From Octopus vulgaris (taxonomy: Eukaryota): 64,000 nucleotides of DNA. Below, in pieces: positions 1-64,000 of this stretch. Under the pieces are notes generated by a model, which searched no databases, had not been told where the DNA came from, and worked only from the letters and a program-made list of their open reading frames with translations. The DNA lies in assembly GCA_951406725.2 (NCBI GenBank), contig OX597822.1, forward strand, positions 19,654,001 through 19,718,000, given 5' to 3'. The position numbers and the translations under genes are program-made. Every line of letters starts with the position of its first letter. Position 1 is the stretch's first letter.

Positions 1-273
1 ACCATCCGAACGTGGCCAATGCCAGCGCCGCCTTGACTGGCTTCTGTGCTGGTGGCACGTAAAAAGCACCAACTGATTGTGGCCGTTGCCAGCCTCCCTT
101 GGCACGTAAAAAGCACCCACTACACTCACGGAGTGGATGGCGTTAGGAAGGGCATCAAGCTGTAGAAACACTGCCAGATCAGACTAGAGCCTGGTGCAGC
201 CTCCTGGCTTCCCAGATCCCGGTCAAACCATCCAACCCATGCTAGCAAGGAAAACGGACGTTAAACGATGATG
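1..273 (+). mobile_element. RTE LINE 3' UTR fragment
   Basis: aaaagcacccactacactc...ttaggaagggcatc...ggacgttaaacgatgatg terminus. Confidence 0.85.
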
Positions 274-715
274 AAATGTTTATACAGTTTTCATAAGAAA
301 TGGTAACTGCAGCAAATGTTTTTAATCTCATTTAACAAAAAGGCATTGAGCCTGGCAGAATTGTTAGTGCTCTGAAAAAATGCTTCGCAGTATTTCTTTC
401 AGCTCTTTATATTCTGAGTTTAAATACCACTGAGATCAACTTTGCCTTTCATCCTTTTGGGTTTGATAAAATAAAGTATCAGTCAAGTTACTAGGGTTGA
501 TGCAATTGACCAACACCAATCCCTTAAAATTGCTGGCCTTGTGCCAAAACTCGAAACATTATTTAACAAAATTCAACTTCTGTAAATGTTCTAGAATACT
601 TGGCTTCATGAAATATGGTTTTGTATTAGAGTAAAAAAAAGCAAGAAGATAACGGGTATAAAACCCTGATTCCAAAAGGTAACAAACTGAACAAAGAAAT
701 ATCACCTGGCCTTAC

Positions 716-799
716 CTTTTCAAGAGTGCTGAGACAAAGAAATGGATCATCACTATATGTCAGTAAGGTTTTTGAATCTCTATAACGAAGAATTGGTTC
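716..799 (-). CDS. PTPDC1: PTPDC1-like exon (EPILRYRDSKTLLTYSDDPFLCLSTLEK); gene continues beyond the left window edge
   Basis: Inside ORF 626..844. tttttaag/gtaag boundaries; 84 nt, phase 0; EPV/IL...LEK block. Confidence 0.85.
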
Positions 800-2971
800 C
801 TTAAAAAAAGACAAGATTGAAAACAAAATTTTCAAAAGTCCCAATATATGTTAGTTTGTATAATTTTAAAAGAATCTTATCTACTGTGGTCTAAGAAATA
901 AATTTTAAATTATTATCTTATGCTTTGTAAGACTAAGTATGTGAAGAAATTAAATAACAATAATAAAAGAATGGATTATATCATAGGACAGGTGATATTT
1001 TTATATTCTTTTAAAAAACTCTATGATACTAAAACCTTTTAAAACTATTATAACTATTGCAACCTACTCACAACATATCATCTCTCTCTCATCCTTCTCC
1101 TGTATCACCATTACTGTTCTGCTGCTCCACACTCAGTCAGCTCCTAATCCCCACTACTTCTTCTAACTCCTGTGTCAGTCATCTACCATTCATAACATTT
1201 TGCCCTTCAACCTTAAGCATTTTTTACAGTGGTTGCCTATCTCCTCTCCTCTCATTCCCCCCTCTCATACTTCTCTCATACTCTCTTGGAACCTCCATCC
1301 ATTCACATTCTTAGTCCCTCTCTCCCACTCTTACTCACTTTGTACTTTAGAGGTCCACCTTGACATCATCACTATTTTCATCTCTTCTCAGCTTCACCTG
1401 GTCGTTCCTACCCTCTCATTTAAAATGTGAGAAGTCATGTGGTTCCTCTACAGCAAGAAACATGTTCTGCTCTGGCTCATACTTTTACCCCTCTTCTCCT
1501 AATGTAAAGCTGCCCCTTCATAGTTCAAAGTCTTGTAAGCAGTATGATAACCTCATTTGTGCTGGTGGCATGAAAAAAAAAAAGCACCCAGTACATACTG
1601 TAAAGTGGTTGGTATTAGGAAGGGCATTCTGCCATGGAAACCATGCCAAAGTAAACACTAGAGCATGATACATTCCTGGATCAAACTGTCCAATCCATGC
1701 CAGCATGGAACAAGGATGTTAAATGATGTTGATGATATATGTAGACTATATAAGATAATTATGGTAGACATATATTATTGCAAGACTTAAATGAATCTAA
1801 CTAACAGATATTGAATATTTGCAGCATAGTAAAAGTAAAAATGTTAAGTTTATAATCCATTCAATGTCTCTTCGTGAAAACCATGAGCTTTCGCATAATT
1901 ATCTATGCAAATCTACAATAAAATTGTGGATGTAAAACAATTAATTACATTAGCATAGAATATTATAGAAAGAAAACAGGATATTATGAGTGTTATACTT
2001 TTGCAAAAGGCATGTAAAAAAACAAATGCAAAAAAAACCCCCCAAAAAAACAGGAGTATATATTAAAATATCACAAGCAGTAACAATTTAAACAGAACAA
2101 GATCTCATGTCTTGTATAAGTAATTACTAATTACATGAAACCGTGCCCCAGTATGACTGGAATGCACAATGATTTGAACCAAGAAGAGAGTTTAAAATAA
2201 GAACAAAACAGCTCTTTAGTTACTAGAGGATTAGCCATATCAGTTTACATTATTTCATTACTGCAGCTGGGCTGTAATTACCCCACAGGCTTTACAGTCA
2301 ACTGAAATTGTTTGTAAGAATTCCAAAATATTTATTTAGATAATATTAATGGTAGTGCTTCTGCATATATACATATGCACACACTTTATTAGTGGATTAA
2401 CAAGGCAACCAATGGTTTCATATGGAAGAGAACTCCACAATTATTCAAGCAAATCATTCAGGAATGTTGGTATTTGTCTCCATTTTAGACCGAAGACTAA
2501 CATTCTCAAGTGGTTTGCTTGAATAATTGTGGAGATCTCTTCCACATGAAACCATTGGTTGCCTTGTTAATCCACGAATAAAGAATATTTATCCACTAAT
2601 GCAGTGTTGGGGACTAATTCTCACTGTTGTGTGTGTGTGTATATATATATATATAAATCATAAAAATCCTGATAGGTTATATCTAAACCATCGCTGAAAC
2701 CGTCATATGAGAAACAAGTCTAGTGTTCTGCAAGAACTTCTGATATCGATTGGGCATTAAGTTTATTTACAACATATCTTCAAATGATAAAAAAAAAAAC
2801 CAAAACAATGAATCTAATTTTTTTGCTTTAAAACTGAACAATTTTAAACATGGATGAAACAAAGATGATATCTGTCTGCTCTAGAAACACTTATGATACT
2901 CAAAACCAGTGGAAATTCAATCAGATCATATATATTTATATAAGCATGTATGTAAACAAAATAAGGCAAAC

Positions 2972-3073
2972 CTGTAGTCTGTTTAACCATTCCCACATAA
3001 GCGCAGCCAGTACTTCTGGGTTTGATTCTGTGAGGATCAATTTCCATCCATTGTCGCTGTTGTTTAGTTCTTG
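2972..3073 (-). CDS. PTPDC1: PTPDC1-like exon (QELNNSDNGWKLILTESNPEVLAALMWEWLNRLQ)
   Basis: ttccag/gtttgc boundaries; 102 nt, phase 0; LN...W...E.P..L..LMW.W...L C-terminal block. Confidence 0.9.
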
Positions 3074-3811
3074 CTGGAATTATAATCGTACACAATTTGT
3101 ATGACATAACACATGTTTCAAAAAAAAACCTGAAGATTAATTTATGTAGTAGTTGTAGTAGTCCATAAAGATTTCTACTTAATAAAGTAGTTCTATAGCA
3201 ATTACTTAGAAGCAAATGAAAGGAGGCATTGAATAGCTTAAAAGTTTAACACATTTTGCATAATGATCAACATATGAAGTTTTGGAAGGTGATTTCAAGC
3301 AATGATATTAATTGTTTTACATAACTGTGTTGGTTAACTCACCTACCATATTTGTAGACTTACTCAACAGAGCACTTATCTAAAGATTTTATACAATAAA
3401 AGAAATGTGCTCTTTTGGATTGAACACTAGCAATCTTTAATAAGAATTAACTTTTCAACTTAAGCTTATTTTTAAGATTATATTTATCAGGATTGTACAT
3501 TTTCTGGTGGCAAGTTGTTGAGTGTGTTTTATATATATATCAATTAGGGTACTGAAATACCAGTTTGCCAGAAATAGGAGTCAACACTCCAAAGCCACAA
3601 ATTTCTCACTATTAAGAAACATGCATGAAACTTACTGGCCACTTTATTATTATTGTTGGCAGTGTGGTAAGAAGCTTGCTTCCCAACCACATGGTTCCAG
3701 GTTCAGTCCCATTGCATGGCACCTTGGGCAAGTGTTTTCTACTATAGCCTCAGGCTGACAAGAGCCTTGTGTGTGGGATTTGGTAGACAGAGACTGAAAG
3801 AAGCTTGTCAT

Positions 3812-3855
<44 letters not shown>

Positions 3856-4219
3856 TTGTGTGCTTGTGTTTGTCCCCTTGCTGTCCAACGCTGGTGTGTT
3901 TATGTCCCTATAACTTAGCGGTTCAACAAAAGTGACTGATAGAGTAAGTACTAGGCTTACAAAGAATAAGTCCTGGGGTCAATTTCTTTGACTAACACCC
4001 TTTAAGATGTTGCTCACGTATGACTGCAGTCAAACAAAAGAGAATATATATATATATATATATTTATATACACACACATACAGCATCTGGTGACTGGCTA
4101 TGTATAATATATACATGGTATCTGCTGGCTGGCTGTATATAATATCAAGTAGCTGAGTTGTCATCATCATCATTTAATGTCAATTTTCCATATTGGCATG
4201 TGTGCGTGTATACATATAT

Positions 4220-5860
4220 TACAACAAGAATTTAAATTTTGGACATAAAGTTACCAAAGGTTTTGTATCCATAAAGTCAAAGCCTTGTAGATAGCTTGTC
4301 AGACTCTATACAAAGACGAAACGGTCAGAAATCAAGAAGTCTTAACATAAAAACGTTAATGAGGACGGGTTGTCTCCCCTGAACCAGAGGATAAAACAAC
4401 CCTTATAGACCCGAAAAAGCTAACCAGCAAATGGGGAGATCCAATTTTCCAGTAGGTAGCGATTAAGGTGGACACATTTAGAAAAAAACTTCTTTATGAC
4501 TATTTAATGCTTCAGTTTTAATATAGTCCTTAAGAATTTTCACTCTCTCTGTGATGCAGATTTTGTAACAGCCACTCCCATTAATATATGGGCCTGGATG
4601 ATCTATTATTTTCCACCTGATATCACATGGGGTCCCTTGATCTTTGAGGTGCCACACACGGCAGGCCAGGAATGTGACAAACCGTCGTCTTCCTGGGACT
4701 CTAAAGTATGACTGGTGGTTGTGGAAGGGATGCTTGAGAGATGTACTGGCTGATCCAATATATTTACAAACTTGGGATGTGGCTATAATCACATTCCGGG
4801 TATATCTCTGATAGGCTCTGGGGATGCTGTTGGTAACACCATTGCAGATGCAACCGATACGGCACAATGATCTGCTGGTGTTATCACCATGGTTATCATT
4901 ACTGGTCAGATGACTGGTGATGTAGCTGCTGGTGTTAGTGTGGGTATGGCTGGTCATCCCATTGGTGTTGATAATTGTTTGGTCATCATCTGGGAACGCC
5001 GGATACCTCCTCTGTGTCACTGGTCCTGGATTGGTCATCATCTGGGAACGCCGGATACCTCCTCTGTGTCACTGGTCCTGGATTGGTCATCATCTGGGAA
5101 CGCTAGATACCTCCTCTGTGTCACTGGTCCTGGATTGGTCATCATCTGGGAACACCGGATACCTCCTCTGTGTCACTGGTCCTGGATTGGTCATCATCTG
5201 GGAACGCCGGATACCTCCTCTGTGTCACTGGTCCTGGATTGGTCATCATCTGGGAACGCCGGATACCTCCTCTGTGTCACTGGTCCTGGATTGGTCATCA
5301 TCTCTAGGTGTGGAAATTGTACAGGTGGTAACATATAGTGTGGGGCTGGTCACTCTGTGTCTATGACAATGGTTTGTTCATCATCTGTAGCAGTGGTACT
5401 GGGGTCGTTGGTTATGTCTTCTGTGATGCTGGTCCTGGATTGGTCATCATCTCTGGCTGTGGTAATTGAGATCTGGTTAATTTGCTATTACTGTTGGATG
5501 GTACATTACTGGTAATGCAGATAGCAGGTCCAGGTGTCATGTAGTTTCATAGATGACTCCTTCAGTCTCCTACTGGACAGTTATTATATACCTTGCAAGA
5601 ACACCCTGCCTTGTATTGTGGGTACTTGTTAAAATGTTTTTTATGTTAGGTGAACAACTAAAAGAGACTTTTAGGTTGTACCATCCAACAACAATATTAA
5701 CAGATTAACCAGATCTCACGCCAGTACAATTGCCACAGCCAAAGATGATGACCAATCTGGGACCAGGATCACAGAGGACGTAGCCGGCAACCCCAGCATT
5801 ACCACCACCACAGATGATGAACAAACTATTGACCAGCCCTGCACCTTATGTTACTACCAG
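4220..5860 (-). mobile_element. Penelope-like element (Neptune-type GIY-YIG) fragment with a 5' inverted segment
   Basis: ORF 4478..5041 has YIG...HNHQSYF...VWHLK...IRWKII...PY...C.IC.TER...LN...E. The linker LKVSFSCSPNIKNIL..HN lies at ~5620-5680. 5690-5835 is an inverted copy of 5365-5500. Confidence 0.8.
4981..5302. repeat. 52-bp tandem repeat, 6 near-identical copies
   Basis: Unit ggtcatcatctgggaacgccggatacctcctctgtgtcactggtcctggatt starts at 4981, 5033, 5085, 5137, 5189 and 5241. Confidence 0.95.
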
Positions 5861-6726
5861 TACTGAGTTCAAATTCCACCCAGGTTGACTTTGCTTTTCA
5901 TCCTTTCGGGGTTGATGTAACTGACTTACCCACTCCCAGAAATTGCTGACCTTGTGCCAAAATTTGAAACCAACGTTTCATGTAATGAGTTCAAATTAGC
6001 ATTAAGCATACTGTAAATATATTCATTCATTTAAAATGTAACCACCACCATTAGCAATAACATTTTCTCATCTTGAAACCAGTTTTTATTCTTCTTTGGG
6101 ATAGGAGGAAAAACTTGAGTTTCTTTAGAAGGAAAAAAATGTCTGGAGTGCCATTTGACATTGTCCTTGTTTTTGGATGTTTTTTCCACAAAGTATTCAA
6201 GTGAGTAGGGATGATGAGGTAGAGCTTCCCAACCTAAGGAATTTATCTTTTCTAAGGTTAGCCTTGCTGAAAGTGACCTTTATTCTAAAGGGCAGCTCAT
6301 GAGGTCCCCACTTTCTCTATACACTTTCCCAATTGGCTTGAAATGATCTCATACTGTGACCCAAGGTTTATTAACCCTCTAAGATAAGTCCTCGATACTT
6401 TGACATGGATCCTTTTGTGATATGATGTCAGACTGTTTACTTGAAAATACATTACTTTTCAGTACCCCTAATATGTATATATACACACTCATGTATACAT
6501 ATAGCACAATGGGTGTGCAGTTTAAGTGCTGAACTGTTGTTGACTTAGTCATAAGCCGAGATGTTACCACTGACATAGTTTTGTGCAAAGCAACTGAGGC
6601 CCAGTAGCTAGCAGTGGGGGGAAGAACATATACCAGCATGAACACCTAACTTAAGAAGGCAAGAAAATGAAAACAGGCAAAAATATGATGAACAACAGCA
6701 AAAGGAAATTATGCAAAAGAAAATAC

Positions 6727-7296
6727 CTTTAGAGCATCTTTTTGTAAGATGACTTCCTCTGAGAAGGTTGTGCAACACAAAGCATTTGCAATTCTAAGTT
6801 TGAGATTCTTGTCACCTTGAGGGAATGCATGGAGATGGCTACCCTTCGGCAGATTATTCTTTGTATTACTGGTAATGCTTTTAGAAGTTTCAGCAGTTGG
6901 AAAAAAACCAGACACAGGGAAATTTCCACCTGCTATGGCACCGGAGTCTTTCATCAGATTACTATCACTGCAATGCATCTCAGAATTAGCGCTTCCGTCT
7001 GACTGGTAGATAGCATGATATTCCATTGCATCCATGGCATCATTGTCACAGTTAGTGCAAGCGGAAAGCTGTGATGTATTGGAATATAAGACATGAGGTC
7101 TGTCATTTTTGAAAACATCATCTTTATCAACACTTGAAGTTGAACCTCTATATGGAATGTCTCCTATTTCCTCTTCAGAAGTAGCATGGGCGGAAAAACT
7201 ATCAGGAATGGCGATAGTTTTATTCATTATAGACAATGCTGAAGTGCTGCCACAATGTGCAAGTTCTAAAAGGCGCTCACATACATAATAAATAAT
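6727..7296 (-). CDS. PTPDC1: PTPDC1-like large exon (IIYYVCERLLELA...ILQKDALK), Ser/Asp-rich linker
   Basis: Inside ORF 6709..7314. ttcacag/gtattt boundaries; 570 nt, phase 0 to 0. The start resembles PTPDC1 IIxxVCxxLLxLA. Confidence 0.88.
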
Positions 7297-7533
7297 CTGT
7301 GAAGAAAAAGACATTAAAATTGTTAAAACAGAAATTAATGTTTGTTTTCTCTCAACATAGGCAAAAAAAAAAAAAGAATATATTCTATTCTTTTACCGAT
7401 TAGAATTATTGGACTGTGGTCATACAGGAGAACTGCTTGCAAGGGGTTTTTTAATTGATTACATTAACTTGAGTATATTTTTTATTGATCTCTATTGAAT
7501 GACAAAAATCACCTTTTTGAGATAAAAGGTGTC

Positions 7534-8146
7534 GGATCTTTTCCTTTTGAACGGCAGACAATTTCTAGTTAACTAAACACTTTTAAACTTCGTATACTGG
7601 TAGAATGTGTCAAAATAAAACATTTTTTTCTCTTGGCTTTCTTGAGAAAATTGTAATTTGTTTGTTTAACGTAGTTTAATTTTTCGAATTTTAACCAATC
7701 CTATGCTCTCTTTTGAGCTAAGATCATTTGTTGCATCTAAAACTGAGACAACATCCTGTCACTAACCCTAAACCTCCCCCCTAACCCTAAATTATTTTTT
7801 ATCTTAATTGTTATGCGTGTATAAAAAAAACTAAAGCAATGGAATTAAATTAATTTAACAATTAAGAAAAAAAAAATTAGGGTTAGTGGGGAGGTTTAGG
7901 GTTAGTTACAGGATGTCTCAGTTTTAGACGCAGCAAATGATTTTAGTTGAATGGAGGTAATCGATTGGTTAAAATTGCCGAAATGCTTGGATTTTCAGAT
8001 GAAATATCTTACAAACTATAGAATTTTCTCAATAAAACCAAGAGAAAATGATGTTTTATAAACACATTCTACCAGTATACGAAGTTTAAAAGTGTTTAGT
8101 TAACTAGAAATTGTGTTGACATCTGCCGTTTAAAAGGAAAAGATCC
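7534..8146. mobile_element. Foldback MITE with 8-bp TSD (Merlin-like GG termini)
   Basis: TIR ggatcttttccttttgaacggcag / ctgccgtttaaaaggaaaagatcc extends ~270 bp. TSD aaggtgtc at 7526-7533 and 8147-8154. Confidence 0.88.
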
Positions 8147-9360
8147 AAGGTGTCTTCATACACTAGTGTACAGAAACATAGATGCTATTCTGATGAGGTC
8201 TAATAGACTGAAGCATGTCCAACATTGTCCCTTCTATGTAAACAAAGATCAGACTACTTTCTTTTTCTTTTTAACCGGGAAAGAAATTTCAATGAAGAAT
8301 TTTTTGTATACAACATTCAGAACATCACTGTTTAATGTAATTATCTCAATGGATGCCATTGACACATCTTAGTTTTAAAGACACACACATACATACACCA
8401 ATGCCTTGTGAGTGAACCTGGTTAGATGGAAACAGTAGAAAATCTGGGGGTTGGGTATCTGGGTGAGGATAGTTGATTTAATTGATCTAATACTTACGAC
8501 AGTCACAGCTGGCCTAAGCAGGGCTACCTTTCATCTTAGAAAGTATAGGCATGCTCAGACTTCGCTGGTGCTGGTGCCATGTGAAAAGTACCCAGTCCAC
8601 TCGGTGAAGTGTTTCACATTAGGAAGACCATTAAGCCATAAAAACCATGCCAAAACAGACCTTGCTGGGATTGGTACCATGCAAGAAGCAGCCAGTCCCT
8701 TCTGTAAAGTGGTTAGCATGAAGAAGGGCACCCAGTTGTAATAACCATGCCAACAGACAGTGGAGCTTGGTTTGCCAGCTCCTGTCAGTCTGTCCAACCC
8801 AAGCCAGCATGGAAGATGAATGCTAAATGATGATGATGATATATATATACTTGCTTCCTATAATGTTGGATAGCCCTTTAACTTATTTTTAACTCTAGCC
8901 TTCCCCTTTTCTCAATAATCCCTACCATGCTATTCTTCCCCATCCTCTTACCATCCCTCATCTTTCTGCTAAGAATCATCACCCTCACTTCTATTCTTCC
9001 TTAGTTAAAGGAGCTCCTTTAGGTCCTCAACCTGGCAAGTTATGAGGATATAATCACTAGTGGTGGTGCCATGAAAAAAGCACTTATATACATTCAGTAA
9101 AGTGGTTGGTGTTTCTAAGTAAGGTAATATTACCCAATGACTATTCATGTTTTCAGGAGGACTGGAAACAAATGACACTGCTTGTATGACAGTGGCACTT
9201 GTTTACAACTATCATGGGATGTCAAGAAAGAAATGTGCATGTAAAGCTTCATTCAGTTTCTCTCTATCAAATCCATTTATAAGGCTCTGGTTTGTGTGGG
9301 ATTTTAGTAGAAGACACCTGCACAAGAAAGGTGCTACACAGTGGAAGTGAACCAGATATA

Positions 9361-9837
9361 TCAGGCCGAGTGAAAAGTAAGCAACGTTTTGAAACGCGAA
9401 ATTCATCACAGTATATTTAAACAATGCGGAAATTTTATTCATCAAAGTAAGTACCATTACAATCAACACATTTTTGCCGAGTTACAGGTTTGTTTATTAA
9501 AAATCTGGAGGTGATGAACTCTTTGAATGCATTTTCAGCATTGGTTTAATTTTTGAACTCCTTCTCTTGCAGGAAACCATCAATGTAGTTGAAAAAGTGG
9601 TGGTCAGTAGGATGAATGTCTGGGGAATAAGTTTGGAGGGGAAGAACTTCATAGCCAAGTTCCCTCAACTTCTGGAGCGTCATTAGTGAAATGTGTGGTC
9701 AAGCATTGTCAGGAAGAATGATTGGTCCTCTTCTGTTGACCAGTCTTGGATGGAGGAATTGCAGTTTCTCATTCATTTTGGCAATTTCATGGTAATATGT
9801 TTCTGCAGTAATAGTTTTTTGAGGTTTTAAGAAGTTA
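9361..9837 (-). mobile_element. Mariner, 3' half (split by the Helitron)
   Basis: NFLKPQKTITAETY...RGPIILPDNA...YSPDIHPTDHHFF. TIR tcaggccgagtgaaaagtaagcaacgttttgaa follows TA. Confidence 0.85.
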
Positions 9838-10367
9838 CTAGACTACCTGTTTTGTTTTCTGGGTTTCTTTTTTTTCTTTTCCATGTTATTTTTCATGCTT
9901 TCAACGAATGTGACATCAAAATCATGCATAAATGGCTCCTTTCCCCAGAAAAGGAAAGGTTTTGCTGCTATTTGTTGCATGTCCTGCTACCACATAATAT
10001 ATATTTCAGGGCCTTTATCGCAAATAGCTGTTACATGGTAGTAGAGCATGCTAGAAATAGCAGCCAAATCTTTGGAGCTGAGATATGTTGAATACACTCA
10101 AAAAAATTTTTGTAATGGTATTCCCTTGGGGCGATCTTTCACTTTGACTCTCAGAACTGTCATCTGGATCAGTTGCTTTTGTTCATTAATTTCCGTAAAA
10201 ATGTTCAATTTATTGTGTATATGAAATGGACGTGTGTGTGTGTATGTGTGAGAGAGAGAAAGAGAGTGCCACTTACACATACATGAGAACACACACATTC
10301 ACTCACTCACTCTCTCTTACACACACATGCACACGTACATACAAAAAGGATGTACGCATATGTATTG

Positions 10368-11650
10368 ATCATCATCATCATCATCATCATTTAACGTCCG
10401 CTTTCCATGCTAGCATGGGTTGGACGGTTCAACTGGGGTCTGGGGAGCCCGAAGGCTGCACCAGGCCAGTCAGATCTGGCAGTGTTTCTACAGCTGGATG
10501 CCCTTCCTAACGCCAACCACTCCGAGAGTGTAGTGGGTGATTTTATGTGCCACCGACACAGGTGCCAGACGAGGCTGGCGAACGGCCACGCTCGGATGGT
10601 GTTTTTATGTGCCACCGACACAGGTGCCAGACAAGGCTAGCAGACGACCACGCTCGGATGGTGTTTTTATGTGCCACCGACACAGGTGCCAGACAAGGCT
10701 GGCAAACGGCCACGCTCGGATGGTGTTTTTATGTGCCACCGACACAGGTGCCAGACGAAGCTGGCGAACGGCCACGCTAGGATGGTGTTTTTATGTGCCA
10801 CCGACACAGGTGCCAGACAAGGCTAGCAGACGACCACGCTCGGATGGTGTTTTTATGTGCCACCGACACAGGTGCCAGACGAGGCTGGCGAACGGCCACG
10901 CTCGGATGGTGTTTTTATGTGCCACCGACACAGGTGCCAGACAAGGCTAGCAGACGGCCACGCTCGGATGGTGTTTTTATGTGCCACCGACACAGGTGCC
11001 AGACGAGGCTGGCAAACGGCCACGCTCGGATGGTGTTTTTATGTGCCACCGACACAGGTGCCAGACGAAGCTGGCGAACGGCCACGCTCGGATGGTGTTT
11101 TTATGTGCCACCGACACAGGTGCCAGACAAGGCTAGCAGACGACCACGCTCGGATGGTGCTTTTATGTGCCACCGACACAGGTGCCAGACGAGGCTGGCG
11201 AACGGCCACGCTCGGATGGTGTTTTTATGTGCCACCGACACAGGTGCCAGACAAGGCTAGCAGACGACCACGCTCAGATGGTGCTTTTATGTGCCACCGA
11301 CACAGGTGCCAGACGAGGCTGGCGAACGGCCACGCTCGGATGGTGTTTTTATGTGCCACCGACACAGGAGCCAGATTAGGCTGGCGATCGGCCACGACTG
11401 GATGGTGATTGTTACGTGCCCACAGCATGGAGGCCAGTCGGTGCGGTACTGGCTACGGCCACGTTCGGATGGTTTTCTTGTGTGCCACCGGCACTGGTAC
11501 CACAAGGATACAAATTCCATTGATGTTCATCTATTTTGATTTTGTTTGATTTTCACTTGCCTCAACAGGTCTTCACAAGTGTCACAAGAAGGAAGGTATG
11601 CACAGGTGGACCGACTACGTCCCAAGTAGGGGTCACGGGTTATGGCCTAT
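10368..11650 (-). mobile_element. RTE LINE 3' end with an expanded 62-bp minisatellite (~14 units, 10547-11410)
   Basis: (CAT)n-ttaacgtccgctttccatgctagcatgggttggacgg terminus shared with 36153. Unit gtgccaccgacacaggtgccagacgaggctggcgaacggccacgctcggatggtgtttttat is 62 bp. Confidence 0.9.
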
Positions 11651-11964
11651 GTACATATACATGACAACACACCCATTCACTCACTCTCTCTCTTTCACAC
11701 ACACATCCATTTCATGTACATGTACATACATCTTTTACTTTCTCCTCTCTTTCACTTTAAAATAAAAGTAAATAAATAAAATTTTTTTACAGAAATTAGC
11801 AAACTCCAGATGACAAACAAAAGATTGCCATTCATTTGAAAATAATTAGAAAAACATTAAAATATTGACTGTTTAAAGAAAGCTAAAATATAAATACTCA
11901 CAGTACAAACAACTTGCATTTTTGAAATCAATTAAAAACATTTCTAGAATAGCTTAAAAGCTGA

Positions 11965-12300
11965 CCTATCGAAGATCCTTTAGACTGGCTCCTCATTGGA
12001 AGCTCTCCTGGTTTCTGATTGCTCTACTGATTCTGAATGCCTTACTCTTCTCATGTTGGCTACATTGGATGCTCTCCTAGATTCAGTTTATTCAGGTGTT
12101 TCTAACGCCCTTTTTCTCCTATTGGCAAGAGCATTTGATGCACTCCTTGTTCAGGAGTTTGAGAGTCCCCAAGCATTTGCATATTCTCAGCATTGAAAGC
12201 TATCCTGGCTGCCGTTTGATCCGGGTTTTCACTTGCATGGGACTTTCTCTTCTTTGCTGCAGCCTTGGCTCTTTTGATTGCAATCTGGTCCTCTGTTGAC
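11965..12300 (-). pseudogene. Degenerate 23-aa (STPR-like) repeats, probable Helitron Rep/Hel N-terminal remnant
   Basis: ENPDQTAARIAFNAENMQMLGDS / QTPEQ... / ETPE*TESRRASNVANMRRVRHS / ESVEQSETRRASN show a 23-residue period, with a stop and a frameshift. Confidence 0.6.
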
Positions 12301-12339
12301 AGAGATTTATTTTTACAAGATATATACTGTTGCCATCAA

Positions 12340-12648
12340 TGGCCCAGTGCTTAGGGCAGTGGACTTGTGGTCGGAGGATTGCGGTTTCGATTCCCAGACC
12401 GGGCGTTGTGTGTGTTTATTGAGCGAAAACACCTAAAAGCTCCACGAGGCTCTGGCAGGGGGTGGTGGCGACCCTGTTGTACTGTTTCGCCACAACTTTC
12501 TCTCACTCTCTCTTTCTGTTTCTTGAGTAACGCTGCGATGGACTGGCATCCCGTCCAGTTGGGAGGGGGGGGGACACATATGCCACAGAAACTGGGAAAC
12601 TGGGCCCATGATCCTGGCTAGGCTTGAAAAGGGTAATGTTTATCATTT
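12340..12648 (+). mobile_element. tRNA-derived SINE; other copies at 30660-30937 (-) and 56943-57253 (-)
   Basis: A box tggcccagtgc, B box ggtttcgattcc. TSD tatactgttgccat here; TSD gctagcatgggat around the 56943 copy. Confidence 0.85.
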
Positions 12649-13857
12649 TTATACTGTTGCCATATGTGATAGGCAACAATAAAGTACAGAAGAACTGAAA
12701 TTAGATCGCTGCATTTAAGTATTATATTAATATTTAAGCCTATCTTTTATAAGTTCAACGTTAATTCTTCTGCCGCCGCTTAATTTAAAAACAATTTGAT
12801 GTACGTAGGTCCTTATTTTTCATACAAATAATAATTTCTATTTTATGGGTGACTTTTGGTGTATTTCGCAATTTATTTTGATTATTTACAAATTTATTTC
12901 CAAGTTATAAAAATTGTTAAATTAATATGCTAATACCTATGTGGTTATGTATGTATGTATATACCAGTGGTATGTATCACACTTAGGTGAAAGGAAGAGG
13001 TAAAAAGAGAGAAATGAAACTTGTTAAGCAGAAGTATAGTTGAAGTAAGAGGCAAAGCGGCAAAGAACAGGGAATAAGAGGGAGTGAGAGAGAGAGAGAG
13101 AACATTGATAGTGCTGAGAGGTAAGAGAAATATACTGCATTAAACGCAGGAGACAGAGAGGAGGGAGGGGTAAGAGAGAAAGATATTTAGAAAGATAAAT
13201 TGAGTGAACGAAAGGAATGAATAGAGAATGATAAAGAGACTGAAGCTATTTTCAGAGAGGAAATGCTGGAAAACTTTTCGTTTTGGCCGATATATGATAA
13301 AGCCACTGTGACAGTTATTCTATGCTGTTTGAAAACTATTTATACAAAATTTCATTTTAAAATACCAATTTTCCAGAAAGTGTATGAGGCGAAAATGTCA
13401 TTCATGTGATTTTTCCAAAACTCCTCTCCTAGCCACTCAGAAAAACTTTTAACATTTAACATATACTCAGTCAACAGGATCTATGTGATTATTTATGTAT
13501 TTATAGGCAACAAAGTTGGAGGGGTATATATACATCTGTAGGTGAAAGGAAGATAGTTATTAAATGAAGCCACAATTTATAGATGCTTACATTTTTTATG
13601 CTTTTTGCATCATTCAATGATATAGGTGTGACTATAACATCACAGGATATGCTGCCCCAAGATTTTGAATCTTGATCATTGAGTAGTCTCTATTTTAATG
13701 ATGGGTGGGAATTGATTGCACTAGTTCTGATTGTGTCTTGCACTGTGTAAATAGGTGTGGTTTATATAAGAGAGTATATTGGTTTGACTAGTAACACTAG
13801 CCTTCCACTAATTTCTTTATATGTTATCTATGACTATATCGTATAAAATATTTTAAC

Positions 13858-14406
13858 TGCCGACACGTAAAAGCACCATCCGCTCGTGTTCATTGCCAGC
13901 CTCGGCTGGCCCCCATGCCGGTGACACGTAAAAGCACCATCCGTTCGTGTTCGTTGCCAGCCTCGGCTGGCCCCCGTGCCGGTGACACGTAAAAGCACCG
14001 TTCGTTCGTGGCCGTTTGCCAGCTCTGTCTGGCCCCGTGTCGGTGACACGTAAAAGCACCATCCGCTCGTGTTCGTTGCCAGCCCCGGCTGGCCCCCGTG
14101 CCGGTGACACGTAAAAGCACCATCCGCTTGTGTTCGTTGCCAGCCCCGGCTGGCCCCCGTGCCGGTGACACGTAAAAGCACCGTCTGTTCGTGGCCGTTT
14201 GCCAGCTCTGTCTGGCACCTGTGCAGGTGGCACGTAAAAAACACCCACTACACTCGCGGAGTGGTTGGCGTTAGGAAGGGCATTCAGCCGTAGAAACACT
14301 GCCAAATCTGACTGGGCCTGATGAAGCCGTCCGGCTTCACAGACCCCAGTTAAACCGTCCAACCCATGCTAGCATGGAAAGCGGACGCTAAATGATGATG
14401 ATGATG
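13858..14406 (+). mobile_element. RTE LINE 3' UTR fragment with ~6 minisatellite units
   Basis: Same repeat and terminus in reverse orientation, ending ggacgctaaatgatgatg. Confidence 0.88.
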
Positions 14407-14979
14407 TGCAGTTTTCACGAGTCCAGCTAGTAAAAATTGTTATCGTACAAAAATGTTCATTGAAAACAATCACAGTAATGAAAACTTGGGAATCCAAAAT
14501 TCAGGATTGCGGGTCCTGATTTAGTCCGGAATGTTTTTGATTTACTCGTAGAGTCGGCCTGATTCCAAAATGGTATATGTTGGGCTACGGCATCTAGGAA
14601 TAAAGTTGAAATATTGTGTATGTCAAAAAGTCAATGGTTTTTTCTTAGAGAGTGCGAAGACTATGTGTGTGTATATGTCACAGATAGCGGACATGTATTT
14701 GTGATTGATACACCATGACATTCATTATGTGTGTATTCTGTATGTGTGTTGACGTCATGGAAGCCATGTTTTTTTTTTTCCCATCAAGAAATAACAAACA
14801 AAAATTGCGTTTAATCGTTTTCATTAATAAATAGAGTTTCAAATATCACAAAAATTTGAATTGCACTACCGAAGGTAAGTATGAAAATAAATATGCAAAA
14901 AAAAATAAAGATAAAATATACTATTTCTGAGATATTTCAGGTGCATACAAACATCTCTAGAGTTTTAGTATTATTAAGA

Positions 14980-15738
14980 TAGTGGATGAGTCCAGCAGTA
15001 TACCACCAAACAGTCACCATAACCTTCTGTTTGAAGAGCTTGGGTTCAGGGAAGGTTTTTGGTGCTTCATTTTGGTCCAACAACTGCAAAGAACGTTTTT
15101 TATTATTGTACAGAATCCACTTTTCCTCACAAGTTACAATATGGTCGAGAAATGGATCGGTCTGGTTACAGAGAAGTGATGAGCAAATTTCATATCGGTA
15201 CATTTTCTGATTTTCATTCAAATTGTGTGGTACCCATTTGTCAAGCTTATTTGATTTTCTGATCATATGTAAATAGTTTAAGACAATTTTCTGGCTAACT
15301 TGAAGTTCTTTTGCCAGTTCTCAAGTGGTTTTATATGGATCTTTCTCAATGATGACAGATGGATGTCCACTATGCTCACAATCTTCAAGGCCCAGGTCTC
15401 CACTATGAAATTTTTAAAACCATTTTCAAATTGACCACTCACTGGTCATTTTCTCACCAAACGTTTCATTGATATTGTGAGCAGTTTCAGCTGCTTTAAG
15501 TCCTTTTTTGAAGTTGAATAGCAGAATTCTTCAAATATTGCGTTTTGCCATTTCCATTTAAGACGATTGTAACAACGGTGCAAAAAACATCAATGTTAAT
15601 TTATTGATGCATTTGGGCAAGTTTATGTCTGTATTATCAGACGATTGCAAAAAATGTTTCAAAAAATTCAAAACTCTGCAAAAATCTGGTACAAATTCTT
15701 CATGGTTCAAAACGTTGCTTACTTTTTACTCATCCTGA
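14980..15738 (-). mobile_element. Mariner, 5' half
   Basis: ORF 14937..15266 has WVPHNL, IVTCEEKW and KVMVTVWW...GLIHY. TIR ttcaaaacgttgctttactttttactcatcctga followed by TA. Confidence 0.88.
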
Positions 15739-16744
15739 TATATATATATCATCATCATCATTTAGTATCTGTTTTCTATGCTAGCATGGGTAAGACAATC
15801 TGACTGGCGTTGGTAAGCTGGAGAGCTGCACTGGGATCCAGCTTGTTTTGGCTTTGTTTCTATGATTGGATGTTCTTCCTAACGCCAACCACTCCTCCAC
15901 AGAGAGCAGTGGATTTGTTTTATGTACCAGTGTCATGGGTGCTTCTTATGTGTCACTGGCGCAGTGACATGTAAAATACTACACACACACATGTTAGCAA
16001 TTAGAAACAAGAAGAGAACCAAACAAATTCCAGTGCCCCACAAAAAAAAAAGCAATGACAAGATTCAATAAGAATGTAACTAAGGACTTTTCTGATGAGT
16101 TGTAGTGCACCTGAGCACTATTTACAATAATCTTATTATCATTATCAATATTATACATGGCATAGTGGTAACGGTGTTGTACTCACAATCACTAGATTGT
16201 GATTTCAATTTCTAAACAGAGTGGTGCATTGTGTTTTTGAGTAAAACACTTCATCTCACATTGCTCTGCGATCACTTCAACACCAGATGCATGGTGCGCC
16301 TGCTCAAACAATGTTGATTTGATGGAGAGAGTGAGCACTATAAACAAATCATTTGTGCAAATCATCCGGCAAAAGTTGAATGCTCATACATTGGCTTTGA
16401 CGGGAGAGTCCATCATATAATATATAGATTTATATTAATACAGTAAATAATGATAAAGATTGATAATAGAGGCTAACTTCCAGTGGATTGTGACCATAGT
16501 TTTGCTTTGGTCTCCAGTTGTAGCCTTTTTACCTCATTTACATAGACAATCATCTTGACAAAAGTATGAATATAAACACAATTTCTACACCAATAAACAT
16601 GTGACATCTAGGCTTTGTAAGAGCTCATAATACTTGCATGCAGTCATTCAAACTGCTAGAAACAGCAGCCAAATATCTCACAAACTGTACTCTCCATCTT
16701 AATTAAGAAAAAAAAAAGTCATAACTTGATAGCATAGTCCTAGA

Positions 16745-17808
16745 CAGTGGCAGCTTGTAGATACAATTAGTTGGGGTGCTGTTTCAGAAAACTTTTAGCC
16801 GTTGTTTTAATTTTGTGTAAAAAGAAACAAACATATAAAAAGAAAATTTATACATAAACTCAATCAGGTCGTGTTGTAGCCACAGCCAAGTATTGCGTTT
16901 AATTTGTTCACTGAACCCCGCAGTAAATTACCCCTAGTTTTTAAAAAAATTCTCACTAAATCACAAAATAAGTCGGGGAAATGTACCCTATTTTTCAAAT
17001 CCTGGCAGTAACACTGAAGCTAGAAGCAGGATAATAATCTAATTCTATGCTTTATCACATTCAAGAATATAAACAAGTTTTTAAGCACAACACATGCAGA
17101 GTCAAAAAGAAACACTACCTTTCACTTGGTACCATCAATCACGCAGTGCTCTCTCTCCCTAATGTGAAGCTTCCTATCTCGGACATGTGAGCATGCACAC
17201 AACAGCCAAACACAGCGTTGCTGGAACTGTGAAGCACACAGTTCTTATACAAGGAGTTTTGTGTTTTTTTTAATAAACTAGAGGATGGCTACTATTCCCT
17301 TCAAACTTTGTTTTTGTGATCTGGACATCAATGTTTTGAAACTGACCAATATTTTTCCAATACATTTCATACAAATTCAGCACTGACTTGCTGAAGCAGT
17401 AATGTCATTATAGCAAACATTCTGCTCAATGCCACAACTTTGCTTGTCCATTGCTTGACCATAACCACTTGAACATGTCCCTTAGTGGCTGACAATATGT
17501 GCATCTCTGATCATGAGCAGGAGTAGTGGGGGAGCATCAGAGCCATGTCTTTGATGTTTGAGTAAATGTAGTGAAAGCAAAGTTTAAAGGAAATATTAAC
17601 CATTTCTCACACATGGTTTTTGTCCTTGGGTAGCAACTATTATTTCCTATTTGTTTACTCCTAGAAAGCATGAAAGATTATATAATGTACAAGTATGAAG
17701 AAAGAATTAAATAAACAAAAGGAATCATTATACAGAATGTTATCGATAATATCAAGTGGAAATAGGAGGTGCTGCAGCTTAGCAGTTCCTATACATGAGC
17801 CACCACTG
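16745..17808. mobile_element. hAT-like non-autonomous element with 8-bp TSD
   Basis: Short TIR cagtggcagct / agccaccactg. TSD gtcctaga at 16737-16744 and 17809-17816. Confidence 0.8.
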
Positions 17809-18535
17809 GTCCTAGATACACTATGTCTGAAATCATGACAGGATAGAATGTGTCAGAACGCCTTTGATCAAAAGTCTGCACTATCAAGGCTAACATAAGA
17901 CTCGACAACAACAAAAATCCTGGCAGTTACTTCATTTTTAGCTTATTGGACTGCAGTGTCTACAAACTAAGATTTCTTTAATTATCTGCAATAATACATT
18001 TATTAACAATTTTATATAAATTGGGGAATCTTTCATTCTCTCATTCTTCAATTGGGAATGAAAATATAAACTTAGATATGTTTTGGCCAAAATTAACTCA
18101 GGCCATATTTAACTTAATAGCACCGCTTATCATTTTTAAGTCAAGTTTTGTGCTATCATAGCCCATTCAAGTAGGGAGTTGTCATTGACTGGAATGTATC
18201 CAAGTATAGATGGCTTGTCTAGCATCCCTTACAGAAATTTGTCCAGATATTGTTTGAAAGTTTGGGGATTTTTTTCTTCTTTGATTTGTTTTGGAATGAT
18301 ATTAAACAGCTGTGAGCTGGTGGAGGCAAAATAATTGCATTGCAATATGGTTATGTGTTGTGAGCCAGATTTCTATAGAGGATATGTGACATGGGGGCCC
18401 TGTATTGGATGAACTGTTTGGGCAATGCTGATGCAGCACTCATAACCAAGATCAGTCATACCATTTTACTGTTTCTCTTTTCACACCTAAAACTCTAAAG
18501 CCCTCACTGTATTGTAGCAAAAGAATAAGTCTTAC

Positions 18536-18635
18536 CTGTGGGATATGTTTCAAAATTCTCAGTTCGTATCCATGCAGTAATTTCCGCTGTCGGTTCATGT
18601 ATTGCTGTAAAGTGAATTCGCACGAAATATCTGGT
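18536..18635 (-). CDS. PTPDC1: PTPDC1-like exon (PDISCEFTLQQYMNRQRKLLHGYELRILKHIPQ)
   Basis: tttag/gtaag boundaries; 100 nt, phase 2 to 0; TLxQYxxRQRxLLHGYE motif. Confidence 0.95.
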
Positions 18636-18879
18636 CTAAATATGAAAATATAAAAAAACGACTATCTTTCTATGGAAATAATCACAGACAACATTAGCAT
18701 GTAACTCTATATTGCATAAACCATTCATTGTGTGCCTTTATTATTTGCACAGTAACTTCACCAAAAACTAGGACTAAAATTTGCTTGAGTTAATCTCCTG
18801 GTAATAATGCCTAATATTTCCCTCATGCTCACCATTAATAATACTAACAAAATTTTTATCTTTTTTTTTTTTTAGCCTT

Positions 18880-19335
18880 TGGTCAGTAAGTGTTATTTCC
18901 TATTTGATTCTATCTAGAAAATAAAGGAAATGACTACTATTCGCTTCAAACTTTGTTTTTGTTACTTGGACATCAATGTTTTGAAACTGACCAATATTTT
19001 TCCAATACATTTCAGACAAATTCAGCACTGACTTGCTGAAGCAGAAATGTCAATTTAGCAAACATTCTGCTCAATACCACAACTCTGTTTGTCCGTTGCT
19101 TGACCTTAACCACTTGAACATGTCCCTTAGTGGCTGACAATGTATGCATCTCTGATCATGAGCAGGAGTAGTTGGGGAGCATCATAGCCATGTGTTGAGA
19201 AGAATTCTTTGATGTTTGATTAAATGTAATGAAAGTAAAGTTTAAAGGAAATATTAACCATTTCTCACATATGGTTTTTGTCCTTGGGTAGCAACTGTTA
19301 TTTCCTATTTGTTTACTCCTAGAAAGTATGAAAAA
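18880..19335. mobile_element. Unclassified repeat family; other copies at ~17280-17680 and ~50505-50870
   Basis: Shared ctattcccttcaaactttgtttttg...ctggacatcaatgttttgaaactgacc, with partially inverted ends. Confidence 0.65.
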
Positions 19336-19479
19336 TGATTAATATTTCCTTCAAACTTTTCTTTTGTTACATTTATTCAAACTACAAAGAATTCCTTTCA
19401 ATGCATGGCTATGGTGTTCCCCCAATACTCCTGCTCATCATAAGAGATGCACATATTTGTTACACAGTGTAATCAGAAC

Positions 19480-19856
19480 TGTAAGATGACCCAGACTTTG
19501 GGTCATCTTCAAGACTTTCTGTTACCCTCTGAAATTCAGCTGCCCACTTCTGCCTAGTTGATAAAGTAGGAGTATCATTCCCTAATGTAGCAAACCATGT
19601 CAGCATGAATATCCTTGGGGACCAAACCCTTTTTCTACAGGTACTGGATAACACCATGGCACCAAATTTTGTCCATTTTCAAGAGAAGTTACTACTAGTT
19701 ACTATTGGAGTCTTTGAACAGTCAGATGTCAGTTTACCTGGAAAAGAAACAATGCAGTTCTTAATAAGAAAAGTTGAAATTAATGCACGCAAGATTTCAC
19801 AGCTCTAGCATCATTACTTCATAGTCAGCTTATGAACTTTTAAGTCCAGCCTCATG
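19480..19856 (-). mobile_element. Mariner 5' fragment (same family as 58056)
   Basis: ESLEDDPKSG plus a TIR-like end; similar to 58960-59318. Confidence 0.8.
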
Positions 19857-20007
19857 TATCTGTCAAGCTATAGAGGGAGTCTCTATGTGGTCATTTGATA
19901 TGGTAGAAACAATAGTAAAATTTCTCTCAAATTTCGTTTTAAGATAGCACACCTTGGCTAATTAGAATATTGACAAAAATACAGGAGACAGGAAAATGGA
20001 AACTCAC

Positions 20008-20097
20008 GAATAAGGAAATACGATCCAAAGTTTTTTCAGAAATTCTACAAATTCTCTCACACAAAGCATCTGCTTTCGTGTTTGGATGGATTTAGGT
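20008..20097 (-). CDS. PTPDC1: PTPDC1-like exon (PKSIQTRKQMLCVREFVEFLKKLWIVFPYS)
   Basis: tttcag/gtgagt boundaries; 90 nt, phase 2 to 2; RPxSIQTxxQ motif of dual-specificity phosphatases. Confidence 0.95.
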
Positions 20098-20549
20098 CTG
20101 AAATTATTGAAACAAAAAAAAAAAAAAATTATTAATGAAAACTTTTAATGTTTGTATTAATATTGCTTCATATACAAATGTACACACAAATATACATGTC
20201 CATATACACATTGGGTGCTTTTTTTGTGGAACCAGTGGGGTCACCATGTAACTTGCAACACAAGACAAAGTTCCCTCAACTGGAGGTGGGGGGTGAGTAG
20301 TATTGAGGGAGGTGATTTTGTGCCAGTTGATGAGAGGTTAAAAGAATAATAATAGAGGGATAGAGAGAGGTATCTTGCTGTTGAAGAGATACAAGGATAT
20401 CCCAGTTGGAGAAGGGAAAGACTTAGACAGAAAGATAGAAATGGAGAGAATGGAAATGATAGTGGTGTGTGTGTGTCAGGACATCCTCTCAAGACACAGT
20501 GGAGAGGGGAGATATAGGTGAGGTGATACAGAGGATTAGACTATATATA

Positions 20550-20810
20550 TTGGGTTGGCAAGAAAGTAATTTTAGTCTTTTAGTGTGAAATAAAAGAAAT
20601 TTTTTTCCATACAAAGAATGAACTTTAATCAATTTTCCATTTTGTTTGATGACCTTTTGCCATCTTTCTTACAACTTCATGATTCAGCACTCATAGAACT
20701 TCTGGTCCTTATCAGCCCAAAACTGAAGCATGTGCAATTTCAGGTCATCATCATTATTGAAAGTTTTACCATTCAAAGAATTTTGCAAACTTTGAAATAA
20801 ATGGTAATTT
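20550..20810 (-). mobile_element. Mariner terminal fragment
   Basis: TA + ttgggttggcaagaaagtaat TIR-like end and mariner C-terminal GI.KL..RWQKVI..NG. Confidence 0.6.
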
Positions 20811-20811
20811 G

Positions 20812-21635
20812 ATGATAAAGGAAAGAATGGGATGTGTAGACTGAAAATAATTGTGGGAAAATTACAGATAAATGTAATACTACAGGTTTTAGCAAACTAA
20901 TATGGTATCCCAAAGACTGTAATAAACAATTTAATTTAGGCTGGAGAATTTTGTCAAGATCGTTCTCTTATGATAAGGGTAAATCTTTGTGCCCTCTTTG
21001 TATGGATGAACAACTGTTTTTTCCAAACACACACTTATCAATACCTATAAAGAATGTGTTAACAGGTGTTTACATTGGAAAAAATTCACTTTCAGTTATT
21101 TCAAATAATACTTGCTCTGTTTTGCCTAATAATATCTGTAATTTTCACTCTATTCTTTTCAATCCACACATCCCATTCTTTCCTTTATCATTTCTATCCA
21201 TTTGTCATTCACTTTTCTATTTACTTGATCCTCCTTTTCTCATTTAATTTTCTTTTTTCCTTCTCTTCCTCTCTCAATTCATGACATCAAATTTCCTAAT
21301 AGTATTTTAAAAATTACTAGCATTCTCTATCTACCTTTTGTTTTTATACATTATAATTTCTTACAACTGTTTATAATCTCTACCCTGATGAGATTGATAC
21401 ATTATTCCACCTTATTTTTACTCCCGGATTAATTTTAATGTACCCACTGAAACATAAATGATTTAAATAACATTTAGTGCATTTGTCTCCATTTTCCATT
21501 TCTCTTATATCCTCCAAAACACATTTCTTCTTGGAATTATTACCCATATACGTATGGTTACTAATATCTTAAAAGTGATTATGTGACATTTGGCTACCCT
21601 GGTAACTATTTCTGCGGATCTTTCCTTGAAAATTA
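20812..21635 (+). mobile_element. Penelope-like (Neptune-type) 3' fragment with an inverted 5' arm
   Basis: Translates FSKLIWY...LGWRILSRSFSYDKGKSLCPLCMDE...CVNRCLHWKK. 20812-20870 is an inverted copy of 21130-21195. A degenerate CTGATGA...GAAA motif lies at 21386-21452. Confidence 0.7.
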
Positions 21636-21885
21636 TATATATATATATACAAAATTTAGAGGAATGACCACTAATAGCGGACAGCCTGTATGCTAGATAT
21701 AGATGTCAAAGTCACCATTTACCATGAAGAATGTGTTCTCAAGAAAAAATTCAGCAAAAACCAAAGTTTAAAAATAAACTTCGGATTGAATTATTATTAA
21801 AACTTCGAAGTTTTAATCGGCGGATTTTAAAAAAAATATGCTAGGCCACTGGTTTTAATTGATTAATATCAATTTCTACCCTTAT

Positions 21886-21935
<50 letters not shown>

Positions 21936-22873
21936 ACACATATATGTATAACTGTATTGCTTTTGGTAGCCTAAGGATTCATATAAGGAGCCACCGGGTG
22001 AAGTGAATGAATTGTATACATTGGTGAATAGTATAATAGTAATGCGAGTGTGTTGCTGATTGCTTGGTTGTTTTTATTTTTGTCTTCAATGTCTTACGTT
22101 GTCTTCAATGTGACAGTCCATCATATATACATGTAGTGAATCTTGCAAGCATGAAGTGGATTCGATCCACCATAGCCAAATTTAAATCAACACTTCAACA
22201 GAACTTTTCTCCGTGGTGGAACAATGGTTTTTCTCTGACAGCAGTTTTACATTTGCCAGATTGCCTTTAGCTAGACCGAAATAATGTCTTCACCACTTGA
22301 CCTTTCTAACCTCTTCTATTTCACTAAAAGCCAGAATTAAGATAACAAGACCACCAACTAAATCTATTGGTCTCAAGGATATGGCTATCCTTCTGGAAAG
22401 TTATAAAAGCATAAACTCCAAGCAAAAAGACAGTTAGTCACTTCAGTGACAGCTCAGTGAGAACGAAGTCTGGCTGACCAGCTAGAACCTTGGTCAGAGG
22501 GAGAAATGAAGTTTATTGTCAGCAACTGTGAGACCATGTCCCACAACCCTACAACTCTCACTAGCTCTAATTTTGTTCTCTTACAACATCGTTCTATCTC
22601 TCTCTGTAATTACTACTAAACAATGTAGAGAACACAAACACAAACTTTACTTCGCATGCTTTACGATTTTTATCATAACCTGCCCATCGAGGCAAGGTAT
22701 TGTAATGTAATGGTAAATATATATTTCCTTAAAACTTCATGCATTGTACATCTTTCACAGCCTATGACATGCCATTATAACAACAAATTTTTATCGTTAC
22801 AACTGCTGACTCCGACATTTCATATTATTGTTTACTAATTAATACATACATACATACATTACATACATACATA

Positions 22874-22909
<36 letters not shown>

Positions 22910-22924
22910 TACACACACAATTAT

Positions 22925-23998
22925 GTGTACATGTTCAAACACAAATAAAACTCCTGCAACTCTTCTGGATGGTCTCTTTGTTTAAATTGGTGAATGCTGC
23001 CATAATCCTTGCCGTTGGTTTCTCGCTCAACTGTGCTCCACACATAATCATCTAGGCGGTTTCAGTCTGGGGAGTTAGGTAGCCAGATGACGTGGTTGCA
23101 GAAATTATCTGACAGCCATGACTGGGTTCTTCTACTTGTGTGACAGGGTGTAGAGTCCTGTTGCCAGACATAGGGTCTTCCAGTAGCCACCTGCTACACC
23201 CAGAGCAGCACTGCCACCTCCAGGCACTTGATGTAGGCCTCTGTGTTGAGTGTGATATCGTCTGGGAATATGAAAGGAGGCATAATGTCGCCATCACTAG
23301 TGATCACTCCAAACACCGTGATGTTGACTGGATGCTTGATTTTTATCTCTCTCAGTACATGTTTTGGGACACAGCCAACCAACGGTTGTTCTGTGTGTTC
23401 ACCATCTAATCCTGGCAGAAATTTTTCTCATCTGCAAAAAAACCCCACAGCATCTTTGGTTGGAGTGCGTGCTTGAGTTTGTTCGAAAGCTTCATAGCAC
23501 AGTCTTTCCTCTTGTCCTTGATAGCTTGGGATAAAAATTGGCCCTTTCTCATCTTGTATGAGGAATACTGAATGTCTTTATGCGCTACCTGCCTGATAAG
23601 AAACTCAGACACTCTCATGTTCCTGATTGACTTGGAGGGATCATTGTCAATCATGACCTAGATCTCACCAACAAATTCAGGAGTCCTTTCCTTATCAGAC
23701 CAATCAGAGTAATCTGCTGTACCTTCATAATCACCATTAGACTCATCCAACTCTTTCTGAATCCTCTGCACTGTCCTCAGATTGACACCCAAACACTCTG
23801 AAATCTTCATATTGGAGCTTCCAGCAGTAATGCCAAGCAGTACACCATATCAGGGTGAATTGTGTCATGGTACTGTTTTTCTCACAGACAGTGCCCAACT
23901 GACCCTACTATACTGTGTATTTGACAAAATCAAAAACAAACAATGCACATTTGTGAAATAAAAAATATAAAATGGCAACAATTTACCCATTGCACTCT
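22925..23998 (-). mobile_element. Degenerate Tc1/mariner-superfamily transposase
   Basis: FFADEKNF, KHPVNITVFGVITSDGDIMPPFIFP and YLTP/WPP-like fragments in ORFs 23406-, 23194- and 23052-. Confidence 0.75.
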
Positions 23999-24883
23999 AT
24001 ATATATATTAATTTTAGAGTTCTATTCCCCTTGTTTGTACTACCAAACCTCTCTCTCTCGGACACGGTTGTGTTGTTAAGAAGTTTGCTTTGGTACCACT
24101 GACCAGTTATCACTACTACAAAACATTCAACCATAAACAGGTCAGACTAACTAGAACAGAGACACCACAATGTAGTCCAGAATGCTAGCTTGACAGCTAT
24201 TACATCTTGTAAACCAAAAATCAATGTTTTCTACAAGCTTCAGCACTACTTTAACTCTTTAACTACAAAATTAAATTTCATGCTTATTCCAGTAATGATG
24301 TTAAGTATCTACCAAAAAATAGAATTGGGATTTTCTGCAAGTCATATTGCCTCAATAAACTTGACATATCTCAACAGAAAACAGTTCCAAACATGACATT
24401 TCTTAACAAAAGATAGACTGGGATATAAAATTGAACTCAACAGCTAAGGCTAATGGAATTTTGAGTGAATATATCTGATTTCTGCAGCAAAATGGTTAAT
24501 ACCTATTTCTTTACTACCCACAGAGGGGACAAACAAGGATAGACAAACGGATTAAGTCAGTTACATCGACCCCAGTGTGTGACCGGTACTTAATTTATCG
24601 ACCCCGAAAGGATGAAAGGCAAAGTCGACCTCAGCGAAATTTGAACTCAGAACGTAATGGCAGACAAAATACGGCTACGCATTTCGCCCGGCATGCTAAC
24701 GTTTCTGCCAGCTTGCCGCCTTGTTAATACCAAGTTAATACCATCACACACATATGCATTCTCTCTCACACACACATATGCATTCTCTCTCTCACACACA
24801 CACACACTGTCTGGCTGTTTCATACACATAGTCTATCTATCTGTCTGTCTGTCTGGAGGTCAAAAGAATTATGTTTAGCTCAC

Positions 24884-24971
24884 CTTTTTTTCCGCAAATA
24901 AGTAATGGCTTTGTTTGCTGACATTCTGTATGTAAACACAAGATAACAACAGATAAGCAGCCCAGTTCTGC
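24884..24971 (-). CDS. PTPDC1: PTPDC1-like exon (RTGLLICCYLVFTYRMSANKAITYLRKKR)
   Basis: atttag/gtgagc boundaries; 88 nt, phase 1 to 2. Completes HCHAGLGRTG. Confidence 0.95.
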
Positions 24972-25129
24972 CTAAATATTAGGTGAAAGAAGACACATAT
25001 TTAATATGTTGCATGAAATACAATTCTGAAATGAGTGAATGAATGTATAAATGCGTGTGTGTGCATCATCATCATCATCGTCGTTTAACGTCCGTTCTCC
25101 ATGCTAGCATGGGTTGGACTACATATATG

Positions 25130-25205
<76 letters not shown>

Positions 25206-26019
25206 AAATTATAAATTAGGGTATCTACGAGATACCACCATGCTGAAAATAGCAGCCATGATCTGACTCTAAAACCACCTTAATTGTCCATATCGCAAAC
25301 ACAGAGAGAAAACAAAGAGACAAGATGAAGCTAGTAAAAGATTACTGGATAATTCTAGATCCCGGGTTTCTGACTTTGCATTTAGGAATGCTTTACCTCG
25401 TCAGTAGAATACACACAGAAAAGAAACATAAATTACATATATGAACATATACCCACATATGCATGTATGCATCATGGCCAGTTCAAAATGCCCGCCGTTT
25501 AATTCATGTGAGATATGGTTAGATCATGGCTGCTATTTTCAGCATGGTGGTATCTCGTAGATACCCTAATTTATAATTTTAATAGTTATTACCTTTGAAG
25601 GTTATTTTTTCCATGCTGGCTACTTGATAAAATCGTTATTTTATTTTAAATTAATGATCTTATCCCTATTTATATATATGTATGTATGTATATATATTGT
25701 ATTTCGGGATGGTCATGTTTTTGCTTTGCCAAATAAACACATGCACTATATATGTGAGAAAGGACTAAGTGGAGCAAGAGCACACCCGAGGATGGAAAGT
25801 ATTGCTGAAAAGGTCACAGATGTGTAATGAAAGATTTCCAGACAACGGACGAGTTAGAATAAGAACAATAATAAATGAGTGAAAAACAAATAGTGCTTGT
25901 GTTGTTTATTTGGCGATATAAAAAAATGACCATCCTAAAATACAATATCTGTTTCAACACATGGTTTCACATCAGGAATCTTGCAACACAAATAAATAAA
26001 TAAATAAATATATATATAT

Positions 26020-27350
26020 TATATCATCATTTATCGTCCTTCTTCCATGCCATGCATACATGGATAGGATGGTTGACAGGAGGCAGCCAGGCAGAAAAAC
26101 CTGGCTACTGTGTCCGTTTTGCAGGGATTTTACAGCTGGATGCCCTTCCTAACACTAACCACTCTGCAGAGTGGACTCAGTGCTTTTTATGTGGCACTAG
26201 AACAGACGAGGTTAGTTTTGGCATGATTTTTACAGCTGGATGCCCTTCCAAACGCCAACCACATTAGTGTAGACTAGATGCTTTTAATGTGGCACCAGCA
26301 CTGGCAGGGTAACCAAGTAACTCACAAGAAATTATGAGAGGGGAACTTGTGTCAGAGGATGAAAGGTTAGAGTGTGACAAAAAGACAAAGAGACAGAAGC
26401 AGGTGTTTTGCCACAACAGAGGAGGCAGTAGATGAGGTGATCCAGTATCAAATGATAAAAGGTTAGAGTATAACAGAGAAATAGAAAAGCAGAAATAGGT
26501 GTCTTGCTATAGAGGAGGTACATGGTTACCCATAGAGAGAGAGGTATAAGAAAAAGGCCAGAAACAAGTGTGCTGATGTAAAGAAGATACTTGGTTACCT
26601 AGTCAGAGGGAAAATAAGAGAAGAAGGGAGAGTTGCAAATAACAACTTTAGTCTTAGCAAAGTTAACTTTAAGGCCCTTTGATTCCAAGTTTTGCTTCCA
26701 AATCTAGAAGTTCTTCTCCAATTCTGCTTCAGATTCTGTAAAAAGAGCAAGATCATCAGCATATAGTAGTTCCCATGGGCATCCAGTTTTGAATTTATCT
26801 GTTATGGCCTGGAGAACTATGATGAATAAGAGTGGACTAAGAACTGATCCCTGGTGTACTCCAACTTATATGTTAAATTCAAGGCCAACTCTCAGCTTAT
26901 TGACAGCATCGCTGTATTTGGCTTGAACTGTTTTAACTAACCACTTCTCTATTCCTAGCTTCCTTAGAGACCAACAAATAAGAGAGTGGGGAACCCTGTT
27001 AAAAGCTCTCTCCAGGTCGGCAAAGGCTAAGTACAATGGCTTACTTTTGGCCAAATACTTTCCTTGCAACTGTCTCACTATGAAGATGGCATCAGTGGTA
27101 CTTCTCCCAGGAACAAAACCAAACTGCATCTCATCTATAGAGCTATAACTCTCTCTGTAAATTTCATGACTAGGTCCAGCAGTTTGGTACCTCTGTAGTT
27201 GTTTCTATCTAAGGCATCACTTTTACCCCTGTAGCAGCTAACTATAAAACTACTATACCAGTCTTTGGGTATGATACCCTCCTGAATAACCTGATTGACT
27301 ATGCAAGTGACTAGGATGTATCTCACATCACCGAATATTTCAATCATCTC
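26020..27350 (-). pseudogene. Degenerate RTE LINE fragment (RT domain plus 3' UTR)
   Basis: ORFs 26866..27129 and 27135..27428 (YRGTKLL, QFGFVPGRST, FADLERAF) and LLYADD at ~26750 are homologous to the 37530..39428 ORF but carry stops. Confidence 0.88.
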
Positions 27351-28292
27351 ACTGTAGCGATGGTGGGAAGAGAGGAATTGCTCAGTGCCTAAAACATCGA
27401 GCAAAGAATATAAGTAGATACCCACCACAAAGAAATGATCAAGCTCAATAACAATCTACTAAGCAACAACTACCCCAAAAACATACTCTCCACTCCAATT
27501 ATGAAGAAAAAAGAGGATGAAACCAATAAACTGTCCACAGTCTGTCTACCCTATGTGAAAGGCCTCTCCGAAAAGATACAAAAGATATGCAGCCCATAGG
27601 ACATCAGGACAGTATTCAAGAATAATACAACACTTCATAAATATCTCATTCAGGTAAAACCACCAATAGAAGAGAATATGACCAAAGACTGCGTGTACTC
27701 CATCCCATGCAGCTGTGGTAGGTTATACAAAGGCAAAACATAGCATCCCCTCAAAATATGGGTAGAGGAACATCGCAAAGCTGTGACACAGGGAGATATT
27801 GATAAGTCGGGTATAGCTGATCAGGTATGGAAAAATGGAGACCACCTCCCCCTGTGGGATGAAGTTAAAATAATAGACAGAGAAGACCACTGGAAAATAT
27901 GAAGGCTAAAAGGAGCAGCCTATATACTAGGACACAACAACCTCCTAAGCAGACCGAGTGCAGATAGGAGTAGCATATAGGAACCGGTATTAAGAAAGGA
28001 TAGGAAAATATTAGATTTATAAGCCCTAAAAATTCACTCCATGGTCATATGACATAGTGGTTAAGAACGTGGGTTACTAACCCCCAAGATTCTGAGTTCG
28101 ATTCCAGGCAGTGACCTGAATAATAATAATAATAATAATAATAACATCAAAAAAGACCCTAGGAATGAGAACCCAGGTTTGAAATTTCCCCAAGTCACCT
28201 GAAGCCGAAACTTTGTGTTAACAACAAACAGGATGAGGATAAATATCCATCAAATAATGTACAAAGTTCCTCATCTCTTAAATATAGAACTG
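27350..28292 (+). mobile_element. Penelope-like element (Poseidon-type GIY-YIG endonuclease C-terminus) plus terminal repeat with a tRNA-like head
   Basis: Manual translation gives LPYVKGLSEKIQKIC...CVYSIPCSCGRLYKGKT*HPLKIWVEEHRKAV...KSGIADQVW...WDEVKIIDRE...RLK, with in-frame stops. It is followed at 28050-28290 by the terminal repeat. Confidence 0.85.
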
Positions 28293-29016
28293 TATTATAT
28301 AAGAGATGTTCATTTCTATTTTTCCATGACAAAGATGTCTGGTCATGGGGAAATATTATGTTGCTTGGAAACAGGTGAAGGTTTGTGACAGGAGGGGCAT
28401 CCAGCTGTAGAAAGATTGCTTCAACAAATTCTGTCTGACCCATGCAAGCCTAGAAAATTGGATGTTAAATGATGATGATGATGACAGTGGCCTTGCTGTT
28501 TCTAATTAATTCCATGTGTTTACTTATTTATCTATGTAGCTAGATAGATGGGGGTCTTTGACAGAAACAGTGTAGAAGGAGATTGAGGCATTTAATCTCC
28601 ACCAGAAGAATCAAAATAAACAATAATATAAAACAATAACACATACAGATGCACATACATACATTTATACATATGCACACACACACACATATACATACAT
28701 ACACACATACATACATACGTACATGCATGCACATACACATTGACCCACACACATGTGCACAAACAATCAAAAGGGAATGCAGTGTAAATGACAGACAGAG
28801 TCAAGACTACTGAAAAGGTTGCAAGACGCAATGAAAATTTTAGGAAAATAAAAATAAGAAATAAGTGGAAATTTTACCGGTGAGTGTGTTACATTATAAG
28901 GCACAAAAAGAAAATGACTCTCCCCAGACACAACAGAATATGCTTCAACACAAGAACTCATATAAAGAATCTTGCAAACCAAATCCAAAAATGAAAAACA
29001 GACATAGAAGACTTAC

Positions 29017-29123
29017 CTAAACCAGCATGACAATGGATGGCCACTTTCCCTTGTGTAAGAGCAAACTGCATTACTCGAACCATATCCAACAGCCTACTTT
29101 TTGACAAAGTGCCATAATCTTGA
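29017..29123 (-). CDS. PTPDC1: PTPDC1-like catalytic exon (QDYGTLSKSRLLDMVRVMQFALTQGKVAIHCHAGLG)
   Basis: tttatag/gtaagt boundaries; 107 nt, phase 2 to 1. Carries the HCxxGxG part of the CX5R motif. Confidence 0.96.
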
Positions 29124-29511
29124 CTATAAAAATATCAAAACATGATGCACATCACACTGACTTCATTTAGAAATTTATTTAATATTCTAACTATATTGTT
29201 ATATTTATTTGCCATTATTGCTTTGATCAACATATTGAAAAGCCATATTGCTTCAGAATGACTGCTTGTCTTCAAATATAATTACATAACAGTTAATTAT
29301 GTTTAACTTATTATAAATAAGTTAAATAGAATTATGCTAGTTAAAGATTATTAAGTATCAGCTAAATATATTTATATATCAGTAAAATGCAATTAAATAT
29401 CAGTTAAATACAATCATAAATCAGTGAAATATAATTATATATCAGTGAAATATAATTATATATCAATTAGATATAATTATATATTAATTAAATATAATTC
29501 TTACAACTTAC

Positions 29512-29533
29512 CAGGCAAAATTGTAGAAATAAA
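29512..29533 (-). CDS. PTPDC1: PTPDC1-like 22-nt microexon (IYFYNFAC)
   Basis: ttttatttcag|TTTATTTCTACAATTTTGCCTG|gtaagt. It supplies the otherwise missing IYFYNF motif and the needed phase 1 to 2 change. Confidence 0.9.
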
Positions 29534-31289
29534 CTGAAATAAAACAGAAATGCAATGTTGAAACTAAATCACAAATATACAAAATGTCGATCAAAGTAAA
29601 AACTGGATTGGATTGGATTGGAGTGGATTACCTATGTTTAGTCCACTGTAGGACAAAGGCCCCTGCATGTTCTATCCTCCAACCACAGTCTGATGTGGAG
29701 GCTATGAATTTGAGCTTGAGATCACACTGGTTTGATGAGCCTTCTCCGTCACCGTATGGGTATAGGTAAAAAAAAAACAAAAACTGCATCCCTCTGCCAA
29801 GTCACATCAAGCCAATGTGGCAGAATAGGCTCATCATATGAGTATGATCCCAAGTTCAAATTCACAGCCCCCATACCAGACTATGGTTGATAGAAAGAAC
29901 TTGCTGAGGTTTTTGTCTTGCAGTGGACTAAACATAGGCATTCCAATCAAGACAATAGCATAAACTGGATTATGGATTGTTAGCCATATATTAAGATATG
30001 CAAGAAGTATGAAGGCTTAAGTATGTAGAGTGTGTAATAGCAGTCAGATGAGTACAAAAATTGAAGTCCAGAAAATATATATCACAAACGGCTCTATTCT
30101 TAGTTCTCTAGTATTAATTTCATTGTTTAAGGAACTCTGAACCTCCTGTATAGTAAATTTTATTTTATTTTATTTTATCTAGTTTCAGCTCACGAGCTGT
30201 GGCCATGCTGGGGCACCGCCATTTAATGACATACTTTCTCATACTAGAATTTCTTCAAGAGTCTCAAAATAAACAGACTAAATGCAATGCTCTCTGAAGG
30301 TTATCAAGCCCCAAATTAAAGCATTAGTTTATAAGCAAATTCCCTTCGATCTGGATAATCAAGTTCTGTCAATATTGAGCCACTGAAAACTGCAGCTGAG
30401 GAAAATTCAAAACAAACTGCACCAGAAGTATCAAAAAGTTCAATTCAAGTTACAGTTGCATCATAAAACACCTTTATGAAGTAGCAAAAGTGCTTAAACT
30501 TGGCCAGTGGGTTCCATAGCCCCTGACTGTTTCTCAGCTTAACCCTTTAGCATTCAAATTAGCCATATCTATCCTAAATATTATATCTGTTTTATATTCC
30601 TGTGTAAAATTATAAAAATAATGACAAAAAGTGAGGAAAAGTGGGTTTTCTATAATCAATTTTTTTTATGTGCCCTTTTCAAGCCTGTGGCGTATGTATT
30701 CCTCCCAGCTGGACGGGACACCAGTCCATTGCAGCATTACTCAAGAAACAGGAAGGGATAGTGAGAGAAAGTTGGGGCGAAAGAGTACAACAGGGGTCGC
30801 CACCATCCCCTGCTGGACCCTCGTGGAGCTTTAGGTGTTTTCACTCAATAAACACACACAATGCTCGGTCTGGGAATTGAAACTGCGATCCTCCAACCAG
30901 GAGTCTGCTGCCCTAACCACTGGGACATTGCGCCTCCAAATCTATAATCTCTCTAAAATCATATTCAATGGAAACTATAATGGTTGGCATCATCATCATC
31001 ATCATTTACCGTCTGCTTTCCATGCTGGCATGGGTTGGACGGCTTGAAAGGAACTGGCCAGACCAGGGGCTGCACCAGGTACCATAGTCTGTTTTGGCTT
31101 GGTTTCCACGGCTGGATGCCCTTCTTAATGCCAACCACTTCACAGAGTGTACTGAGTGCTTTTTATGTGATACCAGCACCTGCACTAATGCTTTTTACAT
31201 GGCACCTTGGTTTTAGGATCTTCCACTGAAAACGGAGGATTCATCTCCAAATCAGGACTACACCCCACAGAAAAGAAAAAAAAAAAGAT

Positions 31290-31680
31290 ATGTGCTTAAT
31301 GGCATATGAAGGGTGTTGTCTACCATGAAGATTTAAACCAAAATGAAACACTTAATCTGAAGAAGTATTGTCATCAATTGGAAGGATCACATAAAAATTT
31401 GCAGAAGAAGCACCCATCACTGGCCAATCATAGAAGAGTGTTGCTCTAACATGCAAAACCACATATTGCCCAAGTCATTCAGGAAAAAATTATGGCACTA
31501 AATATGGAAGTTTTGCCTCATGGTCTTCACTTTTCTATCTTGCTTCATCTGATTATAATCGTTTCAGATCAGTGCCGCATTATTTAGGAGGAAAACAGTT
31601 TATTAATTGTGAAGAGATTAAAAATGATATTGAATGTCTCTCTGCTTGAAAGCCAGAAGAATTTTACACCTGATGGATCA
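31290..31680 (+). mobile_element. Mariner C-terminal fragment
   Basis: Degenerate GVVYHEDLN...EVLPH...LASSDYNRFRSV segment. Confidence 0.6.
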
Positions 31681-31883
31681 ATAATTTCATCCTTTCGGGG
31701 TCAATAAATTAAGTACCAGTTATGCACTGGGTCGATGTGATCGATTTAATCCATTTGTCTGTCCTTGTTTGTCCCCTATGTGTTTAGGCCCTTGTGGGTA
31801 GTAAAGAAATATAAAAATATCAATTATAACAAAGTATCATTTGATTGTTTCTCATGTAACAGAACTTTCTTTTTTAAATACAA

Positions 31884-32281
31884 CTAGCAGTATCGCCTGG
31901 CGTTGCTCGGATTTGTAAGGGAAATAACTATATAAGCATTTTTAGAGAGTTATAGCCAAAAAATAGCAAAAAAATGCATTAAAAATGGAAGAAAAATTAT
32001 GGTAAATTTTATTTTAAATCGTTGACTCATTGTAGACATTTTTAGAGAGTTACTTCCCTTATATAATAGCGAAAAAATGCATTAAAATGGAAAAAAACGA
32101 TGGTAAATTTTTTTTTAAATCGTAGACTCATCGTAGACGCGTGCTAATACGCAGAAGGGCTCGATATGAATCACGACTATAAGATACCCGGTTTTGGTTA
32201 AACTGCACCGCAAAATGTGGGAGTAGTTAGGAATCTAAATCGTAGGAGACAGACACACAACCTCTCTTTTATATATAAAGA
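31884..32281 (-). mobile_element. Non-autonomous Helitron
   Basis: 5' TCTTTATATATAAAAG ... 3' CTAG, between A and T, with a subterminal GC hairpin-like motif. Confidence 0.8.
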
Positions 32282-32289
32282 TATATATA

Positions 32290-34246
32290 CTAGCTGAAGG
32301 TGACCCGCTCTACGCGCAGGTAAGAGTGTGGTTGTTACTTTCTGTTATTTCCTTTCAGCACGTAAAAAGCACCATCCGAACGTGGCCGATTGCAGCGCCG
32401 CCTTGAGTGGCACGTAAAAAGCACCAACCGATCGTGGCCGCTGCCAGCCCACCTGGCACCTGTGCCGGCGGCACGAAAAAAGCACCCACTACACTCACAG
32501 AGTGGTTGGCGTTAGGAAGGACATCCACCTGTAGAAACACTGCCAGATCAGACTGGAGCCTGGTGCAGCCTCCTGGCTTCCCAGACCCCGGTCAAACTGT
32601 CCAACCCGTGCTAGCACGGAAAACGGACGTTAAACAATGATGATGATGATGATGATGATTCTCTCCTCCTTTCTCTCTCACTTTCCCCACTCTCTTACTC
32701 TTCCTTTCTCTCGGACTCTCCCTCACTTTCTCTTACTCTCTATCTTTATCTATCTCTCTCCCATTTATAAACAACAAAAGATCTTGAGTAAGTTGAGAAA
32801 TAAAATATTTACAAAGATCAATCATAAATATCAGGCAGTAACAATGGAAAGGTCTGCTTCAAGGCAGACAGCAAAACACTAACATTTAAAAGAGACAGAC
32901 GAACTTGCGAGCTGAATAAAAATAATAAAATATTGGAAACCAAAGTTTGAAGGGATAGAATCTGAGGATAGTAGAGTCACCATAGTTGGCATTTCTTAAC
33001 GACAGACAGCAACGTTTTGACAGTTTAACGGCTGGCGTAAAATTTTGAACTTGATGTAAAAGAAAATCCCTAAACACCAAGTTTTGAAGTGATTCTTTCT
33101 CACGACAGTAGACTCACCATGGCAAGCATTCAAAACTTCTTCATCATGGACGGCAACACATTGACGATAAAAAGGCTAGCGCAAATTTTTTAGCTTGATG
33201 TAACAGAGAATTCCTAAACACCCGCTCCTTTAAATTTTAATCCCCTTCCAGCCCCATTTAGACCCCTTTTCACATTTTGGTTAATATAACCCGATTTCAT
33301 TCGGGTCTACTGGGGCCACATTTTATAAGATGAAGAATTTTGTCATAGAGGTCACGCCTTTCATTTGAGGAAAAAAAATAGTTGTCATGCAAACTTGCCA
33401 GCACTTTTAACATAGGTCTGCATATTTTCAGCTCAACCGACCATATAATGCACACATTATATATGTATGTATATATGTGTGTGTGTGTGTTGGAGTCTCT
33501 CTCATACGTGAGCGTTGATGCTGAATTCGACTTTTAAGCAGGTAACCTTGTCTTTGCTGAAATAGTTGTGAGCTGCTGGAGTTATTTCTCTGACGGGTAA
33601 TAGGAATTTCCATATCCTCCGAGGAAACGAACTGTTGACCCAGACAATTAGAATTAATTTTAATAAAAGCATCAATTTAAGAAAAAATAATAAAGTAGTA
33701 AAAAATGAAAATTTAGCACCAAAATAAATGTTAAAATGTAATAGATACGAAAAACCTACGTTATCACCAGAACACGAACGCTCGTTGGTGTGTTCTGTTT
33801 GTATTTGCTCCATCAGCGCGTTGACAGGCAGACAATAGAATGTGATGGCGAGATTCATAATATTTGTTGTCATGATTGTGTGGTGTTTGTGGCGATGATA
33901 ATTCTCTCTATGAATGCAGACAGCGAGATATAGAATGCAGTTTGACGAAGTGAAAGTGAAGGGAAGGTAGGAAATAGAGTGAGTGAAAAAGTGCTGGGAA
34001 GGGAGGAAATAGCTTGAGTGAGTGAGGAAGACAGATACATTAAAGAATGGGAGTGGACTTGTCAAAGTGGGTTTTTGGCCCTAGCAACGACACCTTTTAA
34101 GATAGGGATTTCTAACATAGCCCACGGGCATCGTCACCTTATTTTACATGTCCCTGTAAATTTTGGAGTCAATCCGATGGGATGTAGTGGCCTTGTAAGC
34201 GATCCAAGTGGTCGAGTTAAACAAACTTTTTTTCAGTTTTATAAAT

Positions 34247-34249
<3 letters not shown>
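32290..34249 (-). mobile_element. Non-autonomous Helitron (~2 kb)
   Basis: 5' TCTATTTATAAAACTG ... acctgcgcgtagagcgggt hairpin ... CTAG 3'; inserted in (TA)n. Confidence 0.75.
32357..32659 (+). mobile_element. RTE LINE 3' UTR fragment nested in a Helitron
   Basis: Same terminus with a (GAT)n tail. Confidence 0.85.
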
Positions 34250-34286
<37 letters not shown>

Positions 34287-34310
34287 TTTACTTTAAGCAG
34301 CAGAAAATTC

Positions 34311-34362
34311 AACAAAATCTGTTACTCTGAGTTTCTCGTTGCCGTTCATCAGACAGTTTTTG
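34311..34362 (-). ncRNA. Putative minimal type I hammerhead ribozyme (inverted twin; sense in the PTPDC1 pre-mRNA)
   Basis: Reverse complement of 35953-36004. Confidence 0.65.
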
Positions 34363-35952
34363 CTAGAATGGAACTTATATATTAATTCAATCTATACTCT
34401 TACAAACGCTACACCTTTAAAAAGAAATGGACTTGTTTGATTGGCCCTTTAGAAAAAACGGTCAATCTTCGAGCGATAAACAAAAAGGTCAAAAATATAT
34501 GTATATATATATAAAAAAACTTATAAAAATTATAAAATCCGAGGAAAAAACCGAGGAAAAAACCTATTGCCGTTAATGAAGACAGTGCAAATTAATGCAT
34601 AGAAATTAAACCTGTTATAAATACTGCAATACATATTTATATTAAAATCTACATATATATATCAACATACACAAAAGGATGCGCGTAAACGCCATACATA
34701 CATATACAGACGTATGAATATGAATCTAAATATACACATAAAAGCATGTGTACATATATTCACGCAAACCGTCTCGCACGCAAGCTAAAATTCATCTATG
34801 TAGCAATTCTCATATACTGAGCAAGGAGGGGGAACGAAAGAAAGGGAAAGAGAGAAAAAGGAACGAAGGAGGGGTGGGGAAAAAACTTGTAACGATGTTA
34901 TTGGCATCTATAGAGGCCAGTATACATACACAAGTTTGAATGGATACATATACATATAAATAATGGATACATATAAATAATCGACGAATTTTGATTCTGT
35001 TTCCAAGCTACGCGGATATTAATCCGTATAGCAAAGTCTTATGTTTCTACATATATATTAGGAAAAACCTACAATCTTTGTTTTCATGTTATTGTATTGC
35101 ATAGGATTACCTTGATTATTTATATTACCTTGATTATTTATAAATGACCCAAAATAGGATGTTATATTTTATTTTATATGTCTTTCGTATATATTTTTAT
35201 TAATGCACCCATTTTTTAAAAGCAATGTTTTTTTTAAAAAAAGCAATGTTGTCAAAATTAGAATGTTTATATAAGTATGTGTATAGCAAAGCATATGTAT
35301 TTGTAAGCATGCGTATCTGTGTATGTGTAAGTGAAAGTATGCTTGTGCTTAAGCACACATATACACGACGGTATGTATATGTATCCATTCAAACTTGTGT
35401 ATGTATACTGGCCTCTATAGATGCCAATAACATCGTTACAAGTTTTTTCCCCACCCCTCCTTCGTTCCTTTTTCTCTCTTTCCCTTTCTTTCGTTCCCCC
35501 TCCTTGCTCAGTATATGAGAATTGCTACATAGATGAATTTTAGCTTGCGTGCGAGACGGTTTGCGTGAATATATGTACACATGCTTTTATGTGTATATTT
35601 AGATTCATATTCATACGTCTGTATATGTATGTATGGCGTTTACGCGCATCCTTTTGTGTATGTTGATATATATATGTAGATTTTAATATAAATATGTATT
35701 GCAGTATTTATAACAGGTTTAATTTCTATGCATTAATTTGCACTGTCTTCATTAACGGCAATAGGTTTTTTCCTCGGATTTTATAATTTTTATAAGTTTT
35801 TTTATATATATATACATATATTTTTGACCTTTTTGTTTATCGCTCGAAGATTGACCGTTTTTTCTAAAGGGCCAATCAAACAAGTCCATTTCTTTTTAAA
35901 GGTGTAGCGTTTGTAAGAGTATAGATTGAATTAATATATAAGTTCCATTCTA

Positions 35953-36004
35953 GCAAAAACTGTCTGATGAACGGCAACGAGAAACTCAGAGTAACAGATT
36001 TTGT
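35953..36004 (+). ncRNA. Putative minimal type I hammerhead ribozyme
   Basis: gcaaaaactgt-CTGATGA-a cg GCAA cg a-GAAA-CTCaGAG-TA-acagattttgt. Shows conserved core, GNRA-capped stem II, short stem III and a GUA triplet; stem I is ctgt/acag and extendable. Confidence 0.65.
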
Positions 36005-36100
36005 TGAATTTTCTGCTGCTTAAAATAAAGCATATTACTCTACCACTGGTATTTGAGTACTCTTTTTTCCACCTTGTTTCACATTTATGTGTTTACTCCG

Positions 36101-36152
<52 letters not shown>

Positions 36153-36156
<4 letters not shown>

Positions 36157-39100
36157 TCATCATTTAGCGTCCGTTCTCCATGCTAGCATGGGTTGGACGG
36201 TTCAACTGGGGTCTGTGAAGCTGGAAGGCTTCATCAGGCCCTTCAGATCTGGCAGTGTTTCTACGGCTGGATGCCCTTCCTAACGCCAACCACTCCGTGA
36301 GTGTAGTGGGTGCTTTTTACGTGCCACCCGCACAGGTGCCAGACAGAGCTGGCAAACGGCCACGAACGGATGGTGCTTTTACGTGTCACCGGCACGGGGC
36401 CAGGCGAGGCTGGCAACGGACATGAACGGATGGTGCTATACGTGCCACCAACACGGGGGCCAGACAGAGCTGGCAAACGGCCACGAAACGGATGGTGCTT
36501 TTACGTGTTACCGGCACGGGGGCCAGGCGAGGCTGGCAACGGACACGAACGGATGGTGCTTTTACATGTCACCGACATGGGGGCCAGACAGGGCTGGCAA
36601 ACGGCCACGAACGGATGGTGCTTTTACGTGTCACCGGCACGGGGGCCAGACAGAGCTGGCAAACGGCCACGAACGGATGGTGCTTTTACGTGTCACTGGC
36701 ACGGGGGCCAGACAGAGCTGGCAAACGGCCACAAACGGATGGTGCTTTTACGTGTCACCGGCACGGGGGCCAGGCCAGGCTGGCAACGAACACGAACGGA
36801 TGGTGCTTTTACGTGCCACCGACACAGGGGCCAGACAGGGCTGGCAAACGGCTATGAACGGATGGTGCTTTTACGTGTCACCTGCACGGGGGCCCTGATG
36901 TTGATCGACCTCAATTTGGTTTGATCTTGATTTTGACTGTTCTCACTGGTCTTGCCGGGGTTTCTCACGCACAGCATACTTCCAAAGGTCTCGGTCACTG
37001 GTCATTTCCTTGGTGAGACCTAAAATTCGAAGGTCGTGCTTCACCGCCTCGACCCAGGTTTTCCTGGGTCTACCTCTTCCACAGGTCCCCTCAACTGCCA
37101 GGGTGTGGCACTTTCGCACACAACTATCTTCAGCCATTCTCATCACATGACCATACCAGCGCATACGTCTCTCTTGCACACAACAACTGATGCTTCTTAG
37201 GTTCAACTTTTCTCTCAAGGTACTTACACTCTGTCGATTATGAACACTGACGTTACACATCCATCGGAGCATACTAGCTTCATTTCTTGCGAGCTTATGC
37301 AAATCCTCAGCAGTCACAGCCCAAGTTTCACTACCATGTAGCATGGCTGTACGTACACATGCATCATACAGTCTGCCTTTTACTTTGAGCGAGAGGCCTT
37401 TTGTCACCAGCAGGGGTTAGAGCTCTCTAAACTTTGCCCAGGCTATTCTTACTCTAGTAGTTATACTTTCAGCGCACCCGCCCCCGCTACTGACTTGGTC
37501 ACCTAGGTAATGGAAACTATCAACTACTTCTAGCTTTTCTCCCTGGAAAGTGACGAAGTTGGTCTCAGAGCATTTTCAGTGTTAATTGTTCCTGAGCATC
37601 TGCCACATACAAAAACCATCTTCCTAGTTAGCCTTCCTTTGACATTGCTGCACCTCTTATGTGTCCATAGCTTACACTTGGTGCATCTTATAGAGTTTCT
37701 ACCTACACCTTTTCTACAGATCAAGCAGGGCCATCTACCTGAAGGCGTTTGTGATTGGTCTACCTTCCTACTTATTAGGACTTTGGTTTTGGCTAGGTTG
37801 ATTCTAAGGCCCTTCGATTCTAAACCTTGTTTCCATACCTGAAACTTCTCCTCTAGTTCTGATAGAGACTCAGCAATTAGAGCAAGGTCATCAGCATAGA
37901 GGAGCTCCCAGGGGCATCCTGTCTTGAATTCCTCCGTTATTGCCTGGAGGACTATGATAAATAGGAGGGGACTGAGGACTGAACCTTGGTGGACCCCAAC
38001 CTCTACCCTGAATTCTTCACTGTACTCGGTGCCAACCCTCACCTTACTAGCAGCGTCTCTGTACATGGCTTGTACAGCTTTCACTAACCATTCATCTATC
38101 CCTAGTTTCCTCATTGACCACCAGATGAGGGATCGGGGGACCCTGTCGAAGGCTTTCTCCATATCAACAAAAGCCAGGTATAGGGGCTTGTCTTTGGCTA
38201 GGTATTTCTCTTGCAGCTGTCTTACCATGAAAATAGCATCAGTAGTACTTTTCCCTGGCACGAACCCAAACTGCATCTGATCTAGGCTAACTCTCTCTCT
38301 AATTAGTTGGGCTATAACCCTCTCCGTAACCTTCATTACCTGATCCAGCAGCTTGATACCCCTGTAGTTATTTGTATCTAGGGCGTCACCTTTACCTTTG
38401 TAGCAGCTGACTATTATGCTGCTACACCAGTCATTGGGAATGACTCCTTCGTGTATCACCTGGTTAACTATACGGGTGACTAGGCTATAGCCTACACTAC
38501 CAGATATTTTGAGCATCTCTGCAGTAATTCCTGATGGGCCTGGGGCTTTCCCTGTTTTCATGCTTTTAATTTCCTTATCTACTAAGGAACTGTCAACTCG
38601 GATTGCTGGTCCCTCTGTTGGGTCAACATTCGGCAGACTCTCTTTATCCCATTCATTTTCCTCATTCAGCAACCTTTCATAGTGGCTTCTCCAAACCTCT
38701 CTCTTTGCATCCTCATTTAGCGCAAGTGAGCCGTCATCCATGCGAACACATTTTTCTCCTACCACGTCACGATTCTCTCTCACACACTGTCTTGCTATAC
38801 AAAATACCTCAAGTCTTTCATCCTCACGGCACAGGACATTGGCAAATTTTTTCCTATCTGCTTCCCCTCTGGCTAAATAAACCTGCCTCCTAGCTTCCCT
38901 TCTTGCAGTCTGATACACTTCCCTGCTACCACCGTTCTTCCAGTCCTTCCAAGCCTGTTTCTTTTGTCTAATAGCCCTGTCAACAGTATTGTTCCACCAC
39001 CACGTTATTTTGGGTCTTGTGGGGACTTTGCACCAGCCACAGATCTGGTCAGTGGCTTTCAGCAGGTTGTCCCTTAGAAGCGCCCAGTTATCTTCTACCC

Positions 39101-39309
39101 CATGTGTAGCTATGCCCCCTTCTATTTTGTCGAAGGCTTCAAGTAACATGTCTCTAAATCTTTGTCCATTAGCAGGGTCTTTAAGCTTCCAGGCCCTTCT
39201 TCTCCATGTTGGTCGTCTTCTAGTTGTCCTCTTAGTCCTGATCCTAAAGTCACTGACTACCATTCTATGTTGTGGGGTACATTCTTCGCCTGGGAAGGTT
39301 TTGGCATTC
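36153..39309 (-). mobile_element. RTE-clade LINE, 5'-truncated, with one frameshift near 37550
   Basis: ORF 37530..39428 has KAPGPSG, YRGIKLL, QFGFVPGKST, FVDMEKAFD, GVHQGSVLSP and LLYADD. It continues in another frame through YLG into ORF 36943..37407 (GSETW, WYGHVMR, RGRPRKTW). The 3' UTR ends in (GAT)n at ~36153. The annotated ORF start above 39310 is microsatellite read-through. Confidence 0.95.
36318..36895. repeat. ~62-bp GC-rich minisatellite (~9 units) in the RTE 3' UTR
   Basis: Repeated ...ctggcaaacggccacgaacggatggtgcttttacgtgtcaccggcacggggg... unit. Confidence 0.9.
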
Positions 39310-39357
39310 ATATATATGTATATATATATATCATCATCATCATCATCATTTAACGTC

Positions 39358-39404
<47 letters not shown>

Positions 39405-39670
39405 AACACCCAAGTACCTCAATTTCATCTACATTACTTCAGTCTACTTGAGTAATAAAGGTAGAATGAGGTATTTTTGTATGTTATTCTGTAATAATTA
39501 CTGGTATCCTTATATATTAATATATTTTATATCTTATATGTAAAGCATAATATGTTATACATGTATGTATATTCTTGTAATTGTCAGTTTAGTAAATAAA
39601 TAAATAAGTTAACATAATATAATGTCTAAAAGTTGACAAACCATCTATTGATCCCCTCCATTTTCTTATT

Positions 39671-39753
<83 letters not shown>

Positions 39754-40229
39754 CTTATAAACAAGGGCAAAAGAAAATTATTTCCCTGCCAATATGCTGA
39801 TAACAGACTTTTAAATCGTCAATTTCCACATATTATATACCCACTACAGAAATACGTTGTACTGAAATCAGGTAGCTAGTCAACAGAATTTTTCTAAAAA
39901 GTTTATTTCTATATTGAATCTATTTCGGAATAATTCTCATCGATTTTTTCCTCTTCAGTAGAAAATATGATAAGAAATAAATGATATACTTACATACACC
40001 CATGGACAAAAAAAAAGCCGAAGCAAAAGTCAAGAGTACATATAAGTACCCCAGTTATATCTAAATATAAAATCCCTTGGCTAGCCTCAGTACATGTGTG
40101 AACTGTTCTCCACCACAGCTTATAGTGGTTACCAGTCTATATACATATATTTATAAAATTATTGCCTGAATGAACAAATGAGATTTCAAAAACGCAAAAA
40201 TAATTTCATAAGAAAATAACTTTCCATAC

Positions 40230-40345
40230 TGTTTGATGACATAAAATCTTGGGGGTCATATGAAAATCCACTTGGTTCTAGACCTGGTCCACAACTAGCA
40301 TGCTCTCCAGTCTCTTGAAGATTTATTACAGACATTATTTTATAC
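40230..40345 (-). CDS. PTPDC1: PTPDC1-like exon (YKIMSVINLQETGEHASCGPGLEPSGFSYDPQDFMSSN)
   Basis: Lies inside ORF 40186..40410. tttcag/gtatgg boundaries; 116 nt, phase 2 to 1; INLQxxGEHASCG motif. Confidence 0.95.
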
Positions 40346-40577
40346 CTGAAATAAGGAAAATTTGAAGAAAAGTAACACATTTTTTGAGTGATGATAAGGG
40401 GCAAAAACATACATATGATGGGCTTCTTTCAGTTTCCATCAGCCAAATTCACTCACAGGGCCGAGGCCAGCCTGAGGCTATAGTAGAGAACACTTGCTCA
40501 AGATGTCACACAGTAGGACTGAATCCAGAACCATGTGGTTGGGAAGCAAACTTTTTACCACACAGCCACTATATATA

Positions 40578-40616
<39 letters not shown>

Positions 40617-42125
40617 TTAGGGAATAAATCCAAACTTACAGGGAAAAATTAGATTTAGGATTAAATCCAATTTTATAGTATAAATATATTATATTATATT
40701 AAATTAGAGATAAAACCACTATTAGTCAAATCAAACAGTGAAAAACATAAGCCAATACATAAAATTAATTTAAAAATATAAAAGTTAAAATTTTAAATAT
40801 ATATATACAAATATATATATATATGTATGTATATTTTTATATTTATATATTATTTTATTTATTTATTAATTGAAAAAAAATTTTTATTAAATATAATATA
40901 TATATATTTGTCATAAGATCATAAGTCAGAAAGAGCACACCCTAAAATAAATAAACCAGTTGTTTTTTATATATATATATATATAAGACAAAGAAGAAAA
41001 TAGAGAGGATAATTAGTTAACAAACATCAGCCTGTAAACATCCTTTGGATCAATTTATTGATTCCAGTCATATGTATAATAAATAAATGAATAGGAACAA
41101 ATGAGTGAATAATACTATTTCTTTTCATTTATTTACTTATTTATTTATACATATGATTGTAATCAATAAATAGATCCAAAGGATGTTTACAGGATGATGT
41201 TTGTTAATTAATTATCTTCTCCATTTTCTTCTTTGCCTTATAAATTCTGGGTAAATTTCTGTTTACTCCAACTCATACATATTCAATTGTGCTATTGTCT
41301 TGCAACAGTAAGCACTTGGATATAAATACATAGGTATACATCCAGTTGTATATTGGATATTTATTATTCCTTAGACAGTTGTTTAACCTCTGACTCATGT
41401 AGACGTGTACATACACACAAGTTCAGTAAAATTTTGGTTCAGATGAATATGGTACTTAAGTTTCAGGCACCAGAATTTGGTATGGTATTATCCATATAAT
41501 TCAAAATGGGGTGATTATAATCAAAATAAGCAACAAGGATATCCAGAGGTGATGCAGTACGATCGTTTCATGCGACTCCATTTAATTGAACAATGCAAAT
41601 ATTACATCAATTTTAAAATGTAGAGCAATCTTCAGCTGCATAAAAATATAGAATTTAGTTAAATTCGAAAGATTCATTTGTATAATTTTCTTTTTATTCA
41701 AAATCACAAAGAGGATAAGTAGATAGACAAAGAACATGTTTTATCAACAACATCATAGTTGTAACAGATTTTTTTCAAAAGAAGACACTGCTTATCATTG
41801 ATTATTTTTGTTATTCAGATTTATAAATGAGTCCTTCTAATTTAACTAAATTCTATATTTTTATGCAGCTGAAGATTGCTCTACAATTTAAACTGATGTA
41901 ATGTTTGCATTGTTCAATTAAATGGAGTCGCATGAAATGATCATACTGCATTACCTCTGGATATCCTTGTTGCTTATTTTGCTTATATATATATACACAC
42001 ACACACATGATGTGCAAGATATCATCTAAAGTTACTTTCAAAATAAAATTAAGTATATTGAGAATCTGTAAGAGTAAGTTATACTCTAATGATGACATAT
42101 CTAACAATATTTGAAACAAACTTAC

Positions 42126-42206
42126 CTCACAAACTGATCAACAATTCTATGTCTTACCATAACTTCTGTATTAGGTCTGGCCATTGCCAGTATATCTTTA
42201 GATACC
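42126..42206 (-). CDS. PTPDC1: PTPDC1-like exon (VSKDILAMARPNTEVMVRHRIVDQFVR)
   Basis: tttcag/gtaag boundaries; 81 nt, phase 2 to 2; ILAMARP motif. Confidence 0.93.
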
Positions 42207-44463
42207 CTGAAATAAAAGACTTTTATTATTAATATGAATTCAAAGAACACAGACATCATTCTTTCATTTGTTTTATGCCTGATTTTTTTCTTTCCACAAT
42301 TACTTGTCTAAGACAGACCTACACATTTGAAATAAATTGGCTTTTGTAGAAGTAAGTTTTCTTATAGTTTTATGATCCTACTAGAGGGCAGTCAGCTTCT
42401 TAAGTGAGCAGAATTAACTACATAGCAAATCATCTTTATCATTTACCAAACAGCAAAGTAGGAAAAGAGAAGAGAGAACTTGATGGTAACTATAAATTGG
42501 TGCAACTTTTTCTGGTCTATGGTTTATGGCATTGAGAAAAGTACCTTCTCCCATTGTTTCCCAACAATGGACTTTCAAGTTCAGTCCTTGTGTGTGGTAC
42601 CTTATCTTTTACGTTTTACATGTTTCAGTCATTAGACTGTGGCCATGCTGGGGAATCCACCTTGAAATTTTTTTAAGCAAAATGAATTGACCCCAGCACT
42701 TGTTTTTAAAGCCTGGTATTTATTCTATCAATCTTTTTTGCCAAGCCACTACATTATGGGGATGTAAACATGCCAACACTGGTTGTCAAGTGGTGGTGGG
42801 AAACAAACACAGACACGAAGAGATATATATATATATATATATATACTAACCACATGGTTTCGGGTTCAGTCCCACTGCGTGGCACTTTGGGCAGGTGTCT
42901 TCTACTATAGCCCCGAGCTGACCGGAGCTTTGTGATTGAATTCGGTAGGCGGAAGTTACTGTCGTGTGTGTATGTGTGCGTATAGCTGCTCAGTGCCTCT
43001 CCGAAAGAGAGACAGACTTCATTCAGTTTCTGTTTACCAAATCCACTCATAAGGCTTTGGTCAGCACAAGGCTATAGTGGAAGACACTTCACAATGTACC
43101 ACAAAGTGAGATTGAAACCAGAACCATATGGTAGGGAAGTAAGCTTCTTACCACACAGCCATGCCTGCGCTTATGGGCAGGTTTTCTACAATAGTCCTGG
43201 GCTGACTAAAATCTTGTGAGAGGATATGGTAGATGGAAATTGAAACAAGCTACATGTGTGTGTGTGTGTGTGTGTCTCCTTGGTCTTGACATCATGTAAT
43301 AGTTGTAAATGAGTGTCACTATCATTCATTTCCAGTATTCTGTAAAAATGTCTGGCCATGGGGAGATACTACCTTGCTTGGTAACAGAAGGGCATCAGGT
43401 TGTAGAAAACCTGCTTCAATAAGCTCTGCTCAATCCATGCAAGCATGGAAAAGTAGATGCTAAAGCAAAAGGAAAACTGAAACATAAAACCCTTTAGCTA
43501 TATTGGGTATTTTTAGGATGGCACTATTGATGCTATTTAGAATTTTTATAAACACGTAATTGACAGAAATTAGACAAATTAAATGTCTTTGTTAAAATAC
43601 ATTACGATAGTTAAGGCAACACTAATATGATGATATTATTTCTTGGTAATTTCTTTCTCTTGCTGATTTCTGATACTGGAATGGGGCCATGCTGGAGCAC
43701 AACCTTCAAAAGGGCTTTTAGTTAATTATATCGATCTCAATACTTTGTCTCGTATGTATGTTAGATAAAACAAAAAATGCAAAGTCAACATTTGTATAAA
43801 GGGAATTAATTCATGCAAACTTAACTATCCAGGTCACTGACACTTATCTCACCCAACATGCACAAACATATATATATATATATAGTCTTGATGGTCTTCT
43901 GCATAATTTCTGTTTACTAAATTTTCCTCAGGAGTATTGGTCAATCTGAGGCAACAGTACAAGATACCCAAATTGACATGCAGCAGGACTGAACCTAGAT
44001 CCACATGGTTGGGAAAAAAATTTCTTAACCACACAGCCATGTCCAGATCCAATTGCTTGAAACACTTACATGTCACAGTTCATATCGTCTTTAGAATTAC
44101 AAAAAACTGAGAACACTTGAAATACTTGGTAAGTACAATTCAGACTACTTGAATATTATGGTACTTACTATCCTTTTTCGTCACTTCATAATACCTTAGT
44201 CTTAATCCCAGACAGTGTCACTTATGGAGTGATTTAAATTTATGTTTTCTTTAGTAGTTCTTGGATCCCTTATAACAATGAGATGCAATCCTTCTCATCA
44301 TATGAAATTCGCCAACCTGATGCACCCCAACACCTCGTTTTTTTTTTTAAAAACTTATTCACTGTTCACTTCTTGTGCATATTCTATGTACTATTCACAC
44401 ACTTTTGGTTACTTTTTATGATGAGTTGTAGTGCAGCTGAGCCCTGTATTCAATAAGTTCATT

Positions 44464-44716
44464 ATTACCTCTGCCTTAGTGAAGGTGGAGGTATTGTTTT
44501 CAGTTGTGTTTGTTTGTTTGTTTGTCCGTGGACAAGATATCTCAAGAACCACTGGATGGATTCGGATGGAACTTTCAGGGATGTTTGGCCTTGTGACGGG
44601 CACAAACTGATTATATTTTGGGATCGATCCAGTATGGGACAAGGATTCTGGATTATTTTTCGTTTTTTTTTTACTTAAATTTTGGCAGAGGTTTGTGCTC
44701 TCTGAGTGCTCTTGTT
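44464..44716 (+). mobile_element. Helentron/HINE-like non-autonomous element
   Basis: Subterminal inverted repeat acctctgcc / ggcagaggt, internal (TTTG)n, 3' gtgctctctgagtgc hairpin, T-rich ends. Confidence 0.6.
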
Positions 44717-44720
44717 GTTA

Positions 44721-45088
44721 TCTCTATATATATAAACGGCAAAATGTCTGTCTGTGTGTGTATCCTTTATACAAATCCACAATTTTTCAGTTAGAGGGCT
44801 TGCACTTTCTATGGTCATTCAAAACCGTCGAAGGGTGGTCGTGCACATCTTTACATTTCCCCAGTCACCCCGCAAAGCCATTAAAAAATCAATAGAAGTA
44901 GCTTTTTTGTGAATTTTCTCTCCAAAACCCAATCAAAATGCCCGAAACTTGATACGCCAATTGAATGCCAGCTAGCTGTATGTAATTGGTCAGAGATTTG
45001 GACAGTACTTGCATGCATGTGCGCATGCACGCAGCTGTACATGCATGCACTAGCACTATGACCCGGGGTTGCCGGGTCATAGTGCTAG
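44721..45088 (+). mobile_element. Non-autonomous Helitron
   Basis: A|TCTCTATATATATAAACGG ... tgacccgg-ggttg-ccgggtca hairpin ... CTAG|T. Confidence 0.88.
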
Positions 45089-45761
45089 TTACTATTATTA
45101 TTATACTTGTGAGAACACATGGCCTAGTGGTTAGGATGTTGCACTCACGATTGTGGTTTCAATTCCTAGACAATTCCTGGTGTGTTGCGTTCTTGAGTAA
45201 AACACTTCATCTCATGTCACTTTGCGATCACTCGACACGTGGTACACCAAGCACCTGTTCGGGCAATGTCGATAGTGTGAGCTACAGTACATAAATTCAA
45301 TTGCTATAAACAAATCTTTTGTGCAGGTCGTTCCACAAAAGCTGAACACTCACACATTGTCTTCGACGGGAGAGTTCATTATTATGCTAGAAATTGAATG
45401 GACTGAGTTTAATCAATCCATCCATCTTTTCTGTCTACTAACCCAGGGAGGGTTGTGGGGACAGAGACCTCAGGCACCTTCTTGATAAGGTCCTCTCAGA
45501 AGCCACCATTATCACACTTTCCAATTCCCAATCACTAACAGTTGTTCCCTCCTGGACTTGATTAGGGGTACGGAGAGACACTCATCCATTGTGCTCCCAC
45601 CCAACACCTTCCCCAAGTTGCAGGCTTATTGCAATATATTTTCCAAACAGATTCCTCTTCTAGGACAATCAAATTACACAAGAAAAAAAAACCTATTATG
45701 AACATGATGTACTAAACTAGATAAAAATTTAAATACAGGAATTCCACAGAGAGAAAGTTAC

Positions 45762-45924
45762 CAATGAGAAAAGAGTCCGGTGATAGCCATTTGGCCTTCC
45801 CAGCAGTCACTGCGATCATATTTACAATTGCGGCCACCACAAAACAAAGCACATTGGTTCTTTAACGAAATCAAGCCCTGAGCCTGTTCTGTCAGGACAC
45901 TATATTGAGGATTAGGAATGCTGG
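45762..45924 (-). CDS. PTPDC1: PTPDC1-like exon (SIPNPQYSVLTEQAQGLISLKNQCALFCGGRNCKYDRSDCWEGQMAITGLFSHW)
   Basis: tttcag acceptor and gtaact donor; 163 nt, phase 1 to 2. CGGRxCKY...W...AIxGxxSxW matches the PTPDC1 N-terminal block as I recall it. Confidence 0.92.
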
Positions 45925-48687
45925 CTGAAATGATAAAATAATATTGATGATAATCATGAGGAGTCCATTAAAAACAGTTAAAATATGACATGTAAATTAA
46001 TGTATTTATACAGATCACATTAACCATTAACAAATATCTATTCATTCTTAACACATTCTGGCAGATTCAAATGTAACTATCTGATCACTTTTGTTTTTTA
46101 ATCAATGGAAAACATCACCTCCTTTTAGATGACATGTTCAAAACCATACAGTTCACTGGTGTGAGGGGACTTTGAAACACTAGTGTTTCAACCTTATTGT
46201 ATGTCTCATCAGTCAAAGTTATTCTGTCAGACAGATGAATCAGACAAAATGCATGAGCTTTTGTTTATAGGGATCAGCAAGTTATTTGCTGATGTGAGCT
46301 GATTTCTACTAAACAGATAATAAATGCATGCAGAACACTGAGGATCAAAATAATGATATACCTATATATTCTTAATTCTGGCAGATTTGAACATGAATAT
46401 CCTGATCTCTGTTGTATTTAGTCTTCAGAGAATATCTCTCTTTAGACGATGTGTGTTCATAACATGAATGAAGAGACACACCATAAGGTCAAAATAACCG
46501 TGTCTCAAAGTAAAAAATTCCCTTATGTCAATGAATTGTGTGTGTGTTGATGCATAACACACATTGTTTGGAGGAAGGAGATATTCTCCAATGACAAAGA
46601 GCAACAGCAATCAGCATATTTATGTTTGAATTGTATTAAAAAGGAACAGATACATTCTCATTTAGATTCTTGATGTTCTGCATACACCTCATGAATTATT
46701 ATGGTCTGGCAGACATCAGCGTATAATTTGTTTGCAGCTTGCTATAAACAAGAGCCACTACTCCCATTTAGATTCACTGATTCAGGGATAGCGTTGACAG
46801 AAAAGACACAATAAGGTTGAAATGCCTCAAACTCAAAATTCCCTTACACCAACGAACCATGTCTATCCATGTTGTCATAAGGGAGCAGATTATTCTTCAA
46901 TGGCAAAATGTAACAGTGATCAGCGGATTCACAAATGAATCTGCCAGAATGTTTTGAGAGTGATAAATAAGTTATCATTTAGATCACCCATGTTGTGTTC
47001 AACACCCCAGACCCTGTACTAATCACTATTCCCATTCCTTCCTTCCTTCTCTAGAACATCATCCTTCTGAAATCTCCTCTTTGTTCCCTACAGGGGTCAA
47101 CTTGTAACTGTTTAAATTGAACATTAATACAATCTGTCTCACAAGTTGAGGAAGAACTTCAAAAGTCATGGGCACTGTCCCCCAAGTAACTTGCAAAACA
47201 CCACAAATTATTATCTGTCGGGCAAACATTAGTACACATCAGCAAATAATTTATTTGATGATTTCTGTTAACAACAGCCAGTACTCTTGTTAGTTTCACT
47301 GATCTAGGGGTAGCTTTGACTGGGAAGACACACAATACGGTTGAAACACTATATTGTCTCATCTGAAGACCAGAGATGTTCGCTAAAGACAAAATACAAT
47401 AGTGATCAGCATATTCATGTTTGAGTCTCTCAAAATGTGTTCAAAATGAATAGATACATCATTGTTTAGACTCTCACTGTTTTACGTAGATCTCCTGAAT
47501 TCTAATTTATAATCGTATGGAAGGGACATAAGCATTCACCAATTAAATCTATTTAATGGCGCTGCCAACCACACAATAGGTGAAATAGATAAAACAACCG
47601 AATGATAGCATAATTTGCAGTAAACCATCTGGTTGCCGTTTTTGAAGGATTCATCTATTCATGGGTTATTGAGTGTTAGTCAATACCATAGGCTCCTGTA
47701 CTTGGCTTGTACTTTATTTTATCAACCCTGGAAGGTTGAGCGGAAACAAACATAGCAAGGCTTTTTCGTGATGCTCCAATGATTCTGCTAGATAGAAATT
47801 CTTTGATTTTGCAAAGTTCACTTTATATTAGCTTAAAATGGAGCCAAATCCTTAATTTATTGTCAAAACATTGGATGTGATATCTACAATAGTATCAACA
47901 TGTCATATAACCATATCTTTATTGTTTCACTTTGGAATACAAAGGACATGGAATTATAGAATTGTTCTCTCTTTTCCAAAACTTCCTAAAGGAAAGCTAG
48001 ATTATAAGACAGTTCATCTGACAAGCTAATGACACTCGAATCTTTGCCTTCTTTTGTCACCCCTTTGTTATGGGTTGGTGACAGGAAGGGTATCCAGCCA
48101 TAGAAAAATATATCTCAACAAATTCTGACTGATCCATGCAAACATGGAAAAGTGGACATTAAAACTATAATGATGATGATGAAATGAAAATATTATCTTT
48201 ATAATATATATCGAAATAATTTAAGTTGATATTTAAAAAGATATATTTATATATATTATATATATTAAAAATGTTATTTTTATAATATACATCTTTATAT
48301 TATCTTTATTAACATGTCTTTATAATATATTGGTTTCAAATTTTGGCACAAGGACAGAAAGTTCGGGGGAGGAGGTAAGTCAATTACATCGATCTCAGTG
48401 TTCAACTGGTACATATTTTATTGACCCCGAAAGGATGAAAGCAAAGTCGACCTTGGCAGAATTTGAACTCAGAAAGTAAGAACAGATGAAATGCCACTGA
48501 GCATTTTGCCTGGTGTGCTAATGATTCTACTAGTATATTATTTATCTTTATAATATATATCAAAATGTAAACTTCATGACAGATCTTTTTGATTCAACAT
48601 GAAATGTTACCAAAATTTCACAATTAAAATTTAAATATTAGAGTAAGAAATAAAAAAACTGCAAAAAAGCAAGAAAATGTTATATAC

Positions 48688-48763
48688 CCTCTACAGCCTC
48701 ATTGGACTCCCAGAGAAAAATATCATCTTTTTCACTATGTCCTTCGTCCAGTTCGGAATTCAT
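48688..48763 (-). CDS. PTPDC1: PTPDC1-like, probable first coding exon (MNSELDEGHSEKDDIFLWESNEAVE, ends phase 1)
   Basis: ATG at 48763 sits 7 nt after a pyrimidine-rich AG acceptor (48772-48771). Donor GTATAT. The phase-1 end joins the next exon in frame. This part is not conserved, so support is weaker. Confidence 0.6.
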
Positions 48764-49164
48764 TTCAATACTTAAAGAAGAAAAAATAGAAAGAAATGTA
48801 AAACACAGACTTATTAATTAATTCCATGTTCTCTTTTTGTCATATTGTCTCTTAAAATCCTCTCATGGCTTAGAATGAACTTTTCTGTAACTCTACATTG
48901 ATAACTCTAAATATGGTTGTGTTGGACTAATAACAGGCTTTTTTTAAAACTCAGTATGTTTGGTTGGTTTCAATAGTAACACAAAAAAATCTGATAAAAA
49001 ATAACAGGCAAAAAAACCAGCAATAATATTTCTGGCCCTCTTTGCTGTTACTAGGAATATTACCACCTAGAGACTGTGGTAGTTATGTCTTAGTGATGTA
49101 AACAACAACACAACAGAATTCACTTTAAAGAGTAACATAAATAATTAATCAAAGTGAATAAGAG

Positions 49165-49238
<74 letters not shown>

Positions 49239-49600
49239 TAGGATTGTATACAACTGAATCTCATGCTTAAAGATTATATAACAACAACAGATCATGTTTG
49301 AACACATTCTTACATCATTATCAATTAACATCTGTCTTCTGGCATAGATTGGTTGGTTTGAAAGGATCTGATAAATGAGAGCTCCAGTTTCTCTGCTTTG
49401 GCATGTTTTTCTTTTATGGTTCAATGCCCTTCTTCACACCAACCACTTTACTGAAAGTATTGAGTGCTTTTTTCATGCCACTGGCACAAGTGAAGTTACC
49501 AAGTAACTTGCAAAACAAGACAACAACCTTTGAGCTGAGTGGGGTTGTAATAGAGAGCGAGATGGCTTTATGCCAGGCGTTGAGAGGTTAAAGTTTGATA

Positions 49601-50240
49601 CGAGCGTCAGCTGAAAAGTTCATAGGCTGACCAAAATTCTCTCATATATAATGTGACCAAATGAGGTTTAATTTTTCAACATAGTCTCCCTTGCAACGAA
49701 CACACTTCTTCCATCAGTGTTGCAGTGCTTGGATCCCATTGGTGAAGATGCTTCCATCATGTTGATCAAAAAAGCCATATGACATCATCATGACTGTGAT
49801 ACTGGTTACCAGCCAAGTGTTTTTTCATTTTGAGGAACAGATGATAGTAAGATGGGGCCAAATCAGGAGAATCTGGAGGTTGATCAACTAGTTCAAAGCC
49901 ATAGCCATGCACGGAAGCCATGGGAACCAGAGAATTGTCTGCTGGTCCATTGTCCTGATGAAACCCCTTTTGTCAATTTTCCTGGGCATTTGATCTTCAT
50001 AGCCTTTCGCAACTGCCTCAGCAAGTTGACATAGTACTCTCTACTGATGGTGAGGCCTTTTTGAAGATAGTCAATAAACACAATGCCATCTGCATCCCAA
50101 AAAACCGAGGCCATTGCCTTCTCTGAAGATGAAACAACCTCGGCCTTCTTTGGAGCAGGTGAAGAAGGATATTTCCACAGCATGGATTGTTTCTTTGTCT
50201 CTGGCTCAAAGTGATGAACCCAATACTCATGGTTACCCCA
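49601..50240 (-). mobile_element. Mariner 3' fragment (same family as 58056)
   Basis: ORF 49893..50294 has WVHHFEPETKKQS and ASVFWDADG. Matching TIR at 49601. Confidence 0.85.
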
Positions 50241-51149
50241 GCTAAAAAGAGAGAAAAGAGATGGTAGTGATGAGGCATCAGGGCATACACCCAAAGTATA
50301 AGAATGTGAAAATGAGAGCGGATACAGACAGAGGATTGAAAGTGGTGGGTGAGTAGATAAGTTTGTGAGAGTATGAAAGGAATGTGGTTAGAGATGCAGT
50401 TCTAAGATCAAGTTCTTACTGTCAGGAACACAATCGAGTATACTATCCTAAAATAAAATTTGCAGTCATTACTCAGTGTAACAGAATTATTTTTTTTTTG
50501 TCTTTGGTCAGTAAAGTGTTATTTTCTATTTGTTTCTATCAAGAAATCAAAGGAAATGACCACTATTCCCTTCAAACTTTGTTTTTGTGACCTGGACATC
50601 AATGTTTTGAAACTGACCCATTTTCCATTACATTTCAGACAGATTCAGCACTGAGTTGCTGAAGTACAATTTTCTAGTACTTTCTAGAAGTTTCAAGAAT
50701 GGCAGTATAAACACATGGATCATAAGCTCAACAGTTCAGTTTACTTCTAGCTGTCCAAGTGGAGACATGTGTTAGGAAAGCAAAGCTTGAAGGAAATATC
50801 AGCCATTTTTTATGCTTTCTAAGGATAAGCAAATAGGAAATAACAGTCGCTACCCAAGGACAAAAATCATATTACACAGTGTTATCTGTTAGATTACAAT
50901 AAATGTGCTTGCAACTCAATGGAGATCCTTTAGCCATTAAAAACTAAACTAATATGACAGGTTGTTTAAAAGGGAGAATATGATAAATTCATGGATATGG
51001 TGAGTAGCCCTTTCATTAGTTTATTTTCTTTTACTATTTTACATCAATTCTTTTTTAAATGAGTATGATATATTTATTAGAATAAATTGTTTTCCCATCT
51101 GGATGACAGAGGTCGGAATTCAACTTGCTGTTATTTGTGCAAAATATGG

Positions 51150-51410
51150 ATATCATCATTATCGTTTAGCGTCCGCTTTCCATGCTGGCATGGGTTGGAC
51201 GGTGCAACTGGGGTCTGGGAAGCCAGACGGCTGCACCAGACCCAGTCTGATCTGGCAGTGTTTCTACAGCTGGATGCCCTTCCTAACGTCAACCACTCCA
51301 TGAGTGTAGTGGGTGCTTTTTACGTGCCACCAGCACAGGTGCCAGACGAGGCTGGCAAACGGCCACGATCGGATGGTGCTTTTTACGTGCCACTGGCACA
51401 GAATCCAGTT
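51150..51410 (-). mobile_element. RTE LINE 3' UTR fragment
   Basis: Same terminus plus ~1.5 minisatellite units. Older copies lie at ~1560-1735, 8560-8840, 15750-15960, 30990-31210 and 49320-49500. Confidence 0.8.
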
Positions 51411-52134
51411 GGATATGACTATATTTCTTTATTTATTGCTTTCACTGTATTGATGTTTTCATAATTATTCTTATATAATTTAATAATTATGCTCACATCT
51501 AAGGTAGTGAGCTGGTAGAATTGTTAGCACACTGGACAAAATGCTTATTGGCATTTTGTCCGTCTTTATGTTCTGAGTTCAAATTCTAAGGAGTTCAACC
51601 CTGCCTTTCATCTTTCCAGGGTCAATAAAATAAGTATCATTTCATCACTGGGGTTAATTTAATTGATTTACTCCCTCAAACGAAATTGTTGGCCTTGTAC
51701 CAAAATTTGAAACCAATACTTACACTCATCAAGAAAACACCTTTCCACTCCACTCCCTACATATGAGTCCTCATAGTTACTCCAGATGGTAGGCCTGGTT
51801 ATCACCAAAGACCTTTCCTGGAGAAAGCACATCCTTAACATAATTAGGACTACATTCCAATGACTGACCCTTCTCTTCAAGGTCAGACAATAATTCAGTA
51901 CTTAATGATTGCTGACACAATGGAATGTTATTCCAATATTTGGGATAATGCTGCTATTATTGGACACACATGTCCAGGAAAGGATCGCTCAACTAACTGA
52001 TATAAAATTACTCACAGACAAGCGCCAGGCTCCTGACCCCACTTTTACCACAATATCCTTAAGCCACAAAGAGAGACTCACTCACATTTTCTCTCAGACT
52101 GATTTTTAGAAGACAACCTATTAAAATATAATCA

Positions 52135-52294
52135 AGGCATAAGAGTGGCTATGTGGTAAGTAGCTTGCTTACCAACCACATGGTTCCGGGTTCAGTCCCA
52201 CAGCGTGGTACCTTGGGCAAGTGTCTTCTACTATAGCCTTGGGCCAACCAAAGCCTTGTGATTTGGTAGACGGAAACTGAAAGAAGCCCATCAC

Positions 52295-52326
<32 letters not shown>

Positions 52327-52525
52327 ATGTGTTTGTCCCACTAACATCGTTTGACAACTGAAGCTGGTGTGTTTATGTCTCTGTAACTAAGCGGTTTGGC
52401 AAAAGAGACCGATAGAATAAGTACTAGGCTTACAAAGTCCAGAATAAGTCCTGGGGTCGATTTGCTCAACTAAAGGCAGTGCTCCAGCAATGGCCACAGT
52501 CAAATGACTGAAACAAGTAAAAGAG
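52135..52525 (+). mobile_element. tRNA/CORE-like SINE; copies at 3655-4045, 42620-43170 and 53540-53975
   Basis: tRNA-like head ggttccgggttcagtccca, ccttgggcaagtgtcttctactatagcc core, internal (TA)n, tail gtcaaatgactgaaacaag. Confidence 0.8.
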
Positions 52526-53741
52526 TACTTTCTATGACTGACATAGTTTATTTACATAATGATCCAAAACTGAGATTGGTGGCCTGACAATTTTTTTTGT
52601 TTTTCATTACTTGTTGGATTTTGAAGTTCTTCCTAAACTTGTGAGACAGATTGTATTAATGTTCAACTTAAATGTTACAAGTTGACCCCTGTAAGGAACA
52701 AAGAGGAGATTTCTAGAGAAGGAAGGAAGGAATGGGAATAGTGATTAGTACAGGGTCTGGGGTGTTGGACACAACATGGGTGATGAGAGGTGACAAGACA
52801 AGTGGATCAGGGATGCCTGAGTGGAGGTAGTACAAAAACTATTAAAGAGCAGAGGTCATTACAGTATTGATAGAAATGGCAATAAGAGGAAAGAAGATAG
52901 AGATGGTGGGGGTGAGATGCCAGAGCAAACTAAAGTTAAATAGTGAGTTCATATATTTATTTTTTCATGCAAAGTAAAGCAAAAGCAGAACTATGTCTTG
53001 CTGACTTGTGTGGTAAAATGGCAATGCTGGACTAATGTAAATGAAGTAATCCAGCATCTTAATCTTAAAGCCAGGATGATTCCTGCAATATCATCAAGTA
53101 ATTACATCAACATAATCAAAATCAGATAATTAGTAGTCTTGTTCTAATATTAGAAATTAATTAATGTTCAGGTTGAGATCATTCAAAGAATATTGACACA
53201 AGGAAAGAAGGAGAAAAAGAGCAAGGGTTTTTCATATAGTGTGTTGTCTATGTTAAAGCTAAGTTTTAAATATACAAATATATATCTTTGATCTTTATCT
53301 TTTAGCTTTTACTTGTTTCAGCCATTGGCAAGGGGTGCTTGTTTGTTTATGTCCCTGTAACTTAGTAGTATTTCAGCAAAAGAGGCCGATAGAATAAGTA
53401 CCAGGCTTAAAAGAAAAAAAAATAAAGACTGGGGTTGATTAGTTCAACTAAACTGTTTGGGGCAGTGTTCTAGCATGACCACAGTCCAACAATTAAAACA
53501 AAGGGTAACAGATGAAAAATATATAACAATCTTTTACTTCTTTCAATCATTTGACTGTGGCCATGATGGGGCACTACTTTTAACGGTTTTAAAGCCTAGT
53601 ACTTATTCTATCCATCTCTTTTGCTGAACCACTAAGTTACAGGAACGTAAACAAACCAACACTGGTTGTCAAGCAGTGGTGGGAAACAAACACAGACCAC
53701 AAAGACATACACGCATAGATATATGTATGTGTGTGTGTATG

Positions 53742-53801
<60 letters not shown>

Positions 53802-54428
53802 CATACATATATGATGAACTTCTTTCAGTTTTCCCTCTACCAAATCCATGCACAAGGCTTTGGTCAGCCTAAGGCTATAGTAGAAGACACTTGCCCAAGG
53901 TTTCACGCAGCTGGACTGAACCTGGAACCATGTGGTTGGGAAGCACAAGCTTCTTACCACACAACCATGCCTGCGGTTACAAATGTTGTGAGAACTATAC
54001 AACTGTATACAGTTAAAGAAACGGATAACGCTCAAGATTTGACCTGTAAGGTGTCCAAAACCAGTGAAACTGATACAGTTAATATTGTACTGAAATCAGT
54101 GGAAGCTGACAGGATATGTGCAGAGGGGGAATTCAAGAGAGCTGATGTACTGGGAGGAAAAGGAAAGGACTTAGCTTTGTGATAAGAGTGGGGCCAGGAG
54201 GTGGTGGTTAAACATAATATGGTGATAAAAGGAGAATCAAGTGGATTAAGGATATATGGATAGTACTGATCTCATGCTGAGCAGAAATAGCTAGGGATCA
54301 GTCAACACTAATTGATAATAGAACTGATAATAGAAAAGGCAGAGAGATTAGCTGGGTTGTTTGTGGGTCAGAGTGGATGTGTTGGTGTATGACTTTATAA
54401 CAATCAGTCAGGTCATGTCTCAGGATAT

Positions 54429-54467
<39 letters not shown>

Positions 54468-54792
54468 GTGTGTGTGTGTGTGTGTGTGCATGCTTGTGTG
54501 TGTAATGTCCCAGATGGGGGAGTTGTATTGCAATGAGTTTTCTGGAGAGTATTTTCTGGCCTTGAATAGAAGAGCCCCATTTTTAAAGATGTTGTCTTTG
54601 CTATGTTAGACCTTTAGCTGGTTATATCAGGCCCAAATATTCTACATGTTTTATGTTCAACCCAAATTCGGCCTCTCACACTTACCATAAAATGTCATAC
54701 TAAAAATATACTATGACATCATTGAAATCTAGAAACAGCAAGATAGTGCATAATTCAAACCAATTTGAATAAATAGGCATTATGCTTCATTA

Positions 54793-55325
54793 TTTACATT
54801 ATTACATTCGACGAATATTTGTCCTCATCTTGTTTGTTGTTAACACAACATTTCAGCTGATATACCCTCCAGCCTTCTTCAGGTGTCTTGGGAAAATTTC
54901 GAACCTGGGTTCTCATTCCTAAGGTATTTTTCTATGTTGTTATTATTATTATTATTATTGTTCAGGTCACTGCTTGGAATTGAACTCAGAATCTTGGGGT
55001 TAGTAGCCCATGCTCCTAACCACTATGCCATATACCCTTGCTCTTTTTTGCCTTCTTTTCTTGAGTCAATATTCTTTGGCATAGTGGTTAAGAGCACCCA
55101 AGATTACAAGTTCAATTCCATGCAGTGACTTGAACAATAATAATAATAATAATAACATCGAAAATACCTTAGGTATGAGAACCCAGGCTCGAAATTTTCC
55201 CAAGACACCTGAAGAAGGCTGGAGGGTATATCAGCTGAAACGTTGTGTTAACAACAAACAAGATGAGGACAAATATCCGTCGAATGTAAATAATGTACAT
55301 AATTCCTCATCTCTTAAATATAGAA
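54793..55325. mobile_element. Head-to-head inverted pair of the tRNA-head/hammerhead terminal repeat also seen at 28050-28290
   Basis: 54793-55035 is the reverse complement of 55076-55298. A-box TGGCATAGTGG, B-box-like GTTCAATTCC, (AAT)n, then the hammerhead. The right arm has a ~27-nt extension. Confidence 0.85.
55204..55249 (+). ncRNA. Putative minimal type I hammerhead ribozyme
   Basis: gacac-CTGAAGA-a-ggctgg agggtata tcagct-GAAA-CG-TT-gtgtt. Stem I is gacac/gtgtt, stem II is 6 bp, stem III is palindromic ACGT, and the triplet is GUU. Confidence 0.7.
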
Positions 55326-56187
55326 AAGTATTATGCTTGATAGAATAATCTGAATGTTACAGATGTGTTGTTGTCACAATATATCCTTAGTGATAATGAA
55401 ACCAGACATTTGAAGGGATTACAAGGGTTCTAGTTGCATGATGTTCATGTTTGGAGTGGTGTGTGTGATTATGTTTTCTTGCAACATGTGAAGCGTTTTT
55501 TTTTACTAATTAAGCAATCAAAATTAACATAACTCCTTAGTAGGATATTTTCAAAATTCATTTTGATGGAATCTCAGTGCAGGTTAGTTGTGAGGTGTTT
55601 AGGTTACATGAGGATGGTGCTTGAGTGTGGCAGGCTAGGAACAGCTGAAGGGTGGCACTATCTGTGTAGGTGTTGTTGGGAGCGACAACAAGTAGAAGGT
55701 TGATGTAGAAGAGGAAGAAAGTGGGGGTTAGGTGGACATAAAAACTAAGCCCTGGAATGCACCAAAAGTGATGTGGGTCAGAGGGAGCTCCATTAGCACC
55801 TTAAATGATGATACAATTTGACTCACTGATCTAAGAAATGAAAGGTAGTCTATGGACTAGTAGTTTTACCATGAGAATTTGCATTCCAGACACAGTCAAA
55901 ATCTTTGCTGATATCGAGGGTAACAATATTTTCACTAAATTTCTCAAGGACGAGAACCCACAGTGATGTTGGGCTCATGAACCACTATTTAGGCTCTCAG
56001 TCACTGGTTCAAATCATACTAAGGTCAACTTTGTCTTTCATTCCTACAAGGTCAATAACAGTGTAGCTCATACAATCAACTGCAGCCTCCGCTTCAGACA
56101 ATTAGTCTAGTAGCTAATTAACCACTATTTAATTGATCTGATGAAATATAAAGCAATTGCTAATTAATGATGTTCAGTGATGAGTTA

Positions 56188-56424
56188 TTTTTTTTTCTTT
56201 ACTGCCCACAAGGGGCTAAACATAGAGGGGACAAACAAGGACAGACAAAGGGATTAAGTCGATTACATCGACCCCAGTGTGAAACTGGTACTTTATTTAT
56301 CGACCCCGAAAGGATGAAAGGCAAAGTTGACCTCGGCGGAATTTGAACTCAGAACGTAACGACAGACGAAATGCCGCTAAGCATTTCGCCCGGTGTGTTA
56401 ACGTTTCTGCCAGCTCGCCGCCTT
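56188..56424 (-). mobile_element. Abundant SINE family (core gcctttcatcctttcggggtcgataaa, Meta-domain-like)
   Basis: TSD tcagtgatgagttatt. Further copies at ~345-560, 24503-24722 (TSD gttaatacc), 48330-48530, 51500-51715 and 59700-63350. Confidence 0.85.
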
Positions 56425-57633
56425 CTCAGTGATGAGTTATTACATCTGTTGATGAAATGGAGTAATAGAGCTATGGCTTTTATGCCTTACCTAATAGTAT
56501 GAGTGATCTTGGAGAAATGAAATACCTACTAACTTCCAAGCTTACTTTTACTGAAGATTACTTCTACTTTAACATGTTTGTCTCAGGATGAATGTACATA
56601 AAACATTGTACAGGGATAGGTTGATAGTAGCCAAAGAGCAACTATAACACAGCCAGTAATGTGCAATTAAAAGATGGTCATTAACATTTGTCTGGTGGAA
56701 ATTATTGATATTTATCTCTACCTGGAACAAACCATCTCCTTCATAACTGCACCCCAAACTCTGTCAAAGAGTCTTGTCTTGTAAATTATTTGGTGACCTC
56801 AATAGAGTTGGGGCTATGAAAAAAAGTAACCAGTACACTCTGTAAAGCTGTAGAAACTTTGCCAAAGTAGACGCTGAAGCTCAATGCAATGCTCTGGCTT
56901 GTTGGATCCTGTCCAACTGTCCAACCTATGCTAGCATGGGATTATTTTTTTTTTTTTATGCGTGCTTTTCAAGCCTAGCCAAGCTCATGGGCCTGGTTTC
57001 TGTGGTGAATGTGTTCCTCCCAGCTGGATGGGACGGCAGTCCATCACAGCCTTACTCAAGAAACAGGAAGAGAGAGTGAGAGACAGTTGGAGTGAACGAG
57101 TACAACAGGGATCGCCACCACTCCCTGCTGGAGCCTCGTGGAGCTTTTAGGTGCTTTCGCTCAATAAACACACACAACACCGGGTCTGGGAATCGAAACC
57201 ATGATCCTCCGACCATGAGTCTGCTGCCCTAACCACTGGGCCATTGCGCCTCCGCTAGCATGGGATATGAACGTTAAATTATGATGATGACAATTTCATT
57301 AAGCTGCTCAATCAAACAGCACCAAGAGTGCAATAGGTATTTCGAATATAGTCTATGGTCTTGGATTATGTCATTAGGAGGGAGTTACAAGATTTAATAT
57401 ATAGACTGTTGAAATATATTATTTTAACCAACAATTTTTTGACATAAAAGTACCCTGCACATTAGAAGAAATGTTACTTTTGTGGTATTTAGACAGAGGT
57501 TGTATTCAAGGTTTCTAATTACTTGATGTTCTATGGTAAATAATGCATAACAATAATCCTGATTGATTCCTACTATTGGGGCAAGACCATGACTTTTGGC
57601 AGTGAGTGAGTGAGTGAGAGAGAGAGGGGGGGA

Positions 57634-57755
<122 letters not shown>

Positions 57756-58055
57756 TAGTCAATTTAATAATTGGTGCTTGTTTTATCAAGCTCAGAAGGA
57801 TAAATGACAGTAATCTTTGGCAGAATATATAACCAAAACATCTGGACAGATAAGTTACAAAGTGCATTCCAGAAGTTTTGAGACATTTTTAGGAGAAGCA
57901 ATTATAACTTTGCTAGATTACTATAATTTTAGTATATCATTACTATACATCTAATAAGCTGACCTGCCAACCTCTGTTAGTCAAGATTGAAGAAGATAGC
58001 TGTAACAATACTTTGAACACACACCCTACTGAACATTGCTTGTCACAGGTGACTA

Positions 58056-59318
58056 CGAGGGTCGGCTGAAAAGTTTATAGGTTGATCAAGATACTCTCAT
58101 GAAATGTGACTAAATGAGGTTTATTTTTCAACATAATCCTCCTTGCATTCTACACACTTCTTCCATTGGTGTTGCAGTGGTTGAATCCCATTGATGAAGA
58201 AGTTTTCATCGTGTTGGTCAAAAAAGTCATCAATGGCAGACACGAGGTCATCATCTTGTGATACTGCTTTGCAGCCAGGTGTTTTTTCATGTTGGGGAAC
58301 AGGTGATAATTAAATGGGACCAAAGTAGGAGAATAGGGAAGGTATTCAACCAATTCAAAGACAAAGTAATGTGCAGCAGCCACTGATACGAAGGACATGT
58401 GTGCTGGAGCACTACCCTGATGAAACAAGACCCTTTCATCAGTTTTCCTGGGCATTTGGTTTTGATAGCTTTTAGTAACTATCTCAGCATAGTACTCTCC
58501 ATTTATGGTGTGGCCCTTTTGAAAATAGTCAATAAACACAATGCTGCTTGTATCCAAAAAAAAACCAAAAAAACACAGGCCAACACCTTCCCTGTAGATA
58601 AAACGATCTTGAACTTCTTTGGAGCAGGTGAAGAGGTGTGTTTCCACTGCATGGATTGTCTTTTTCTCTATGGTTCCAAGTGATGAATCCAACACAAATC
58701 CCAGCTTAGAAAACAATTAAGGAAACCAGAGTGATCTGCCTCAAACAATGTTAGATTTTCCCCCCTGATGTGACAAGCCTGGTGTGCTTTTGATCAGGTG
58801 TCAGAAAACGTAGCACACACTGAGCAGAAACCTTCATCATATTCCTTTATGCTAATAGCATTGGTCACTTGACTGATAGTCAATTGCCTGTCACCCATCA
58901 CCATGTGATGAACATGATTAATGTTTTCCTTGGTGGTGGCAGTTGGAGGACGTCCTGACCTTTGGTCATCTTCGGGACTCTCCCTTCTCCTCCTAAATTC
59001 AGTTGTCCACTTTTGCACTGTTGATAAAGCTGGAGTGTCATCTCCTAATGCAGTAACATGTCAGCATGAATGTCCTTGGGGGCTAAACCCTTTTTCTGCA
59101 GGTACTTGATAACACCATGATGCCAAATTTTTGTCCATTTTCAAGAGAAGTCGCTACTAGTTACCTTTGAAGTCTTCTTTGGACAGTCAGATGTCAGTTT
59201 ATCTGGAAAGAAACAGTGCAGCTATTAATAAGAAGGGTTGAAATTAATGCATACAAGATTTCACAGCTCTAGCATCACTCCTTCATAGCCAGCCTATGAA
59301 CTTTTCAGCTAACCTCTG
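58056..59318 (-). mobile_element. Full-length-sized degenerate mariner
   Basis: TIRs cgagggtcggctgaaaagtttatagg / cctatgaacttttcagctaacctctg flanked by TA. Fragments include RSGRPPTATT and YLPYSPTLVPFNYHLFPNMKK. Many frameshifts. Confidence 0.9.
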
Positions 59319-59699
59319 TAGTTTGCTGAATGCAGCTGGGTAATGAAGACAATTTGGAAGGTCGCTATGCAATAAAGTTTTGTGTGAAACTGGACAGAAA
59401 GACTACAGAATCAAGTTTCATTTTCTCCAACTACCTATAATGATTCAACATTAGTCTATTTGACTGATTAGCCAGGACACTAAACTTTGTTAATCAATAG
59501 CTTTTATAAACCAGGTGTTTGATTTCACAGCCATACTATATATATATATATATATATACATACATACAACAGTACTTTGGTTTTTGAACAACCCTAACTA
59601 TGAATAAATCATACTTTATTTCCTGTCTTTCTCATATTGATTTAATACAGTAGTACCTCGGTTTTCGAACAACTCTGATCACGAATAAATCGTGCTTTA

Positions 59700-60899
59700 T
59701 ATATACTTTGGCCTTCCATCCTTTCAAGGTAGATAAAATGAAGTGCCAATCAAATACAGGGCTTGTAATATACTGGGCCCCAGCCCCTAAAAACTGCTTT
59801 GTGCCAAAATTAGAAAGAATTATTATTATTATTACTATTACGGTGATGAATTGGCTGAGTCAATATATTTCCAGCTCCATACATTTGGAGTTCAAATCCT
59901 GCTGATGTCAACTTTGCTTTTGATTCTCCCAGTCAAGGAATGGGGTTTATGTAATCAACTAACCCACCAAAACTGCTGACTTTATGCCAAAATTTGAAAC
60001 AGTTCTTAATATTACTGGTGGACTTGCAGACTTAACAGAGCATCGGGCAAAATGCCTTGAGGTATTTTTTCAGGTTCTATGGAATCTATGTTCAAATCCT
60101 ACAAAAGCCAACTTTACCTTTCATCCCTCCGAGGGGTAGGGTTTGATACAATAAATTACCAGCCTAATCTGAGGTCTATGGCCTTGTGCCGAAATTAGAA
60201 AGAATTATTATTATTATTATTATAATTGAGTGAGAGATCAGTGCATGCCATCAAAGTGGCACTGGGGTAAAATATATGAAGCCCAGTATACCTGTCATGA
60301 CTACCTGTCTGATAAGGGTACACGAGGCGCATGCATCACAACCATATGTGTGCGACATGGTGATCTCATATCAAGATAAACAGCGCATGACCTTGCAGGT
60401 GGGGCCCAGTTAGAATTTTCTTCTGGTCGAGTAACCCATCCTGCTCAAAAGGTCCCTGAATAAGGTTTGTTTAAGGATGATGAACAAAGCACCCATGTTT
60501 TCAAGGGTGAATTATCCAAACCCCAAAGAATTCCTCTCAACACATGGCTATGATGCTCCCCCACTACTTCTGCTCATGATTAGAGATACACATATCATCA
60601 GCCACCAGGGGACATGCTCAACATGGTTAAGGTCAAGCAACTGACAAGCATTATTATTATTATATAAGGCAGCAAGCTGGCAGAATTGTTAGCATGCTAG
60701 ATGAAATGCTTAGCAGTATTCTGCCTGTTGCTCCATTCTGAGTTGAAATTCTGCCAAGGCCAACTTTGCCTTTCATCCTTTTGAAGTTGATAAAATAATT
60801 CCCAGTTGAACACTGGGATCGATGTAACTGACTCAGACCCTTCCCCGAAATTTCAGGCCTTGTGCCTATAGTAAAAAGGATTATTATTGTTATTATTAT

Positions 60900-60943
<44 letters not shown>

Positions 60944-61219
60944 AGGTGGCAAGCTGGCAGAATTGTTAGCATGCTGAGCAATGTAAGTGACTTACTCATT
61001 CCTCTGGCCTTGTGCCAAAATGTGATATTAAAAGCAGCGAGATGATAGAATTATTAGCATGCCAGGCAATATGCTTAGTGGCATTTTGTCTTCCGAGGTT
61101 GACTTTGCCTTTCATCCTTTCGGGGGTCGATAAATACGTACCAGTTGAGTACTGGGGCCAATGTAATTGACTAGTACCCTCCCCAAAAACTTTAGACCTT
61201 GTGCCTTTAGTAGAAAGGA

Positions 61220-61253
<34 letters not shown>

Positions 61254-61555
61254 GGTGGTGAGCTAGCAGAATCATTAGCATGCCAGGCAAATCGCTTAAC
61301 AGCATTTTGTTTGTCATTACATTCTAGTTTCAATTCCTCCAAGGTTGACTTTGCCTTTCATCCTTTCAAGGTTGATAACATTAGTACCAGTTGAGCACTG
61401 GGGTTGACATAACTTCCCCTTCCCCTAAAATTGCTGCCCTGTGCCAAAATTTGAATCCATTATTATTATTAAGGCAGCAAGTTTATAGAATCATTAGCAT
61501 GTCAGACGAAATGCTTAGTGGTATGTCTTCCAACGCTTTACATTCTGAGTTCACA
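59700..61555 (+). repeat. Head-to-tail cluster of ~8 SINE copies separated by (ATT)n/(ACT)n
   Basis: Repeated aaggc/tggcaagctggcagaattgttagc heads directly follow ttattattat tails. More copies at 62860-63350. Confidence 0.85.
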
Positions 61556-61859
61556 TCATTATTCATGCAGTTTTTGAGCATTACTAACTTGTGAAGTAAT
61601 GTTGAATAGCTGGTGTTGTATGTAGGATGGATCCAGCTATCAGCTGAGTACATTGTGAGGTTCACTCCCAACATCAGCCTTTAACAAGGTGGTGACAAGG
61701 CTGAAAAGATTGAGGACATGTACTCTCCTCTTTGATCAAGCCCTCATCAACTTTTTTCAAGTTCCACTTGGAAAGGAAAGTGAGAGAGGAGAGGAAAGTG
61801 ATTTCCTCCAGTGAATTAGTCCAGAGATGGGTAACTGGCAAAAATGATTAGGCTGAATG

Positions 61860-62128
61860 GACCTTACTCTATGCATGTGCTTGTGGAGTGGAAAACAACA
61901 GCTGGGTCAGAGGCTTGTGCCCTAGGTGGCCAGGGTGATCCTATATCTGTAGGGTTTCTTGACTGGCCTTAGTCAGAGGCTGTCCTGTACCAAGAGGACC
62001 TACTCTATGTATGTGCTTGTGGAGTGGAAAACAACAGCTGGGTCAGGGGTTTGTGCCCTAGGTGGCCAGGGTGATCCTATATCTGTAGGGTTTCTTGACT
62101 GGCTTTAGTCAGAGGCTGTCCTGTACCT
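61860..62128. repeat. Direct tandem duplication of ~137 bp
   Basis: tactctatg(c/t)atgtgcttgtggagtggaaaac...gaggctgtcctgtacc appears twice. Confidence 0.9.
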
Positions 62129-64000
62129 AGAAGACTGCATCATCTATGTGTTCACATTCTTTGTATGCTATGTATATTTTTTATTGTGAAGGTGTGTGGC
62201 TTAATGGCTAGGGTATTCAGCTCATGATCATAAGGTCATGAGTTCAATTCCTGGCGATGAGCTATCTCCTTGAGCAAGACACTTCATTTCATGTTGTTCC
62301 AGTCCACTCAGCTGGCAAAAATGAGTAGTACCTGTATTTCAAAGGGCCAGCCTTGTCACAGTGTCATGCTGAATCTCCCTGAGAACTACATTAAGGGTAC
62401 ACATACCTGTAGAATGCTTTGTCACTTGCACGTTAATTTCATGAGCAGGCTGTTCTGTTGATTGGATCAACTGGAACCCACGTCGTAACAAATGGAGTGC
62501 CAGATATTTCTCATCTTATTTCCACCTTCTCTCTCTTTCCTCCCCTCATTTTTTTAACGTAAATCCCGACACTAATTGTAAACTGTCCTTGTAAAGTTCG
62601 CCTTATTGATGCTCTTGTGGCAAACTAAAAAAAAATATTATCCTTATTATTACCAAGAAGGTGTTAGATTAGCAGAAATAACAGAATGTCTGATGCTATT
62701 TACTTCTGTTTCTTTATGCTTAAAGTTCAAGCCTTGCTGGGGACTACATAATATTTTATTGTTTGGGGTCAATTATTTAATTACTACTCAAATCAACAAT
62801 AAGCCTCATCCTGAATGTGGGTCTTCAGCCTAACTTAGAAATTATTATTATTATTATTACTAAGGCAGTGAGCTGGCAGAATCATTAGCATTCCAGGCAA
62901 AATGCTTAGCGGCATTTCGTCCGTCTTAATGTTTTGAGTTAAAATTCTGCCGAGATCAACTTTGCTTTTCATCCTTCTATATTTCTATAATACACAAAAT
63001 ATTTTAACGAATTTTTAAATACAATTCCTTATAATATTTACGTATAAAAATATAATAAGATTTTAAAAACTTTGAATGGCTATGAGGATCTGCCTGAGTA
63101 AAATACAAATCAAAGGGGTCCACAGACAAAAAAAATGGTTGAGAACCACTGGATTGAAACCCACCCCCTTTAAAATTGCTGGTTTTTGCCTAAAATAGAA
63201 ACAATTTGGCAGAATCGTTAGCGCACCGGACGAGATGTTTGGTGACATTTTTTTCTACTTTGTTTTGAATTCAAATGACACCGCCGAGGTTGACTTTGCT
63301 TTTTATCCTTTCGGCATTGATAAAATAAATACCAGTTGAACACTGAGATCGATATTGCAGAAGATTATAAAATAAATCCGAGCAAGTGCGAGATGTCAAC
63401 CACCAAACCGAAGTTGATAAGCTCAAATAATTAGGTTGTGTTTAGCCACAGGTCAAGGGTATATAATGAAAGCTTAACAATACTGTGTTTATGAATGATT
63501 TAGACGTAATGGCATTTCATGCAAGATTTGGATTCGTCGAAATGTTTTGGTAGTAGATAGACTAAAATTTAAACGATACTAGAAAAATTTCTCCAATGCA
63601 TTCCGAAGTATGATAACCATTGGGTAATACACGTTTTCATCTACGAAGGCAATTTTATGATATTTTGTCGAAGTAAAAACGTTCATAGAAAAACTGTACA
63701 ATTAAATCAATATTATGTTTATGCCAGTTTCCTGAATAAATCCCACCACAACAATTGCGATGTACAAAATAATAAACAGTAGAGAAAGATGATAATATAT
63801 TAAGAAATTGGAATGGTGAAATATAAAACAGGGTTTAGGAGTCTAGATTCTGTGTTTTAGAGAACTGCCACTCGTGTCTTTAAAATTAAGTTACGTTATA
63901 TTATCGATACAATAGCGATTCTCTTTCACATACACATACCGCACGCATATATATACGTACACAGTTTCACATGCACATACATACTCACATGTACGTTTAT

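Follow-up and report, generated by a model that had tools for sequence, protein, structure and literature searches.

A short repeat in the Octopus vulgaris genome joins a tRNA-like segment to a hammerhead ribozyme motif, which raises the question of whether it is a SINE or retrozyme travelling with a Penelope-like element (PLE) or a part of the PLE itself, and what the tRNA-like head does there. In the window, i.e., the whole 64-kb stretch of DNA that we searched, the module occurs three times, at the places given in the original prediction, and no further copy was found (Table 1). One copy (copy A) lies directly behind a coding remnant of GIY-YIG type (ORF 27368-28022), with its head starting at 28043 and its end at 28289; the other two form an ORF-free head-to-head pair (minus arm 54789-55037, plus arm 55077-55325). 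The motifs originally listed for the module turned out to be a composite. Copy A carries the B box GTTCGATTCC and an A box with one change; both arms of the pair carry the A box TGGCATAGTGG and a B box decayed at CpG. The loss of stem II described for copy A was traced to a 20-nt deletion that also removes core positions G8-A9, and in the minus arm TG replaces CG in stem III. The ORF remnant (stop codon at 28020-28022, several internal stops) is 89.5% identical to the ORF of a near-full-length copy (L182), its translation is 68% identical over 47 aa to P0001, which with P0002-P0004 makes up the nearest relatives of the family (57-68% identical), and the final bases of the adjoining 3' UTR are able to pair with head positions +1 to +10. 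The pair (54789-55325) is flanked by the 9-bp target duplication ATTATGCTT (54779-54787 and 55330-55338), and its spacer, which matches a nearby sequence, was probably templated from host DNA. With 5165 exact genomic matches of its 27-nt tail, against none of the reversed control, the module is not a product of chance.

Table 1 Features of the three module copies in the 64-kb window (positions are those of the window).
Feature	Position	Strand	Remarks
Decayed 5'-truncated ORF end, PLE	27368..28022	+	RT thumb/linker and putative GIY-YIG endonuclease region
3' UTR, stop to head	28023..28042	+	Shorter than the 29 nt typical of most copies
tRNA-like head, copy A	28043..28117	+	A box 28050-28060 (one change), B box 28096-28105
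(AAT)n run, copy A	28118..28143	+	Length differs among copies
pLTR body, copy A	28144..28289	+	ATG 28165, broken hammerhead, tail
Left target-site duplication, 9 bp	54779..54787	+	
Inverted arm, pLTR body, tail absent	54789..54937	-	Ends at about body position 150; hammerhead core 54882-54876
(AAT)n run, inverted arm	54938..54963	-	
tRNA-like head, inverted arm	54964..55037	-	Complete to +1
Spacer between arms	55038..55076	.	55037-55077 matches 53185-53226 inverted, 37/41
tRNA-like head, forward arm	55077..55134	+	Begins at head +8; 13-nt deletion in anticodon arm
(AAT)n run, forward arm	55135..55154	+	
pLTR body, forward arm	55155..55325	+	ATG 55175, hammerhead 55204-55249, tail about 55299-55325
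Right target-site duplication, 9 bp	55330..55338	+	

The module as a Penelope terminal repeat

One autonomous Poseidon-type PLE, present in thousands of copies in the O. vulgaris genome, has the module as its terminal repeat (pLTR); its ORF of about 830 codons encodes a reverse transcriptase (RT) and, putatively, a GIY-YIG endonuclease. Its unit runs in the order head, (AAT)n, ATG, hammerhead, tail, RT-GIY-YIG ORF, 29-nt UTR and second head. A tRNA-like head lies behind the ORF end in 29 of 30 loci selected by the ORF 3' end, which disposes of the concern that the linkage might be limited to a single copy, and also in most protein-selected loci that reach that end. The body follows the head in 30/30 heads selected by similarity and 26/30 taken in position order, and a head was seen 5' of the ORF start in 4/30 ORF-5' loci, two of them tandem junctions of the form ORF3'-head-body-ORF5' (L188, L192). 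The “free” copies consist of the pLTR of the element itself, ORF start codon included; the frame opened by ATG 55175 continues into the ORF in natural 5' copies (L199, L196, L192, L205). Two linked subfamilies were each found ORF-attached and free (Fisher P = 0.06 and 0.17). The core of the original prediction, a Penelope-like pLTR in which an A/B-box head of tRNA type is combined with a minimal type I hammerhead, is supported. Its alternative, in which a SINE or retrozyme family distinct from the PLE has the latter as its partner, found no support, because the whole unit, head included, is the pLTR of an autonomous element whose two subfamilies occur both attached and free. A non-LTR retrozyme was also rejected: in place of head-to-tail arrays, solo and inverted copies predominate, with only a few short direct repeats among 90 loci.

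A majority sequence from 76 fragments, which served as our yardstick, holds one open frame of 784 codons, in addition to about 50 codons inside the pLTR. Pfam RVT_1 matched one copy (L181) with E = 1.8e-8, alongside weak TERT matches (E = 0.053). The family's ORF ends show a CVY-x-IPCSC-xx-Y-x-G motif, which we take to be that of GIY-YIG, followed by two later His; the Pfam GIY-YIG model gave no score on family copies or P0001, and on a relative (P0008, 33% identical) it matched at the corresponding place with E = 0.0098, below the cut-off. No Cys-rich linker is present in the family alignment, whereas a second PLE family (L274) shows one; judged by this alignment feature, the element belongs to the Penelope/Poseidon clade. 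The search for an intact young copy found none, the longest stop-free frame among family hits being 569 aa. The family copies are neutrally decayed daughters of few masters. The tail contains a 9-nt repeat that changes by multiples of nine; it was dropped as coding evidence because slippage has the same effect anyway.

The copies bear normal Penelope insertion marks, i.e., head-to-head pairs, a tail on one arm only and target duplications of 9-14 bp. Free inverted pairs are the usual form of PLE insertions (PMC8557442, PMC3846280; here and below, citations refer to parts of the papers named). The count of copy types called for by the original prediction gave an inverted arm in 69/90 position-ordered loci and no ORF or UTR sequence in 76/90. 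Among 57 pairs, 35 had target duplications of at least 8 bp (1.8 in a swapped-flank control) and 24 of at least 10 bp (0.15 in the control), and the outer ends fell at body positions 144 (13) and 150 (17), against 172.

The minimal type I hammerhead of the forward arm (55204-55249) sits within coding sequence, 70 nt past the ATG, and the cut predicted after 55244 had been correctly placed. The minimum-energy fold of 55200-55256 consists of exactly hammerhead stems I and II (-11.1 kcal/mol), with a z of -0.34, and is therefore no more stable than shuffled sequences. The majority bases fit the core CUGANGA/GAAA/NUH, with the pattern intact in 62/113 arms and the sole common non-CpG variant at the free position N7 (79 T, 25 A, n = 109). 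In related elements stem II is kept with other sequences (3-9 bp), and stem I spans 2-7 bp where it could be scored. By prediction, the hammerhead would cut only as a dimer or with help from protein. No read pile-up was seen at the cut site in fragmented RNA-seq, a type of data unable to show cleavage.

Copy ends and the tRNA-like head

The head resembles a tRNA in sequence and in promoter layout. A natural head (L383) and genomic tRNA-Arg are identical at 48/74 positions (z = 6.3), the best of 27 distinct genomic tRNA sequences, which represent six isotypes only. Among 30 heads selected by their A box, 21 have the B-box pattern, and A and B boxes lie at Pol III spacing. The A box begins at +8, about 10 nt past the modal copy end; in SINE and tRNA promoters it likewise lies about 10 nt after the start. 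Scoring by RNA models, to which the original prediction had looked for support, did not provide it: Rfam gave neither a tRNA nor a hammerhead score for the window or for L371, ARAGORN likewise found no tRNA there, and at its default threshold it scored 0/30 heads as tRNA. The predicted fold of the head is not a cloverleaf, and a functional tRNA gene was rejected for want of a cloverleaf score in ARAGORN or Rfam. In related elements, a pattern scan of all 80 loci recognised no tRNA head in the vicinity of the hammerhead, nor did ARAGORN among the matches listed; what looked like A and B boxes where the ORFs of L295 and L296 end proved to be coding sequence and not a head. A literature search, with Repbase and Dfam outside its scope, found no tRNA-headed Penelope element.

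The 5' ends of the copies pile up at this head. Exact genome counts at -123, -39, +2 and +54 were 638, 791, 3293 and 5742, or about 1600, 1700, 11000 and 22000 once corrected for match rate, a step of about 6-7-fold at the first head base. The head is reached by 40 forward arms: 29 stop at +1 to +19, four stop deeper inside it, and seven run past it upstream to ends scattered from -46 to -578. An apparent boundary at -13 to -17 was discarded as a palindrome artefact. Such a pile-up is the pattern expected from a Pol III start, and since many copies stop exactly at the tRNA-like segment, the machinery of tRNA genes likely starts the element's RNA. We therefore lean towards the reading that the tRNA-derived head is an internal Pol III promoter setting the RNA 5' end at about -3 to +1.

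A TATA-like box at 25-55 nt was found in 0/41 arms of this family. By eye, such boxes lie ~35-45 nt before the hammerhead core in six related loci (L280, L281, L285, L303, L318, L359), and many relatives likewise have none (e.g., L283, L290, L316, L326); the Penelope of D. virilis has an internal promoter without TATA (PMC2377424). The 2386-nt ORF region of the yardstick contains no TTTT, against expectations of 2.7 (P = 0.036), 4.1 or 4.9 (P = 0.004), and GGGG is also absent, against 1.1 expected. For comparison, TTTT occurs 1.7-5.3 times per kb in LINE ORFs, in four groups drawn from 30 loci, and 6-27 times in an open frame of the second PLE family. Among relatives, taken from 52/80 metagenome loci with the longer matches chosen, five groups whose T content is at most 24% show 6 TTTT runs where 8.8 are expected, and the ORF of L281 is free of them. 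Because some Poseidon relatives are thus also TTTT-poor, the signal is weak, and after these control comparisons the absence of TTTT was downgraded as proof of Pol III. In RNA-seq (three raw runs and one contig set) depth was equal in both directions, in libraries that may be unstranded, and no pile-up was seen at a start site; the reads mirror the genomic copy profile and do not show transcription of the element's own.

Alternative readings of the head

The main rival to a Pol III promoter is a hairpin at the head junction. A 10-bp hairpin predicted over -14 to +10 coincides with the pile-up of 5' ends, and because it does so and many ends are fold-backs, the step could arise from structure alone. 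The head would then be a passenger that became fixed after the master copy had once captured a tRNA or monomeric SINE; Pol II would supply the RNA, by read-through or from a cryptic start, and copies would stop at the head because the hairpin stalls the RT or induces fold-back, or because the RNA end is formed by an RNase P-like cut. Fold-back junctions are indeed common, also in RNA reads (411, 309 and 324 loose ends), the (AAT)n run resembles a SINE tail (3/30 heads end in it), rotifer PLEs have palindromes at their pLTR 5' ends (PMC3846280), and known PLE promoters are of Pol II type (PMC2377424, PMC8557442). However, measured against a majority-like natural head, the arm ends gather at -3 to +3 (35/77) and not around +10, where the hairpin has its 3' foot (12/77 at +4 to +12), in a set limited to arms whose head match continues to position 60, a limit that takes out about six UTR-bearing arms. 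Moreover, 13/25 UTR-free heads retain at most two upstream bases, both subfamilies keep A and B boxes, no TATA-like box lies at the usual distance (0/41), and stop codon and head are only 29 nt apart. We regard a passenger head as possible, if on balance unlikely.

We regard as quite improbable a non-autonomous, SINE-like family in which the short head-hammerhead-tail unit has its own sources, is transcribed by Pol III and is moved in trans by the Penelope protein. The 76/90 position-ordered loci free of ORF and UTR sequence would suit it, as would promoter boxes in every short copy with an intact head, a single T-run site without TTTT in most arms (T3 88, T4 6, n = 101) and an N7=A subfamily that is somewhat richer among free arms (31/77 versus 5/27, P = 0.06). 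Yet the unit is identical to the pLTR and includes the ORF start, both subfamilies are ORF-attached too, and free copies show no diagnostic change at the three sites tested; insertion of PAc, the Poseidon element of the anole, requires RNA 3' of the tail (the first 172 nt of the ORF), which short copies do not contain (PMC11167929). A chance insertion of some unrelated SINE next to this one ORF remnant has the (AAT)n run in its favour and nothing else, and we give it practically no credence given the head at the same junction in 29/30 ORF-selected loci and most protein-selected loci reaching the ORF end, and the body after the head in 56/60 head-selected loci.

If the head is a Pol III promoter, it would fix the RNA 5' end at about -3 to +1. 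By analogy with PAc, the element's protein would bind its RNA and then nick AT-rich DNA, reverse transcription would begin at two internal sites near the ORF start and run back to the RNA 5' end, and a short palindrome at about -7 to +5 would allow the cDNA to fold back or switch, giving solo copies of about 250 bp and head-to-head pairs. ORF-bearing copies such as 27368-28289 would stem from rarer priming at the downstream repeat of a tandem RNA, and the protein could come either from a TTTT-free Pol III read-through product or from tandem or host transcripts that arise when Pol II reads through. We offer as a tentative, rather unlikely extension that an autonomous protein-coding element has swapped Pol II for a tRNA-type promoter and is transcribed by Pol III from end to end; this 2.7-kb RNA would be TTTT-free, uncapped and both template and message, with a hammerhead in its first codons, and the 250-bp terminal repeat would be SINE and LTR simultaneously.

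To our knowledge, Pol III heads of SINE type are known only from passengers that are short and non-coding. If the head does drive transcription, the element would test in nature whether the message of a retrotransposon can be supplied by Pol III and would offer a concrete route by which a PLE gives rise to SINE-like units; its RNA 5' end could be read from thousands of genomic copies, which bears on the origin of PLE head-to-head inversions. In automated annotation the element would probably be reported as two things, a SINE and a fragment of a Penelope.

Comparison with known systems

The octopus motif, known from sequence and predicted fold, does not differ in architecture from the minimal type I hammerheads of metazoan PLEs (Cervera and de la Pena 2014, PMC4209133), with which it shares a 5-bp stem I, the conserved core, an extra unpaired nucleotide before stem II and a two-base palindromic stem III. 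Animal non-LTR retrozymes are likewise short, pLTR-related hammerhead units moved by PLE proteins; they form head-to-tail arrays, whereas the octopus units have a tRNA head and occur singly or as head-to-head pairs, and the parts of the retrozyme papers drawn on here contain no mention of Pol III (PMC7229834; bioRxiv 10.64898/2026.07.22.740005). The SINE-like SMalpha/Sjalpha repeats of schistosomes are also short units in which a Pol III-type promoter adjoins a hammerhead, but they are non-coding tandem repeats with canonical hammerheads, unlike the minimal hammerhead in the coding start of an autonomous PLE (PMC6765202).

A small-RNA-derived Pol III promoter in a terminal repeat, probable for the octopus element, is shared with the TRIMp3 elements Cassandra, Helenus and Ajax (Kojima 2024, PMC10886601), whose proposed origin, SINE insertion into the repeat, is a further likeness to the octopus pLTR. 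TRIMp3 are non-autonomous LTR elements of 0.3-1.3 kb, and the same paper argues that autonomous partners of small-RNA-headed repeats must use Pol II; the octopus head, in contrast, sits in the repeat of the protein-coding element itself, a PLE.

The closest known systems are EN+ PLEs of the Penelope/Poseidon clade, above all PAc of Anolis carolinensis (Frangieh et al. 2024, PMC11167929) and rotifer Pen2a_Av (PMC3846280). They have in common with the octopus element a single RT ORF of about 830-840 codons, whose C-terminal GIY-YIG is putative in the octopus element, an ORF start within the pLTR with the hammerhead overlapping it, two outer ends that define a tail, an inverted 5'-truncated partner, 9-14-bp duplications and partial tandems. 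Unlike theirs, the octopus pLTR opens with a tRNA-derived A/B-box head and (AAT)n, lacks a TATA-like box at the usual distance, follows the stop codon by only 29 nt and shows a sharp pile-up of 5' ends at the head. This pile-up, the Pol III spacing of the boxes, the missing TATA-like box and the TTTT-free 2.4-kb ORF region are what make the element unusual.

The module in the window and across the genome

The window contains three copies of the module, a repeat unit made of a tRNA-like head, an (AAT)n run, a body with an ATG and a hammerhead, and a tail; one lies behind a decayed coding remnant and two form a head-to-head pair enclosed by a 9-bp duplication. The motifs originally described are all found among these three copies but are not all intact in any one, so that the description was a composite. 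Within the pair, the tail (the terminal 22-28 nt) is confined to the forward arm. Neither the tRNA-like nor the hammerhead part of the window module scored with Rfam and ARAGORN, and the minimum-energy fold of one hammerhead region comprises stems I and II, with the core and GUU site unpaired (z -0.34). Between the arms of the pair, the spacer aligns, inverted, with host DNA lying 1.6 kb upstream (37/41), a resemblance that suggests a templated jump during insertion.

Coordinates and loci of the features (window positions unless a locus, L, is named)
Feature	Location	Remark
Coding remnant and module copy	27368-28289	
Head-to-head module pair	54789-55325	
Folded hammerhead region	55200-55256	
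Pair spacer	55037-55077	matches 53185-53226
RT-coding stretch, other non-LTR element (RTE-like by eye)	26640-27350	minus strand; adjoins the truncated ORF remnant upstream
Young long-inverted-repeat element	34281-36035	arms ~680 bp
Tandem arrays	4927-5394, 10412-11517, 13801-14280, 36431-36854	52-, 61-, 62-bp units
Heads stopping in (AAT)n without body	L360, L375, L388	
Switch from head +5 straight into (AAT)n	L181 7880-7960	within an ORF copy
Second, very young PLE family	L273-L276 (C11, C8, C16, C24)	copies 99% identical

Genome-wide, the 27-nt tail occurs 5165 times without a mismatch (control 0), or ~12,000 times once corrected for decay, a rough figure as the rate comes from 15/34 sites, and bodies average 94% identity to a majority-like natural copy (71 position-ordered copies). 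Two loci, L182 and L181, carry the window remnant on into a full RT-GIY-YIG ORF, with an RVT_1 profile scoring on L181, and the majority sequence of the ORF region (76 fragments) holds a single 784-codon frame after the tail. In four natural 5' copies (L199, L196, L192, L205) the module ATG is in frame through the hammerhead into this frame, giving about 830 codons in all. The module is thus the Penelope-type terminal repeat (pLTR) of this element, as had been proposed. There are homologues with 52-68% identity; Pfam GIY-YIG scores weakly, on one distant relative only. A Zn-finger-like motif was not found in the RT-EN linker, in contrast to a second Penelope-like element (PLE) family of the same genome; the missing motif fits the Penelope/Poseidon clade as outlined in PMC8557442.

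According to the majority bases, stem I has 5 bp, stem II has 5-6 bp and stem III is CG, with an additional A and GUU, and this pattern is kept in 62/113 arms (single module copies), the sole common non-CpG variant falling at the free position N7. The layout is shared by relatives whose stem sequences differ, and it is that of the minimal PLE hammerhead. Such hammerheads are described as cleaving poorly and, in vitro, only as dimers (PMC4209133), and cleavage with protein help is also reported (PMC11167929). Because head-to-head arms lie on opposite strands, a cis dimer between them is impossible; tandem units or two RNAs could form one.

Head integration and insertion pattern

A chance link of head to ORF in one copy is excluded, as the head follows the ORF end in 29/30 ORF-selected loci. 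It also precedes the ORF start in 4/30 ORF-5' loci, the others being truncated inside body or ORF, and the body follows the head in 30/30 and 26/30 of two sets of head-selected loci; of the four heads lacking it, three break off inside (AAT)n and one shortly beyond it. A head variant is linked to the hammerhead N7 variant (P 6e-10). Each of the two subfamilies is found both attached to the ORF and free of it (P 0.17, 50 arms; P 0.06, 105 arms). The head is thus an integral part of the pLTR. Of 27 different genomic tRNAs, which cover six isotypes, tRNA-Arg is its best match (48/74). The OR1/OR2 SINEs of octopus derive from tRNA-Arg. All copies carry a three-codon mini-frame (ATG-GCG-TAG) at head +6..+14, counted from the head's first base, upstream of the main ATG, which would be relevant if the Pol III RNA is translated. 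The (AAT)n run resembles ATT, the target favoured by PAc, the Poseidon element of Anolis carolinensis, and could be a hot spot for nicking or switching.

An inverted arm is present in 69 and the head in 65 of 90 position-ordered, tail-anchored loci; 76 lack ORF and UTR (the 29-nt stretch between ORF stop and head) sequence. Outer ends fall at body 144 or 150 for inverted arms and 172 for forward arms, and duplications of at least 8 bp surround 35/57 pairs (control 1.8); inverted arms, outer ends and duplications are the PLE signature described in PMC8557442 and PMC3846280. The two outer ends correspond to the two internal RT start sites demonstrated for PAc (PMC11167929). With RT starting internally, close to where the ORF begins, short copies would correspond to the 5' portion of the element's RNA, and their 5' ends would therefore mark where the RNA ends or the RT stops.

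Probable Pol III initiation and possible structural stop

The 5' ends of copies pile up at the head: exact counts are 638 at -123, 791 at -39, 3293 at +2 and 5742 at +54 (corrected, about 1600, 1700, 11,000 and 22,000). The UTR upstream of an intact head is kept in just 5/30 position-ordered heads, and 7/40 head-reaching forward arms continue past the head; among 77 refined ends, 35 lie at -3..+3 (17 at -3) and 12 at +4..+12. Reads of three public RNA runs repeat this step (2.7-3.8-fold) and the fold-back junction of the genomic copies; as both directions are equal, this is an echo of genomic copies within host transcripts, not a sign of own transcription.

We consider it probable, if by no means certain, that Pol III initiates at the head. 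The A box begins at +8, with the B box at tRNA spacing, and copies end ~10 nt ahead of the A box. None of 41 arms of the family has a TATA-like box 25-55 nt ahead of the core of the hammerhead, while one is visible by eye in six related loci and reported for rotifer Pen2a (PMC3846280). The head begins only 29 nt after the stop codon; TTTT is absent from 2386 nt of ORF region (expected 2.7-4.9, P 0.036-0.004), and the body's one T-run is T3, not T4, in 88/101 arms. Box spacing, end position, missing TATA-like box, short UTR and T-run data together argue for Pol III. That the head is passive and a structural stop makes the copy ends is rather unlikely. Against Pol III stand a predicted hairpin that covers -14..+10 and the fold-backs that account for many ends; the TATA-like box is also missing in other relatives, D. 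virilis Penelope is described with a TATA-less internal promoter (PMC2377424), and T4-poor ORFs are found among headless relatives (6 vs 8.8 expected; L281 none). Transcription of the ORF end to end by Pol III is doubtful. The structure itself stands firm; Pol III as the mechanism is what we infer, and can be tested.

Other repeats and known systems

The young long-inverted-repeat element of the window, with arms 99-100% complementary and TTAA at both ends, looks from its sequence like a non-autonomous DNA transposon, and some of the tandem arrays sit within a dispersed repeat family. The second PLE family has direct repeats of 1.1-1.6 kb, a pyrimidine-rich ORF, a Cys-rich linker as in Neptune and a motif resembling a hammerhead whose core position 3 is U; a tRNA head was not seen in it.

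A literature search for a PLE with a tRNA-derived head found none among the papers covered; Repbase and Dfam may hold a consensus. The 2026 octopus repeat annotation names Penelope and SINE families, with no tRNA-headed PLE detail in the passages searched, and its supplements may hold a consensus (PMC13282606). The closest known systems include TRIMp3 elements (PMC10886601), SMalpha (via the review PMC6765202) and retrozymes derived from PLEs (bioRxiv 10.64898/2026.07.22.740005), as these sources describe them.
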